Assembly (NCBI GenBank): GCA_004431415.1
Contig: QPMI01000005.1
Span: 868,001 to 932,000, forward strand
Direction: 5' to 3'
DNA length: 64,000 nucleotides
Source: Cyanophora paradoxa CCMP329
Taxonomy: Eukaryota; Plantae; Glaucophyta
Shown here: piece after piece, positions 1 to 64,000 of the stretch
Numbering within the stretch: the first letter of the stretch is position 1
Layout of the letters: each line of letters begins with the position of its first letter
The notes under the pieces: model-generated
Told to the model about the DNA's origin: nothing
What the model saw: the letters and a program-made list of their open reading frames with translations, nothing else
Database searches by the model: none
Translations under genes and position numbers: made by a program

Positions 1-3000
1 CTGGACCTGTCATTCACGAGCGCGCGGTCTAGCATCGGTTTTCCTCCGCCCGACGCGGCTGCAGTCTCAAGCAGCAGTTGGAAGATCACGGCACCGAAAG
101 GCTCGATAGTCGTGTTCAATTTCTCGAGCCTGTCGATAACGGAAGGCTTTGACACTGTATCGGCTCGTTCTCTTTTATCCTTGGTCTCTTTACAAAATCG
201 CTCCAGTACTGAGCATTGCGAGCAGATATACAATGGAATCGATGAAACACGAGAACGGCTGCTGCAATTTAGCGGAGATCTTACGATGCTGAAAGCTCAG
301 CTTGGCGCCACGGAAGTGTACAGCTCTCACTTGACGAGCGCTCTGCACGTCGTATTCGAAGCTGGGTCTGGTCAAATCGAAGAGGAAAACAGCATGAAGT
401 CGAGGTTTAATGCCGTAGCGTATTTCAGTGCGTTCGGTATCTCAGTTAAAATCTTCTCTTGCATTTCACATTCTGATTCCACTCGCTTTACGCAGTTCCG
501 GTTGCGCGCGTGCGTTTGCAGAGAGAAGAAACCACGATTCTTGAATGTCGGCATCCGATACTCTCGGACACGTTGCCCGCAACTGCTTGGTGCGTTTTAC
601 GTTCCAAACGTGTTTTGCGCAGACGAACAATCGTCTGATTCGCCCAACTCACAGGTTAGTGTCGACAGTGCTTGGACATCGCATTCGAATTGATACGATG
701 AATTCTTCCCTCGACAACGCTGGCGACCTGCTGACGGTGCCGTTCGAGTCGTCGAAGGGTATTAATATTACCATTTACATAAGCCTCGCTTCTGCATTAC
801 AGGTGTACGAAGGAGAGACAATCCGGCGCGAGATGACTCTCCGTGTGCTGGAAGGCACTTCTGCATCGGAGGCAGACTTCTTTCAATCCCGCATCTCAGT
901 TGCAAGCTCCTCGAATTTACTGCTGCTCACTCTGCGGCCTTCGCGATCGAACTCGAGCGCCATTTTCGAAGTACAGTCAGGCATGCGCACAAATCGCTCA
1001 CCGTAATTTGTTTGGTCTACAGCTATTAAGTGAACTCTGGGCGCAGTTGCAGAGCCGACCGAGCCGATTTCCCTCACCAACGCTTCTACTCGTGTTCGAA
1101 TCCAACGCGAAGTCAGTACTTCGTCGCGCGCGGGAAAGAAATGGTGGAGTGTTTCACGCTGCTTTGGCGACTTCATGCTTTGCATAACAGTATCCTTGAT
1201 CAGGTTGATTACAGCTCCAGAGGGCTGCTTCGCAGAGCTCGAAATTGTGAGCCTCACTGCAGTCCAGCCAGTTTCTCTTTCGGTCTGTGCTCCGTAACTC
1301 GCCTTCATTTTTTGAACGCAAATATTTTGATTCATGTTGAATACACAGATCTTCGATGGCACTGACGCAACCGCTCCCGTCATTCTGCAATTCAGCGGGA
1401 CTACCGAGCAATTGCTGGATCTTCGCTCTTCGTTGGTGCTTCGAAGCTCTGCAGGCGGCTCAAAGGCTCTGTTCGTTGTCTTCCAAGTGGAAGGCACTGG
1501 CGAGGCCGATCTGTCAGGGGCGTCTTTACTCGATTGCTGGGCGCAGTACGGTAAGGAATCGATAAACAAATCATTACCGCAGTTCGTGTAGATATCTCTT
1601 AAACCGCATGCAATTACCCCTCGCAGTCACGATCCTCAGAGCGAGCGAGACGGAGAAAACTTTGGGGGAAAGACAAGTTTACGATGTTGCGCGCAAGTGG
1701 TGCGCCCTAGAAAGCTGGCGGCCTCTCTAGTGGCCAGAGTTCCATGAAGTAAGCGCTTCTTTCCGCAGGGAGATTGTTACGTCGCCGGGCGGCCAAATTG
1801 TCCTCAAGTTCGTCAACGCAACGGCAGTTTGGAATGAGAACATTCTTGAGGTTTAATTTCTTTCCTGGATTGTTTTCACATCGATATTACCAGCATTGTG
1901 TTGAGACAGGCAGTCGCAGGTGGTGGACGACTACGGAGTGCTCCTTCGCTCCAGCGGCAATATAACAGCTTCAGATCGACCACAGCCTTTAATCTCGCGC
2001 GGGAATAAAATGACCGTTCGCTTTACCGTTAGCAGTGACTCAAACGTCAGTTCGAACAGCTTGGAAACGAACCCTCCGTCTCTCGGCGGGATTTTCGCAG
2101 AGTATTGGGCCGGTAAGCCACTCGCTTCCATTCAGTCCTCTGACTTTCTCATGCATGCGTCCTCCAGTCAACAATCTCATCAACGTGACGGAGGGCGCCA
2201 AAATGCTCGATATCTTTGACTATCGTACCTCATATGTCGATGCTTGGTGAGCGCTAGCGCTTGTCGATTGTGTATTTCAAATGAACATGTACATGATGAT
2301 TGATCGTTTACGTTCCCAGGATCTTTGAGGCTCCAGTGGGCTCCCATATGCTCTTTCATTTCGCGATTGTGCTGCTCAGAGACAGCCGCGATCGAATTGC
2401 GGTTCGAACTTTCGTTTTTTTGACTTCCGATCCCGATATCGATCTTTTCCGCAGCTGTACGAATCCCGAACTCCCCGGGAAGAGAACCTCCTCCAGCTCC
2501 GAGGCCAGAACACCGACGCTCGCACCCTTTCGCCCACTTCGAACTCTGCCTACCTCTCGTTCCGAGCCGGCGGACAAGGCCGGCGAGGGTTCAACGACGG
2601 CCTCGCCTGGGGCTTCCGCCTGTTTGCGATTGCTAGCTCACCCGACTGCCCCGTCGCGGTGCTAGAAGCCAGACCGTCGACACAATCACTTGTTGTCACG
2701 AGTTCCGATTGCAAGTCTAAATGGTATTTAGCCGCTGCACTTCTTTACGATGGCTTGAACTCAAATACTTATTTACACACTATTAATTCAGGCTAATTGA
2801 TGGCTCGCAAGTCTGGAGGCGTACAAAGTTTATACTGCAGTTGCGGCTGCAGTCAATCGCGTCTGGAATGGAGCTCTATGTGCGCGGCAGTTTCCTTTGA
2901 AATCAATAAATAAAATATTTTGAACTGGTGGCTGCAGGTGTTCGACAAAGTGGATTCCGATTTCGAGCGCGGCGCGCCTGCAGCGGCGCTTTCTATCTCA

Positions 3001-5210
3001 TCGAATACCGTTTCTCTGAATTCAGGCTTTGCCATCGTCGAATGCGCGAGCTCTGCCGGCCTGTGCTCCGATTTTGAGCTCACCTACTCTGTTGAGCGTG
3101 CGTAATACATTTCGAACCGAGCCCGCTTGCCCTCCCCCCGACGTCCACCGCAGCGGTCTCGTTTATACGAGAAGTCGAGCTGTCTCTGCCAGCTGCAGGG
3201 TCCGAGCAAGAGACCGTCGGCATAAGCCCGGAAATTGACGATGTCGGCGGGTATCTATCGCATCTCTACCAGACCTGGTCCGTACAGGAAATGCATCTGA
3301 CCGTTTAACATCTGCTTATAAATTAGTTTCGAGCAGGATCATTCGCTCACCCCCTGGAACTCGGATCGTTGCAAGCGTATATGTTTCGTCGCACGTCGAC
3401 CGCGATTTCGTCGAAATTTACGACTCGGAGCGGCTCGACCCGCAGGCCCTTCTTCTCCGAGCGAGCGGGGTGTTCGATGCTCCGGCCCACGTCGCCTCTT
3501 CATCCAATGTCACATGTATTATTTTCTCCTCCGTTGCTGGCGGTCGAACTCCAGGCTTGTTCGTCGAACTTAGAGCAGGTGCCATCGATGATGCAGCCGT
3601 TGAACTGTTCATATTTAATACCAATAATGCATGCGGCCGGTCGCAGAGAGGGCGACCTTCCTGAAGTTGTCGAATGCAGTTTCGGTTCAATCAGAGGGAA
3701 TTTCGGAATCCGAGACGAAAACATGGTGCTTAAAGCTTACAGCTGACGCCTCATTATTACTATGATAGTATACTTTTTGATAAATAAATTCGGCCTCGCA
3801 GGCTGCTTTCAGCTTCCGAGCGGGAGAGAATCTCTTTCTCGTTTGTGGTGGGAGGTGGCTGGACACGTATACAGGTACAATATTAATACGTCCAGTACTT
3901 TGCCGGGCTCGGTTCTTCCGTGGTATTCACCACTCTGCAGATCTATGATGGATGTTGTGCATCGGAGAGAGCTCTTTATTCGAAGCTGTCCAATGTGGTT
4001 GTGGCGACTCCAGAAGTGACCATACAAAGCACCGGAAACTTGCTTCTGATTGTTTTCGAATCCGGAGGCGGCTGGATCAACGCAACATACAGTATCGGTT
4101 CGCTGAGCAGCAGTTTCGATTTCTCGACTCTCCGGGGGCGCTAATGTCTCAGTAGAGCTCTTCAACGTCTCGGCGTACACTTCACTAATTTGTTCTGATG
4201 AGTCGCAATCCTTCGTCTTTGACATGAGCGAGACTTCACTGAATGCGTCACGATCACCGTCTGAGAGTTGGTCGGCGCTCTCACAACAAAGAGATTCGTT
4301 GATATTGCTTTGCGCGACCTCTCATCCTTTCTTTAGGTTGATTCAATCAAATCCGGGAACTTTGCCCTTGCTCGTCTTTAAGACCGTGTTCATAGAAGAA
4401 GACCTGGAAATCCTTGCCGTGCGCTCATTTTACTTCAGCTGTGGATATTAGACACAGCTTCAATCTGAACCCGGTAACGCATACAGGTTTACGACGACTC
4501 GTGGCCAAATCCCTCGAAGTTACGCCAGAAAATAAACGGAGAGGCTGCAAGCGAGTCCTTGTTAATTCGAGGGACTTCAGAGTCGATGTTCGTCCTCTTT
4601 GTTGCATCCGCATCCGGGGCCCTATCGGCTGGTATCAAGTTCGAGGCCGAGTATCGGTCATGTGAGTGTTAACGCTTACCGCTTTTCCGCTTGATTCTTA
4701 TTTCTTTTATACAGACGATCCGCTTGCGCTGGAGTCGCGGGCCTCCTTCGTAGTGTCTCTCGACGCAGAGCCAGAGCGATCGTACACTCTTCTGGGTTTT
4801 GAGCGTCATTGCGTACATCAGGATTCAAAGAGCTGGTGCAAACTAAATATTATGATTCGCAGTTTTGAATAGCGTATTGACACCTTGTCGCTGCTAGGGC
4901 TGTGCGGTCAACACAAGGGCCGATAGCCTTCCAGCTGCTGCAGACTTCGCTTGCGAACGACTCTGTAATCAAGGTTTGTGATGTACGCTCGCTCGTCAAA
5001 TTGCAAGCCCCGGCTAACGAAGCCCGCGAAGGTGTACGACTCGTCGGATCCCGCGCACTCCGTCGAGATCGGGAGCTTCGTCGGAAGCAATGCGACGGGG
5101 CGGCCGCTCGTCGTCTCTCCTTCGGCGAGCCTCCTCGTCGTTCTGCGCTGCAACGCAGGCGCCTAAGCTATCGACGGGAGCTTTTTGGCGAAAGTGTGGC
5201 AAGGTTCGCC
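1..5210 (+). other. Exons encoding tandem CUB-like domains of the host gene
   Basis: Repeated CUB-type peptides: WKITAPKGSIVVFNFSSLSITEGFDTV..IYNG, QIFDGTDATAPVILQFSG, ISRGNKMTVRFTVSSDS, QIYDGCC, VYDSSDP..GSFVGS. Confidence 0.65.
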
Positions 5211-8200
5211 ATACAAGCATTTAGGCGCTGGCGTGCTTGTTTGCTCATGAAACTCCGCATGCAACCTTAAATACAGTTTGCGATGAGAACATTGTGATGC
5301 ACGCGGACCTTCGACATATCGAAGAGACCACCACGGCTCAGAATATAGAAGGCGTTGCTTTGCAGTATTTCGAAGATGACGACGCGTGCTGGGCTATGCG
5401 TGCGTCCTTCGAATTTCTTGGCACTGCGGAGTTTCTATTTGCTAATTTGCAATATCGAACTCTTTTCTTAGCTCCTCGCCGGGAAATGTTGAATTTACAG
5501 GGGCTAAATCGAACGAGCCGAATGCCCAAGGCGACAGTTCCGGGCTCGTTCACCGTCTTTCCGGTTCGAGCTTTCGTGCGACTTTTTGAGTGATGCTGCC
5601 ACTGACAAAAGCTCCTCGCAGCTTCCTGCTAATCAAGGGTCATTCTTCAAGGCTACAATAGCTCTCACGACACCAGCTGAAGCGTCACAGGAGTGGCTTT
5701 CGACCCTCAGCTTCGCGTTCGGGAGCATGCCCAGCTCGATGTGCAAGGACGGGCAGTCGTATAGGCAGCTACGATCCTTCTACTCCGCTGACTCGGGATC
5801 CCTCACGGTGCATGCTGTTGCATTCTTGAACAATGTCTGAAATTAATGAAATTTATCAGGGGGTCTCCGTGGCTCTGCGCTTTGATGACCGCGCCCCTGC
5901 GTCGCCGCTGGTGTCCGACGTGCGGCCTGGCGTTGGAGCGTACGACGGCAGCCGCACGCGCGGCTTCAAAACCCAGCGGGCTTCCTTGCCGACATCAGTC
6001 GAGACGTTCTATCCGGCAGTCATCGACGCCCGACCAAACGTGACGGATGCCGTGTCATCCCTCCGGCAATGGCGAGCGCACATGTGGCTGGCGCCGATCG
6101 CGTCGGATCCGAAGCGCGCGGAGCTCACCTTTTCTACCAGCACCGCTGACGGGAGCGGGAGCACCTTGATGAGCAGGTTATAATCGCGTTTGGTCGAGTT
6201 TCGGTAAATGAGCTTCGAATTGTGCTAATTGCGCTTTCTTTTCGAGCAGAAGAGTTGTTCAGAATACCTTGGGATTGTCGCAAAATCTGGCGTTTATTGT
6301 GGGGGCTCGCGCATCGGTGAGTTACTCTCTTGCTTAAAGTTTGTGTATTTAAATGAACGATTCCTTTTTCTGCGCTCGACTTGCAGACCGTTATAAAGAT
6401 AGACAGCGTTGCAATTGTAAGAGGTGCGCATCGGTATTTGTTTTTGATTCGGAAGTGGCGGTTTTACGGAGCTTCGCGTGCGCAGCTGGTAGCATATCGT
6501 CTGTCTTCAGAAACCGCGGCGCAATGGAGGGCGGCAACATCGTGACGATCGCCGGTTAGAGCTTGGTTTTCATTGCGCATTTTGCCTTCGAATTCTCTTC
6601 ACATCTTATTGATCTCAATCATCTTGTCCAACGCGAAGGTGAGCGGCTCGGAGTAGACACGACGCCATCCGATATCTACCGCGTCGATCTTTGCGGCGTG
6701 CCTGCCCAAGAGATCGTGCGCGCTGGCCTGAACCGATTGCTTGCGTTTGAAGTCTGACAGTTTCCCAGGTGTTCAGTAACAGCTCCCTCGTTGTTGTGCG
6801 GGCAGGAAACGCGCGGAGGGTCGCGCTGTCGCAGTTTACAGGCGAGGTGGCCGTCTACTCGAGACTCTTCGCTCGCACGATCAGCTCTCCTGGGGCGTAT
6901 TCGTATCTGGATCGTGCGTTGATATTTGCTCAAGCATAGCTTGCAATAGAATCGCGTAGCATTAAACACTCACGGCGGGTGGTCAGCTGGAATAATTACG
7001 TCCGTTGAGCCATTCTATTTCGGACCCTACCACGGCGGAAACATTGGTTCGCATGCACTTCCTTCTGCGAGAACTGAAAACAGAGGCGGCTGATCGAACA
7101 CAAATTCGCACAGTCACGATAAACGGCGAGTCTTTCGCGGAAGTGTGGGACTCAGTTTCGGAAGTGCGCTTCGGGAACGCCAGCGCCCTCATCCTGCAGG
7201 ACCCGCCTCCCTCGGACCGCATGGTGGTGGTCGTCGCCCCGCCGCTCGCGATCAACGCGACATCAGGGGCGCCTGTCGCCATTTCCGTCTCGTCTGCCTC
7301 GCGCGGCAGCACCGAAGTCGAAGGCTGCTCGCGTTGCACGTACATTTACAACCCGGCCTGCGAGATCCTTTCCGTCTCTCCAGCCAGTGGCAAGCTAGCG
7401 GGCGGCTCGACGGTGACTCTCTCCGGCAAGTTCTACGACCCGACAACCGTGGAATCCGCGAGCCTTGCAGGAGTCGCGGTCGATGCAGCCCGCGGGATCG
7501 CGAGCCGCCTTTCGGAATCTCTGGTTCTAATTACGAGTTCTGGCTCAAGCATTGATCCCGGCCGAATCGACGTCTGGTCCTCGTCGCACGGAAACTGCAC
7601 TGGCGACGTTCTCTTCAAGTACAACGAGCCTCCTCGTGTGCTTTCGATCGCTCCGGACCACGGGCCTCGGAACGTGGCGCAGGCCAGCGTCACAATCACC
7701 GGAGACATGCTTGCTGACGATATCGCCGATGTTGTGTCCGTTCAGCTGATTTGTGGCGACGAAGCACTTTCAGCAGAGGTTCTGCGGGCGAACGCATCGA
7801 CTTTGGTGATTGCAATGCCTGCACTCGCCAGTCGCCTGGACACCTCGCGGACAGCACAGTGCAGCGTCGTTACGGAGTCTGTCAGTTTTGGAATTGGTGT
7901 CCTCGACAACGCCTTCCAGTTCCACGCTGCCCCAGGCGTGTACTCGGCGCAGGTCGTTGCTCCAGCGGCGAGCGACGATGACCCAACGCTCTTGGAAGTG
8001 ACCGTGGTGGATGTTGACTTCTCGGTCGCTCTTCTTAGCGCCTGCGGCCTTCCTTGCGTCGTTGTGGATCAAGAGAAACTCCAGCCGCGCGAGGGCTCGG
8101 TGAAAGTCAATGCGGCTGCCTACAGGTGTGCATGCTTTATTATCACTTTACTGTTCGGTCACAAACGTTTGATTGACATTGTGGTTGCAGGATTCCCGCC

Positions 8201-11200
8201 CCGCTCAGAAGCAGCATTGCTCTGGGAGACGTCTCAGTCCAGTTTCAGGCAGTTCCCTTCTGCTCCGTGCTGTCCGCGTTGCCTGCGTTCGGCAATCTCG
8301 ACGGCGGCACACAGCTTGTCGTCTCAGTCGATTCGGCTTTACCCGAAAACAGCGTGGTTGCGACGCAAGTGTTCCTAGCGGGAGTTGAAGCCAATATCAA
8401 GGCTCAGTCGAATCACTCCGTCTCTGTTACCGCTGCAGCGTCAACTAGCAGCGCTTCGTTTGTTGGGGCGGTGCTCGTCAGAGTTTTGACTGGAGAGTGG
8501 TGTGTCCCTTCTTCGGATGCGCGATTCGCGTACCGTGGAAAGGGCAGGATCGAGAACATTGTGCCTCAACATGGACCCAATCTTGGCGGAGTGCGTGCAG
8601 TCCGTGGAATGTAATAGTTGCTGCGCATCCTATAGCTGATCTTTGTACCGCAGTACCCAGTATCTGTGATAGGATGCGACATAGCAGACGATGCAGATGA
8701 CATAGCTCAGTTCACCTTGGAGTGCTCAGGCGCAAGCCCCGTTGCAATTGCATCGGACGATTACGAATGGCTAGGTCCGGAGCAGCTTGCAGGGCAAGAA
8801 GAATGGGCTTTCATCAACACGACGTGCCCTCTCGAGCTCCGCACGGCCCTCATGATCTGGAATATGCCTCCGGCCGCGTCTTCCCTGCAGCAGTCATGTA
8901 TTCTACGCGTCGTTTCATCAGCCCGCGGCTTCATTGTTTCCCCGTCTGCTTTTGCCTACCATGCTGGTGCGCATCGTCGATATGCACACGTTGTAATACA
9001 ATCCCACCGCTGGGCGCAGCCGCTGGCTTTGCATCCGGGCCCGAGCCGGCAAGAGGCTACATAGAGGGAGGGACCCTCGTGACTCTCACTGGCGTCGACC
9101 TGTTAGATACAATCCCGACATCTTTCAACAGAAGCGGTGCTGAAGCAGATTCGATCCCCGTCTTCACTTTGGCTGGTGTCGCAGCTCCACTGCAGTCGAT
9201 AACGGTTCTTGACGAAACGCGTGGGGAAATACAAGTGATAGTTCAAACGGGAAGGCGCGTTGACGAATCAAAGTGTCTATACCAGTGTATTTTATAATTA
9301 ACACTTACAAATTTGCACACAGGCTGGATGAGTCTCTGTTAGCTTCAAGCTTCGATTCTGAAGTCCACGCGTACGTGCACGGTCCAGCAACTTCGAGTGA
9401 AAGCGAAAGATCATTTACAAGTTCAGCAAATTTCACCTACGAGGTGCGCATTTTTGCAATTGCAAGTGTTGTGTTTGCATTCTTCAAACCGTTTCGGGGC
9501 TTACGCGGGCTTTTCGTAGGGAATTTACGCTGTCGCTCCGAAATTCCTCCCCATTGATGCGGCCTCGAGGCTGATTACGATCTTCGGGCTCGGCCTCCTC
9601 TCGGGAACTGCTGGAGACAGCATATATGCGAGAACGCCAGGCGTCACGGTTGCGGGCTTTGCCTGTGATGTCGAATACTCCGATGAGCGGGGCGCCGACC
9701 GCGCATCTCTTCTTGTGACGCTCCCGAGCGCTGCATCGCTTTTCGCAGCAGGCGTCCGGACAGGGCCGGTCGAGCTCGCTGTCACAGTGACCCGCGGTGG
9801 GCGTGCCTTCCGAACAGCGCGCCGAGAGGCATTTCAGTTCGTCGGGATCGACGAGATATATCCAGGAGCGTGTTCCGTTGCCGGAAACGCGACTGTCGTT
9901 GTCAGAGGTGCTTCTTCTATGCATATGAATTTCAGCTCTGCGATATAATTAAAGTCGCGCTCTTAAGGCACGTCCCTCACGCCATCTTCGAATCCGAGCG
10001 ACTACGTCGTATCGATTGGAGAAGCGAGTCTCACCGTTGTGGGCGTTGACGTCAACTCGTCCTCGATCTTTGCATTCGTCCCGGCTTATCCCCAATTTGC
10101 GATGAGCTCCGGCGTATACGATGTCTCCGTCCGAGTCAGCGCCCAGTCAGGCGTCGCCACCCTCATTCGTCCCTCAGCGTTTACGGTGTACGGAATCGAT
10201 GCCGTTTCGCCTCAAGAAGGGCCGCTGGAAGGCGGGACGCCTGTGACCCTTGCAGGAGTCTGGCCCGCCGGATCCCCTACATGCTCCATCAAAGGCGTAT
10301 CAGCAATCGTCGAGCCGATCTCCAGCTCAGAATCAGCTCTGCCACAACCAGCGTACCAGCGCCGAGAGATTGTTGTGTCAACCGGAGACGCACGCACCGC
10401 TGGTGTATCTGCCGGCAACGGCTCTGTTTCGTGCCTCGTGGATGGGACGGCTGTCGTCTCCCAAGGACCCCGCGGCTCGTTCACGTACACGGGCGTCCAT
10501 GCGATCCAGCCGGCAACGGTGGATCTGTCGGAAGCGAAGACGGTGCGCGCCTATGACTGTGCCCATAAGCTACTGGAGCTGAAAGGTTTTGCAGATTACC
10601 CTCTTCGGCGCGCACCTCGTCTCAAGCGTTGAACGGGCGACGGTCGTCGTGTCGATGGACAGAAGCCAAGTCCGCTTGCTGCCCGTCGACTCTGCAGCGC
10701 TGCGCCTGTCGACTCTGTCGAACGACGGCTCCCACGTGCGCACTGTTTCTACGGTCGGTTTTTCATCGGCGTTGATTTTGTGCTCAGGAGCTGGAAGTTT
10801 CCCTGCCCGACACATCGTCACTTGGAACCGGGCGCCTCGGTGTCACGATTGCAGACGGCCTCTACGGAAAGACGACGACAGCAGCTTTCGGCGGCGTCGA
10901 GGTCCGAGGTATTGACAAGATTACTCCATCGGAAGGTTCGCTTTCTCTATGCAGCCCGCTCCTTGTAATTGCTGTTATTGTTCACCTATAGATAATCGTG
11001 CACGTGCGCGTGCAGGATCTGTGCGCGGCGGGGAGCGCGTCACCATTCTTGGTCGGGGCATGGCGAACTCTGACTTGGGGAATATTACGGTCTCCCTGGG
11101 AGGCACTCCCGCGCGCGTCATCGCTGTAAGGACCGTCTCAGAAGTGCAGCTGATCGAAGTGGAAACCGGCTCTGTCTGCAACACCCGTCCTCTGCGCAAC

Positions 11201-14200
11201 GCAGTCGGCGGTCTCGTCCGCGTCGATATATCGTCGGGCTACGGGATACACCAGCGTGCTCGTGTATTCACGTACTCGGGCCTGTGTCATGATTCGGAAA
11301 CCGACGCGACCGATCTCGCGAGCGCTTATGATGACGGCTCCGCGCTTGTTTTCGCGTTCAGCATCCCCTTTGAGGAGGCGCGCCTGGAGTCGCCTCGGCA
11401 TGTGAACTTTGTCCTCAGGACGCTGGGCGAAGCTCTCGGAGTCCCGGCAACGAGTCTCCGCGTCTCTCTGATGATTACTGGATCCACAAAGTTCTTCGTC
11501 CAAATCGCAGACGAATCCCTTGCAACTGCAATCTCCCAAGCGTTCGAGGTACGCCACTCCTGCCGTTTAAAAATCCAACGAATTGGAGTATGTATTGACC
11601 ACTGCCTGTCAGTCTCTCCTCGCGGTCAACGGGCTTCAAACTCTTTTCATCGATCCCGAATACAATCTGGTCCAGCAGCCGAGCCTGATCAGCGGCTCGC
11701 AGTCGGCGTTGCTGCCAGCGCGCTGGGGCTGCAGCCGTCATTACGCGGCTGGAGACGGATGCGACTGCGGGTGCGGCTCGTTCGACGAGGACTGCGCAAC
11801 CATCGCAGGCCTTGCCGTGGCGGATGTCGTGTGCTCCACCACAGGATCAAGGTGCGATTTTTCTGTGGCGCAATTGCGAGGAAAAGTGATGCGCAGCTTA
11901 TTTTCTTCGACTGCAGATATCCTGCCGTGTTCGAGTCCAACGACACCGCGACTGTTGGTCCCTGTGCTTTCTGTCCAGTTCCCGTTCCCGCAGCTTTGGA
12001 AGCGAGCGCTGGTGTTGAGCGGGTATTCGTTTGGTACTCGCCTCTTCGCTGTTCCGGAGGCGTTTGTTGGGGCGGCGACGATATGCTTAACGACGGCTCT
12101 TATGAGAGGCCCTTCGAGACCATTGCAAGGGCGCTGCGCCGCGCCGCCGGCGCCGCTCGCACCGTCGTCTTGATGCCGGGTCGGCACGAGGCGTCTTCTT
12201 GTCGATCAGGATTCTGGACGGCAGTGTCCGACGAGGGCAAGGCGACCGACCTGCGAATCACATCCCTCAGCGGGGCTGCATTTACGATCAATGACATGGC
12301 AGGAGGGTGCGGCTTCGCAAACATCACGCTGCTGCATCCAGGCAGCCGTCTCGCGGTTTCAGGCATCACGTTTGTGGGAGGCATCTCAGGTCCTGTACTG
12401 CATGTGTCGGCCGTAGACAGGACGCAAATCTCCATACACGATTGCGTCTTCGATGGCTCTGGAACCGACGATCTCGCCAACGCCAGCGCTTCTGATTCCT
12501 TAAGTTCGAGACTTGGCCGCGGGATAATCGTTGCTGAGGGCGGCGGCGCGCTGCGCATCAACCGCACCTCGTTTGTCAATCTGCGCAATCACCGCATGCA
12601 AAGCGCGGTGGGTGTATCGCGGGTCGTTGAAATTTTCGTGGAAAGCTCTATCTTCTCAGGCAATCGTTTCGCGGGGCCCGGGGCTGCGCTCTCAGCAGAG
12701 CAAGCCGGCACAGTCCATATCGTGTCCAGTCATTTCGCTGACAACGAAGCTGACGAGTGAGCTGTCAATATCATTGGCAGATTGCGCGTTCTATTGACGC
12801 AGGCGCTTGGCAGACCGGCAGGAGGCGGGTGCCATGTAGCCGCTGACCTCGTCGAGATCAGCGACAGCACTTTCGAGAGGAACAGAGCTGGTGTTGGGCT
12901 CAGCGAAATCTCAGAAGAGAGAGGGGGCGGCGCCCTGTCTGTTCGTCTCGAGTCATCCGCCGTCCAAGTCCGTTTCTCGCCTTTGCTTGAATGCGTAAAT
13001 TTGGCGAGCTTTCTCTGACTCGAGCTCGGATACTTCCAGGTCATTTTGCAGCGCACTGCATTTGTCCGCAACGCGATCGAAAACGAAGGCGGTACCGCTG
13101 GCGGCGGGGCTGTGAGCGTCGTCGGCCCTGCAGACGCGTTCTCGAAGAGCTCCGTCCTGGTTGAAAACTGCTCGTTTGTGGCGAACTCGGTAAGAATATG
13201 ACGAAGTCTTCTTATGTTATTACAACGACACTGCTATCATGCAACTGCTCGCGCTGACATATACGTGATCTCAGGCGTCTAGGCACGGGGGGGCGATTCG
13301 AATCGCAGGCATACCGGGCGCATCCGTCGTGCAGTCGAACTTCACAGGCAATGGGATAAGTTGGTGTCCACTCCAGTGCAACGACGAGGACACGTCCGCA
13401 AGCGCCGTGGCCGGGCTTCTCTTTGGAGGCGGGGCGCTACAGATTGCCGGCCGCACGCGGGATCCGAAGAGCGTCCTCGACGTGCTCGGCTCATACTTCT
13501 TCAACAACTCGGACACGGCGTGCGGATCAGGGCTAGCTGCGGGTCTGGGCCAGTCGTTCGGTGCAGATTCCGGAGGAGGCTCCATTCTCGGACAGCAGCT
13601 TCAGTGGCTCTCGGTCACGTCGACAGCCTTCGTCGGCAGTCGCGCCCTCGGATCCGGCGGCTCCATTTTGCTCACTGGGTATCCGTATCCAAGTGATAAT
13701 CCGGAGATCGTCATTAAGGGCGTCACATTCGCAAATAGCAGCTGCGGTATGGACGGCGGCGCCCTCTTTGTACCAGACTACATCGCACGATTGCAAGTCT
13801 CAGCATCGGAATTCGTCGGTTGCAGCGGCCTCGGCGCTGGTGGAGCGCTTGTCTCCAAGGCCGCATCGACATCGGTGGAGGGCGCGTCTTTCTCCGACTG
13901 TGGAGAGAAAGGCTGGACGCAAGGAGGCGCAATGTACATCGAGCATAGATCGTCGACAACGATCAGGCGGACGTCGATCGCCGGCAGCCGGGGACGGCAG
14001 GCGGGCGCGCTCGTTTTAGCGGCAGGCGCCGCGGGCTCGTCCACCAAGTCGCCCTTCGCCGCTTCTCTGATGAAGTGCGGGGCGAACCGCGAAACTGCTT
14101 CCGGTCTCGGCTCCGGCAAGGCCCAGGCAGGTGGAGGGGTGGTCCTGGAAGACGTCGACGTCACAGATGCTCAAGCCACCGACTACGGTGGGGCGCTGGT

Positions 14201-17200
14201 GTTGAAGGGCCGGCTCATTCTCGACGGTCGAGCGCTGCGCGTCAGCCGAGTAAGCAGCGGGACCAAGGGCGGCGGAATCTACGTCGATTCCGAGAGCACG
14301 GACGATCAAATCCTCTTGCGCGATTCTGGGTTCTCGGAATGTGCTGCTTACACCGGAGGCTGCGTGTATGTCGCAAACTCGAACGGGCTTCGCTTGCGAA
14401 ACGTGACCCTGAGCCGAGGCAAGGTGCGATCGGCACAGAATATTTTGAGAGCGACTTCTTACTCTGTTTAATCTCCTGCACACGCGCAGGTCGAAGCGAG
14501 CGGAGGGGCGATGGTTGTCGAAGCTGGCTCCGCAGTCTGCGAGCAATGTGTCTTTAGCAAGAGTACGGCGGAAAGCGGCGGGAGTGTCTTTGTAACCGGA
14601 TCTGGAGTCCTAGAACTCATGAAGTCTGAAGTCATCCAATCCACCGCTGAGCAAGATGGTGCACTAATTGCAAAGAACTTAATTATCGAGATGCAGTCTC
14701 TTTATTGTCAATGCAATTGCAGGTGGCGGAGCTGCAGTTAGCGGGCAAGGGACGCTGCGACTCACGCAATCGTCATTCGTCGAGAACCGCGCGACAAGCG
14801 GGCGAGGAGGCGGGCTCTGGTGCGGCAAGCAGTCGCGATGCCGGCTCCAGCAGCGTTCGCTCATCGCAAGCTCGTCTGCACGGAACGGCGGCTGCATGTC
14901 CGTCGACGCTGCAGCCGATGTCGAAGTGGAAGACAGCGATCTCTCCGGATGCAAAGCGGCAGCGCAGGGAGGATGCATCCACGTGCAGGGAGAGCCGCTC
15001 ATGCAGCCCGATCGCGTACATTTGCTGCTCTCCCGCTCAAAATTGTCGGGGTGTTTCGCTGGAATATCGGGGGGCGGCGTCGCAGCGGACGACTTTGCTG
15101 TGGTTCGAATCGACGGCAGCAGCGTCAGCGGCAACCTGGCTGGTCTTTCAACGCTGTCAGAGGGACAGGCGCCTGTAGGGGACGCAGCTGGAGTGTATGC
15201 GGCTGGGCGAGCATCGGTCCGAATAACGACATCGACTCTGAAGGAGAACGTGGCTCAGCGGCGCGGGGGCGGTGTCGGGTCGGAGGCCGATGCGCGGCTG
15301 GTCTTGGACGGCACTCTGCTCGAAGGCAACGCCGCAAGTGAGCGCCTCGCCAGGAGTGCTCCGATGCAGAGTTTTGAGCAAAGTGCGCAGGGGAGGGCGG
15401 AGGCATCCACGCGTCGAGTCGAGACACGATGAAGTTGATTGCTTGCACGCTGCGGAACAACACTGCAGTTAGAGGAGGGGCCATCCTTGTCAAACAGGGC
15501 AACGCTAGCCTCGATTCTACCGCAGTTAGTCAGAACGAAGCGTCGCTGGGCGCAGGATTCTTCATCGAGAAGGATGCGTGCGGAGGGATTTCCTTTTCGA
15601 ATTCCTCCGTCTTCTCGAACAGCGCGAGTTTCGGCGGAGGCGGAATCTTCGTTAATACGCCGGACATTTCAGCGTGCACAAGCTTTTCCGCGCTTGCGTG
15701 CGCCGCCTATGCGGAGAACACGGCAGCCTATGGGCCCGCCTGTGCCACTCCGACCGAGCGAATCGTGCCGGAGCTTCTGTCGAGGCCAATCAATGTGGCG
15801 AGCGGCAAGCCCATTCTCTTCGAGGTGACTATGAAAGACGCGTACGGGTACGTGAGCGTGTTCCGTTTTCGAATGTCGGTATCCCTAAGGAAAGCCGCAG
15901 TTCCGTAGTGGCGGATACCGGAGCGCTCATTCAGGTGTCGGCTGCCAGCAATTTCCTTTCAGGTGAGCCTTTGCACGTTAGACGTTGTTAAAGAGCTGTG
16001 CAGCATTGCTAGAGCTGCGTAGTATTGCTAATTTGTTCTCATCTCCAGGCACAACCACAAACGCCACTTTGATCGGCGTCGCCGTTCTTTCGGATGTTCG
16101 CGTGATCGAAATGCCGGGTGCAGCGTACAACCTGAGCTTCTCTGTCGCGGATCGGCAGCTGCAGCCGGCCCCGCTCTCCGTTTTTCTGCGTGAGTGCATC
16201 CCAGGCGAAATCCTCGACAAGGTGGCCAAGCTCTGCAGCGAGTGGTGTGTTTGTGTTTGAAACTCAAAACGCCTTACAGGCTTCGTAGAATTGATGCCTC
16301 TGTTTATTGCGCAGCGGCCCCAATTTCTACAGCCTCAACCCTCAGGACGTCGCTTGCAGTCGGTGTCCAGAAGGCGCCTTGTGCGATGGGGGCTCGCGGA
16401 TTTACGCGAAAGAGTTCGTCTACGCGAGCGTCTAGCAGCAGTGCACTGCGCGCTCTGCTCGTAATCTTCTGAGCCGTCAATCGCGCAGAGGCTGGTTCCA
16501 AAGTGCATACGATCCGAACATCTTCATCGAGTGCCTGAACGGAAAGGAAAGCTGCCTCGGCGGACAGCCCTCGGCCTCGAGCTCTAGCACGCTTCTCCCA
16601 TCCAACAGCACCTGTCTGCGCAACGCGTCGGACCCAGGCGCAGCGACGGCGTCGAACACGACCCTGTGTCCTCCAGCTGGGCGCCGGAACCTGCTGGCGA
16701 TTTTAGTGGATACGGAGCTTGAGAGCCCGTACGTGTCGAAATGCAAGCCCGGGTACGAGGGACAGCTGTGCGGAGTTTGCGTGAACGGTTTTGGAAGGGC
16801 TGGTGCGTTCGGGTTTTTGTTTCCGCGCGATGCACGTTCACAGTCAGCAATCGCTAAGCTTAAGCGACTCGCGTCGCGATTGACCGCAGGGGACTACGCC
16901 TGCACCGAGTGCATGTCTCCTTCCGCTTCTGCTGCCATCGGGTTCTTCGTGGCACTGGCCTTTCTGCTTTTTGCGGGGTAAGCCGTGGCCTAGCGCAGTT
17001 GATTTGTATCAAATAATTGCTACCGCGGCCGACAACTGCGAACCGCAGATACATCACGTGGACGACAGTTTGTGATGCTAGCAACACGGACGAGGACGAG
17101 AAGCGCGGCATCTTCCTCCAGATCCTCCTCGAGTACCTGCAGCTCATCACCCTCTCGAAGAGCCTCTCCGTCCGGTGGCCGTCGGTGCTGAACGGGCTCC

Positions 17201-17781
17201 TCGGGGCCGAAGAGGCCATGGTCTCTCCGATGGAGCGCGTCGTCAACCTCGACTGCGTGCTCGGACTGACGAGGGAAGGCCACTCCGGAATCCGCCCAGT
17301 CTTCGCGAAGCTTCTGTGCGTAAGAGGCATCCGTTTTTTATGTGCTCATGAGCTTGACTGATGGCGCGTTTGCAACAGCTTCTATATTCTGCTGCCCACG
17401 ACGGCGACCGGTGTGTAATCATTGAATTTGTTTCGATCTTGAGATTCGTGCTGAAACCTTGGATCAGTGTTACCCTTCCTGATTGCGCTGCTGGTGCCGG
17501 TTATGCACGTTAGCTCAAAATATATTTCACGATGGACATCGGCGCTTCTCCGGCTCGCGACTCGGCGGATCAGGAAGCCAGATGATTCCTCGGCGACGGA
17601 TGACAGCCCAACGCAGCAAGCAGCCGATGGCACTGAGACCAGCGCTAGCGGAGACGGTAAGAACAACTGTGCCCGCAGAGAAAGCGCGGCAGCTGTCAAT
17701 GAGGAAGCGGACGCTATGTTGGAGGCAGTCATGGAGATGGACCTGCGCAAGAGCAGCTTCTGGGAGAACGCGAAGCACATC
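1..17781 (+). CDS. Host multi-exon gene (5' partial, 3' interrupted): giant cell-surface receptor/adhesin with CUB, IPT/TIG, beta-helix, Cys-rich and TM regions
   Basis: GC-rich + strand ORF pieces are separated by short GT..AG introns and give a coherent domain series. The last exon reads ...RKSSFWENAKHI and runs directly into AT-rich viral DNA. Exon boundaries were not individually resolved, and more than one gene cannot be excluded. Confidence 0.75.
6490..11290 (+). other. Exons encoding IPT/TIG repeats of the host gene
   Basis: ILSVSPASGKLAGGSTVTLSG, VLSIAPDHGPRN..VTITG, IDAVSPQEGPLEGGTPVTLAG, GSVRGGERVTILGRGM. Confidence 0.8.
12050..15760 (+). other. Exons encoding a pectin-lyase-like/polymorphic-membrane-protein right-handed beta-helix
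   Basis: Starts with DGSYERPFETIARAL..VVLMPGRH, followed by many GGA(I/L/V) and FxxNxA repeats (GGGALSV, DGGALFV, QGGAMYI, RGGAILV, FSNSASFGGGGIF). Confidence 0.75.
16190..17781 (+). other. Exons encoding the Cys-rich stalk and start of the multi-pass TM region of the host gene
   Basis: CKPGYEGQLCGVCVNGFGR, CTECMSP then a hydrophobic helix, IFLQILLEYLQLI..WPSVL..LDCVL; typical of protist adhesion-like multi-TM proteins. Confidence 0.6.
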
Positions 17782-17866
17782 ACACATATTGAAAAACGAA
17801 TTTAAATCCCTCCGCTTCGCGCTTCGCGCTTCGCTCCTGGATTTAAATTCGTTTTTCAATATGTGT
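17782..17866. repeat. Terminal perfect 28-bp inverted repeat with a 29-nt loop holding 3x GCGAAGC (minus strand)
   Basis: ACACATATTGAAAAACGAATTTAAATCC (17782-17809) pairs with GGATTTAAATTCGTTTTTCAATATGTGT (17839-17866). Confidence 0.95.
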
Positions 17867-18187
17867 TAATTTAATACTAAAATACATATTTTTCGATTAA
17901 TTTCTTTAACTTTTTATGCAAACTTTGTATAAAATAATGCAAACTTTGTATTAAAAAATGAAAACGCGTTTACCAAAATGCATATTTTCGATTAAACTTC
18001 GATAGATTCAATTGATCTTATATCGATTGATTATGTACTTTGTTGTTTACATACAAATCTGCGATAGATTAACATTAAACTACTTAAAGATCGATATAAT
18101 CGCGATTAAATTGCATAAATTCGCATAAACTCGATATATCTCTCATGTATTGAAGTAGACCACCGCCCATTCTGTATCGAAAAACAC

Positions 18188-18445
18188 AAAAAGTGTCACA
18201 GAGTTGCATTGTGTCCAATTGAACAATCGATGAGATTGCTGATGTACATTTTTGCACCGAAAAAGTGTCACAGAGTTGCATTATCTCCAATTAAACAATC
18301 GATTAGATTGCGGGATTTTCTATTGGAATATATCGGAACTGCATGGTCTCCAATTAAACAATCGATGAGATTGCGGATGTATATTTTAGATTGAAAAAAG
18401 TGTCACAGAGTTGCATTATCTCCAATTGAACAATCGATTAGATTG
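18188..18445 (+). repeat. Subterminal direct repeats (~50-bp core, 4 copies, one partial)
   Basis: AAAAAGTGTCACAGAGTTGCATTRTSTCCAATTRAACAATCGATKAGATTGC at ~18188, 18261, 18339 (partial) and 18394. Confidence 0.85.
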
Positions 18446-18559
18446 CATATGTTCTATAAAACAGAATAATTGAGATCAAGTGTGACAGGTAGTATTCAAA
18501 TGATATTCAGTAAGAGATAGTTTTGTTTTTGAGAAAGTCAGTAAGAGGGGTGGAATGTC

Positions 18560-18953
18560 TGTGACGCCTGTGACGGCTGTGACGCCTGTTTTCAGAAGTC
18601 TGTCATTTTTGAAAATTTTAAAAAGTTTGAAAATAGGCGTCACAGGCGTCACAGGCGTCACACTCAATTAAATTAGGTGTCACAGCGAAATTGCAGACCA
18701 TTTCCAGTAAGACAACTTTGCATTTTCAAAAAGGTTGATTAATGGATAGTGTTTTGGAGGTGTCAGAGGTGTCACAAGACGGATTTCAGTAAGACAAGAA
18801 TATATTCTCGAAAATCTCAGTAAGAGAAAGAGATTCCATTTTTAATTGGGTGTGACGCCTGTGACGGCTGTGACGGCTGTTTTCAGAAGTCTGTCATTTT
18901 TGAAAATTTTAAAAAGTTTGAAAGTAGGCGTCACAGGCGTCACAGGCGTCACA
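18560..18953. promoter_or_regulatory. Two iteron-like units (3x TGTGACG(C/G)C - AT-rich core - 3x GGCGTCACA); candidate replication origins
   Basis: Units at 18560-18662 and 18851-18953 form a direct repeat with ~290-bp period. Function is inferred. Confidence 0.6.
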
Positions 18954-19177
18954 GTCAATTAAATAGGTGTCACACCCGATTATCTGACCATTTTCAGTAA
19001 GACCATCTGAAATTCTGAATTTCTCAGTGTCAACTAACTCGGAAATCGCAATACTCTATGTTTCTCCGATTTCTCCAACCCTGAAAACACACCTGTTATT
19101 CTCTCATCTATCTCATGAGATACTCTCGTTTCGCCAAAAATTGACAAACGATTTCCCATCATGCTGTAAAGGAAACA

Positions 19178-19443
19178 TGCCGATTAACCAGCAATATCAC
19201 AATTTCCATGGAACTTACATCTTGATTGTGAATAGAATGCAAGATCATTATGAGATCTTTCAAGAGATGGGATTGCGAATTACAAGGAGATCAACTCTTT
19301 GTAGATTCTTGAAAAAGAATGGTGCTAAATGGGATAAGACAATTCGCCGATGGTATACAGAGGATGCTAAGAGTCCCCTTCTTAATATTTTCGAGACAGA
19401 TGGAGAGTTCTTCTATCAGGATCGGTTTAATCATTACCAATAG
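19178..19443 (+). CDS. Small protein with a GAKWD..RRWY motif (DUF5710-like)
   Basis: LKKNGAKWDKTIRRWY; start codon uncertain (ATG at 19178 or 19238). Confidence 0.45.
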
Positions 19444-20359
19444 CCAAGAACTCCAACTGGAATGAGTTGTCAATCCCATTCATATCTACAAGATCACCAT
19501 AATAATCTCGAAACTCAACTGTTAACTCTCTAATCACCAGGTTTCGATCGGTTATTTTTATGTATTCACTGTGCTCTCCACTGTGATATACATACTGCCC
19601 AATATCTTTACTTAACTGCAATCTGAGAATCGCCCCTTGATTCTGTGGTTGTGATCTTGGGACAATATTGTGGTTTGTAGCAAATGGGGAGAGTTCTTTA
19701 ATGTGCATGTATAAATACTGTTCTGCATTCATGTCTGTCATCTTGGCTGCTTCTAACTTGTAGTTTAAGCGAGATGCCTCGAATTCATATCCTGTAAATG
19801 TTATTCCCCATTGGGGATGGTTTGGGGTGATTGGTATTCCTGCAAAATAGAGGAAATTCTCGGGAGCATATAAAGACCTTGCAGACTCTGGGAAATCGTA
19901 GTTCTGCTCTAATGAAGCGACCCAGTCAACAGAACTCACCCCAAGAAGTTTACCCAATCTCTGTGTAGATGCTACCATCTCGAATTGAACATTACTGTAA
20001 AACTCTAATTTGTAGGAGGTAGGATTGTAGTAGACCTTGAATGCATATGTGAGATTGTTGCTCCCAGTAAATGTGAAATTCAGACCATAATTATATGGAC
20101 TGGTGACCCCGAAATGCCCTTGATTAATATAACCACTTGGGAGAAGGAAGACCTGCTTGGTTTCAGAGATGCCTTGGTAGTAGAATCTGACAAGAAGGTG
20201 ATCTGTTCCAATGGAGTTATAGATGCTGTTGGGGATTTCTGCATACAAAACTCGACATTCTCTTGGTTTGGTCACTGGGGTTGTGAGTGCAACTTTGTAG
20301 GAGTTTTCTATTTGTCCATCTGATCGGTCTCTGCTATCTATATTGACCAGCCGAATCAT
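19427..20359 (-). CDS. Minor capsid (penton) protein, outer virus
   Basis: N-terminal VNIDSRDR, EIPNSIYN, and C-terminal LTVEFRDYYGDLVDMNGIDNSFQLEF, typical of PLV/Polinton pentons. Confidence 0.8.
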   Translation of the reverse strand: MIRLVNIDSRDRSDGQIENSYKVALTTPVTKPRECRVLYAEIPNSIYNSIGTDHLLVRFYYQGISETKQVFLLPSGYINQGHFGVTSPYNYGLNFTFTGSNNLTYAFKVYYNPTSYKLEFYSNVQFEMVASTQRLGKLLGVSSVDWVASLEQNYDFPESARSLYAPENFLYFAGIPITPNHPQWGITFTGYEFEASRLNYKLEAAKMTDMNAEQYLYMHIKELSPFATNHNIVPRSQPQNQGAILRLQLSKDIGQYVYHSGEHSEYIKITDRNLVIRELTVEFRDYYGDLVDMNGIDNSFQLEFLAIGND

Positions 20360-20387
20360 TTTAATATATGTTTATAGATAAAAGAAG

Positions 20388-21398
20388 ATGCCTGTGGATT
20401 ACATCGAAGTGAGCTCTTTCAATACAATTTCGGGAGATGGACCAACTTCGAGTTTTATTGCTCGCCTCCCCAGCACCTATGAATTTGTGAGAGCAGTAAG
20501 ACTGGTTTCAGCAGAATTCTATAACAGCATTCCCATGGTGAGTGGTGAAACCAAAGTAGGAGATGTGACAATAGATAATGCAATCTACCTTTATTGGTCT
20601 GAATATTATTCTGGTGCAGGAAGCACTGGTATTCCAACTGATCGACCTGCTGCCGATTATGAGCAATGGAAGCACATTGTGATAAGTCGCAGCACACCCA
20701 TTCAAAACCACCAACAACTGGTGAATGTAATTAACTCCAAACTTGCATTGAGAGAGCCACCAGTAGCAATTCGCTGTAAATGGGATGATACACTGAAACG
20801 AGTAATATTCCATTCCACCATACCGTTTTACCTGGCTTTCTCAACTGCAATAAACCCAACCCAGGCGCAGATTCAGAGGTTTTTGAGTTCTGCTCGACTG
20901 CTTGGTCTTGATCCTGGGAGATATGGTAACACCCCAATCCAATCACAAGTTTATAATACTCTTACTGATGGTATCTTTACTGGGTCGATGGTGCATGGTA
21001 TCATATCTTCATTTGAACCTGAAAAGACCAGGGATAGTGTTCTGTTTGTGAGAGTAAAGGAGTTGGGTGATCTGGTTCAATGTGGTGATGGTCTCCTCAC
21101 TGGATATTTCCACAAAATCGTTGTTCCAGATAAAGATTATGGTGAGCATGTCGTTTATAATTCGACAGAAGCCCATCCGATTTATAAATACTATAACAAG
21201 AATCTGGGACTTTCCACATTTTCGGTTGATATTGTGAATGCAGTTAATGAACCAATTGATTTCGAGGGTCAACCTGTCCACCTCACCTTCGAAATTCGAT
21301 ATGGTGATGAACCTGCTGGTGATCCTGTGTACGAATACTTCAAGAGGAGAATGGCGGAAACACATCCATCTTATCCGGTTATTGCGAATTTTGCGTAA
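20388..21398 (+). CDS. Second minor capsid (penton)-like protein
   Basis: Same framework as the first penton: YIEVSS..SSFIARLP..VRLVSAEFYNS; LFVRVKEL; FSVDIVNAVNEPIDFEGQPVHLTFEI. Confidence 0.7.
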   Translation: MPVDYIEVSSFNTISGDGPTSSFIARLPSTYEFVRAVRLVSAEFYNSIPMVSGETKVGDVTIDNAIYLYWSEYYSGAGSTGIPTDRPAADYEQWKHIVISRSTPIQNHQQLVNVINSKLALREPPVAIRCKWDDTLKRVIFHSTIPFYLAFSTAINPTQAQIQRFLSSARLLGLDPGRYGNTPIQSQVYNTLTDGIFTGSMVHGIISSFEPEKTRDSVLFVRVKELGDLVQCGDGLLTGYFHKIVVPDKDYGEHVVYNSTEAHPIYKYYNKNLGLSTFSVDIVNAVNEPIDFEGQPVHLTFEIRYGDEPAGDPVYEYFKRRMAETHPSYPVIANFA

Positions 21399-21452
21399 AA
21401 TCAAGGATCATTGGTGAATTTTTTATGTTGCAGTATAATAAAAGAGATAATC

Positions 21453-22826
21453 ATGGATATTACTTCGACCCTCCAACGTCTTTCTCTGAAAGAAGCTCTA
21501 ACAACCCCGGAAGAAGCCAAGGCGTTCTTCTTGGACAACTCTCTCATGCTTGGTCTTGAATCCAAGTCGAAGCCAGTTCTTGTTGTTGTGAACCCAAGCA
21601 ACACTTTCGAGAATAATGCTGGAAATCGCATTTCTTTCAAGCTCCCTCGCTACAATTTCTGTGGGAAACTCGAACTTGCGTTTGACCTTCCAGCTGTCAC
21701 TTTTGCTGGTGATACCGACCTTGTTCGCAATGGATACGTTCGCCCAGTTGGTGCTCTTGTCTCTCGACTTGAAATTACCTATGGATCTTACACCTTCCAT
21801 GTGCCTTCTGATTTCCTTGCTCATTTCCCTCTTATCTATTGCAGTGAGGATCAACTCGCCAAGAAGAAGCGTTCAATGGGAATGGTTCATGGTATCCCTG
21901 CCCATGGAACCAACCGACTTGGTGGGTCATTTTTCACTGAAATCCCAGTCCCATGGCTAAACCACTACCTACCTCTTGGTGCTCTCTCAGGAGAAATGGT
22001 GGTAACTGTCTGGTTCAAGGATGCTGGAAAGGGTTATGTTGAGACTTCTTATGGTGTTCGTGCTCTTCCAGTTGTTGGTGGAACAGCTGCTGATAAGACA
22101 GAGGATGATGGACTTGGTGCTACTGCTAATGCTACTCTTGCCCATGTTGGTCAACAAATCACCACTTTTGGAATTGGTGCAACAACAACCCCCGAAATTA
22201 AAGTCACTTCTCCTCGTCTTTACATGCATGCTATTAATGTTTCTGATGAACTGTTTGCTACTGTCATTGAGAAGGTGAAGACCACTGGTATGGCTATTCC
22301 TGCTCTGGATATTGGTTTCGTAGACAGTGTCAATTTTGCTGCAAAAGGCAATGCTCAACCAAATCGTATTAACCTGTCACAGATCTCTGGTCTTGTCTAT
22401 GGTCTTCTTGTTTCAGTTCGTGATGCCGCAGGTATTGATGGTTTCAATGGTTCCCACAGTGTCCTAAAAACGCATGCTAACTCAAAAGACATTACTTTCA
22501 CTGTTGAAATTAATGGTCAACGTCTCTATGCTACTGAGCCCATCCCTCTCCTCAAAGGTGCCGAATTAATTGCGGATGCCTTCAAGTGCTCGAATATGGA
22601 CAAGGTTGCAGACAAATATGTCCTCAGTGGTCTACCATTCTGTGTTGATGGAGAGAAAGCGATTCGCAACATTGCCCAGTCTGGCTATGTTGATCTCACG
22701 AACTCCTCCTCCTCTTTCCTCACTCTATACATGCCTTCTGACCAGACAATCACAGTTAATGTTCGTGCTCTCATGCACAGTTTCATTATTGTTGACAAAG
22801 ATGGGCTCCGACGAATTAATCTGTAA
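21453..22826 (+). CDS. Major capsid protein (double jelly-roll), outer virus
   Basis: 457 aa, beta-rich, between pentons and ATPase; ISFKLPR..GKLELAFDLP; visibly homologous to inner MCP (LKEALTTP vs LKELLVTP; LSQISGLVYGLLVSVR vs LANVSGLVHSILMTVR). Confidence 0.8.
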   Translation: MDITSTLQRLSLKEALTTPEEAKAFFLDNSLMLGLESKSKPVLVVVNPSNTFENNAGNRISFKLPRYNFCGKLELAFDLPAVTFAGDTDLVRNGYVRPVGALVSRLEITYGSYTFHVPSDFLAHFPLIYCSEDQLAKKKRSMGMVHGIPAHGTNRLGGSFFTEIPVPWLNHYLPLGALSGEMVVTVWFKDAGKGYVETSYGVRALPVVGGTAADKTEDDGLGATANATLAHVGQQITTFGIGATTTPEIKVTSPRLYMHAINVSDELFATVIEKVKTTGMAIPALDIGFVDSVNFAAKGNAQPNRINLSQISGLVYGLLVSVRDAAGIDGFNGSHSVLKTHANSKDITFTVEINGQRLYATEPIPLLKGAELIADAFKCSNMDKVADKYVLSGLPFCVDGEKAIRNIAQSGYVDLTNSSSSFLTLYMPSDQTITVNVRALMHSFIIVDKDGLRRINL

Positions 22827-22888
22827 AACCATGATCAGTAACGTTTCGTTATTTTTATCTATCTTTAATAAGAAAGATCTACAAAGCC

Positions 22889-23671
22889 ATGAACGACTTA
22901 GAGGAGTTTAATGCAGGTGAAATGATTAACCCACCATTTCGTGCACTTTTCATAGGCAAGTCTGCAACAGGTAAGTCAGAATGTGTGAAATATTGGTTGA
23001 AACAGCTGCATGATGCGAAAAAGATTGATACTGTTCTTGTTGTGAGTGGGACGTCCTTCAATCATTTTTGGGATGCAGTAGCCACATTGCAACTCGGGAA
23101 ATGGGATGCTGCTTACATTTCCAAATTACTGGATGAAAGGCAGGAGAAAATCGAAAAAGGGGAACCGGTCAATCACCTCTGTGTGGTCTTAGATGATTTA
23201 ATAGACAACGAAATCATTGACTTGACCCGAGACAAAATCGTGGGATCCCTGTATTCCAGAGGTCGCCATTCGAAAATCTCGATTATTTGCATCACACAGA
23301 AGCTGAGGAAGGTTTCATCAACAATTCGAGTAAATTCGGATTATGCTGTGTTTCTGAGTGCTGCAAATCGCAAAGAACTCGAAGCCATTGAAGAGGAGTA
23401 CAATATCATGCGAAACAAGGACGATTTCTATAAGATGTTTGAGGAGTATGTACACTCCTACCAATATATTGTGTGGTCTTCTGCGAATTATTCGGTGAAC
23501 TATTATGTTGATAAAGCGGATCTGGTCAAAGATTTCCCATTTCCTCGGTTCCACAGGAAGCCCAAAAAGAAAGAGGACGAATTACCATCTCCACAGAAAG
23601 AGGAAGCCCCAAAAGAGGTCAAGAGTGGTGTTCATTCGAATAAACTGATGCGATATAAGAGAGGTTTGTAA
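22889..23671 (+). CDS. A32/FtsK-like DNA packaging ATPase, outer virus
   Basis: Walker A GKSATGKS, Walker B VVLDD, RGRHSKIS..TQ, IRVNSDY. Confidence 0.92.
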   Translation: MNDLEEFNAGEMINPPFRALFIGKSATGKSECVKYWLKQLHDAKKIDTVLVVSGTSFNHFWDAVATLQLGKWDAAYISKLLDERQEKIEKGEPVNHLCVVLDDLIDNEIIDLTRDKIVGSLYSRGRHSKISIICITQKLRKVSSTIRVNSDYAVFLSAANRKELEAIEEEYNIMRNKDDFYKMFEEYVHSYQYIVWSSANYSVNYYVDKADLVKDFPFPRFHRKPKKKEDELPSPQKEEAPKEVKSGVHSNKLMRYKRGL

Positions 23672-23699
23672 AATAATCTCTGCTTCTAATAAATATACA

Positions 23700-24434
23700 A
23701 TGCCTTCCAAACGCAAAGTTGGTGTTCCTGCCGGTGCTATGTCATATTCTGCATCCTCTGGAACCGGTTCTATTAACACAGATCCCATGAAATTCAATGG
23801 TGTCAATGAAGTTAAAGCATCACAGCAACAGGAGGATCCCCTCAATGCTGCTTACGAAGAATCACCAGATGATAAAGCACCCCAAGCATCCACCAGTGAT
23901 CAACTCAATATTTCGCCCGAAACCTCTAAGATGAAGGCAGTTGGTGAAGGAGCTCGTCGAATTATTGGTGCTGCTGATGACAAAGGACTGGGTCTCCAAG
24001 ATCTCTCACTGGCTCGCAAAGGTGAAGGTGTCTCCAAAGAATCAGACAAGGTAATTCAATCCATGGCTGGTGAGGTCACCTACAAGGTTGCTCCCACACA
24101 GAATATTCATCGAATTCCCAAAGCCCAATGGGACGAAATGACTGCGAAACTTAAAGATCTGGAAGCGAAATCCAGTGCTCTTGAACAGTATGTCTCTGAG
24201 AAGAAAGAGAGAGCGAAATTGAAGGAGATGCTGCGAAAGGAGGTGTACAGAATGGGAATCACTGGTCTCCCAGATAAGCAATTCATTGGTAAGAAAGAGA
24301 CTCAAATTGATGAGCAAGCAGTTGATGAGATGAAGACCAAAACCCAAAAGGGCACCATTGAACCTGGTGCTACCAAATCAGAGGTTGATAAAGGTGTTGC
24401 CCCAACAGTATATAAACGACGAGTTTGGCTTTAA
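23700..24434 (+). CDS. Hypothetical protein (244 aa, charged/coiled-coil)
   Basis: Long ORF tightly packed after the ATPase with an AT-rich leader. Confidence 0.7.
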   Translation: MPSKRKVGVPAGAMSYSASSGTGSINTDPMKFNGVNEVKASQQQEDPLNAAYEESPDDKAPQASTSDQLNISPETSKMKAVGEGARRIIGAADDKGLGLQDLSLARKGEGVSKESDKVIQSMAGEVTYKVAPTQNIHRIPKAQWDEMTAKLKDLEAKSSALEQYVSEKKERAKLKEMLRKEVYRMGITGLPDKQFIGKKETQIDEQAVDEMKTKTQKGTIEPGATKSEVDKGVAPTVYKRRVWL

Positions 24435-24461
24435 TTATCTTGCATTAAGAGAGAGAGCATC

Positions 24462-24666
24462 ATGGATTTCTTGCGAAAACTCATAGAGATGTTTAATCTC
24501 CACATTGTGAGCAATTGTCACAGTGGCTGCTGTGAAACCAAAGTCGAAATCGAATTCTCAGACACTGAAAGCCATGGATCAGGTGGTAGGAGATTATCCA
24601 CAGACTCGGTGGATTTCGAGGAGCATATTAAAACAGAGACAGTGAGGCGACGCTCTGTATCTTTCA
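24462..24666 (+). pseudogene. 5' part of a small outer-virus ORF interrupted by inner copy 1; continues at 36187-36215
   Basis: Removing the insert and one TSD gives ...TVRRRSVSF-TDPKLNLGN* (77 aa). Confidence 0.65.
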
Positions 24667-25070
24667 AGCTCAGCACTGCGCCGTGTCTCCAAAAAAATAC
24701 CCGCGAAAAAATCAAAAACAAATCAGAAAACAAACCATTCCCAGTAACCCAATCTTGAATATCAGTAAATCTCAGTAAGCCTCAGTAAGAAACATTGAAT
24801 TAATCGAAGTTATATCATAATCTCGATTAATTATATCTTATCGAAGTTATATCTTTTTTATGCGCCGTGTCTCCAAAACAATTCCCAAGAAAAACAAACC
24901 ATTCACAGTAACCCAATTCCAAATCTCACTAAATCTCAGTAAGCCTCAGTAACAAAAATCGAATTAATCGAAGTTATATCTTAAATCTTATTTATCGAAG
25001 TTATATCATAATCTCGATTAATTATATTTAATCGAAGTTATATCCTTTTCATCCGCCGTGTCTCCCATGA
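24667..25070 (+). repeat. Left TIR of inner copy 1 (404 bp)
   Basis: Reverse complement of 35778-36181; internal repeats CCGTGTCTCC x3 and multiple ATCGAAGTTATATC. Confidence 0.95.
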
Positions 25071-25071
25071 T

Positions 25072-26132
25072 TTAGCGTTTCGTTAAACCACTTCTCAAAT
25101 TGTATCTCCTCCGAATTACATTACTCCGATTGGGTTTTATGCCTTCTTTTGCTACCAATCGATTCACTTTATTCGTTTTATTAACCTGCTGAATCCGTTT
25201 TTGTGATGGTATCTTAATGATATCATCTTTATTCACCTTTTGCAATTCTTGTTTCTTAAATCTCCTCTTCACTTCTTTTGTTTCCTCACCATCATTATCT
25301 TCAAGCACTTTGAAACGATTCCTATCAGCCTTTGCAACAGTGTAGACCTTCTGACTGAATTGCGCACCTTCTTTTTCAAACAATCCCTTTGGTTGCAAAA
25401 CTCGAACTGTGTCTCCTGGTTTCACTTGATTAGTATCAGCCTCCTTTACACGATTGTTGTGAACAGTATCCCTCATGTAAATAAATAACTGTTTATCTTC
25501 ATTTGTATACACTGCATTTGGAGAGTCATTTTTCAATGCAGAATGGGGACTGCTATTATACAAGTCAATTACATCACTAAGTAGATCGATCCATTTCGTG
25601 GTTCCCTTTGCTGTCATCGATTTTCTGAGATACTGTTTGAAAGTCCTAGTGAACCTATCAATTATCCCCAGTTTATCTCCTACTGTGATGTGGTCATCCT
25701 TTGCCACATCTGTGTATAGCATTACACCATGTTCACTGCACCAATTTCGGTATACTGCCTGGGAAAACTCATTATCCCAGAGAGAGCATTAACTTTGCCT
25801 GCTTCTTGCTTGAACCTATTTAAAATGCTCGGGATCTCACTGCTGTTTTTAAAAGGATAAACAAATCCTTTGCGACTAAGTATGTCTACGAAACTAAGCA
25901 TTTTGAAAATGCCATTGTTGGCAGTCTGAAACCCTCTGAAATATGTTATATCGATTTGAAACGATCTAGGCTTTGCCACTATGCGAAGAAACGATTTGGG
26001 TTTCCTTGGTTTCTTGTAAATTTGCTGGAGTTCTGAGTTTTTGAACTTCTTTTTCAACTCTTTTTCATCAAAACTCACTTTTTCATTAATCAGTTTCTGC
26101 CTATACTTTTTGAATGATAATACACTATCCAT
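25072..26132 (-). CDS. rve-type integrase, inner copy 1 (one apparent frameshift near 25777)
   Basis: FQIDITYF, VDILSRKGF, LSG(D)NEF after adding one G, GIIDRFTRTFK, YNSSPHSAL, VKPGDTVRV. Confidence 0.88.
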
Positions 26133-29100
26133 TATTGGGCGGCACAGTTACACTTAATATGAGAGAGGAAACAATTTTTGGTAATGTGAGCCACAGCATT
26201 ATTAATTCGATCTACCGAAATATCTTCAAAGTCCATGGCATTGTAGCATCGCAGGCAATGCCCATACTGCTTCCCATATCGCTGCTTGATCCAATCCCAT
26301 GTGATGTAATCATGCTCATCGAATTGTCTGTTTGCTGCTCGGTCCTGATCCTTGTAAGTCGAAATCTTCTCGTTATTCTCTCTTTTCCACACTTTCCAGT
26401 GAGCCATTTCGAAATTATCATGGTAAATAACAACATCATCCAGCCTTGTGGTTCGAGTGAGAGCAACATATAGCCACTTCTTTGAAACAAATGGCGCCCC
26501 AGTTTCGAACACGACTACCCTGTTCCCTTTGCAGCGAATCGTATCACCTTGAACAACATGGCAGGTGTTTGCGTAAGCCAGGGCGAAATGTTTGACTGCA
26601 TCCCTGCTGAGAACAATCTCATCCTTCTTGTTGGCAATGTCAGCAATAATGAAACTGTCCTTTGAGAGCTTGACAATCTTGTAGACAAATCCATTATGAA
26701 CTATCTTCCCACCCTTTGCAATACGAGTCTTTGCAACAACTTTGATCCCGCCAGCATAAATGGAAACATTATCCCCGTAGTTCATTTTGTGAAGGGCTAG
26801 GTTCACCTCTGCACCCTTGCGGTTTGTATACACAATGCCTTTATCTGTCTTTGCCAATTCGTCCACAACCTTGAACCCGTACTTTGCTAGGACCTCACTT
26901 ACACTCAAACCTTTCTCGAATAAATCAATTCGAATTTGCTCAACCTTTCTGCGATCTTCCTCAGTCTCATGGCGCTTGTTCACTTGGAGTAACAATTCGT
27001 TGGGGAACAGGCGATGGAGGATATCAAGGTAATACTCATCTTGATCAACACTCATATCCTGAATGGGTGGGTTCTGATACGGGTCACCTGTGGCAATGTA
27101 TACCTTATCTGGGAACTGCTCATTCATGATGTGGTCCAGGGCTGCCAGTTCTCCAATCTTAAACTGACAGATCTCATCAATAACAATGCAATCAAATTCT
27201 ACCAAACCAGATGCATTCCCTCCTACGATTTCATCCATGTTCGACTCATCGATTTTGAGATGAAGGGCATCATAGATTGTCTTCACATTTTTCAATCCTT
27301 GCTCTTTCATTTCCTTCACTCGCTTGTTGGTCGGAACAATATAGAGGGGATTTTTGAAACGCTTCCCATATTCAACTGTCATGTGAGTCTTTCCAACTCC
27401 TGGAACTGATCCGAGAAGAACCCATCGTTTTTGTGTAGCCAGCAAATCACAAATCGCGGTTGTGTCATACTCATCAACCACAGAGTGTTTGGTATAACTG
27501 TAGTTCTCGATTTTCACAAAGTCAGTCGCTCTCTCAAACTTTCCGTAACGAATTCGTTTTGCCTCGAGGTCTTTCTTCTCACCTGAAAACTTTTTAGAAA
27601 AATTGGGGCAGCATTTCACACTGAATTTTCCAATATTCTCAAAGGCATTGCGATCGAATGACACTGGGGCAATGGGTTCATAAGCGATCCCATAAACACA
27701 ATCGGTGTTCAAAGCGAGTGGTCGGATCTGCTGTTTAGCGAGTTCGACACACTTCTCATACATACACATCCTCATAATTGACAAGAGGGTAGTGTACAAT
27801 GGCATGAAGCCATCAATGAGCTGCTTTTCTGCTACCTGATTGACATAGTAGATATGGGGTTCGGTCATCTCTTCCTCACACAGAACGAACTCTGTCTCCT
27901 CATAAGTGGCAAGAGTCTCACCAAAGAGGTAAATTTTAACCTCCCCTCCGTTCTGTTTCTGGAACTCGATCGCATCGTCTCTGTTGTGGAAAATGGTGGT
28001 TTTCACTCTGCTATTTCGTTGCTTTCCAGTTTGCCCAATTGCACTCACCAAGATCTGCTTCTTATCAACAGGATCGAGGTCGCTATCTAAGATTCGAGCA
28101 ACTGTGTTGCCTGCAAGGTTGGGAATGAGTTTGTAAGGTCGCAGAACCGCTTTGATGGAGATGTCATCCTTGAAATCCTCGAAATGCTTTTTGAGAACCA
28201 AACCAGGAACGACATTGTACTTGGAATCAATGATCATCCTCTTGTATCTGTTGTAGGTGTTTGCTTCGTACTCCTTTCCGTTCTTGTCTTTGGCTTTGAA
28301 AAAGTATTTGTCGTCCAGTTTCACGTAATAGAAGCTGTATTCCTCGATTTGCTCTGCATCTGTGATTGTCACACTCTTGAAGACATCGAACTTGCTGAGA
28401 ACAGGAACGAATTTGATCATCAAGGCTACAATGTAAGGGTATGCTTTGCACATATCGAACTCGTAAATATCTGTGTTATAGCGAATTTCATCAAAGGTCT
28501 CCTCATCCACATCAAAGAGACCACGAAGGGCAGTCTGCACTCCATTCTTGAATGCATTTATGGTTTGCTCATTGTAAGTACTCTTGTTGGAAGTGTCGAT
28601 TAGAGACCTATACATATCCAGATTTAGTTTCTCGAATTTATCTCTGTACTCAGCATTCTTGAAGCTAATCTCGAAAGCTGTTTCCACATCTGTATCGTTA
28701 CCAGGTGGGGTCACGACAACATCCTTATCGTCAATAGTGAAACGAATATGGGTTGCCTTTCCGATTTGGGAGAACCCAGGTTGGACCTGATAATTATGCA
28801 CCACAATGAACTCTCTGAGTAGTTCATCCAGTGAACCACCATAGCAGATTCGAATGCTCGATTGGTTCTTTGGATTGTCAGACCTGACAATTCTCAGAAT
28901 GTCATCGGGATTTGTGGCAAACTCCTTGAACCTTCTTTGCTTTATAATCTTGTAACGAGAACTGAGTGGAACATTGGTATCTTTTGGCTTGGAGCCATTG
29001 AAGGACTGTGTGAGAGCCTTAATATTGTGATTTAACAAATACATGTGACCATTCTCAATCTTCACATATGCAACAGAAGGGGTCAAGTGTGTGTTCCTGG

Positions 29101-30218
29101 TCTTGGGCAGGAAAGTCAGTTCAGGGACAGGGGTTCTGTCGTCCTTTCCAATTGTAACCATGCCTAGGCGCAGTGGGTCAAGAACCTTCTCCGAAATGGA
29201 CTTGAAAGAAATGCCCCAATCATCTCCTTCAACAGGGTCTCGCCCATTCACCATCTTAAAGAGTCCGTTGTAAGACCAATCGATTCGCTTGTATTTCCCT
29301 TTGGTCTTAGCCTTCTCAAACGCTCCTCCAAACCATTTGATGAGGACATCGAAAACACACTTCCCAACCTTGAATGAATCACCTTTCAAGAACATTTCCT
29401 TGAATGTGGTGGCTTGGGGTTCCCTTCGTTTTTAATGAAATTCGAAATAATCATTGGAGCGTTTGTATTGTCTCTGAGGACTTGTTCATTTCTTGGGATG
29501 TATTCTTCATTATCTGTCGTGATGACTCTTTCAATTGTCATAATATCGGGGTAGGTATCTTGCTCAATTAGTTTTAGGTAGCGGAAATCTTGATTGGTCG
29601 AGTTAAACTCAATAACTGCTGCAATAAATTCAGCAATGACAGTCCCCTCAACACATGGGAACGTATTGAAGGTGGATTGAACCAGACCGAGAGCATTCAG
29701 AAAAGCTGCCTTGGTACACTGGATACCAAAGGGGCGATTGTTCCGAAGCCTCTTCGATTCAATGTAGGTCACACCATTCTCAGTGACCCTGTTTGCATTT
29801 GCAGGGGCTTGTTCTCCCTCTTGCAACTCACGGAAGAGTCTCACATTCAGGGTGACCATGTTTCCAGGTGAGTTTTCAACAAACTCACGGAGGTTAGCAA
29901 TCATCTGCTGGAAAGGAGTCAAGCGCTTCCGCTCTCTCGCTTGCTCCGCTTTCTTGTTTTGCTTCTCAACATTCTTAGCGGCTCTCTCAGCCCTCTTCTC
30001 CTTCTTCTCCTGCTTGCGATACAACGAGGCTCTACGATACCTCTCAGTGTATCTCTGATATCAATCAACTTTGGAATTCTAATTGCTTTGAAAGTAAATT
30101 CTCTCAAGAAATAGATATCCTGCTCTCGGGTCAATTTGTCTTCTACTTTTGCTTGCATGTAGTAGCCAAGAATCTCATCCTGCAAATTTTTCGAAATTCG
30201 ATTACTTGGTCGAGGCAT
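26132..30218 (-). CDS. PolB-SF1 (RecD/PIF1-like) helicase-HNH-like fusion, inner copy 1 (frame breaks near 30022 and 29415)
   Basis: PolB motifs FDMCKAYP, KQILVSAIG, NTDC; helicase motifs GVGKT, IDE, GDPYQNPP, TCHVVQG, YVALTR; C-terminal CLRC..SVDRINN..H..NC..H..CN. Joining to the upstream ~280-aa ORF is inferred. Confidence 0.85.
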
Positions 30219-30459
30219 TTCTTTGTTCACTCTATTAATATATACCTACAAAAGTTTTCTTTAAATACTTTTATACTCGCGTCAAATTTTACCGACAAAA
30301 CCAAAAGTCTCCAACAAAATAAATTTAGTCGAGGGCATTCATAAAAATAACAAAGGGTTGGCTCGATCATCGAACTCTAAAAATAACAGAATGATTATAT
30401 TTGTGGTTCCAGCGCGTTTCCCACGGGTTTCTCAGAGCAGATCGCGCTGAGAAAAACGA

Positions 30460-30717
30460 TTAACAGAGATATTTCGATTTGCGACCACGGTTAGAATACG
30501 GGACACCATAGAGATACTTCACAAAGCAGACTGCATTGGAAGCATAGAGACGCTGGGAACTCTCAACGATCTTCATGGCTCTGTAACACTCATCAGTATG
30601 GTATAAGTCACGCATTTGCTTTGCAAATCTGGCATTGTACTTTTTCAAATATTCCTGACCTTTTTCAGTTTTACGATAACGATAAGTAGCACGCTTCTGA
30701 GCCTCACTGATTGGCAT
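30460..30717 (-). CDS. Small basic protein (85 aa), putative DNA-binding
   Basis: MPISEAQKRATYRYRKT...; identical ORF in copy 2. Confidence 0.7.
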   Translation of the reverse strand: MPISEAQKRATYRYRKTEKGQEYLKKYNARFAKQMRDLYHTDECYRAMKIVESSQRLYASNAVCFVKYLYGVPYSNRGRKSKYLC

Positions 30718-30814
30718 GTTGTCCTTTTCTACTCTCTTAATATATGTTAAGAAATCTTTAAGTAGTTTTTCTGTCTGTATATAGCGAATAAACTCCTGTC
30801 AAATTTTGGTCCGA

Positions 30815-30978
30815 TTGCAGAGCATCCAGTACGAAAGAAGATGCTGGAAAAATGATAAAGCCACCGATACCCAGAAGGTTCACTTGTCGGCTGCAAGTTT
30901 CTACCACTGAACCCGGTAGAACAGGTGATTTAAGTGATTTACCTATGGATATTTCACTTCGCTCTACAACGCCTCCAT
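30815..30978 (+). ncRNA. Candidate structured RNA with two loop-loop pseudoknots (also at ~44395-44560 in copy 2)
   Basis: Six adjoining helices plus two 6-bp loop-loop complementarities found by eye in an intergenic gap; G-U pairs favour the + strand. Confidence 0.4.
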
Positions 30979-31065
30979 AAAAATGAAGAAGTTTTGAGCC
31001 TACGGGATAGGATTGGTTACGTAGCGCTAACAATGTTTGAGAAATTATATTATTCAGATTGATCC

Positions 31066-31826
31066 TTAACGGCGATAACCGGGTCTTATACCAAGCTTGG
31101 CGAATCCAGAGACCATTGGGGCAGCATTTGGAATCGAGTTGACTGGATCAGCCTGCGAAGTGGCAACCGAAGGATCGACTTATTGAGAACCGGCAAATCC
31201 GTTTTGTTGGAGTCTTGATACTCAATGGTCTTTGCAATCAATTCTGTAGGTGAGTCTTTTGCCACATGAACAGGTTCGGGAATAACTTCATGGGTTACTT
31301 CTGGTTTCTTCTCAACCTTTTCCTTTGTGATTGGCTGTTCCTTGATCTTGTTTTCGTTTTTGGTCTCTGCTGCAATACCATCAACAAGACTCTTAGCATA
31401 CTGATATGTTACAGATTTCAGTCCACCAGTGGTTGAACGAATAAAGTAGCGGTTGCGATGGTCTTTCTCGGAATAGGTTGAGTAGAGTCGCTCACCACCA
31501 TCAAGCAGTTTCAGCAGTGTCGATGATGAGGCAACCTTGTCCTTTGTGGATGATTTGAACTGTCCTTTCTTGATTCCTCGTTTGGCTCCGGGCATGCGGT
31601 TCAGTGGGACTTGGTCAACAAGGGCATTATCATCATTACTGTTTTTCGTAGTGGCTTGGGTGTATTGGTTTCGTTCTTTATGGACTTCTTTATCGAGGTC
31701 ACCAGTTCCGTATGCAGCGATTCCTTTCGATTTCTTATACCAGTTCCTTCCAGTCTCACCATTGCCAACATCCGCTTCAGCGGCTGGTTTGGCTAAGAAA
31801 TTCTTGGGTTGAGTCTTGCGGGCCAT
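31066..31826 (-). CDS. Hypothetical basic protein (253 aa in copy 2; 1-nt frameshift here)
   Basis: Homologous to intact 44647-45408. Confidence 0.75.
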
Positions 31827-31862
31827 TTGTAATATTGAAACAAAATTATTCTACAGTATTTC

Positions 31863-32738
31863 CTATGACCGTGAGAACGGCAGGTAGAGTCCCTCCAACT
31901 CTTTTATGACATTCTTCAATGCTTTCTTTGTCAGATCTTTATCATCTTCAGTAATCAGTTCGAGAGTCATCGACCAATCCGTGGTAATATCGGTTTCAGC
32001 ACCATTCCAATATGTAAGACGAATTTTTAGCGTTTCAACTTCCACCAAACCATTTTGCTCATGCAATATCATGGAATTATTCGATGAATCGTATTTTAGT
32101 AGACTGCCTACCGTTTGGTCAATCTCAATTTTCGCAAGGGCTTTATCATCGCTGGTGTTCTTGCTTACATAGTTGCCTTTGAGTGGGTCAACATGAAGAA
32201 GGATGTAAGAATTGAACAGAAGATCGAGCGGTATAACACTGTCAATGTAGTAATTATAAGTATTTGCTCCAACTGTTACTGGCGAATCGAGCAGGGCAGA
32301 AGCATAACCATTTTCAGAACTGTCAGGTCTGCGATCTGGGAAACCAAGGAAGTTCGCTAAAATCCGACTTCCAAAGGTGAGGGTAAATGTTGCATCGCAC
32401 ATGAACCTTAGCAACATGGTAACAGGATCATAGGTAGTTCCTGCTGCACCATATGCCTGTGAAGCAAGTTTTGCATTTAGAAGATTAACCAAACTATCAG
32501 AGGTATATGTCCCTTTCGAAATAGTGTTATTCTTAGTTTTAATTACATCCCCAGCATCATAGGTTCCTGTAATCAAACTTCCATTCTCGCTGAGATTGTA
32601 AATGTTATTGAACATCTCGAAATTGGTCACTCGGCAGGCTCTCACATTTTGGATGGCATGGGGAATTTTGTAAGTGAAGTTTGTTGGGGTTCCATCATCT
32701 CGGTCCCTGGAATCAATATTGAGATAGTAACGCGTCAT
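31863..32738 (-). CDS. Minor capsid (penton) protein, inner copy 1 allele
   Basis: MTRYYLNIDSRDRDDGTPTNF..; C-terminal LKIRLTYWNG..DWSMTLEL. Confidence 0.85.
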   Translation of the reverse strand: MTRYYLNIDSRDRDDGTPTNFTYKIPHAIQNVRACRVTNFEMFNNIYNLSENGSLITGTYDAGDVIKTKNNTISKGTYTSDSLVNLLNAKLASQAYGAAGTTYDPVTMLLRFMCDATFTLTFGSRILANFLGFPDRRPDSSENGYASALLDSPVTVGANTYNYYIDSVIPLDLLFNSYILLHVDPLKGNYVSKNTSDDKALAKIEIDQTVGSLLKYDSSNNSMILHEQNGLVEVETLKIRLTYWNGAETDITTDWSMTLELITEDDKDLTKKALKNVIKELEGLYLPFSRS

Positions 32739-32790
32739 TCTGTTTAATAAAGCATTTTAAAAATTTCTTTTGGTATTTTAAACATAAGAG

Positions 32791-34011
32791 ATGGCACTCA
32801 CTGGAACTACCCTGAAGGAACTCCTCGTAACTCCCGGTTCCGATCAAATTTATCTTTCCCCTGGTCTCCAAATCGGAACCAACCCCAAATACAAACCATT
32901 CCTCGAGCAAGTTCGTCCCCGGGGCAACACTTTTGGCTTCAAGAATACCGCTTACTTTGATCTACCTCGCAAGCAACTCCTTGCTGGTGTTTCGCTCTAT
33001 TTCAAGATTGCCACTGGTGGTGGTGTAGCCTGCACCCTCCCAATGGTGGTTCTTCTTTTATTAATGAGGTCCGTTTCGTTCATGGTGGTTTCAAGTATAT
33101 TATCCCTGGTGATTGGATCACTGTAAACGCCCTGGTCGATAATGATCACGCTACCATGAGCAGCATGTATGCTTCTCTCGGTTACTTCAAAGAGACAGAT
33201 CGTGAAAGCACAGATGAAGCAATGGAATACATCGTTAGAATCCCGCTGCTTTCTGGAAGAAGCTTATTTCCCATTATGTACGCTAGCCGATATGCCAACA
33301 ATCGAGGTTGATTTCCGTGATGCTGCGATTGTCCAAGTTCCGGCTGGTGGATCTGTAACCTTTGCGGATTGCTCTCTGATCTGCCAATTCGTAAACATTG
33401 CTTCGGCTGAGGCTGAGACACTCCTTAAAATGGCGAACGAACAAGGTGGCATTCGCATCCGATCACAGAGGTCATTCACAAGAAGACCCGAGCGCTCAAA
33501 ACCGCTGATGCTGGTGAATCTGTTGAGGTTACACTCGCTAATGTTTCTGGTCTGGTTCACTCGATTCTGATGACTGTTCGAGAGGTGAACAAACTTAACA
33601 CCTACACTCACTCGGATTTCTGCGGTCATGAATCTGCTGTTAAGATTGATCAGTTCCAGATCTTCCACAACAATCGCTCCCTGGATATATCTAACAAACC
33701 CATTTCCGGTTTCCTCTCTGCTGTCAATCACATTCCTTCTCACTACAAGGGTGTTACTGTGGGCAATACCACGTACGGATTCGAGTCTGGAAATGTTTAC
33801 GGAATTGTTCTTTCCAAGTCTGGAAAAGATTCGCTTCGGAACTCGGTTATGGGTTACCAGGATTTCTTCAACAGCAGCTCGAGTTACATGGATCTCACTG
33901 TTTCCGGATGCACTGATGCCGCTCCTGTTCAGGTTGATATCTATGCCTCCGACACAATGTTATGGTACTTAATGGCTACAACATCTCTACCTGAAAGTCT
34001 CGAACTTCTAA
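32791..34011 (+). CDS. Major capsid protein, inner copy 1 (several 1-nt frameshifts)
   Basis: Collinear with intact 46385-47611; indels lie in C/G runs. Confidence 0.8.
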
Positions 34012-34091
34012 AGTTCTTTTCTTTTGTTAGTGTAGGAAGCGCAATTATTTGTAGGTGTGTACTTTATTTTGTTTTTTATCTTATTACTGTA

Positions 34092-34850
34092 ATGGATAAC
34101 ACAGTAAATCTTGATGATATTCCGGAGTTCGATCCGAGTAAGACGGTTCGAATCCCGACAAGAATTTTGAATGTTGGTCGCTCCAATACAGGTAAGACAA
34201 TGTTCACAAAATACTTACTTTACGAGCTTCGTGACCAGATCGATCAAATCGTTATATTTAGTTCAACAGCTTTTACTGGACAATTCAATGACATCACCCA
34301 TCCCGATAACATCTATGAAGAGTGGGATGATAACATTGTTTTGAGATTGATCAGTATGCAAAAGAAACGAATTGAGAATAACGAAAAGCGAAATAACCTA
34401 GTTATCATACTCGATGACATGATAGGTTCAAATTTGGATATGCATAATTCGGCTGTGTTATCTAAATTAGTAACGAGTGGAAGACATTATTCAATCTCGG
34501 TAATCTTTAATGTTCAGCGTTTGTGTTCTATTTCTACTACCATTCGTCGCAATGTGGAGTTCGTTGTATTTTTCAATATACTTGGGAATGAAAAGGAATT
34601 CAATTGCGCCTTTGATGAGTACAATGGTGGAATGGATAAGAAGACCTACAAGGAATTGCATAGACTATGGGGTTATAATTACCAAACTGTCATAGCTAGC
34701 CTGCAAGGTTATGATATCAAGACCTATACTGATAGAGCAGTACTAACAGATGATGATATGAAGGGTTTTAAGAAGTTTGTGAAGAGAAAAGCAATTAAAA
34801 GGGGTCAGATGGCTCGGATTCAACGAGAAATGACCACAATCAGTGTGTGA
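34092..34850 (+). CDS. A32-like packaging ATPase, inner copy 1
   Basis: GRSNTGKT, IILDD, SGRHYSIS. Confidence 0.92.
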   Translation: MDNTVNLDDIPEFDPSKTVRIPTRILNVGRSNTGKTMFTKYLLYELRDQIDQIVIFSSTAFTGQFNDITHPDNIYEEWDDNIVLRLISMQKKRIENNEKRNNLVIILDDMIGSNLDMHNSAVLSKLVTSGRHYSISVIFNVQRLCSISTTIRRNVEFVVFFNILGNEKEFNCAFDEYNGGMDKKTYKELHRLWGYNYQTVIASLQGYDIKTYTDRAVLTDDDMKGFKKFVKRKAIKRGQMARIQREMTTISV

Positions 34851-35092
34851 AAGGACGATTTTTGAGAAATGTTGTATAATAAGGTAGCTTGAAATACTGT
34901 GGGGATTGCACAGTTGCGTAGAGCTTAAACAGCGCTTCAAACCGATATGCAGAACGTTGCGAGATCATAATCTGGTGATGAGATACAAGCGTTTGAAGAT
35001 GCGATAATCGATTTACCGAAACTTCGGTGAAACGTGAGCGAAACTTGAACCGTGAGATCATATACCCTACTATGGTTTATTCCCGGGTTTTC

Positions 35093-35340
35093 ATGGCGCA
35101 TTTAATGGCGCATTTAATGGCGCATTTAATGGCGCATTTTATGGCGCATTTTATGGCGCATTTTATGGCGCATTTGATGAAAAGTCCCTACTCTGTGGCA
35201 TGAACCAATCAGAAGCCAGCAAATTTAAAATTAATATATGAGGTATTATCTGAGATATAATCTGAGGTATTATCTGAGATATAATCTGAGGTATTATCTG
35301 AGGTATTATCTGAGTATTATCTGAGATGTTATCTGTGATA
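35093..35340 (+). repeat. Minisatellites: ATGGCGCATTT 11-mer array and TGAGRTATWATC 12-mer array
   Basis: Visible tandem arrays; same in copy 2 (~48694-48930). Confidence 0.9.
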
Positions 35341-35777
35341 TAAACCTGGGGAGAAGTTGAAGGGGATACAACAAAACAAGTAGCACACCAATCAGATTGC
35401 GTCACACATATATACATATACATCATGACAATATACACATCGCCGTGATCGTCATGATCTCCCGAATAAGCCGGTGTGTCATATATATCAGATACATATA
35501 CATCATCATCATGACGTCATATATGAATATATATCACATATACACAAATTGATATGTTATAGGTTTGACTATAAATCGATTTCCTATGATATATATGATA
35601 TATATTACAGTGATATATTGACGTATATACGATTCAAAAACAATTAAAATTCTATTGTTTTTATTGTCGTTTCTATTGTTGTTTCTAGTGTAACAAATAC
35701 AGTAAAAACTCGTTCAAAAAATACAGTAAAAATGAGAGGTTTTTCTTTCGAGGTTTTAACTAAACTTACTTAGTTAT

Positions 35778-36181
35778 TCATGGGAGACACGGCGGATAAA
35801 AAGGATATAACTTCGATTAAATATAATTAATCGAGATAATGATATAACTTCGATAAATAAGATTTAAGATATAACTTCGATAAATTCGATTTTTGTTACT
35901 GAGGCTTACTGAGATTACTGTTGAATACGAATAGGGTTACTGGGAATGGTTTGTTTTTCTTGGGAATTGTTTTGGAGACACGGCGCATAAAAAAGATATA
36001 ACTGCGATAAGATATAATTAATCGAGATTATGATATAACGTCGATTAATTAAATTTTTGTTACTGAGGCTTACTGAGATTTACTGATATTCAAGATTGGG
36101 TTACTGGGAATGGTTTGTTTTCTGATTTGTTTTTGATTTTTTTGCGGGTATTTTTTTGGAGACACGGCGCAGTGCTGAGCT
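35778..36181 (-). repeat. Right TIR of inner copy 1
   Basis: Inverted match to 24667-25070 with a mismatch patch near 35915-35945. Confidence 0.95.
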
Positions 36182-36416
36182 TTTCACAGATCCGAAATTA
36201 AATCTCGGTAATTAATATCGAATGCTCAGTCTCTCTGAGATCTATGCTATCCTTGAAAGGAAATCCGCTGAATATGCATCCGAAGCCGCAATACAAAAGC
36301 GTAGACAGGAGCTGGTCTCGATCTGCAAAAAATGACAAGGGATTTAAAGGTAAGGTGTGTTTGATTGGTGAACCCGGACAAATTATTTTCTCGTCCAAAT
36401 ATAAGGAACATATCAA

Positions 36417-36644
36417 ATGGAAACTGAATCTGTGGTCGAATTCGAACTTGCAATGAGCGAAATGGATCCCAATGAGAGGAAAAGGTTGTATGACCGCTTG
36501 TACTTCCAGAAACGCTATCAAGATGAGGAGTTTCGTGAATTATATCGTAAAAAGGCACTGGAACGATATTATCGCAGGAAAGCTGCTGAGATGGATCCCA
36601 ATAATCCAGTAAAACGCCCAGTTGGTCGTCCCAGGAAATACTGA
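36417..36644 (+). CDS. Small basic protein with a C-terminal AT-hook-like motif, outer virus
   Basis: ALERYYRRK...KRPVGRPRKY. Confidence 0.65.
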   Translation: METESVVEFELAMSEMDPNERKRLYDRLYFQKRYQDEEFRELYRKKALERYYRRKAAEMDPNNPVKRPVGRPRKY

Positions 36645-36838
36645 ACCGCCCCCAAAGTCCCAAATATCCGCTGAATCCTTTTTGTTACCATGATCAATCG
36701 ACTTTTCGATGGATCATTACCATATATCGAGCGCCAATCGGAGAACCCAAAGGTATTTAAAGGTTAGCCGCCAAAAAATGACAAGGATCCGGAAAAATTA
36801 ATTTCTCCATTAAGTATAAGAAGCCCCCAATTATCGAA

Positions 36839-38253
36839 ATGAACGCTGCCGCCAAGATATCCCTGAAACGCCTTGTTGACTGGCTTCGTGAAGACGATGT
36901 CCTGTCTGAGAATATCGTAATTCCTGTTGATCCTGATACCAAAAAGCCACTTTTCGCTCATAAAGACGGAACCTGGACTTGGGATAAATTCGATGAAGCC
37001 CTGAAATCCGGTAAGTATACTGCTTGGGGCATTCTCGCTCGTAATATCATGGTAATTGACTTCGACCAAGAGGAGGATTTCGCCAAATTCGAGGAGCAAT
37101 TCCCTGATGATTTCGGTGGTGTTAATCCACTTGCTAAAACAAAAAAAGGATATCATGCTTATTTCGCTCGACCTGCTGAATTCGACACCATTAAGATCTG
37201 GGATAAAGCAGGTGCATTCAAAGGAAACCCCAAGATCGACTGCAAAACGATTGCATCCACTGGGACTGCTGGGGTAATTAATGTTTGTCCCAGTCCCAAC
37301 AAAACATGGATCAGAGAGCCATGGGCATCTGAGTGCGAGTTGAATGAACCCAGTGCTGAGTTGCAAAAGTGGATTGTTGAAAACTACGAATTCCCTAAAT
37401 ATGCACATTCTTATTTTGAGAGGTGTGCTGAGGAGACTTTGCAGAAACATATTCTCTCTAAACTCGAAGAATTCGGTTTCATCTTGCCCACAATCATCAA
37501 TGAGACCAAGATGGGATACAATTTCACTGCTGAGAACAAAGGTCTGGTCTGTCCCTGCTGCAAGGGAAGCCATGACTCGAACAATTGGTATATTGTTCAA
37601 GGGAAGGAGAAGGACAAATATATTGTTTCGAGTTACAGTGCAAACTGCAAGAAGCGACTTATCACAATTCGTGTGAAGGAAGAGACAGATGCGAATATCG
37701 AAAATCTGATTGATCGGTCTGCTGGATCTGATGGTGCCCATTATGATGTTGCACAGGTTGCCTATCTTGTTCTGCAAGACAAATACAAGTATTCCAACAA
37801 GACCTGGTTCAAGTTCAATGATGTATGTGGGATTTGGAGATGGATGAAACTGGGAAGCGAATCTTTCTCTGTTTGAGCTGCAAGGTCTGTCCAGTTTATC
37901 TTCAACGTTCTGTTCAACTCGCACAGAGAGCTCTTCGTGATGAAGAGAACCGCAATTCCTTGGAGGAAAGGTCAAAGATTCTGCTGGGAATTGCTAAGAG
38001 CCTCAAACAGACTACATACAGAACTGCACTTATGTCTGATCTTTCAGTTCTGTTCAGTGACAAGACCTTTTTCGAGAGACTTGATACTGTTCCCAACATC
38101 ATTGGGTTCACAAATGGTGTATTTGACTTGAACTCCATGACTTTTCGACAGGGACTCCCATATGATATGGTGAGTAAGACTGTTGGCTACGATTACACCA
38201 CAGAAATTGACCAAGAGAAGGTTGCAAAGATTAAATCCATCTATGCAGATATT
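36839..38253 (+). pseudogene. PrimPol/AEP primase-D5 helicase, 5' part (split by inner copy 2)
   Basis: KKPLF..W, WGIL..IMVIDFD, TKKGYHAYF, CPCC..H Zn-finger-like, D5_N-like LDTVPNIIGFTNGVFDL..FRQG..DMVSKTVGYDY; 1-nt frameshift near 37837. Confidence 0.9.
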
Positions 38254-38656
38254 AGCTCAGCACTGCGCCGTGTCTCCAAAAAAATACCCGCGAAAAAATC
38301 AAAAACAAATCAGAAAACAAACCATTCCCAGTAACCCAATCTTGAATATCAGTAAATCTCAGTAAGCCTCAGTAAGAAACATTGAATTAATCGAAGTTAT
38401 ATCATAATCTCGATTAATTATATCTTATCGAAGTTATATCTTTTTTATGCGCCGTGTCTCCAAAACAATTCCCAAGAAAAACAAACCATTCACAGTAACC
38501 CAATTCCAAATCTCACTAAATCTCAGTAAGCCTCAGTAACAAAAATCGAATTAATCGAAGTTATATCTTAAATCTTATTTATCGAAGTTATATCATAATC
38601 TCGATTAATTATATTTAATCGAAGTTATATCCTTTTCATCCGCCGTGTCTCCATGA
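38254..38656 (+). repeat. Left TIR of inner copy 2
   Basis: Inverted match to 49369-49772; near-identical to 24667-25070. Confidence 0.95.
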
Positions 38657-38657
38657 T

Positions 38658-39716
38658 TTAGCGTTTCGTTAAACCACTTCTCAAATTGTATCTCCTCCGA
38701 ATTACATTACTCCGATTGGGTTTTATGCCTTCTTTTGCTACCAATCGATTCACTTTATTCGTTTTATTAACCTGCTGAATCCGTTTTTGTGATGGTATCT
38801 TAATGATATCATCTTTATTCACCTTTTGCAATTCTTGTTTCTTAAATCTCCTCTTCACTTCTTTTGTTTCCTCACCATCATTATCTTCAAGCACTTTGAA
38901 ACGATTCCTATCAGCCTTTGCAACAGTGTAGACCTTCTGACTGAATTGCGCACCTTCTTTTTCAAACAATCCCTTTGGTTGCAAAACTCGAACTGTGTCT
39001 CCTGGTTTCACTTGATTAGTATCAGCCTCCTTTACACGATTGTTGTGAACAGTATCCTCATGTAAATAAATAACTGTTTATCTTCATTTGTATACACTGC
39101 ATTTGGAGAGTCATTTTTCAATGCAGAATGGGGACTGCTATTATACAAGTCAATTACATCACTAAGTAGATCGATCCATTTCGTGGTTCCCTTTGCTGTC
39201 ATCGATTTTCTGAGATACTGTTTGAAAGTCCTAGTGAACCTATCAATTATCCCCAGTTTATCTCCTACTGTGATGTGGTCATCCTTTGCCACATCTGTGT
39301 ATAGCATTACACCATGTTCACTGCACCAATTTCGGTATACTGCCTGGGAAAACTCATTATCCCAGAGAGAGCATTAACTTTGCCTGCTTCTTGCTTGAAC
39401 CTATTTAAAATGCTCGGGATCTCACTGCTGTTTTTAAAAGGATAAACAAATCCTTTGCGACTAAGTATGTCTACGAAACTAAGCATTTTGAAAATGCCAT
39501 TGTTGGCAGTCTGAAACCTCTGAAATATGTTATATCGATTTGAAACGATCTAGGCTTTGCCACTATGCGAAGAAACGATTTGGGTTTCCTTGGTTTCTTG
39601 TAAATTTGCTGGAGTTCTGAGTTTTTGAACTTCTTTTTCAACTCTTTTTCATCAAAACTCACTTTTTCATTAATCAGTTTCTGCCTATACTTTTTGAATG
39701 ATAATACACTATCCAT
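38658..39716 (-). CDS. rve integrase, inner copy 2 (1-nt frameshifts)
   Basis: Near-identical to 25072-26132. Confidence 0.85.
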
Positions 39717-42700
39717 TATTGGGCGGCACAGTTACACTTAATATGAGAGAGGAAACAATTTTTGGTAATGTGAGCCACAGCATTATTAATTCGATCTACC
39801 GAAATATCTTCAAAGTCCATGGCATTGTAGCATCGCAGGCAATGCCCATACTGCTTCCATATCGCTGCTTGATCCAATCCATGTGATGTAATCATGCTCA
39901 TCGAATTGTCTGTTTGCTGCTCGGTCCTGATCCTTGTAAGTCGAAATCTTCTCGTTATTCTCTCTTTTCCACACTTTCCAGTGAGCCATTTCGAAATTAT
40001 CATGGTAAATAACAACATCATCCAGCCTTGTGGTTCGAGTGAGAGCAACATATAGCCACTTCTTTGAAACAAATGGCGCCCCAGTTTCGAACACGACTAC
40101 CCTGTTCCCTTTGCAGCGAATCGTATCACCTTGAACAACATGGCAGGTGTTTGCGTAAGCCAGGGCGAAATGTTTGACTGCATCCCTGCTGAGAACAATC
40201 TCATCCTTCTTGTTGGCAATGTCAGCAATAATGAAACTGTCCTTTGAGAGCTTGACAATCTTGTAGACAAATCCATTATGAACTATCTTCCCACCCTTTG
40301 CAATACGAGTCTTTGCAACAACTTTGATCCCGCCAGCATAAATGGAAACATTATCCCCGTAGTTCATTTTGTGAAGGGCTAGGTTCACCTCTGCACCCTT
40401 GCGGTTTGTATACACAATGCCTTTATCTGTCTTTGCCAATTCGTCCACAACCTTGAACCCGTACTTTGCTAGGACCTCACTTACACTCAAACCTTTCTCG
40501 AATAAATCAATTCGAATTTGCTCAACCTTTCTGCGATCTTCCTCAGTCTCATGGCGCTTGTTCACTTGGAGTAACAATTCGTTGGGGAACAGGCGATGGA
40601 GGATATCAAGGTAATACTCATCTTGATCAACACTCATATCCTGAATGGGTGGGTTCTGATACGGGTCACCTGTGGCAATGTATACCTTATCTGGGAACTG
40701 CTCATTCATGATGTGGTCCAGGGCTGCCAGTTCTCCAATCTTAAACTGACAGATCTCATCAATAACAATGCAATCAAATTCTACCAAACCAGATGCATTC
40801 CCTCCTACGATTTCATCCATGTTCGACTCATCGATTTTGAGATGAAGGGCATCATAGATTGTCTTCACATTTTTCAATCCTTGCTCTTTCATTTCCTTCA
40901 CTCGCTTGTTGGTCGGAACAATATAGAGGGGATTTTTGAAACGCTTCCCATATTCAACTGTCATGTGAGTCTTTCCAACTCCTGGAACTGATCCGAGAAG
41001 AACCCATCGTTTTTGTGTAGCCAGCAAATCACAAATCGCGGTTGTGTCATACTCATCAACCACAGAGTGTTTGGTATAACTGTAGTTCTCGATTTTCACA
41101 AAGTCAGTCGCTCTCTCAAACTTTCCGTAACGAATTCGTTTTGCCTCGAGGTCTTTCTTCTCACCTGAAAACTTTTTAGAAAAATTGGGGCAGCATTTCA
41201 CACTGAATTTTCCAATATTCTCAAAGGCATTGCGATCGAATGACACTGGGGCAATGGGTTCATAAGCGATCCCATAAACACAATCGGTGTTCAAAGCGAG
41301 TGGTCGGATCTGCTGTTTAGCGAGTTCGACACACTTCTCATACATACACATCCTCATAATTGACAAGAGGGTAGTGTACAATGGCATGAAGCCATCAATG
41401 AGCTGCTTTTCTGCTACCTGATTGACATAGTAGATATGGGGTTCGGTCATCTCTTCCTCACACAGAACGAACTCTGTCTCCTCATAAGTGGCAAGAGTCT
41501 CACCAAAGAGGTAAATTTTAACCTCCCCTCCGTTCTGTTTCTGGAACTCGATCGCATCGTCTCTGTTGTGGAAAATGGTGGTTTTCACTCTGCTATTTCG
41601 TTGCTTTCCAGTTTGCCCAATTGCACTCACCAAGATCTGCTTCTTATCAACAGGATCGAGGTCGCTATCTAAGATTCGAGCAACTGTGTTGCCTGCAAGG
41701 TTGGGAATGAGTTTGTAAGGTCGCAGAACCGCTTTGATGGAGATGTCATCCTTGAAATCCTCGAAATGCTTTTTGAGAACCAAACCAGGAACGACATTGT
41801 ACTTGGAATCAATGATCATCCTCTTGTATCTGTTGTAGGTGTTTGCTTCGTACTCCTTTCCGTTCTTGTCTTTGGCTTTGAAAAAGTATTTGTCGTCCAG
41901 TTTCACGTAATAGAAGCTGTATTCCTCGATTTGCTCTGCATCTGTGATTGTCACACTCTTGAAGACATCGAACTTGCTGAGAACAGGAACGAATTTGATC
42001 ATCAAGGCTACAATGTAAGGGTATGCTTTGCACATATCGAACTCGTAATATCTGTGTTATAGCGAATTTCATCAAAGGTCTCCTCATCCACATCAAAGAG
42101 ACCACGAAGGGCAGTCTGCACTCCATTCTTGAATGCATTTATGGTTTGCTCATTGTAAGTACTCTTGTTGGAAGTGTTGATTAGAGACCTATACATATCC
42201 AGATTTAGTTTCTCGAATTTATCTCTGTACTCAGCATTCTTGAAGCTAATCTCGAAAGCTGTTTCCACATCTGTATCGTTACCAGGTGGGGTCACGACAA
42301 CATCCTTATCGTCAATAGTGAAACGAATATGGGTTGCCTTTCCGATTTGGGAGAACCCAGGTTGGACCTGATAATTATGCACCACAATGAACTCTCTGAG
42401 TAGTTCATCCAGTGAACCACCATAGCAGATTCGAATGCTCGATTGGTTCTTTGGATTGTCAGACCTGACAATTCTCAGAATGTCATCGGGATTTGTGGCA
42501 AACTCCTTGAACCTTCTTTGCTTTATAATCTTGTAACGAGAACTGAGTGGAACATTGGTATCTTTTGGCTTGGAGCCATTGAAGGACTGTGTGAGAGCCT
42601 TAATATTGTGATTTAACAAATACATGTGACCATTCTCAATCTTCACATATGCAACAGAAGGGGTCAAGTGTGTGTTCCTGGTCTTGGGCAGGAAAGTCAG

Positions 42701-43800
42701 TTCAGGGACAGGGGTTCTGTCGTCCTTTCCAATTGTAACCATGCCTAGGCGCAGTGGGTCAAGAACCTTCTCCGAAATGGACTTGAAAGAAATGCCCCAA
42801 TCATCTCCTTCAACAGGGTCTCGCCCATTCACCATCTTAAAGAGTCCGTTGTAAGACCAATCGATTCGCTTGTATTTCCCTTTGGTCTTAGCCTTCTCAA
42901 ACGCTCCTCCAAACCATTTGATGAGGACATCGAAAACACACTTCCCAACCTTGAATGAATCACCTTTCAAGAACATTTCCTTGAATGTGGTGGCTTGGGG
43001 TTCCCTTCGTTTTTAATGAAATTCGAAATAATCATTGGAGCGTTTGTATTGTCTCTGAGGACTTGTTCATTTCTTGGGATGTATTCTTCATTATCTGTCG
43101 TGATGACTCTTTCAATTGTCATAATATCGGGGTAGGTATCTTGCTCAATTAGTTTTAGGTAGCGGAAATCTTGATTGGTCGAGTTAAACTCAATAACTGC
43201 TGCAATAAATTCAGCAATGACAGTCCCCTCAACACATGGGAACGTATTGAAGGTGGATTGAACCAGACCGAGAGCATTCAGAAAAGCTGCCTTGGTACAC
43301 TGGATACCAAAGGGGCGATTGTTCCGAAGCCTCTTCGATTCAATGTAGGTCACACCATTCTCAGTGACCCTGTTTGCATTTGCAGGGGCTTGTTCTCCCT
43401 CTTGCAACTCACGGAAGAGTCTCACATTCAGGGTGACCATGTTTCCAGGTGAGTTTTCAACAAACTCACGGAGGTTAGCAATCATCTGCTGGAAAGGAGT
43501 CAAGCGCTTCCGCTCTCTCGCTTGCTCCGCTTTCTTGTTTTGCTTCTCAACATTCTTAGCGGCTCTCTCAGCCCTCTTCTCCTTCTTCTCCTGCTTGCGA
43601 TACAAACGAGGCTCTACGATACCTCTCAGTGTATCTCTGATATCAATCAACTTTGGAATTCTAATTGCTTTGAAAGTAAATTCTCTCAAGAAATAGATAT
43701 CCTGCTCTCGGGTCAATTTGTCTTCTACTTTTGCTTGCATGTAGTAGCCAAGAATCTCATCCTGCAAATTTTTCGAAATTCGATTACTTGGTCGAGGCAT
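39716..43800 (-). CDS. PolB-SF1 helicase-HNH-like fusion, inner copy 2 (1-nt frameshifts)
   Basis: Near-identical to 26132-30218; the N-terminal ORF 42967-43800 is intact here. Confidence 0.85.
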
Positions 43801-44040
43801 TTCTTTGTTCACTCTATTAATATATACCTACAAAGTTTTCTTTAAATACTTTTATACTCGCGTCAAATTTTACCGACAAAACCAAAAGTCTCCAACAAAA
43901 TAAATTTAGTCGAGGGCATTCATAAAAATAACAAAGGGTTGGCTCGATCATCGAACTCTAAAAATAACAGAATGATTATATTTGTGGTTCCAGCGCGTTT
44001 CCCACGGGTTTCTCAGAGCAGATCGCGCTGAGAAAAACGA

Positions 44041-44298
44041 TTAACAGAGATATTTCGATTTGCGACCACGGTTAGAATACGGGACACCATAGAGATACTT
44101 CACAAAGCAGACTGCATTGGAAGCATAGAGACGCTGGGAACTCTCAACGATCTTCATGGCTCTGTAACACTCATCAGTATGGTATAAGTCACGCATTTGC
44201 TTTGCAAATCTGGCATTGTACTTTTTCAAATATTCCTGACCTTTTTCAGTTTTACGATAACGATAAGTAGCACGCTTCTGAGCCTCACTGATTGGCAT
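44041..44298 (-). CDS. Small basic protein (85 aa), inner copy 2
   Basis: Identical to 30460-30717. Confidence 0.7.
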   Translation of the reverse strand: MPISEAQKRATYRYRKTEKGQEYLKKYNARFAKQMRDLYHTDECYRAMKIVESSQRLYASNAVCFVKYLYGVPYSNRGRKSKYLC

Positions 44299-44646
44299 GT
44301 TGTCCTTTTCTACTCTCTTAATATATGTTAAGAAATCTTTAAGTAGTTTTTCTGTCTGTATATAGCGAATAAACTCCTGTCAAATTTTGGTCCCGATTGC
44401 AGAGCATCCAGTACGAAAGAAGATGCTGGAAAATGATAAAGCCACCGATACCCAGAAGGTTCACTTGTCGGCTGCAAGTTTCTACCACTGAACCCGGTAG
44501 AACAGGTGATTAAAGTGATTTACCTATGGATATTTCACTTCGCTCTACAACGCCTCCATAAAAATGAAGAAGTTTTGAGCCTACGGGATAGGATTGGTTA
44601 CGTAGCGCTAACAATGTTTGAGAAATTATATTATTCAGATTGATCC

Positions 44647-45408
44647 TTAACGGCGATAACCGGGTCTTATACCAAGCTTGGCGAATCCAGAGACCATTGG
44701 GGCAGCATTTGGAATCGAGTTGACTGGATCAGCCTGCGAAGTGGCAACCCGAAGGATCGACTTATTGAGAACCGGCAAATCCGTTTTGTTGGAGTCTTGA
44801 TACTCAATGGTCTTTGCAATCAATTCTGTAGGTGAGTCTTTTGCCACATGAACAGGTTCGGGAATAACTTCATGGGTTACTTCTGGTTTCTTCTCAACCT
44901 TTTCCTTTGTGATTGGCTGTTCCTTGATCTTGTTTTCGTTTTTGGTCTCTGCTGCAATACCATCAACAAGACTCTTAGCATACTGATATGTTACAGATTT
45001 CAGTCCACCAGTGGTTGAACGAATAAAGTAGCGGTTGCGATGGTCTTTCTCGGAATAGGTTGAGTAGAGTCGCTCACCACCATCAAGCAGTTTCAGCAGT
45101 GTCGATGATGAGGCAACCTTGTCCTTTGTGGATGATTTGAACTGTCCTTTCTTGATTCCTCGTTTGGCTCCGGGCATGCGGTTCAGTGGGACTTGGTCAA
45201 CAAGGGCATTATCATCATTACTGTTTTTCGTAGTGGCTTGGGTGAATTGGTTTCGTTCTTTATGGACTTCCTTTTCGAGGTCACCAGTTCCGTATGCAGC
45301 GAGTCCTTTCGATTTCTTATACCAGTTCCTTCCATTCTCACCATTGCCAACATCCGCTTCAGCGGCTGGTTTGGCTAAGAAATTCTTGGGTTGAGTCTTG
45401 CGAGCCAT
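44647..45408 (-). CDS. Hypothetical basic protein (253 aa), inner copy 2
   Basis: Intact ORF; few, mostly conservative substitutions versus copy 1. Confidence 0.8.
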   Translation of the reverse strand: MARKTQPKNFLAKPAAEADVGNGENGRNWYKKSKGLAAYGTGDLEKEVHKERNQFTQATTKNSNDDNALVDQVPLNRMPGAKRGIKKGQFKSSTKDKVASSSTLLKLLDGGERLYSTYSEKDHRNRYFIRSTTGGLKSVTYQYAKSLVDGIAAETKNENKIKEQPITKEKVEKKPEVTHEVIPEPVHVAKDSPTELIAKTIEYQDSNKTDLPVLNKSILRVATSQADPVNSIPNAAPMVSGFAKLGIRPGYRR

Positions 45409-45444
45409 TTGTAATATTGAAACAAATTTATTCTACAGTATTTC

Positions 45445-46332
45445 CTATGACCGTGAGAACGGCAGGTAGAGTCCCTCCAACTCTTTTATGACATTCTTCA
45501 ATGCTTTTTTCGTCAGATCTTTATCATCTTCAGTAATCAGTTCAAGAGTCATCGACCAGTCGGTAGTAATGTCTGCTGTGGCTCCATTCCAGTAAGAAAG
45601 TCTCACATCTAGAGTCTCAACCTCAACCAAGCCATTCTGCTCGTGAACGATCATGGAATTATTCGATGAATCATATTTTAATAGACTGCCAACCGTTTGG
45701 TCAATCTCAATTTTCGCGATAGCATTGTTATCTCGTTTGTTATTGCTCACATATCTTCCTTTCAGTGGATCAACATGAAGAAGCAAATAGGAATTAAATA
45801 GTAGATCTAATGGCATTTCACTATCAATGTAGTGAGCATAAGTAAAGGCTCCAACTGTGACATTAGATGATAGAGGACTCGATTGGTACAGTGTGTTAGC
45901 ATTTTCAAAACCACAGAAATTGGCTAAGAGTTGAGTGTTCATAGTGATTGAGAATGGAACCTCACACATGAACCTTAGAAGCAATGTTGTGGGATCATAG
46001 GTTACATAGAAATGGCGAGTGTAAGTTCCGCCACCCGCTTGATTATAGGGCTGGGATCCAATGCGAGCGATCAGATAATTCACCAGTGAATCCGGTGTAT
46101 ATGCACCTCGGAGGACTTCGTTGTTTCTATTCTTTGGGTTCCCAGCATTATCGAGTGTTTGTGTGGTGAGGGTTCCTACTTCAGAGAGGTTGTAAAGATT
46201 GTGAAACATCTCAAAGTTCGTTACTCGACAGGCTCTGACCTTTTGGATCGCATAAGGGAGTCTGTATGTGAAATTAGTTGGGGTTCCATCCGATCGGTCC
46301 CTGGAATCAATATTGAGATAGTAACGCGTCAT
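45445..46332 (-). CDS. Minor capsid (penton) protein, inner copy 2 allele
   Basis: MTRYYLNIDSRDRSDGTPTNF..; central region differs strongly from copy 1. Confidence 0.85.
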   Translation of the reverse strand: MTRYYLNIDSRDRSDGTPTNFTYRLPYAIQKVRACRVTNFEMFHNLYNLSEVGTLTTQTLDNAGNPKNRNNEVLRGAYTPDSLVNYLIARIGSQPYNQAGGGTYTRHFYVTYDPTTLLLRFMCEVPFSITMNTQLLANFCGFENANTLYQSSPLSSNVTVGAFTYAHYIDSEMPLDLLFNSYLLLHVDPLKGRYVSNNKRDNNAIAKIEIDQTVGSLLKYDSSNNSMIVHEQNGLVEVETLDVRLSYWNGATADITTDWSMTLELITEDDKDLTKKALKNVIKELEGLYLPFSRS

Positions 46333-46384
46333 TCTGTTTAATAAAGCATTTTAAAAATTTCTTTTGGTATTTTAAACATAAGAG

Positions 46385-47611
46385 ATGGCACTCACTGGAA
46401 CTACCCTGAAGGAACTCCTCGTAACTCCCGGTTCCGATCAAATTTATCTTTCCCCTGGTCTCCAAATCGGAACCAACCCCAAATACAAACCATTCCTCGA
46501 GCAAGTTCGTCCCCGAGGCAACACTTTTGGCTTCAAGAATACCGCTTACTTTGATCTACCTCGCAAGCAACTCCTTGCTGGTGTTTCCCTATATTTCAAG
46601 ATTGCCACTGGTGGTGAGGTAGCCTGCACCCTCCCCAATGGTGGTTCTTCCTTCATCAATGAGGTCCGCTTTGTTCATGGTGGTTTCAAGTATATCATCC
46701 CTGGTGATTGGATCACTGTAAACGCTCTGATCGACAATGATCACGCTACCATGGGCAGTATGTTTGCTTCTCTCGGTTACTTCAAAGAGACAGATCGTGA
46801 AAGCACAGATGAAGCAATGGAATACATCGTTAGAATCCCCGCTGCTTTCTGGGAAGAAGCTTATTTCCCATTATGTACGCTAGCCGATATGCCAACAATC
46901 GAGGTTGATTTCCGTGATGCTGCGATTGTCCAAGTTCCGGCTGGTGGATCTGTAACCTTTGCGGATTGCTCTCTGATCTGCCAATTCGTAAACATTGCTT
47001 CGGCTGAGGCTGAGACACTCCTTAAAATGGCGAACGAACAAGGTGGCATTCGCATCCCGATCACAGAGGTCATTCACAAGAAGACCCGAGCGCTCAAAAC
47101 CGCTGATGCTGGTGAATCTGTTGAGGTTACACTCGCTAATGTTTCTGGTCTGGTTCACTCGATTCTGATGACTGTTCGAGAGGTGAACAAACTTAACACC
47201 TACACTCACTCGGATTTCTGCGGTCATGAATCTGCTGTTAAGATTGATCAGTTCCAGATCTTCCACAACAATCGCTCCCTGGATATATCTAACAAACCCA
47301 TTTCCGGTTTCCTCTCTGCTGTCAATCACATTCCTTCTCACTACAAGGGTGTTACTGTGGGCAATACCACGTACGGATTCGAGTCTGGAAATGTTTACGG
47401 AATTGTTCTTTCCAAGTCTGGAAAAGATTCGCTTCGGAACTCGGTTATGGGTTACCAGGATTTCTTCAACAGCAGCTCGAGTTACATGGATCTCACTGTT
47501 TCCGGATGCACTGATGCCGCTCCTGTTCAGGTTGATATCTATGCCCTCCGACACAATGTTATGGTACTTAATGGCTACAACATCTCTACCCTGAAAGTCT
47601 CGAACTTCTAA
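46385..47611 (+). CDS. Major capsid protein (double jelly-roll), inner copy 2
   Basis: Intact 408-aa beta-rich ORF between penton and ATPase; homologous to the outer MCP. Confidence 0.82.
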   Translation: MALTGTTLKELLVTPGSDQIYLSPGLQIGTNPKYKPFLEQVRPRGNTFGFKNTAYFDLPRKQLLAGVSLYFKIATGGEVACTLPNGGSSFINEVRFVHGGFKYIIPGDWITVNALIDNDHATMGSMFASLGYFKETDRESTDEAMEYIVRIPAAFWEEAYFPLCTLADMPTIEVDFRDAAIVQVPAGGSVTFADCSLICQFVNIASAEAETLLKMANEQGGIRIPITEVIHKKTRALKTADAGESVEVTLANVSGLVHSILMTVREVNKLNTYTHSDFCGHESAVKIDQFQIFHNNRSLDISNKPISGFLSAVNHIPSHYKGVTVGNTTYGFESGNVYGIVLSKSGKDSLRNSVMGYQDFFNSSSSYMDLTVSGCTDAAPVQVDIYALRHNVMVLNGYNISTLKVSNF

Positions 47612-47691
47612 AGTTCTTTTCTTTTGTTAGTGTAGGAAGCGCAATTATTTGTAGGTGTGTACTTTATTTTGTTTTTTATCTTATTACTGTA

Positions 47692-48450
47692 ATGGATAAC
47701 ACAGTAAATCTTGATGATATTCCGGAGTTCGATCCGAGTAAGACGGTTCGAATCCCGACAAGAATTTTGAATGTTGGTCGCTCCAATACAGGTAAGACAA
47801 TGTTCACAAAATACTTACTTTACGAGCTTCGTGACAAGATCGATCAAATCGTTATATTTAGTTCAACAGCTTTTACTGGACAATTCAATGACATCACCCA
47901 TCCCGATAACATCTATGAAGAGTGGGATGATAACATTGTTTTGAGATTGATCAGTATGCAAAAGAAACAAATTGAGAATAACGAAAAGCGAAATAACCTA
48001 GTTATCATACTCGATGACATGATAGGTTCAAATTTGGATATGCATAATTCGGCTGTGTTATCTAAATTAGTAACGAGTGGAAGACATTATTCAATCTCGG
48101 TAATCTTTAATGTTCAGCGTTTGTGTTCTATTTCTACTACCATTCGTCGCAATGTGGAGTTCGTTGTATTTTTCAATATACTTGGGAACGAGAAAGAGTT
48201 CAATTGCGCCTTTGATGAGTACAATGGTGGAATGGATAAGAAGACCTACAAGGAATTGCATAGACTATGGGGTTATAATTACCAAACTGTCATAGCTAGC
48301 CTGCAAGGTTATGATATCAAGACCTATACTGATAGAGCAGTACTCACTGATGATGATATAAAGGGCTTTAAGAAGTTTGTGAAGAGAAAAGCAATTAAAA
48401 GGAGTCAGATGGCTCGGATTCAGCGAGAAATGACCACAATCAGTGTGTAA
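47692..48450 (+). CDS. A32-like packaging ATPase, inner copy 2
   Basis: GRSNTGKT, IILDD, SGRHYSIS. Confidence 0.92.
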   Translation: MDNTVNLDDIPEFDPSKTVRIPTRILNVGRSNTGKTMFTKYLLYELRDKIDQIVIFSSTAFTGQFNDITHPDNIYEEWDDNIVLRLISMQKKQIENNEKRNNLVIILDDMIGSNLDMHNSAVLSKLVTSGRHYSISVIFNVQRLCSISTTIRRNVEFVVFFNILGNEKEFNCAFDEYNGGMDKKTYKELHRLWGYNYQTVIASLQGYDIKTYTDRAVLTDDDIKGFKKFVKRKAIKRSQMARIQREMTTISV

Positions 48451-48514
48451 AAGGTCGATTTCTGAAGAATATTGTATGATAAGGTAGCTTGAAATACTAA
48501 GAAAATAGCATAGT

Positions 48515-48660
48515 TGCGTAGAGCTTTCATAGCGCTTCAAAACGCTATGCAGAACGTTGCGATTTGATGATCTGGTGATGAGATACAAGCGTTTGAAGAT
48601 GCCGATAATCGATTTACCGAAACTTCGGTGAAACGTGAGCGAAACTTGAACCGTGAGATC
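48515..48660. other. Conserved non-coding element shared by inner and outer viruses
   Basis: 41-nt core 48565-48605 matches the reverse complement of 57147-57187 at 40/41; also present at ~34970-35002. Confidence 0.8.
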
Positions 48661-49368
48661 ATATACCCTACTATGGTTTATTCCCCGGGTTTTCATGGCG
48701 CATTTAATGGCGCATTTAATGGCGCATTTAATGGCGCATTTTATGGCGCATTTTATGGCGCATTTTATGGCGCATTTGATGAAAAGTCCCTACTCTGTGG
48801 CATGAACCAATCAGAAGCCAGCAAATTTAAAATTAATATATGAGGTATTATCTGAGATATAATCTGAGGTATTATCTGAGATATAATCTGAGGTATTATC
48901 TGAGGTATTATATGAGATGTTATCTGTGATGTAAACCTGGGGAGAAGTTGAAGGGGGATACATTGAAAGTCAGTGAGCCAATCAGATTGCGTCACACATA
49001 TATACATATACATCATGACAATATACACATCGCCGTGATCGTCATGATCTCCCGAATAAGCCGGTGTGTCATATATATCAGATACATATACATCATCATC
49101 ATGACGTCATATATGAATATATATCACATATACACAAATTGATATGTTATAGGTTTGACTATAAATCGATTTCCTATGATATATATGATATATATTACAG
49201 TGATATATTGACGTATATACGATTCAAAAACAATTAAAATTCTATTGTTTTTATTGTCGTTTCTATTGTTGTTTCTAGTGTAACAAATACAGTAAAAAAT
49301 CGTTCAAAAAATACAGTAAAAAATGAGAGGTTTTTCTTTCGAGGTTTTAACTAAACTTACTTAGTTAT

Positions 49369-49772
49369 TCATGGGAGACCCGGCGGATAAAAAGGATATA
49401 ACTTCGATTAAATATAATTAATCGAGATAATGATATAACTTCGATAAATAAGATTTAAGATATAACTTCGATAAATTCGATTTTTGTTACTGAGGCTTAC
49501 TGAGATTTAGTGAGATTTGGAATTGGGTTACTGTGAATGGTTTGTTTTTCTTGGGAATTGTTTTGGAGACACGGCGCATAAAAAAGATATAACTTCGATA
49601 AGATATAATTAATCGAGATTATGATATAACTTCGATTAATTCAATGTTTCTTACTGAGGCTTACTGAGATTTACTGATATTCAAGATTGGGTTACTGGGA
49701 ATGGTTTGTTTTCTGATTTGTTTTTGATTTTTTCGCGGGTATTTTTTTGGAGACACGGCGCAGTGCTGAGCT
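49369..49772 (-). repeat. Right TIR of inner copy 2
   Basis: Inverted match to 38254-38656. Confidence 0.95.
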
Positions 49773-49778
49773 GATATT

Positions 49779-50724
49779 ATTGAATCGGATACAGACCGCG
49801 AATTCATGCTGGGATTAATCGCCTATGCCCTGAGTGGTTTGACAGAAAATCAGAGATACACTTGCTGGACTGGAATTGGAGCAAATGGGAAATCACTGCT
49901 CCAAGAGTTGGTGAAAGACACATTTGGTGAGTATTATGGGTCACTGGACATGACATATTGGACTAAACCCAAGAAGAGTTCGTCAGAGGCTTCCCCAGAA
50001 CTCGCTTGCATTCTTGGTAAACGAATTGTTTTCAGTAATGAAGCAGAAGATGGTGATATGCTTCAACTGAACAAAATCAAACAGGTTACTGGTGGGAATG
50101 AGATGAAGGTTCGAGCTCTTTTCAAAGATCTTGTTACATTCATTCCATGTTCCAGTTGTTCTTGTCCACAAATGACAACCTGGGAATCAGTAAACCAGAT
50201 GCAGCAATCCAAAGGCGAATTATCTACTACCGATTCGAAAATGTCTTCAAGGTCGATCCTCAGCCTGGTGAGAAGAAAGCAGACACCACTCTAATGCGCC
50301 TAATGAAGAATGATGACGATTATAAAATGGCGCATATGTCCATTCTCCTGGAAATGTGGAGAACCCATTCTCTCAATGAATTCGTCACCAAACCACCCCA
50401 GTCCATTGTTGATCAAGGTGTTGAATATTTCAATGAGAATGACAAGATTGGAGAATGGATTCGTGAGAGTTATGAACTCACCAAGAGTCAAGGGATTTCG
50501 CCACAAGTGAGTCCATTATCAGTCACTTTAAGATGGATCACATGGGCAAATCTGATGAGAAAATCACAGAATGCACTATCTTGAAGAGACTTCGCGAAGT
50601 CTTTAATGTGAAGGCTGAGAGAAAGCGAGTCAATGGTGTTCTTGCTCGTGGCTACTTTGGGATCAAAAAGAAGCATAGTCGCAAGTTGGTGGATGACAGT
50701 GATGTTGAAGGTGGGGATGAGTAA
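49779..50724 (+). pseudogene. D5/SF3 helicase, 3' part of the split outer primase-helicase
   Basis: In frame with KSIYADI from 38253: IESDTDREFMLG..TGIGANGKS (Walker A), VFSNE (Walker B), KQVTGG..RALF, LSTN, AIQRR; 1-nt frameshifts near 50146 and 50494. Confidence 0.92.
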
Positions 50725-50823
50725 ACAAAACAGAATCGATTCTAATACTGATTGAATTTCTTATTTTTTAAAAACCTTACTGTAAATGGTTTGTGTGACA
50801 GCTGTGACACCTTTTTAATTGAG

Positions 50824-50926
50824 TGTGACGCCTGTGACGCCTGTGACGCCTACTTTCAAACTTTTTAAAATTTCAAAAATCTACAAACCTCTGAAAACAG
50901 GTGTCACAGGCGTCACAGGCGTCACA
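50824..50926. promoter_or_regulatory. Third iteron-like unit, inverted relative to the 18.6/18.9-kb units, just downstream of the helicase gene
   Basis: 3x TGTGACGCC, AT-rich core, 3x GG(C/T)GTCACA; close to the reverse complement of 18851-18953. Confidence 0.65.
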
Positions 50927-51077
50927 CCCAATTAACCACAGACTCCCCCTGTGGGTCGATGACTTTTTCGATTCTTTATCGGACAATATAAAAACGTATC
51001 GTAAATCGGTGTGTTTTGACAAAAATTGACTGGCGATTTAAGGGATCATTGCGTTTTCCCTTTGACTTTGACAGAAC

Positions 51078-51269
51078 ATGGATTATTTCGACGAAATTCA
51101 GCGGCAGCTGGTCGAAAAGAATGATATTGCAGAGGTAGCGGAATATATTGCAAAGATCAGAGCCAGTAATGGTAGACCATATCAAAAGAAGCGATTCCAT
51201 GCAAGCAGACTTGACACAGTAAATGTATATGTCCCCAAAGGCACGAATGTGCGAATCATTAGAACCTGA
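51078..51269 (+). CDS. Small hypothetical protein (63 aa)
   Basis: ATG ORF in the gap before pPolB with protein-like composition. Confidence 0.5.
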   Translation: MDYFDEIQRQLVEKNDIAEVAEYIAKIRASNGRPYQKKRFHASRLDTVNVYVPKGTNVRIIRT

Positions 51270-51325
51270 AAAATGCGAAATGCGTTTAAAACGCCCAAAA
51301 ATAATATGTTCCCTTAAAGTAAAAG

Positions 51326-54300
51326 ATGCCCCGCCAATCTAATAGAATCATCAAAGAGAAGAAAAACGAAATACTCGGTCTTTTAGGAACCCTTTTAGTT
51401 ACTGGTGATATTACAGAGTTCGAATATGATCGCCAGGCAGCAATCCTGGATAGGAGACCAAGGTTATCTCAACTCACAGAAATTACAAATCGACTGTATG
51501 ATCGTTTTGAGAAACTGGAGGAATTCAGGGATGAAGGTTTAAGGTTGGGAACAATTGAACCCGAGATTGAAGATGGGGAAGCAATGAACAAAGCATATTC
51601 CTGGTTAACTTATCGAGCCAGAGGTGAGGTTATCCAAGATGGGATTGAATTCTTGGAGAGAATTGCACCCAATCTACCACAGAGACTGAGACAGAAACTC
51701 CAAGACCTGAGAGCAATTAAAACTCGTCTCACATTCATCTGTAAATTCACCAAAGTGAGTGATCCAAGGGTGTGGATCACCAAATTCATTTACAGTGATT
51801 ACTTTGTCATCACAAGATCACGAAATATTGATGTTGAACTGCGAAATGCCCTTCAATCTATGCAGGAACAGATGATGCAGGTGGACAGTTACAGACTGGA
51901 TCGCATTGAGATGCTGAGAGTGGTAATAATGTCTTATGCTCCTGTGGGTGGTTGCTTCTTCTCAACTCCTGAGTGGATTGGATCAAAGAGAGCAACTGTG
52001 AATGTCAAGAATATTGATGGTCAAGATTGCTTCAAGTATGCAATCTTGGCTTACCTGCACCGAAATGATATTAATAAACACAAGAGCAATGAACCCAGCC
52101 AGTATAGAAGATGGTTAAACGAACTCAATTTCGAAGGCATCCAGTTTCCAGTTGCCTGTGATGCAGAGGTTATTGATCGATTTGAGGAGCAGAACCCTGA
52201 ACTGAGTATCAACATTTATGGTGCAGATAATCAAGCACAGTGTTTCTATCCTCTCCATCAATCCAGCAACCCGAGGAGAAAGACCAAGATTAACCTTTTA
52301 TTAATCGAAAACGAAGAGGATGATAGAGGGCATTATATCACCATCATGTCTCTGAGTAGACTCCTGAAAACCACCTTTGATAAAGCCCATGATGGTCGCA
52401 TTTATTACTGTGAGACCTGCCTGTCTCGTTTCAGAACTCAGGAGAAGCTGGACATTCACTTAGAAGCCAATCGCTGCATTGATTGGAGGGAGAGCAAAGG
52501 TAAATGCCCGAAATCTGGAAGTCACATTGCATTTGGGCTTCAACACCTTCGCAAAACTGTGTGGCTTCCCACTATCTGCTATGTGAAAATGGACAGTCAC
52601 TCGGTTCCAATTGATGAGAACCGCAGCAAGAGAGAGGTAAAATCGGTTTCTCTAACAGTTGTGATGGGGGATGAGGTGATCTCTCATTATTTCGAGGGAT
52701 CAGATCCACTTGGTGCTCTGTTTACCACTCTCACAGAGATCAGACCACAAGTTATTCGCACTCTATTCACCAATATTCCGATGCATCCACTCACAGAGGA
52801 GCAGAAAGCAAAATACAAGATGACTAAACACTGTTATATCTGTGCTGAACGATTTACCCATGAGAATTTCCCAGTGAGAGACCATTGTCATCAAACAGGC
52901 GCTTTTATTGGAAAAGCATGTCGGAACTGCAACCTCCACAGGAGAATCTCAAAGCAAACCAAGGTAGCAATTGTGGTGGATCACATGGATGAATGTGGAC
53001 ACGAAATATTCCGCAAAATTGCACAGCAAGATGATAAACTTCGTGTTGAGATCCTGAGCAAGAATTTCGATCAATACCTCTCCCTGCAATGGGGCATGTG
53101 GAAATTCATTGATGCTTCGCATTTTATGGACTTCCAGGCAGTGGATGCAAGTGATCTAATGGGTAAATTCCAGACTTTCCGAGAATTGGCGTTTTCCCAA
53201 TATGGATTGGATCCTGCTCACTATGTTTCGGCTCCTGGATTATCCTGGGATGCAATGCTCATTTACACCAGAGCAAAGATCGAGCAGATCAGTGATGTAG
53301 GGCAATACGAATTTATTGAGAGGGCAATTCGAGGTGGGTTTGCTACAATGCCTACTCGATATGCAAAGGTGGAAAACCCAGATGACCATATAGTTCTCTT
53401 GGATGCAAATAATCTGTATGGTTATGCTCTCAGTCAAGAACTGCCCATTGGAGATTTTCGATGGGAAGATGTCTCAGAGGCACTTATAATTAAAGAGACC
53501 CAAGGACGAAGTGCCTTTGTTGAAGTAGACCTGGAATACCCACAAACTCTCACAGATCATTACGATTTTCCACTTGTAGTTAATAAAGAACATGTCACCA
53601 CCGAAATGCTGGGTGGGTATCAAAGAAAGTTACTGGATATCACAGGTGAGAAGATAAGCAAAGACCCCAAACTCACTGCAACATTCTCACCCAAAAACAA
53701 CTATGTAATCTCCCAACCTCTCTTGGTCTATCTTGTGAGCAAAGGTATTATAATCACGAAGGTTCACAGGGTTCTCTCATTTGCAACCTCTGCATTCATG
53801 AAGAGTTATATTGATCTAAATACGAAACTGAGGCGCCAATCTATGTCCAGATTCGAGAGTGACTTCTTTAAATTAATGAACAATGCAATCTATGGTAAAT
53901 GCCTCGAATCATGCAGGGGTCGCTCTGTGGTTAAGATTGCTAACAGTGAGAAACTCTGCAAGAAATATGCTGCAAGTCCACTCATCAAGGCAACCAATGT
54001 ATTAAACGAAAATGCTGTTGCCTTTGAGATGTACTCAAAGCATGTTCACTTAGATAAACCTGTTGCAATTGGTGCTTTCGTGCTGGATTTTGCGAAACTC
54101 CATAATAGCAGGTTCTTTTTTGATGTGGTGAGGAGAACTTGGGAAACAGCAGAGCTACTATTCCATGATACAGATTCTTTCTGTCTAATGCTTCATACCA
54201 ATGATCTTAATAATGAGATGAAGCGAATTTCTGAACACCTGGATTGCAGTAATTATGATACTGCCCACCCTCTCTATGACAGGAGAAATCGCTTGATTCC

Positions 54301-54613
54301 AGGTAAATATAAAAACGAGTTTCCCAATGCAAAGATTGTGGAGTATGTAGGTCTGAGATCGAAACTCTATGCTTTCAGAACTGAGACCTTTGATAAAATT
54401 AAGATGTCTGGTACTTCCTCCAAAGAGGTTCACTTTGATGATTTCAAGAGATGCCTGTTCGAAGGCATCACCAAAACAGTAGCAGTAGTAAACAAGCGAA
54501 GGCAAGACCACAACCTATATGATTTGGAGAGCAGAAGGGTGGCTCTAAACCAACTCGATAGCAAAAGGAAGATATTAGACGATGGAATTCACAGCATTCC
54601 ATTTGGGCTCTAA
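51326..54613 (+). CDS. Protein-primed family B DNA polymerase (Polinton type)
   Basis: LLDANNLYGYALS, FKLMNNAIYGK, HDTDSF, YVGLRSKLY, YGLDPAHY.SAPGLSWDAML; EndoVII-like VRDHCHQTG..ACRNCN insert; N-terminal NVKNIDGQDCFKYAIL..GHY. Confidence 0.96.
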   Translation: MPRQSNRIIKEKKNEILGLLGTLLVTGDITEFEYDRQAAILDRRPRLSQLTEITNRLYDRFEKLEEFRDEGLRLGTIEPEIEDGEAMNKAYSWLTYRARGEVIQDGIEFLERIAPNLPQRLRQKLQDLRAIKTRLTFICKFTKVSDPRVWITKFIYSDYFVITRSRNIDVELRNALQSMQEQMMQVDSYRLDRIEMLRVVIMSYAPVGGCFFSTPEWIGSKRATVNVKNIDGQDCFKYAILAYLHRNDINKHKSNEPSQYRRWLNELNFEGIQFPVACDAEVIDRFEEQNPELSINIYGADNQAQCFYPLHQSSNPRRKTKINLLLIENEEDDRGHYITIMSLSRLLKTTFDKAHDGRIYYCETCLSRFRTQEKLDIHLEANRCIDWRESKGKCPKSGSHIAFGLQHLRKTVWLPTICYVKMDSHSVPIDENRSKREVKSVSLTVVMGDEVISHYFEGSDPLGALFTTLTEIRPQVIRTLFTNIPMHPLTEEQKAKYKMTKHCYICAERFTHENFPVRDHCHQTGAFIGKACRNCNLHRRISKQTKVAIVVDHMDECGHEIFRKIAQQDDKLRVEILSKNFDQYLSLQWGMWKFIDASHFMDFQAVDASDLMGKFQTFRELAFSQYGLDPAHYVSAPGLSWDAMLIYTRAKIEQISDVGQYEFIERAIRGGFATMPTRYAKVENPDDHIVLLDANNLYGYALSQELPIGDFRWEDVSEALIIKETQGRSAFVEVDLEYPQTLTDHYDFPLVVNKEHVTTEMLGGYQRKLLDITGEKISKDPKLTATFSPKNNYVISQPLLVYLVSKGIIITKVHRVLSFATSAFMKSYIDLNTKLRRQSMSRFESDFFKLMNNAIYGKCLESCRGRSVVKIANSEKLCKKYAASPLIKATNVLNENAVAFEMYSKHVHLDKPVAIGAFVLDFAKLHNSRFFFDVVRRTWETAELLFHDTDSFCLMLHTNDLNNEMKRISEHLDCSNYDTAHPLYDRRNRLIPGKYKNEFPNAKIVEYVGLRSKLYAFRTETFDKIKMSGTSSKEVHFDDFKRCLFEGITKTVAVVNKRRQDHNLYDLESRRVALNQLDSKRKILDDGIHSIPFGL

Positions 54614-54796
54614 TCTACTTCATTGATCTTTCTTTTTCTTTGGTTTCGCTCTCCAAGAAGTAACAAACCGCGAATTAAATGCAGCAGCCATATACATCTT
54701 AATCCTGGGTCATTGGGCTCAATTGCAAAGTAGTTGGGAACTGTGTTCTCCTTCCACACAGAGTCTTGCATTTATTATATGAGAGATAAGGTAAAG

Positions 54797-56197
54797 ATGC
54801 CTTCTACACAAATAGGATTGAGACAACCACCCAGAATTGTTAGAAAAGAAGCGATTGAAGATCGAGGGAATATTCTGCCCATCACAGTTCCAGTGGAGGA
54901 GAAGAGCAGTCGAATATTAAAAAGATCAGAGATGGTCAAGCAATTAATCCCAGAGACACTCCCAGCTGAGACAGCACCAAAAGAGTCAAAGATTGCTAAG
55001 AAGTTCTATGATCCCAGGACAGGCTACAAGGGATTTACTGCAATGAGACAGGAACTACCAGAGGAGAACTACAAGAAGATGAGAGAATGGTATGATAAGC
55101 AGGAGGTTGTCCAAATTAATGCACCCACCCTATCTCGAAAGAGAGATCCCATGATTCCAATTAGGCAACCCCTTGATACCTATGTGATTGATCTGCTCTT
55201 CTTTCCTGCATACAAAAAGCAGAATGATGGTTATGATACATTTATGAGTGCAATGGAATCAACCCTGAGAACAGGGTTCATAATTCCAATGAGAGACAAG
55301 AGTGCTCTAACTACACTTGCAGCATTCAAGCAACTTGAACAGAGAGTTCCCAGACCAATTGTTCGCATTCAGAGTGATAGTGGAAGCGAATTTACCAATC
55401 TGTTATTCACAGATTATTTGGGAACGAAATTCATTGAGCATCAACTAAGTGATGTTGCAGATCACAGAACCCAAGGTCGGATTGAAGCCTTTAACAGACA
55501 GATCAAGAGATTGATCACAAACTACTGCATTGCAAATAATACTGCACGATTTTTTGATGTGTTGGGTGATATTGAGTATAATTATAATAATACCATCCAC
55601 TCTGCAACCAAGAGAAAACCAGCAGAGACCACAGAAGCCCACTACAAAGAGATAGTGAATATGGAGGATCAGAGATTCAAGAAATCGATTGAGTATCTTG
55701 ATGCCCTGAAACCTGGAATGTTTGTGAGAGTGAAAGTTGAAAAGAACCCATTTGCAAAGCAGGGAGTTAATTGGTCTCGAATTGTTTATAGTGTGGAGGG
55801 CAGAGAGGGCTTCAAGTTCAGAATCAGAAGTCCCAGTGGTGAGATAGTTGATGGTAGATTCGCTTTTCATGAACTGCTGCCCATTAAAGGTGTTGAGTAT
55901 CATGAAACTCCCACAGTGGATGCACTTGAACAGGCAAAAGAGGAAGCCAGGGTTGATTCAGCAATCAGAAAGGAGGGCATTGAAAAAGCAAGTGAAGTTC
56001 CAAAAGAGCCCCTCACAGAAGCAAGAGCACAAAAGAAGGGCAGAGTAGAGAAAGAATTAAAGAAGTTGACCATAGCAGGAACCCAGAAGTTATCAGAAGT
56101 TAACAGTCAGAGGTGGTATAATGACTTTTCAACCACCAAGGAAACATATACTGCACCCCAAACTCGATTCAATCTACGAAGTGGGCAGAGGAAATAG
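54797..56197 (+). CDS. rve-type DDE integrase, outer virus
   Basis: YVIDLLFF, IQSDSGSEF, GRIEAFNRQIK, YNNTIHSATKRKP, LKPGMFVRV. Confidence 0.93.
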   Translation: MPSTQIGLRQPPRIVRKEAIEDRGNILPITVPVEEKSSRILKRSEMVKQLIPETLPAETAPKESKIAKKFYDPRTGYKGFTAMRQELPEENYKKMREWYDKQEVVQINAPTLSRKRDPMIPIRQPLDTYVIDLLFFPAYKKQNDGYDTFMSAMESTLRTGFIIPMRDKSALTTLAAFKQLEQRVPRPIVRIQSDSGSEFTNLLFTDYLGTKFIEHQLSDVADHRTQGRIEAFNRQIKRLITNYCIANNTARFFDVLGDIEYNYNNTIHSATKRKPAETTEAHYKEIVNMEDQRFKKSIEYLDALKPGMFVRVKVEKNPFAKQGVNWSRIVYSVEGREGFKFRIRSPSGEIVDGRFAFHELLPIKGVEYHETPTVDALEQAKEEARVDSAIRKEGIEKASEVPKEPLTEARAQKKGRVEKELKKLTIAGTQKLSEVNSQRWYNDFSTTKETYTAPQTRFNLRSGQRK

Positions 56198-56198
56198 A

Positions 56199-56441
56199 TT
56201 AACAACGCTTTCGGAATCTCTTAGACCTCTGGCGAATTTTCCTCATTTCTCTATCTTTTTCAAGAATTTCCAAGAAGAAAGTTTCAAGGTTTGAGACCAG
56301 CTGGTAATTGTAAACAAAGAACAGTCTCACATGCTCTGGCTGTGACATGAAGAAATTGTAATAGAAAGCAGTTTTGAAATCATGGATCCAGTCTGACTGG
56401 GCAGCATGGATGATAGCAGGGTCTTGGTAGATGGGATTCAT
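56199..56441 (-). CDS. Small hypothetical protein (80 aa)
   Basis: ATG ORF converging on and abutting the integrase stop; basic C-terminus. Confidence 0.5.
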   Translation of the reverse strand: MNPIYQDPAIIHAAQSDWIHDFKTAFYYNFFMSQPEHVRLFFVYNYQLVSNLETFFLEILEKDREMRKIRQRSKRFRKRC

Positions 56442-56597
56442 TGCAGAAGTTTAGAGAATCCAGAAAATTCCTGTCAATTTTTTATTTTTGTAAGTGCCCG
56501 AGCTCAACGAAACCTGATCGCCGCTGGCGAGAGGATTCCGAATCTGCTTTCAGAATTCAAAACGGAGCAGTTGGTAATAAAATACATATATATGACC

Positions 56598-56897
56598 GAG
56601 TGAAGTTTCAGTGAAGTTTCAGAGAAGTTTCGGAGCAAAGTTTCGGTGCAGTTTCGTGAAGTTTATGTGAAGTTTCAATAATAATAATAATAATAAATTC
56701 CCGATATTTCACTGATAACGATAAGATAACGATGATAACGATAAGATAACGATAATAACGATGATAACGATAATAACGATAATAACGATACTCATTCCCC
56801 CCAATAACGATACTCATTCCCCCCATAACGATACTCATTCCCCCCTTAATAACGATACTTCCCCCCCCCCTTTAATAACGATACTCATCCCCCCCTC
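56598..56897 (+). repeat. Minisatellite block: GTGAAGTTTC, GATAAC(GAT) and AACGATACTCATTCCCCC units
   Basis: Visible tandem degenerate arrays. Confidence 0.85.
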
Positions 56898-57411
56898 TAA
56901 ACCTCCGACATAATTAATTACGTCATCGCAACCGTCATCGCAACCAGGTCGCGCAACCACTATGACGTCATGACATCACGTGTTTCATGATATATATATA
57001 CACCACACATTTCGTGTGACACTGAGCCCCAGAGTCGCCGACTGACCAATCCGCTATTTTGTGGTCAAAATGTATATATGTGCATATATACTTGACGGTT
57101 CGCGTTACTACTGTCGGCATCACTTCACGTTACCACTGTGGGGCTGTCGGCATCTTCAAACGCTTGTATCTCACCACCAGATCATCAGATTGCAACCGTC
57201 AACATAGCGCTGGAAAGCGCTTGAAAAGATCTACACGATGGTGTAGGTATCAAGTATATATATGTACATATTTCATACATATATTTCGAAAAAACGATTT
57301 ATCGGCTACTTTCTACTGTAAGGAACATACAGTAAAATAATGCGAAAATACAGTAGCTACTGTAAAAAATCGCCATAATCTGGCGCACCATACATCAGAA
57401 GTCCTGAATTT

Positions 57412-58940
57412 CTATACACTTCGAATAAATGCACCTGTCACATCCACTCTCATGGTTGGTGTATTAATATATACCAGTGGATAAATACGAATATACCTTG
57501 TCCTCAGAGGGTAGCCAATATAGAAAACGTCTCTAATAGAGGTTGGATACCCAGAACTGTATGAGACATCCCCACTGTTGTGGGCATTATTAATAGTTTC
57601 ACACATAAACACTCTATTCACACCTTCATACTTGATAAATGACCAGGAAACACCATCTTGTGAGGTTGCAACATTGAAGGTCTTAACAAAGGCATTGGTC
57701 ACACCAGAACCATATGCAATTATAGATGCTACCTCAAATATATATGGGAAGGATACTTGCAGATACTCAGTGGGAACACTCCATATCCCATCAGGAGCAG
57801 ATGCATTTGCCTCCCAACCTGTTAAGGAAGGTCTTGCTTTAAATGCCTCCCTTCCAATTTTTGATGATGATGCAGTGAATGCACCATCTGATAGAAGATA
57901 CCAGTTAGCATCAATGGGAGGTATGTTATTCAGAGTGGATGATATATAGAACCTTGCAGGGTTCTTGATTTCGTAATTTGCAACCAGTAAATCACAGAGT
58001 CTATCAATCATCACAGTGTTTGCTGCTATATACATTTCAGTTGCATCTATCATATCTGGGATCTTAGAGGTATCATCCAGAGAGTTTACTATGGTCTTTG
58101 GAAGTGGAACAGAGAGTCTATAATATCTTGCATATCCTTGGTCATCATTATATGGGAGAAACTCTTGCATCTTTTCCAGGGCTGAGAGTTCACTTGCAGC
58201 CATCAACATATTAATTAATGGACTTCCAGAGGTGGAAGCAATCCATGAGAGGATGCCCCAGCTGTTGACATCTTCATAGGAATATCCCACATTGGGGGCA
58301 TCTGTTTCATTGACCTCACCACAGGATATACTTATCACTATAATATCATCATCATCATCATAGATCTTTTTAGCATGGCTGTAACCACAAACACTGGGAT
58401 TGTTGTTACCTGATATTGCACCATCAATTAGAGACATCCCATCATAGTTCACAGGTGAGAAGTAAGTAGGTGCAGCAGAGGTGGATCTTGCAGCAATCTT
58501 GCTGGGGATGGATTTGTAGGAATTATCATTGGTGATAAAGATGGGCTTCATACTCACAGTATCAAAACTTGTTATCACTACATCTTTTAGAGAGTCTTGA
58601 ATGAGAGACTCACCAGTAACAGTGAGAATGGCTGTCTCCAATGGGGTCACATCATACTTGGTGTTGAAAAGGGCATTATCTATAATATTTCTGGGATTAG
58701 CAAAGATTAAAGGCAATTGATTGAGATAAGTGGAATGCAAATCGGTTGCAGTGAGTTTAGGTTCGTTTGGAAATTCGGGATTTTTCACATTGAGACCAAT
58801 TGCAATAATCCCACCAGTGGATGTACCACTCACCAGGTCAACAAGATCTATTACTCTTTTTCCTGTTCGAGTTCAACAAGGTCAACAAGATCTAACAAGA
58901 TCTATCCACCTGAGAGACTGAGAATTACACGAAGGGGCAT
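57412..58940 (-). pseudogene. Patatin-like phospholipase fused to a C-terminal F5/8-type C (discoidin) domain; N-terminus disrupted
   Basis: MPLRVILSLSGG* then GTSTGG, SAAPTYF, DGA; C-terminal YLQVSF..VKTFNVATSQDGVSW..TRYIRIYP..MRVDV. Confidence 0.85.
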
Positions 58941-58989
58941 CTTTACTTAACTCAAATTTAATAAATCTCTATAAGTAGAGTAAACAGGG

Positions 58990-61900
58990 ATGAGTTTCAA
59001 TTATCCAGCAAACCTACAAACCATTCCCTCATCTGGAAGAGGGAAGACAGATAACAAACATGTGAATTTCGATAACTTGACAGCCAGAGGGTCAATCTCA
59101 ATTGATCACAGTGCAGATGAACCCTCAAAGACTCACCCAAGAGAGCATGCACTTTCAATAAACGAAATGGATCCCGAAAAAGAGGATGTGAGTGTTGCTT
59201 TCAGCATGGGGAATGTGAAAGCGAATCAAGTAGCCCAGATTAAAGCAACCAGGAGCAGACCAAGAAAACTGAAAACCAGTGGAACCCATCCAGATATTCC
59301 AACTCGATTCGATAGTGGTAGGTTAATATTCAATGTTCAAAATGAGGAGGGTGGGCATCAGAGTGGTTTAAGAATCTATAATGAAGGATCAAATGCAATT
59401 GCACAAATTCCCGAAATATTACAGATAGCCCCCCATGGAGAAACCAACAAAATCGAGTTCACTAACAATGTTTATCCACGAGATATTGTGGCGAATTCGG
59501 CTTCTAATGCGCAATTCGGTTTCCAACTACCTGGTGATACAGCAAAGAATAAGGCGTCTATCACTGTCAACAGTAGCCCCACTCAACCAGTAACAATTCA
59601 TTTACACCCAGATCTTGTCGAAATGGATAGGCACCTTTTACCTCTGGTAACCAACACCAAAGATCTTGGTATCAGAACCAGGCAATGGCGAAATATCCAT
59701 GGAAGCAATGTCTATGCAAATGGAGAGAAACTTGTAAGTGAGAAGACCATAAGAGAGATCTTTGAGTATTATGGACCTGTCCCAGTTCCCTTCCCTCTTC
59801 CATGGGATCCACCAGATTTAACACCAAAAAAGCAACCAGGAAGAGAATACACAGCAGATGAGACAGTTCCCTTTGGGCAACACATTGTGAGTTGGGAGCA
59901 GGTTCGAAATAAACCGATAATTGAACCAAGAAAGCAAATAGATGAGCAATATTTACCTCCTGAAATCGATATTTTGGAGCTTGATGAATACCAATTCGTC
60001 CCAGATGAGGAAGAATATTTACCAGATGGTTTCGACCCACAAGAGTATGAATATGATCAGTATGACCCCAATGAGGAAGAGTATCTACCAGATGGTTTAG
60101 ATCCACAAGAGTATGAGTATGAACAGAATTATGAACCCCATGAGGAATATTTAGCAGATGGTCTCCAACCACCAGTTGTTGATTATGAGCAACCATATGA
60201 ACCCCATGAAGAATTATTACCAGATGGATTTCGACCTGAGATTTGGGAATTCTTCCCTGATTGGGAGCAGATCAACAATAAACCAGCCAGATTTCCACCA
60301 GAGGATCACAACCATGACTGGGATGAGATCTTAGGGAAACCAGAGAAATTCCCACCAGAGGATCACAGGCATGATTGGGGTGATATCGATGGGATACCAA
60401 CTGAGTTTCCACCAGAAGATCACAGGCATAAATGGAGCGAAATAGATGAGAAACCGAAATTTGCATCAGCAGGTGATGATTTCGACACCTTACATGGAGT
60501 TACTCTCTACCAAAGTAATACCATACCAGAAAGATTACGATTAGATGAATATTATGTGAATCGTAAAGGGATTGATGCAGGCACCACAATGGAAGGTGAA
60601 TTATACATCAGACCACCTACAAGAATGCAGATAATTGCAGCAGGCGGAAATTTCGGTTTGATGGACACCAAACCAGGTATCTATTTAACCAGTTACTATG
60701 CTGATGACATCCCAATGACAGATAGTTTAATATTATCGCTTCCATCTGATCCAGCAAACTATGATGATAAAGATGCAGCAATACAAATTAATGTTACTGA
60801 TGTTAGTGACTTAGATAGTTCAAGACCCAAATTAATATTCACCAGAGAGAGATTGTTACCCAATGCTCTCATTGGAAATCGAGATGACTACAAGAGATGC
60901 GAAATGTCATGGATTAAAACAAATTATAATGGTGGAGTGGGTGAGGGAGTCTTAGAAATCAATCAGAGGGCAGCAGCAAAGAATATTCACAATGAGACTA
61001 TATCAAGAGTTGTAACAGAAGATTACATGCAAGCCCAAAACTATATTGATCAAACAGAACTTAATACTATTATTGCAGGAATAAATATTGGTGTGACAGG
61101 TGATTACCTCCCTCTCACAGGTGGGATTATTGATGGAACAGTAACAGCATGCAATTTCTTTGTCCACACTGAAAGCAATCAAACCTTCCCTGTGGTTCAC
61201 CCAGGAGGTGAATATGAGATACCAGATGATCCAGCCATAATGCCCATTAAAATCGATCTCCCTTCTGATTATGTGGGAAGGGGTGAACTAAAAACTATTT
61301 CATTCACAGGAGATTATAATGATCTCCTGAATAAACCAACTGCTGCAAACTTGCACCCTGTTGCTTATTCAGGTAGCTTCCTTGATCTAAATAATAGATC
61401 ACACACTCACACAAAGGCAGAAATCACAGATTTTGCACACACTCACACCAAATCCCAGATCACAGATTTTGCCCACTTCCACACCAGAGCAGATATTACT
61501 AATTTCGCTCACACTCATTTTAAATCTGAGATCACAGATTTTGCACACACTCACACAAAGTCACAGATTACAGATTTTGCACACAGTCATGTAAAGAGTG
61601 AGATTACAGATTTTGCACACACTCATGTCAAGAGTGAGATTACAGATTTTGCACACACTCACACCAAAGGTGAGATTATAGACTTTGCTCATACTCATAC
61701 TAAGTCCCAAATTACAGATTTCGCACATACCCACCTTTGGGGAGATATTACAGATCGACCTACTCTGGATCCATTCACAGCAAATAATATCACTGCAAAT
61801 GCAAACCTTCTCATTGGATCAGGTTACTTTCTCGATTATGACCCATATATTATGCCTGATCCTCCTGTGATTTGGAATTTCCACAATTCAACCCTTTCTA

Positions 61901-62331
61901 CGAACTCTATATCATACTATCAGGATAAAACCCTACTTGTTCGTGGAAATGCATATGCAAGAGAAATGTGGGTCATGGATCCTCGGGACAATTCAAAGGT
62001 TACTAAGCTGGCTCCTCAATACATGCTTGATAACCTGATTAGAAAAGGGAGACATGAAATGACAATTGCAAATCCTCAAATTGGGGGCAGTTCAGCAAGG
62101 CAAAACCATACCATTACATTAAATTGGAGTCCTGCCTTTGCATCTGCTCCATCTGTTGTTGTAACATTGCAGGGACTACCTGCAACAAATGTGGAAATCG
62201 ATTATAAAATAGGAATATCAAGCAACTCAACAACCTCTACCACAATCAATCTTGTTATTTGGGCAGCAGGATGGGTAACCATTCAACCACAGTGGCTTCA
62301 AATTGCAATTCATTGGATAGCAACAGCATAA
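58990..62331 (+). CDS. Fibre/spike-like protein with acidic, PPEDHxH and HxH repeats
   Basis: EEYLPDG repeats, FPPEDHxHxW x3, GDYNDLLNKP, YLPLTGG, 10x HTHTKSQITDFA-type units. Confidence 0.75.
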   Translation: MSFNYPANLQTIPSSGRGKTDNKHVNFDNLTARGSISIDHSADEPSKTHPREHALSINEMDPEKEDVSVAFSMGNVKANQVAQIKATRSRPRKLKTSGTHPDIPTRFDSGRLIFNVQNEEGGHQSGLRIYNEGSNAIAQIPEILQIAPHGETNKIEFTNNVYPRDIVANSASNAQFGFQLPGDTAKNKASITVNSSPTQPVTIHLHPDLVEMDRHLLPLVTNTKDLGIRTRQWRNIHGSNVYANGEKLVSEKTIREIFEYYGPVPVPFPLPWDPPDLTPKKQPGREYTADETVPFGQHIVSWEQVRNKPIIEPRKQIDEQYLPPEIDILELDEYQFVPDEEEYLPDGFDPQEYEYDQYDPNEEEYLPDGLDPQEYEYEQNYEPHEEYLADGLQPPVVDYEQPYEPHEELLPDGFRPEIWEFFPDWEQINNKPARFPPEDHNHDWDEILGKPEKFPPEDHRHDWGDIDGIPTEFPPEDHRHKWSEIDEKPKFASAGDDFDTLHGVTLYQSNTIPERLRLDEYYVNRKGIDAGTTMEGELYIRPPTRMQIIAAGGNFGLMDTKPGIYLTSYYADDIPMTDSLILSLPSDPANYDDKDAAIQINVTDVSDLDSSRPKLIFTRERLLPNALIGNRDDYKRCEMSWIKTNYNGGVGEGVLEINQRAAAKNIHNETISRVVTEDYMQAQNYIDQTELNTIIAGINIGVTGDYLPLTGGIIDGTVTACNFFVHTESNQTFPVVHPGGEYEIPDDPAIMPIKIDLPSDYVGRGELKTISFTGDYNDLLNKPTAANLHPVAYSGSFLDLNNRSHTHTKAEITDFAHTHTKSQITDFAHFHTRADITNFAHTHFKSEITDFAHTHTKSQITDFAHSHVKSEITDFAHTHVKSEITDFAHTHTKGEIIDFAHTHTKSQITDFAHTHLWGDITDRPTLDPFTANNITANANLLIGSGYFLDYDPYIMPDPPVIWNFHNSTLSTNSISYYQDKTLLVRGNAYAREMWVMDPRDNSKVTKLAPQYMLDNLIRKGRHEMTIANPQIGGSSARQNHTITLNWSPAFASAPSVVVTLQGLPATNVEIDYKIGISSNSTTSTTINLVIWAAGWVTIQPQWLQIAIHWIATA

Positions 62332-62356
62332 TTAAGATTCTCACACTATTACAAAG

Positions 62357-63391
62357 ATGACCTCTCTATTAGAAATCCCAAATTATGAACTTGCAGCCAA
62401 ATCACTCCACAGCACCTCTCATGGAGTAGTTGATTCAACCCCTGGGTATATTTGCACTGAAACTACAAGTAATACCTCTTTCACAGAGAATAATATACTC
62501 AGAGTCAAAGAAATTCGATGCGATCGAAATGGAGGCAAGATTAGAACCACAGGCATTATAATCTCGAATAAAAATCAGGTTCAAGCAGGTCAAGTAGTCC
62601 CCGATTCAGCAATATATGATAATGTGGGTGGATTCACCACAGCACAGATAGTTACTTTTGGTAACACAAGTAATACTTCTGCTCTTGTAGTTAAAAGTGG
62701 AGGAGCATACATTGGTGATGGAGCAAATGTAGCAGGAACTCTGACAGCAAATCAATTGACTGTGAGTGGGACAAGTTCATTTACAGGATTGATGACCTTT
62801 AATGGTGGTCTCTCAGGAAATGTTCAGTATACAACACTCACAACTAACACAAGAATTAATGCACCTGAAATAGGTAATGTTTCAGATACGAACATGAACT
62901 ACAAACGAAATGGAAATACAGTGTTCACTCTTGAAAAAACAATAAACAATATTCAAACGCTAAGATTTCCAACAAATAAATATTTGAAAAGGCAAGGATG
63001 TCCAAGGTTCATGGTTGGAATTCCAAGTAATTTAATGATTGGATATGTATTGTTTCCAGCAAGTGGAATTGTTTTGAATCATGGAGGATGTTTTGATACT
63101 ACGGGAACAACAGGTGCCTTTACAGCTCCAATTGCAGGATACTATCGATTTTTCTTGTTTGGACATGGTGGGACTAATGGAAATCATACAATCAGTTTCC
63201 ATAAAAACAATGCTAATATAAATATTCAAAGCCAGCTGCATGGAGTTGGTGGTTCTATAAGTTATAATTTCTATTTCGATCCTATAATCCAGCTACAAGC
63301 AAACGATTCTATCAGAGTGTTTTTAGCTTCAAACGTATCAACAATGAGATTTACAGGCACATTTGGTGGAATGTTAATTAGCTTGACTTAA
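62357..63391 (+). CDS. Fibre-like protein with a C-terminal gC1q/TNF-like head
   Basis: VLF..IVLNHGGCFDT..GAFTAPIAGYYRF..IIQLQANDSIRV..TFGGMLI. Confidence 0.75.
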   Translation: MTSLLEIPNYELAAKSLHSTSHGVVDSTPGYICTETTSNTSFTENNILRVKEIRCDRNGGKIRTTGIIISNKNQVQAGQVVPDSAIYDNVGGFTTAQIVTFGNTSNTSALVVKSGGAYIGDGANVAGTLTANQLTVSGTSSFTGLMTFNGGLSGNVQYTTLTTNTRINAPEIGNVSDTNMNYKRNGNTVFTLEKTINNIQTLRFPTNKYLKRQGCPRFMVGIPSNLMIGYVLFPASGIVLNHGGCFDTTGTTGAFTAPIAGYYRFFLFGHGGTNGNHTISFHKNNANINIQSQLHGVGGSISYNFYFDPIIQLQANDSIRVFLASNVSTMRFTGTFGGMLISLT

Positions 63392-63415
63392 TATATATAT
63401 CTTAAATATAAAAGA

Positions 63416-64000
63416 ATGTCCACTCAAATAGCAGTCCCTGTTTTTTGTTATGCAGCCCCGAAATTACATCAACTCAACCATGCAGTAACAGATGCAACCC
63501 CAGGGTTTATTTGCACCGAAACAACAGGAGCAGATTCATTTTCTCAAAACTCTGTGATCAGATGCAAAGAAATACGATGTGATCGAAATAATGGAAAGGT
63601 GAGAACCACAGGTCTCATAGTTTCAAACAAGAATCAAGTTCAAACTGGATCGATTGTCTCAGATTCAGCTATTTATGATGATGTGGGAGGGGTCACCACA
63701 CCAAAGATTGTGACTTTTGACAACACCATCAATAACTCAGCTCTTGTGGTAAAAAGTGGAGGCGCTTATATTGGAGATGGAGCAAGAATTGATGGGAATC
63801 TTACAACTAATCAAATCACAGTAACAGGAATAAGCACATTTACAGGATTGGTAACAGCAACAGCAGGTATCTCACTACAAAATGCAACACATGATGTGGT
63901 GACAGCAACAACCAAGGTAAATACACCTGAAATTGATACAGGAGCAAATGTTAATCTCCTGTTGAAACGCAATAGCGATATAATCGCAACATTGGAAGCT
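63416..64000 (+). CDS. Paralog of the preceding fibre-like protein (3' truncated by the window)
   Basis: Open to the window end; TPGFICTETT..KEIRCDRNNGKVRTTG..SNKNQVQ..SALVVKSGGAYIGDGA matches the 62357 ORF. Confidence 0.85.
   Translation, partial: MSTQIAVPVFCYAAPKLHQLNHAVTDATPGFICTETTGADSFSQNSVIRCKEIRCDRNNGKVRTTGLIVSNKNQVQTGSIVSDSAIYDDVGGVTTPKIVTFDNTINNSALVVKSGGAYIGDGARIDGNLTTNQITVTGISTFTGLVTATAGISLQNATHDVVTATTKVNTPEIDTGANVNLLLKRNSDIIATLEA

What the first reader, a model, noticed from the sequence alone, without database searches (positions are those of the whole stretch)
24662..49778. Virus within a virus within a gene: a minimal PLV integrated twice, independently, into another endogenous PLV
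Seen: two ~11.5-kb elements with 404-bp TIRs, different TSDs (TTTCA and GATATT) and the same orientation. They are only 2072 bp apart in outer-virus sequence and each interrupts an outer ORF; none lies in the 17.8 kb of host DNA. The two target sites share no sequence. Inference: the inner virus preferentially integrates into the outer virus, by tethering or during co-replication. It would then be a capsid-encoding hyperparasite of a Polinton-like virus. A neutral safe-haven explanation remains possible.
Basis: partly seen in the sequence, partly recalled or inferred. Interest (0 to 1): 0.92.

Follow-up and report, generated by a model that had tools for sequence, protein, structure and literature searches.

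The report
Mini-virus nested twice in algal provirus
Two copies of a small (11.5 kb) capsid-encoding DNA virus sit inside a larger integrated virus in what is likely an alga, but the same small virus also sits at other places in the genome, so this is likely viruses piling up where they are tolerated, a pattern already reported, and likely not a dedicated parasite of the larger virus.

Summary
Anatomy confirmed: E1 (24667-36181, 5-bp target duplication) and E2 (38254-49772, 6-bp) have 404-bp terminal inverted repeats and lie 2,072 bp apart inside an outer Polinton-like virus. Public contigs hold uninterrupted versions of both sites. The inner element has the Tlr1-type gene set: rve integrase, polymerase-SF1-helicase fusion, double jelly-roll capsid, A32 ATPase. 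By contig depth it has roughly 15-21 copies, the outer family 18-35.

Strict targeting is not supported. In run X10, 5 of 8 listed contigs join the inner terminus to long low-depth DNA outside the conserved outer family, one flank 73% GC. One joint suggests the reverse nesting, outer inside inner. Most inner ends, including E2's own junction, are unresolved in contigs, so a partial preference for viral or AT-rich DNA stays open.

Virus-in-virus nesting is already described in Halocafeteria (bioRxiv 10.64898/2026.07.28.741278), and this scan noted it on another piece of this genome (e1-10595630). Best reading: sequential insertions into a tolerated AT-rich viral island (0.6). New leads: small size, a shared 88-bp non-coding block, and a foamy-virus-like [YF]NLR tail on both integrases.

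The parts
7053..17781 (+). Host multi-exon gene region (IPT/TIG repeats, beta-helix, membrane segments). The last frame is open up to the virus junction, so the outer virus likely interrupts it
   Evidence: Pfam TIG and Beta_helix; frame open to 17781; 55.7% GC
17782..17866 (.). Left terminus of the outer virus: perfect 28-bp-arm palindrome with GCGAAGC repeats in the loop of the minus strand
   Evidence: z -12 and -13. A second host version at equal depth matches 17734-17781 over 48 letters, which fits an end at this boundary (inference)
17782..24666 (.). Outer virus, left part: likely minor capsid 19427-20359(-), untested ORF 20388-21398, major capsid 21453-22826, A32 ATPase 22889-23671, ORF 23700-24434, first 68 codons of a 77-codon ORF from 24462
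24662..24666 (+). E1 target-site duplication, left copy (TTTCA); right copy 36182-36186
   Evidence: empty-site joint with 5 letters fitting either side
24667..36181 (.). Inner element E1, 11,515 bp; TIRs 24667-25070 and 35778-36181 (16 substitutions apart)
25072..26132 (-). Inner rve integrase. Split by a 1-nt frameshift in the window that is likely an assembly error; ends RRRYNLRSGLTKR; third catalytic position reads D where the outer enzyme has E
   Evidence: Pfam rve_3 weak, E 0.003; 29% identical to the outer integrase, E 1e-14; family contigs differ by one gap here
26132..29395 (-). Inner 1,087-aa polymerase-palm / SF1 helicase / HNH-like fusion (Tlr1-like helicase)
   Evidence: AAA_19, Viral_helicase1; RecD2 E 4e-10; palm-like motifs at residues 314, 446, 562 read by eye; Atlas neighbours with SF1+HNH
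31863..32738 (-). Inner likely minor capsid protein, variable between copies (E2 copy 45445-46332, 70% identical)
   Evidence: function inferred from position and homology to the outer ORF, no family hit
32791..34850 (+). E1 major capsid and A32 ATPase genes; 1-nt gaps here are filled in family contigs
   Evidence: table 4
34909..35002 (-). Non-coding block shared with the outer virus (also E2 48518-48605 and outer 57147-57234, 83% identical)
   Evidence: no common ORF, no fold signal, no Rfam match
36182..38253 (+). 2,072-bp outer spacer: end of the 77-codon ORF, 75-aa ORF, primase (Prim-Pol) and D5_N part of the primase-helicase
38248..38253 (+). E2 target-site duplication, left copy (GATATT); right copy 49773-49778
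   Evidence: empty-site contig
38254..49772 (.). Inner element E2, 11,519 bp; TIRs 38254-38656 and 49369-49772 (4 substitutions apart)
46385..47611 (+). Inner major capsid protein, 408 aa, predicted double jelly-roll
   Evidence: AlphaFold2 with 7 sequences, pLDDT 68, pTM 0.76; Foldseek PBCV-1 capsid E 7e-18, TM 0.66; Atlas
47692..48450 (+). Inner A32-type packaging ATPase
   Evidence: Pox_A32 E 7e-16
49779..64000 (+). Outer virus, right part, running off the window: helicase half of the primase-helicase, family-B polymerase with endonuclease VII insert 51326-54613, rve integrase 54779-56197 ending RFNLRSGQRK, patatin/F5-8 57412-58551(-), fibre-like genes from 58990

Best explanation
Two copies of an 11.5-kb Polinton-like virus, a multi-copy family that carries its own integrase, replicase and capsid genes, are inserted 2 kb apart in one integrated copy of a larger Polinton-like virus, likely because AT-rich resident viral DNA is a tolerated landing place and likely not because the small virus targets this partner. 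SHOWN: two separate integrase-type insertions (different 5- and 6-bp duplications, empty sites in sister copies); both families are multi-copy; other inner ends lie outside the conserved outer family. INFERRED, in order: (1) the outer virus integrated into a host membrane-protein gene; (2) inner genomes, copied by the polymerase-helicase fusion from their terminal repeats, were pasted in by their own rve integrase with little sequence preference; (3) both integrases may be tethered to nucleosomes in general by a C-terminal [YF]NLR tail like the foamy-virus chromatin-binding sequence; (4) insertions into a redundant provirus cost the host nothing and persist, whereas hits in working host genes are purged; (5) this outer copy is likely disabled (primase-helicase split, 23 kb added) while sister copies remain whole at these sites.
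For: Foreign flanks: in X10, 5 of the 8 listed records (10 laid) join the inner terminus to contigs of 14,017, 15,389, 1,348, 627 and 417 bp at depth 116, 124, 221, 81 and 99, against about 3,050 for the outer family. The 3 readable flanks do not match the window with up to 3 mismatches; one has 22 of 30 G+C, the other two 8 and 9 of 30 (counted). An X17 contig carries 191 foreign letters before the terminus. Reverse nesting: joint 17867->27304 in 2 of 3 DNA runs at about single-locus depth (58, 93). Copy ratios are similar in runs of 2012 and 2024 (inner 15-21, outer 18-35 times the host contig), as expected for integrated copies. Inner and outer have the same GC content (40.4-42.4% against host 55.7%). 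Precedent: 5 PLVs and 9 virophages nested in other viral elements in Halocafeteria, described as hotspots where viruses 'land where they are tolerated'.
Against: Two copies within 2,072 bp are unlikely under uniform insertion (P about 0.006) and still uncommon if insertions were confined to 5-10 Mb of viral DNA (0.05-0.11). Two of 17 copies in the outer family has P 0.001-0.014 under uniform insertion; these figures ignore that the window was picked for this feature. Long junction contigs account for only 14% of terminal depth, so most inner ends are unresolved and could lie in the outer family. E2's own junction was also missing from X10's contigs. The reverse-nesting joint has a short side of only 25 letters. 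Inner and outer share an 88-bp non-coding block, a hint of shared control or contact. The nucleosome-tether role of the [YF]NLR tail is untested. Selection against host-gene insertions was not tested, and the outer virus itself sits in a host gene.
Confidence: 0.6

Rival explanations
1. Active preference: the inner virus integrates preferentially into the outer virus, by tethering or while both replicate in the same compartment, and would travel or persist with it.
For: Tight clustering; shared 88-bp non-coding block; about 86% of terminal depth has no long junction contig and could lie in multi-copy DNA. Precedents for element-specific preference: Ngaro type 1 retrotransposons, 91% inside EMALEs (PMC8547959), and Sputnik 2 integrating into Lentille virus (PMC6723459).
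Against: At least 5 termini lie outside the conserved outer family. An outer end appears inside an inner gene. No inner-terminus-to-outer joint was listed over 7.7 kb of outer DNA in 3 DNA runs, where about 5-10 would be expected if half to all copies were there; this test is weak because such connectors can be dropped. The inner element has a full gene set and the capsids are 23% identical. Adding 23 kb would likely exceed the outer capsid's capacity (inference).
Confidence: 0.2
2. One burst or a local hop: both insertions arose in one activation event at an open locus, or one copy seeded the other nearby.
For: E1 and E2 differ at 2 of 6,976 aligned sites over the left 7 kb and lie 2 kb apart in the same orientation.
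Against: They differ by 21% in the minor-capsid block and 3-4% in the right arm, so neither is a straight copy of the other. The left 7 kb is nearly invariant across the whole family (long contigs with 0-3 other letters at family depth), so identity there says nothing about locality.
Confidence: 0.1
3. Assembly chimera: E1 and E2 are real insertions but in two different outer copies, joined through the multi-copy 2-kb spacer, or E1's arms come from two family members.
For: Both families are multi-copy. The window has many 1-nt errors (table 4). E1's TIRs differ at 16 sites. No native junction was seen in contigs.
Against: Each element has matching duplications on both sides, and the outer sequence is continuous across each site as in the empty-site contigs. 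A 2-kb spacer is easily spanned by long reads (own knowledge).
Confidence: 0.1

Closest known systems
Nested PLVs and virophages of Halocafeteria seosinensis (bioRxiv 10.64898/2026.07.28.741278; sections 5 and 8 and passages read)
   Same: Complete capsid-encoding elements with TIRs and TSDs inside other viral elements (5 PLVs, 9 virophages); viral DNA called a hotspot for further insertions; palindromic termini in some subtypes.
   Different: Here two members of one family hit one outer copy 2 kb apart; the inner element is 11.5 kb against a mean of 23.6 kb; the host is likely a glaucophyte; a hint of reciprocal nesting between the two families.
Tlr1-type PLVs with pPolB-S1H fusion (PMC11161782; passages read)
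   Same: rve integrase plus a large protein with palm motifs (first Asp of motif C replaced), SF1 helicase and C-terminal HNH, together with a capsid module.
   Different: Very compact. The capsid has only distant relatives (best 28% identity, 5 hits among 1.84 billion representatives). vOTU and terminal-protein domains were not tested.
Ngaro retrotransposons in Cafeteria EMALE virophages (PMC8547959; passages read)
   Same: A mobile element repeatedly found inside an endogenous virus.
   Different: Ngaros are retrotransposons with a measured preference (91% for type 1); here the guest is a capsid-encoding DNA virus and no preference is shown.
Sputnik 2 provirophage in Lentille virus (review PMC6723459; passages read)
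   Same: A capsid-encoding virus integrated into another virus's genome.
   Different: The host there is a free giant virus on whose factory the virophage depends; here both are small proviruses in a cell chromosome and no dependence is shown.
Tandem and mosaic polisuviruses (bioRxiv 10.64898/2026.10.13.758929; passages read)
   Same: Adjacent integration of related viruses, proposed as a route to module exchange; E1 and E2 are block mosaics of each other.
   Different: Tandem rather than nested in the passage read.

Membership tests
Polinton-like virus (inner element) | [quoted passage not shown] | tested here: met
   predicted fold matches PBCV-1 and EhV capsids, TM about 0.66
Polinton-like virus (inner element) | A32/FtsK packaging ATPase | tested here: met
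   Pox_A32 E 7e-16
Polinton-like virus (inner element) | [quoted passage not shown] | tested here: inconclusive
   No family hit; homologous to an outer ORF next to the capsid gene (23%, E 2e-11); not folded
Polinton-like virus (inner element) | Linear genome with terminal inverted repeats and target-site duplication | tested here: met
Polinton-like virus (inner element) | Capsid phylogeny within a named PLV class or cluster | not tested
   Only 5 distant homologues were found; no reference capsid set was at hand
Polinton-like virus (inner element) | Size 14-40 kb as quoted in the abstract of PMC12220804 | tested here: not met
   11.5 kb; a descriptive range rather than a strict criterion
Tlr1-type PLV | rve integrase plus palm-SF1 helicase(-HNH) fusion in place of a full pPolB | tested here: met
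   palm motifs recognised by eye only, no profile or structure hit for the palm
Tlr1-type PLV | vOTU and terminal-protein domains in the fusion | not tested
Virophage (Virophaviricetes) | Virophage-type capsid and maturation protease | tested here: not met
   No protease family hit among the inner ORFs scanned; virophage capsids rank below NCLDV-type ones
Dedicated hyperparasite of the outer virus | Insertions confined to, or strongly enriched in, the outer family | tested here: inconclusive
   Exclusivity not met; enrichment not measurable, no genome held and most junctions unresolved
Dedicated hyperparasite of the outer virus | Dependence on, or cost to, outer virus replication | not testable with these tools
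   Needs induction experiments; the inner element has its own replication, integration and capsid genes
Polinton / PLV (outer element) | Capsid module, family-B polymerase, rve integrase | tested here: met
   polymerase motifs by eye, no profile hit for the polymerase core
Polinton / PLV (outer element) | Matching right terminus and target-site duplication; Ulp1-type protease of true Polintons | not testable with these tools
   The right end lies beyond 64000; no protease hit in the 23.2 kb visible

The most novel reading that the evidence does not exclude
An unusually small (11.5 kb) Tlr1-type Polinton-like virus is switched on together with a larger Polinton-like virus through a shared 88-bp cis-element and integrates preferentially into resident or co-replicating PLV DNA. 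The two families insert into each other's replicase genes, a mutual-inactivation contest inside the host genome. Both integrases carry a foamy-virus-like [YF]NLR tail that would tether them to the nucleosome acidic patch.
Probability: 0.15. Interest if true: 0.7.

Novelty: new member of a known kind. Interest (0 to 1): 0.33.

Why it matters
As it stands this is a clean, base-resolved example of a reported pattern: viral islands in protist genomes grow by nesting, which disables old proviruses and brings capsid and replication modules side by side. It adds an 11.5-kb capsid-encoding family, below the 14-40 kb range quoted for PLVs, in a culturable host with many public runs, so integration-site choice of a PLV can be mapped directly. 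If targeting or the nucleosome-tether motif were shown, it would give a mechanism for how these viruses choose sites, which my searches did not find described.

Tried and rejected
No whole genome is held, so the genome-wide map was not possible. The terminus pattern gave 0 matches in metagenome contigs and 0 in viral contigs. The inner capsid and the polymerase-helicase gave no hits in the word-indexed protein search. The capsid alignment was too divergent for a locus search, and the inner ATPase and outer integrase found no loci in viral contigs, so relatives' genome sizes and integrase tails were not checked. A single-sequence fold of the capsid failed (pLDDT 31). PDB sequence searches for both polymerases gave nothing useful. 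The shared 88-bp block has no common ORF, no stable fold (z -1.3 to +0.7) and no Rfam match. No RNA holder was listed; X17 is only guessed to be RNA and its depths were not used for expression. The absence of further inner-to-outer joints is treated as weak, because E2's own junction is also absent from X10's contigs. The mixed consensus of the 417- and 627-bp flanks (agreement 0.62) was not used. 'Same orientation' is a one-in-two chance and was given no weight. Earlier-finding searches by inner TIR, capsid and replicase sequence found no related stretch, and a word search found none. Supplements of the bioRxiv preprints were not seen; they may list nested pairs or element sizes.
Full report
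OBSERVATION. The anatomy is as described. The 24-nt terminus occurs four times in the window and never in 100 shuffles, defining E1 (24667-36181, 11,515 bp) and E2 (38254-49772, 11,519 bp) in the same orientation, with TIRs of about 404 bp. E1 is flanked by TTTCA and E2 by GATATT; 5-6 bp is the length given for mavirus and Polintons (PMC8547959, passage). The spacer is 2,072 bp. By frame arithmetic E1 cuts a 77-codon outer ORF nine codons before its stop, and E2 cuts the outer primase-helicase in frame between its D5_N and P-loop parts. The outer virus starts at 17782 with a perfect 28-bp-arm palindrome and runs off the window; 23.2 kb of it are visible. The host frame is open up to 17781 in a multi-exon TIG/beta-helix/membrane gene region, so the outer virus likely interrupts a host gene.

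E1 VERSUS E2. They are block mosaics: 2 substitutions in 6,976 sites over the left 7 kb, 21% in the minor-capsid block, 1% across the capsid gene and the start of the ATPase, and 3-4% in the right arm. E1's two TIRs differ at 16 sites, E2's at 4. The many 1-nt gaps that break genes are filled in family contigs (table 4) and are likely assembly errors; this was shown for the family, not for each copy.

WHAT THE ELEMENTS ARE. Inner: an rve integrase (29% identical to the outer one); a 1,087-aa protein with palm-like motifs, SF1 helicase and an HNH-like end, matching the Tlr1-like pPolB-S1H fusion, in which the first Asp of motif C is replaced (PMC11161782, passages); a 408-aa capsid predicted as a double jelly-roll; an A32 ATPase; and a likely minor capsid. 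The capsid has 5 distant relatives among 1.84 billion representatives and is 23% identical to the outer capsid. Outer: capsid module, primase-D5 helicase, family-B polymerase (motifs by eye), rve integrase, patatin and fibre-like genes. The only homologue found for the outer capsid is a Cyanophora paradoxa protein at 59% identity, and earlier unreviewed notes place this genome in that alga, so the host is likely a glaucophyte.

COPY NUMBER AND EMPTY SITES. Of 24 runs listed, 16 hold about 70% of the sampled words; I laid 4 of them. Relative to the host contig next to the insertion (depth 67, 108, 46 in X1, X10, X14), inner contigs stand at 15-21 times and outer contigs at 18-35 times. Depth is only a rough copy measure, but the inner ratio is the same in runs of 2012 and 2024, as expected for integrated copies. 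Uninterrupted outer copies exist at both sites: joint 24661->36182 (depth 283 in X10, with a variant in X14) and a 1,257-bp contig at depth 3,053 across the E2 site. A second host version at equal depth matches 17734-17781 over exactly 48 letters, which fits an allele or paralogue without the outer virus (inference).

IS THE OUTER VIRUS TARGETED? No genome is held, so I laid X10's contigs on 80 bases around E2's right end. Of 10 records laid, 8 were listed. Five join the terminus to foreign DNA: 14,017 bp (depth 116; terminus 7 nt short), 15,389 bp (124), 1,348 bp (221), 627 bp (81) and 417 bp (99). At such depths these are not the conserved outer family (about 3,050), and the three readable flanks do not match the window. 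One flank has 22 of 30 G+C and looks like host DNA; two have 8 and 9 of 30 and may be other low-copy viral DNA (inference). An X17 contig also carries 191 foreign letters before the terminus. So the family is not confined to the outer virus. One search also lists a joint from the outer terminal palindrome to position 27304, inside the inner replicase gene, in 2 of 3 DNA runs at about single-locus depth. The letter at the joint fits a direct junction, but its short side is 25 letters, so reverse nesting is a lead rather than a proof. Against my reading: the four long junction contigs with a full terminus make up only 14% of terminal depth, and E2's own junction is absent from X10's contigs (depth beyond 49778 equals the empty-site contig alone). 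Either the assembler drops low-depth connectors or that culture lacks E2. The lack of other inner-to-outer joints over 7.7 kb (about 5-10 expected if half to all copies were there) is therefore weak evidence. Clustering is real: P about 0.006 for a pair within 2,072 bp under uniform insertion over 100 Mb, 0.05-0.11 if insertions survive mainly in 5-10 Mb of viral DNA, and 0.49 if confined to the outer family. The genome size (from 95-123 million contig letters in the 2024 runs) and the viral share are assumptions, and the window was selected for this feature. The absence from 17.8 kb of host DNA carries no information (0.003 expected).

MECHANISM. Most likely sequential, self-catalysed insertion with little sequence preference, followed by survival in redundant AT-rich viral DNA (0.6). 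Both integrases, although only 29% identical, end in [YF]NLRS within five residues of the stop. In a six-frame scan 11 sites match [YF]xLR[SP], and only the three integrase ends read [YF]NLR. The foamy-virus Gag chromatin-binding sequence GGYNLRPR binds the nucleosome acidic patch through this Tyr and Arg (PMC12125541, passages). A general nucleosome tether would favour chromosomal targets over a specific viral partner; this is a resemblance, not a test, and one search found no paper linking it to Polinton integrases. The strongest hints for a closer tie between the two viruses are the clustering and the 88-bp non-coding block at 83% identity, which has no common ORF, fold or Rfam match. Rivals: active preference 0.2, one burst or local hop 0.1, assembly chimera 0.1.

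COMPARISON AND VERDICT. Nesting of complete PLVs and virophages within each other is in print for Halocafeteria seosinensis (5 PLVs, 9 virophages; viral DNA called a hotspot where viruses 'land where they are tolerated'; bioRxiv 10.64898/2026.07.28.741278, sections 5 and 8 and passages). Retrotransposons nested in PLVs or virophages are reported in PMC8547959, PMC12220804 and PMC12747079 (passages), and a virophage inside a giant virus in PMC6723459 (passages). This scan noted another nested PLV pair on a different piece of this genome (e1-10595630, not checked by me). The finding is a new member of a known kind. Distinctive points are the double hit, the 11.5-kb size (below the 14-40 kb in the abstract of PMC12220804; I did not establish a size record), the possible reciprocity and the integrase tail. 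Interest 0.33.

Noticed in passing
window 25072-25104 (-), 38658-38690 (-), 56168-56197 (+): Both integrases end in a [YF]NLRS motif resembling the foamy-virus Gag nucleosome-binding sequence; a possible chromatin tether in PLV integrases.
   Followed up: partly
window 17782-17866: The outer virus ends in a perfect 28-bp-arm palindrome with three GCGAAGC units in the loop of the minus strand, like the hairpin ends noted elsewhere in this genome.
   Followed up: partly
window 17867 -> 27304 (joint): Outer-family terminus joined to the inner replicase gene in X1 and X10: possible reciprocal nesting at another locus.
   Followed up: partly
window 34909-35002, 48518-48605, 57147-57234: 88-bp non-coding block shared by inner and outer viruses (83%); in the inner family the DNA right after it varies between copies (joints from 35002).
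   Followed up: partly
window 31863-32738 versus 45445-46332: The likely minor capsid gene is only 70% identical between two otherwise near-identical copies, with differences in the middle; looks like allele exchange of a surface protein.
   Followed up: partly
window 24680, 24864, 25055: The inner TIR is built of internal repeats, with GCCGTGTCTCC three times at about 185-190 bp spacing.
   Followed up: no
window 18549-18964 and 50776-50937: Mirror-image blocks of a short TGTGACGCC word lie near the outer left end and again after the primase-helicase gene, as in earlier notes on helicase-matched origins.
   Followed up: no
window 17320-17781: A second host version at equal depth differs over 413 bp and matches up to the virus boundary: likely an allele or paralogue without the outer virus.
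   Followed up: partly
window 17782-64000: CpG is depleted in the viruses (observed/expected 0.45-0.76 by segment) but not in host DNA (1.23).
   Followed up: no
window 57412-58900 (-): The patatin/F5-8 gene appears frameshifted near its start and is AT-richer in look than its neighbours; three fibre-like paralogues follow from 58990.
   Followed up: no
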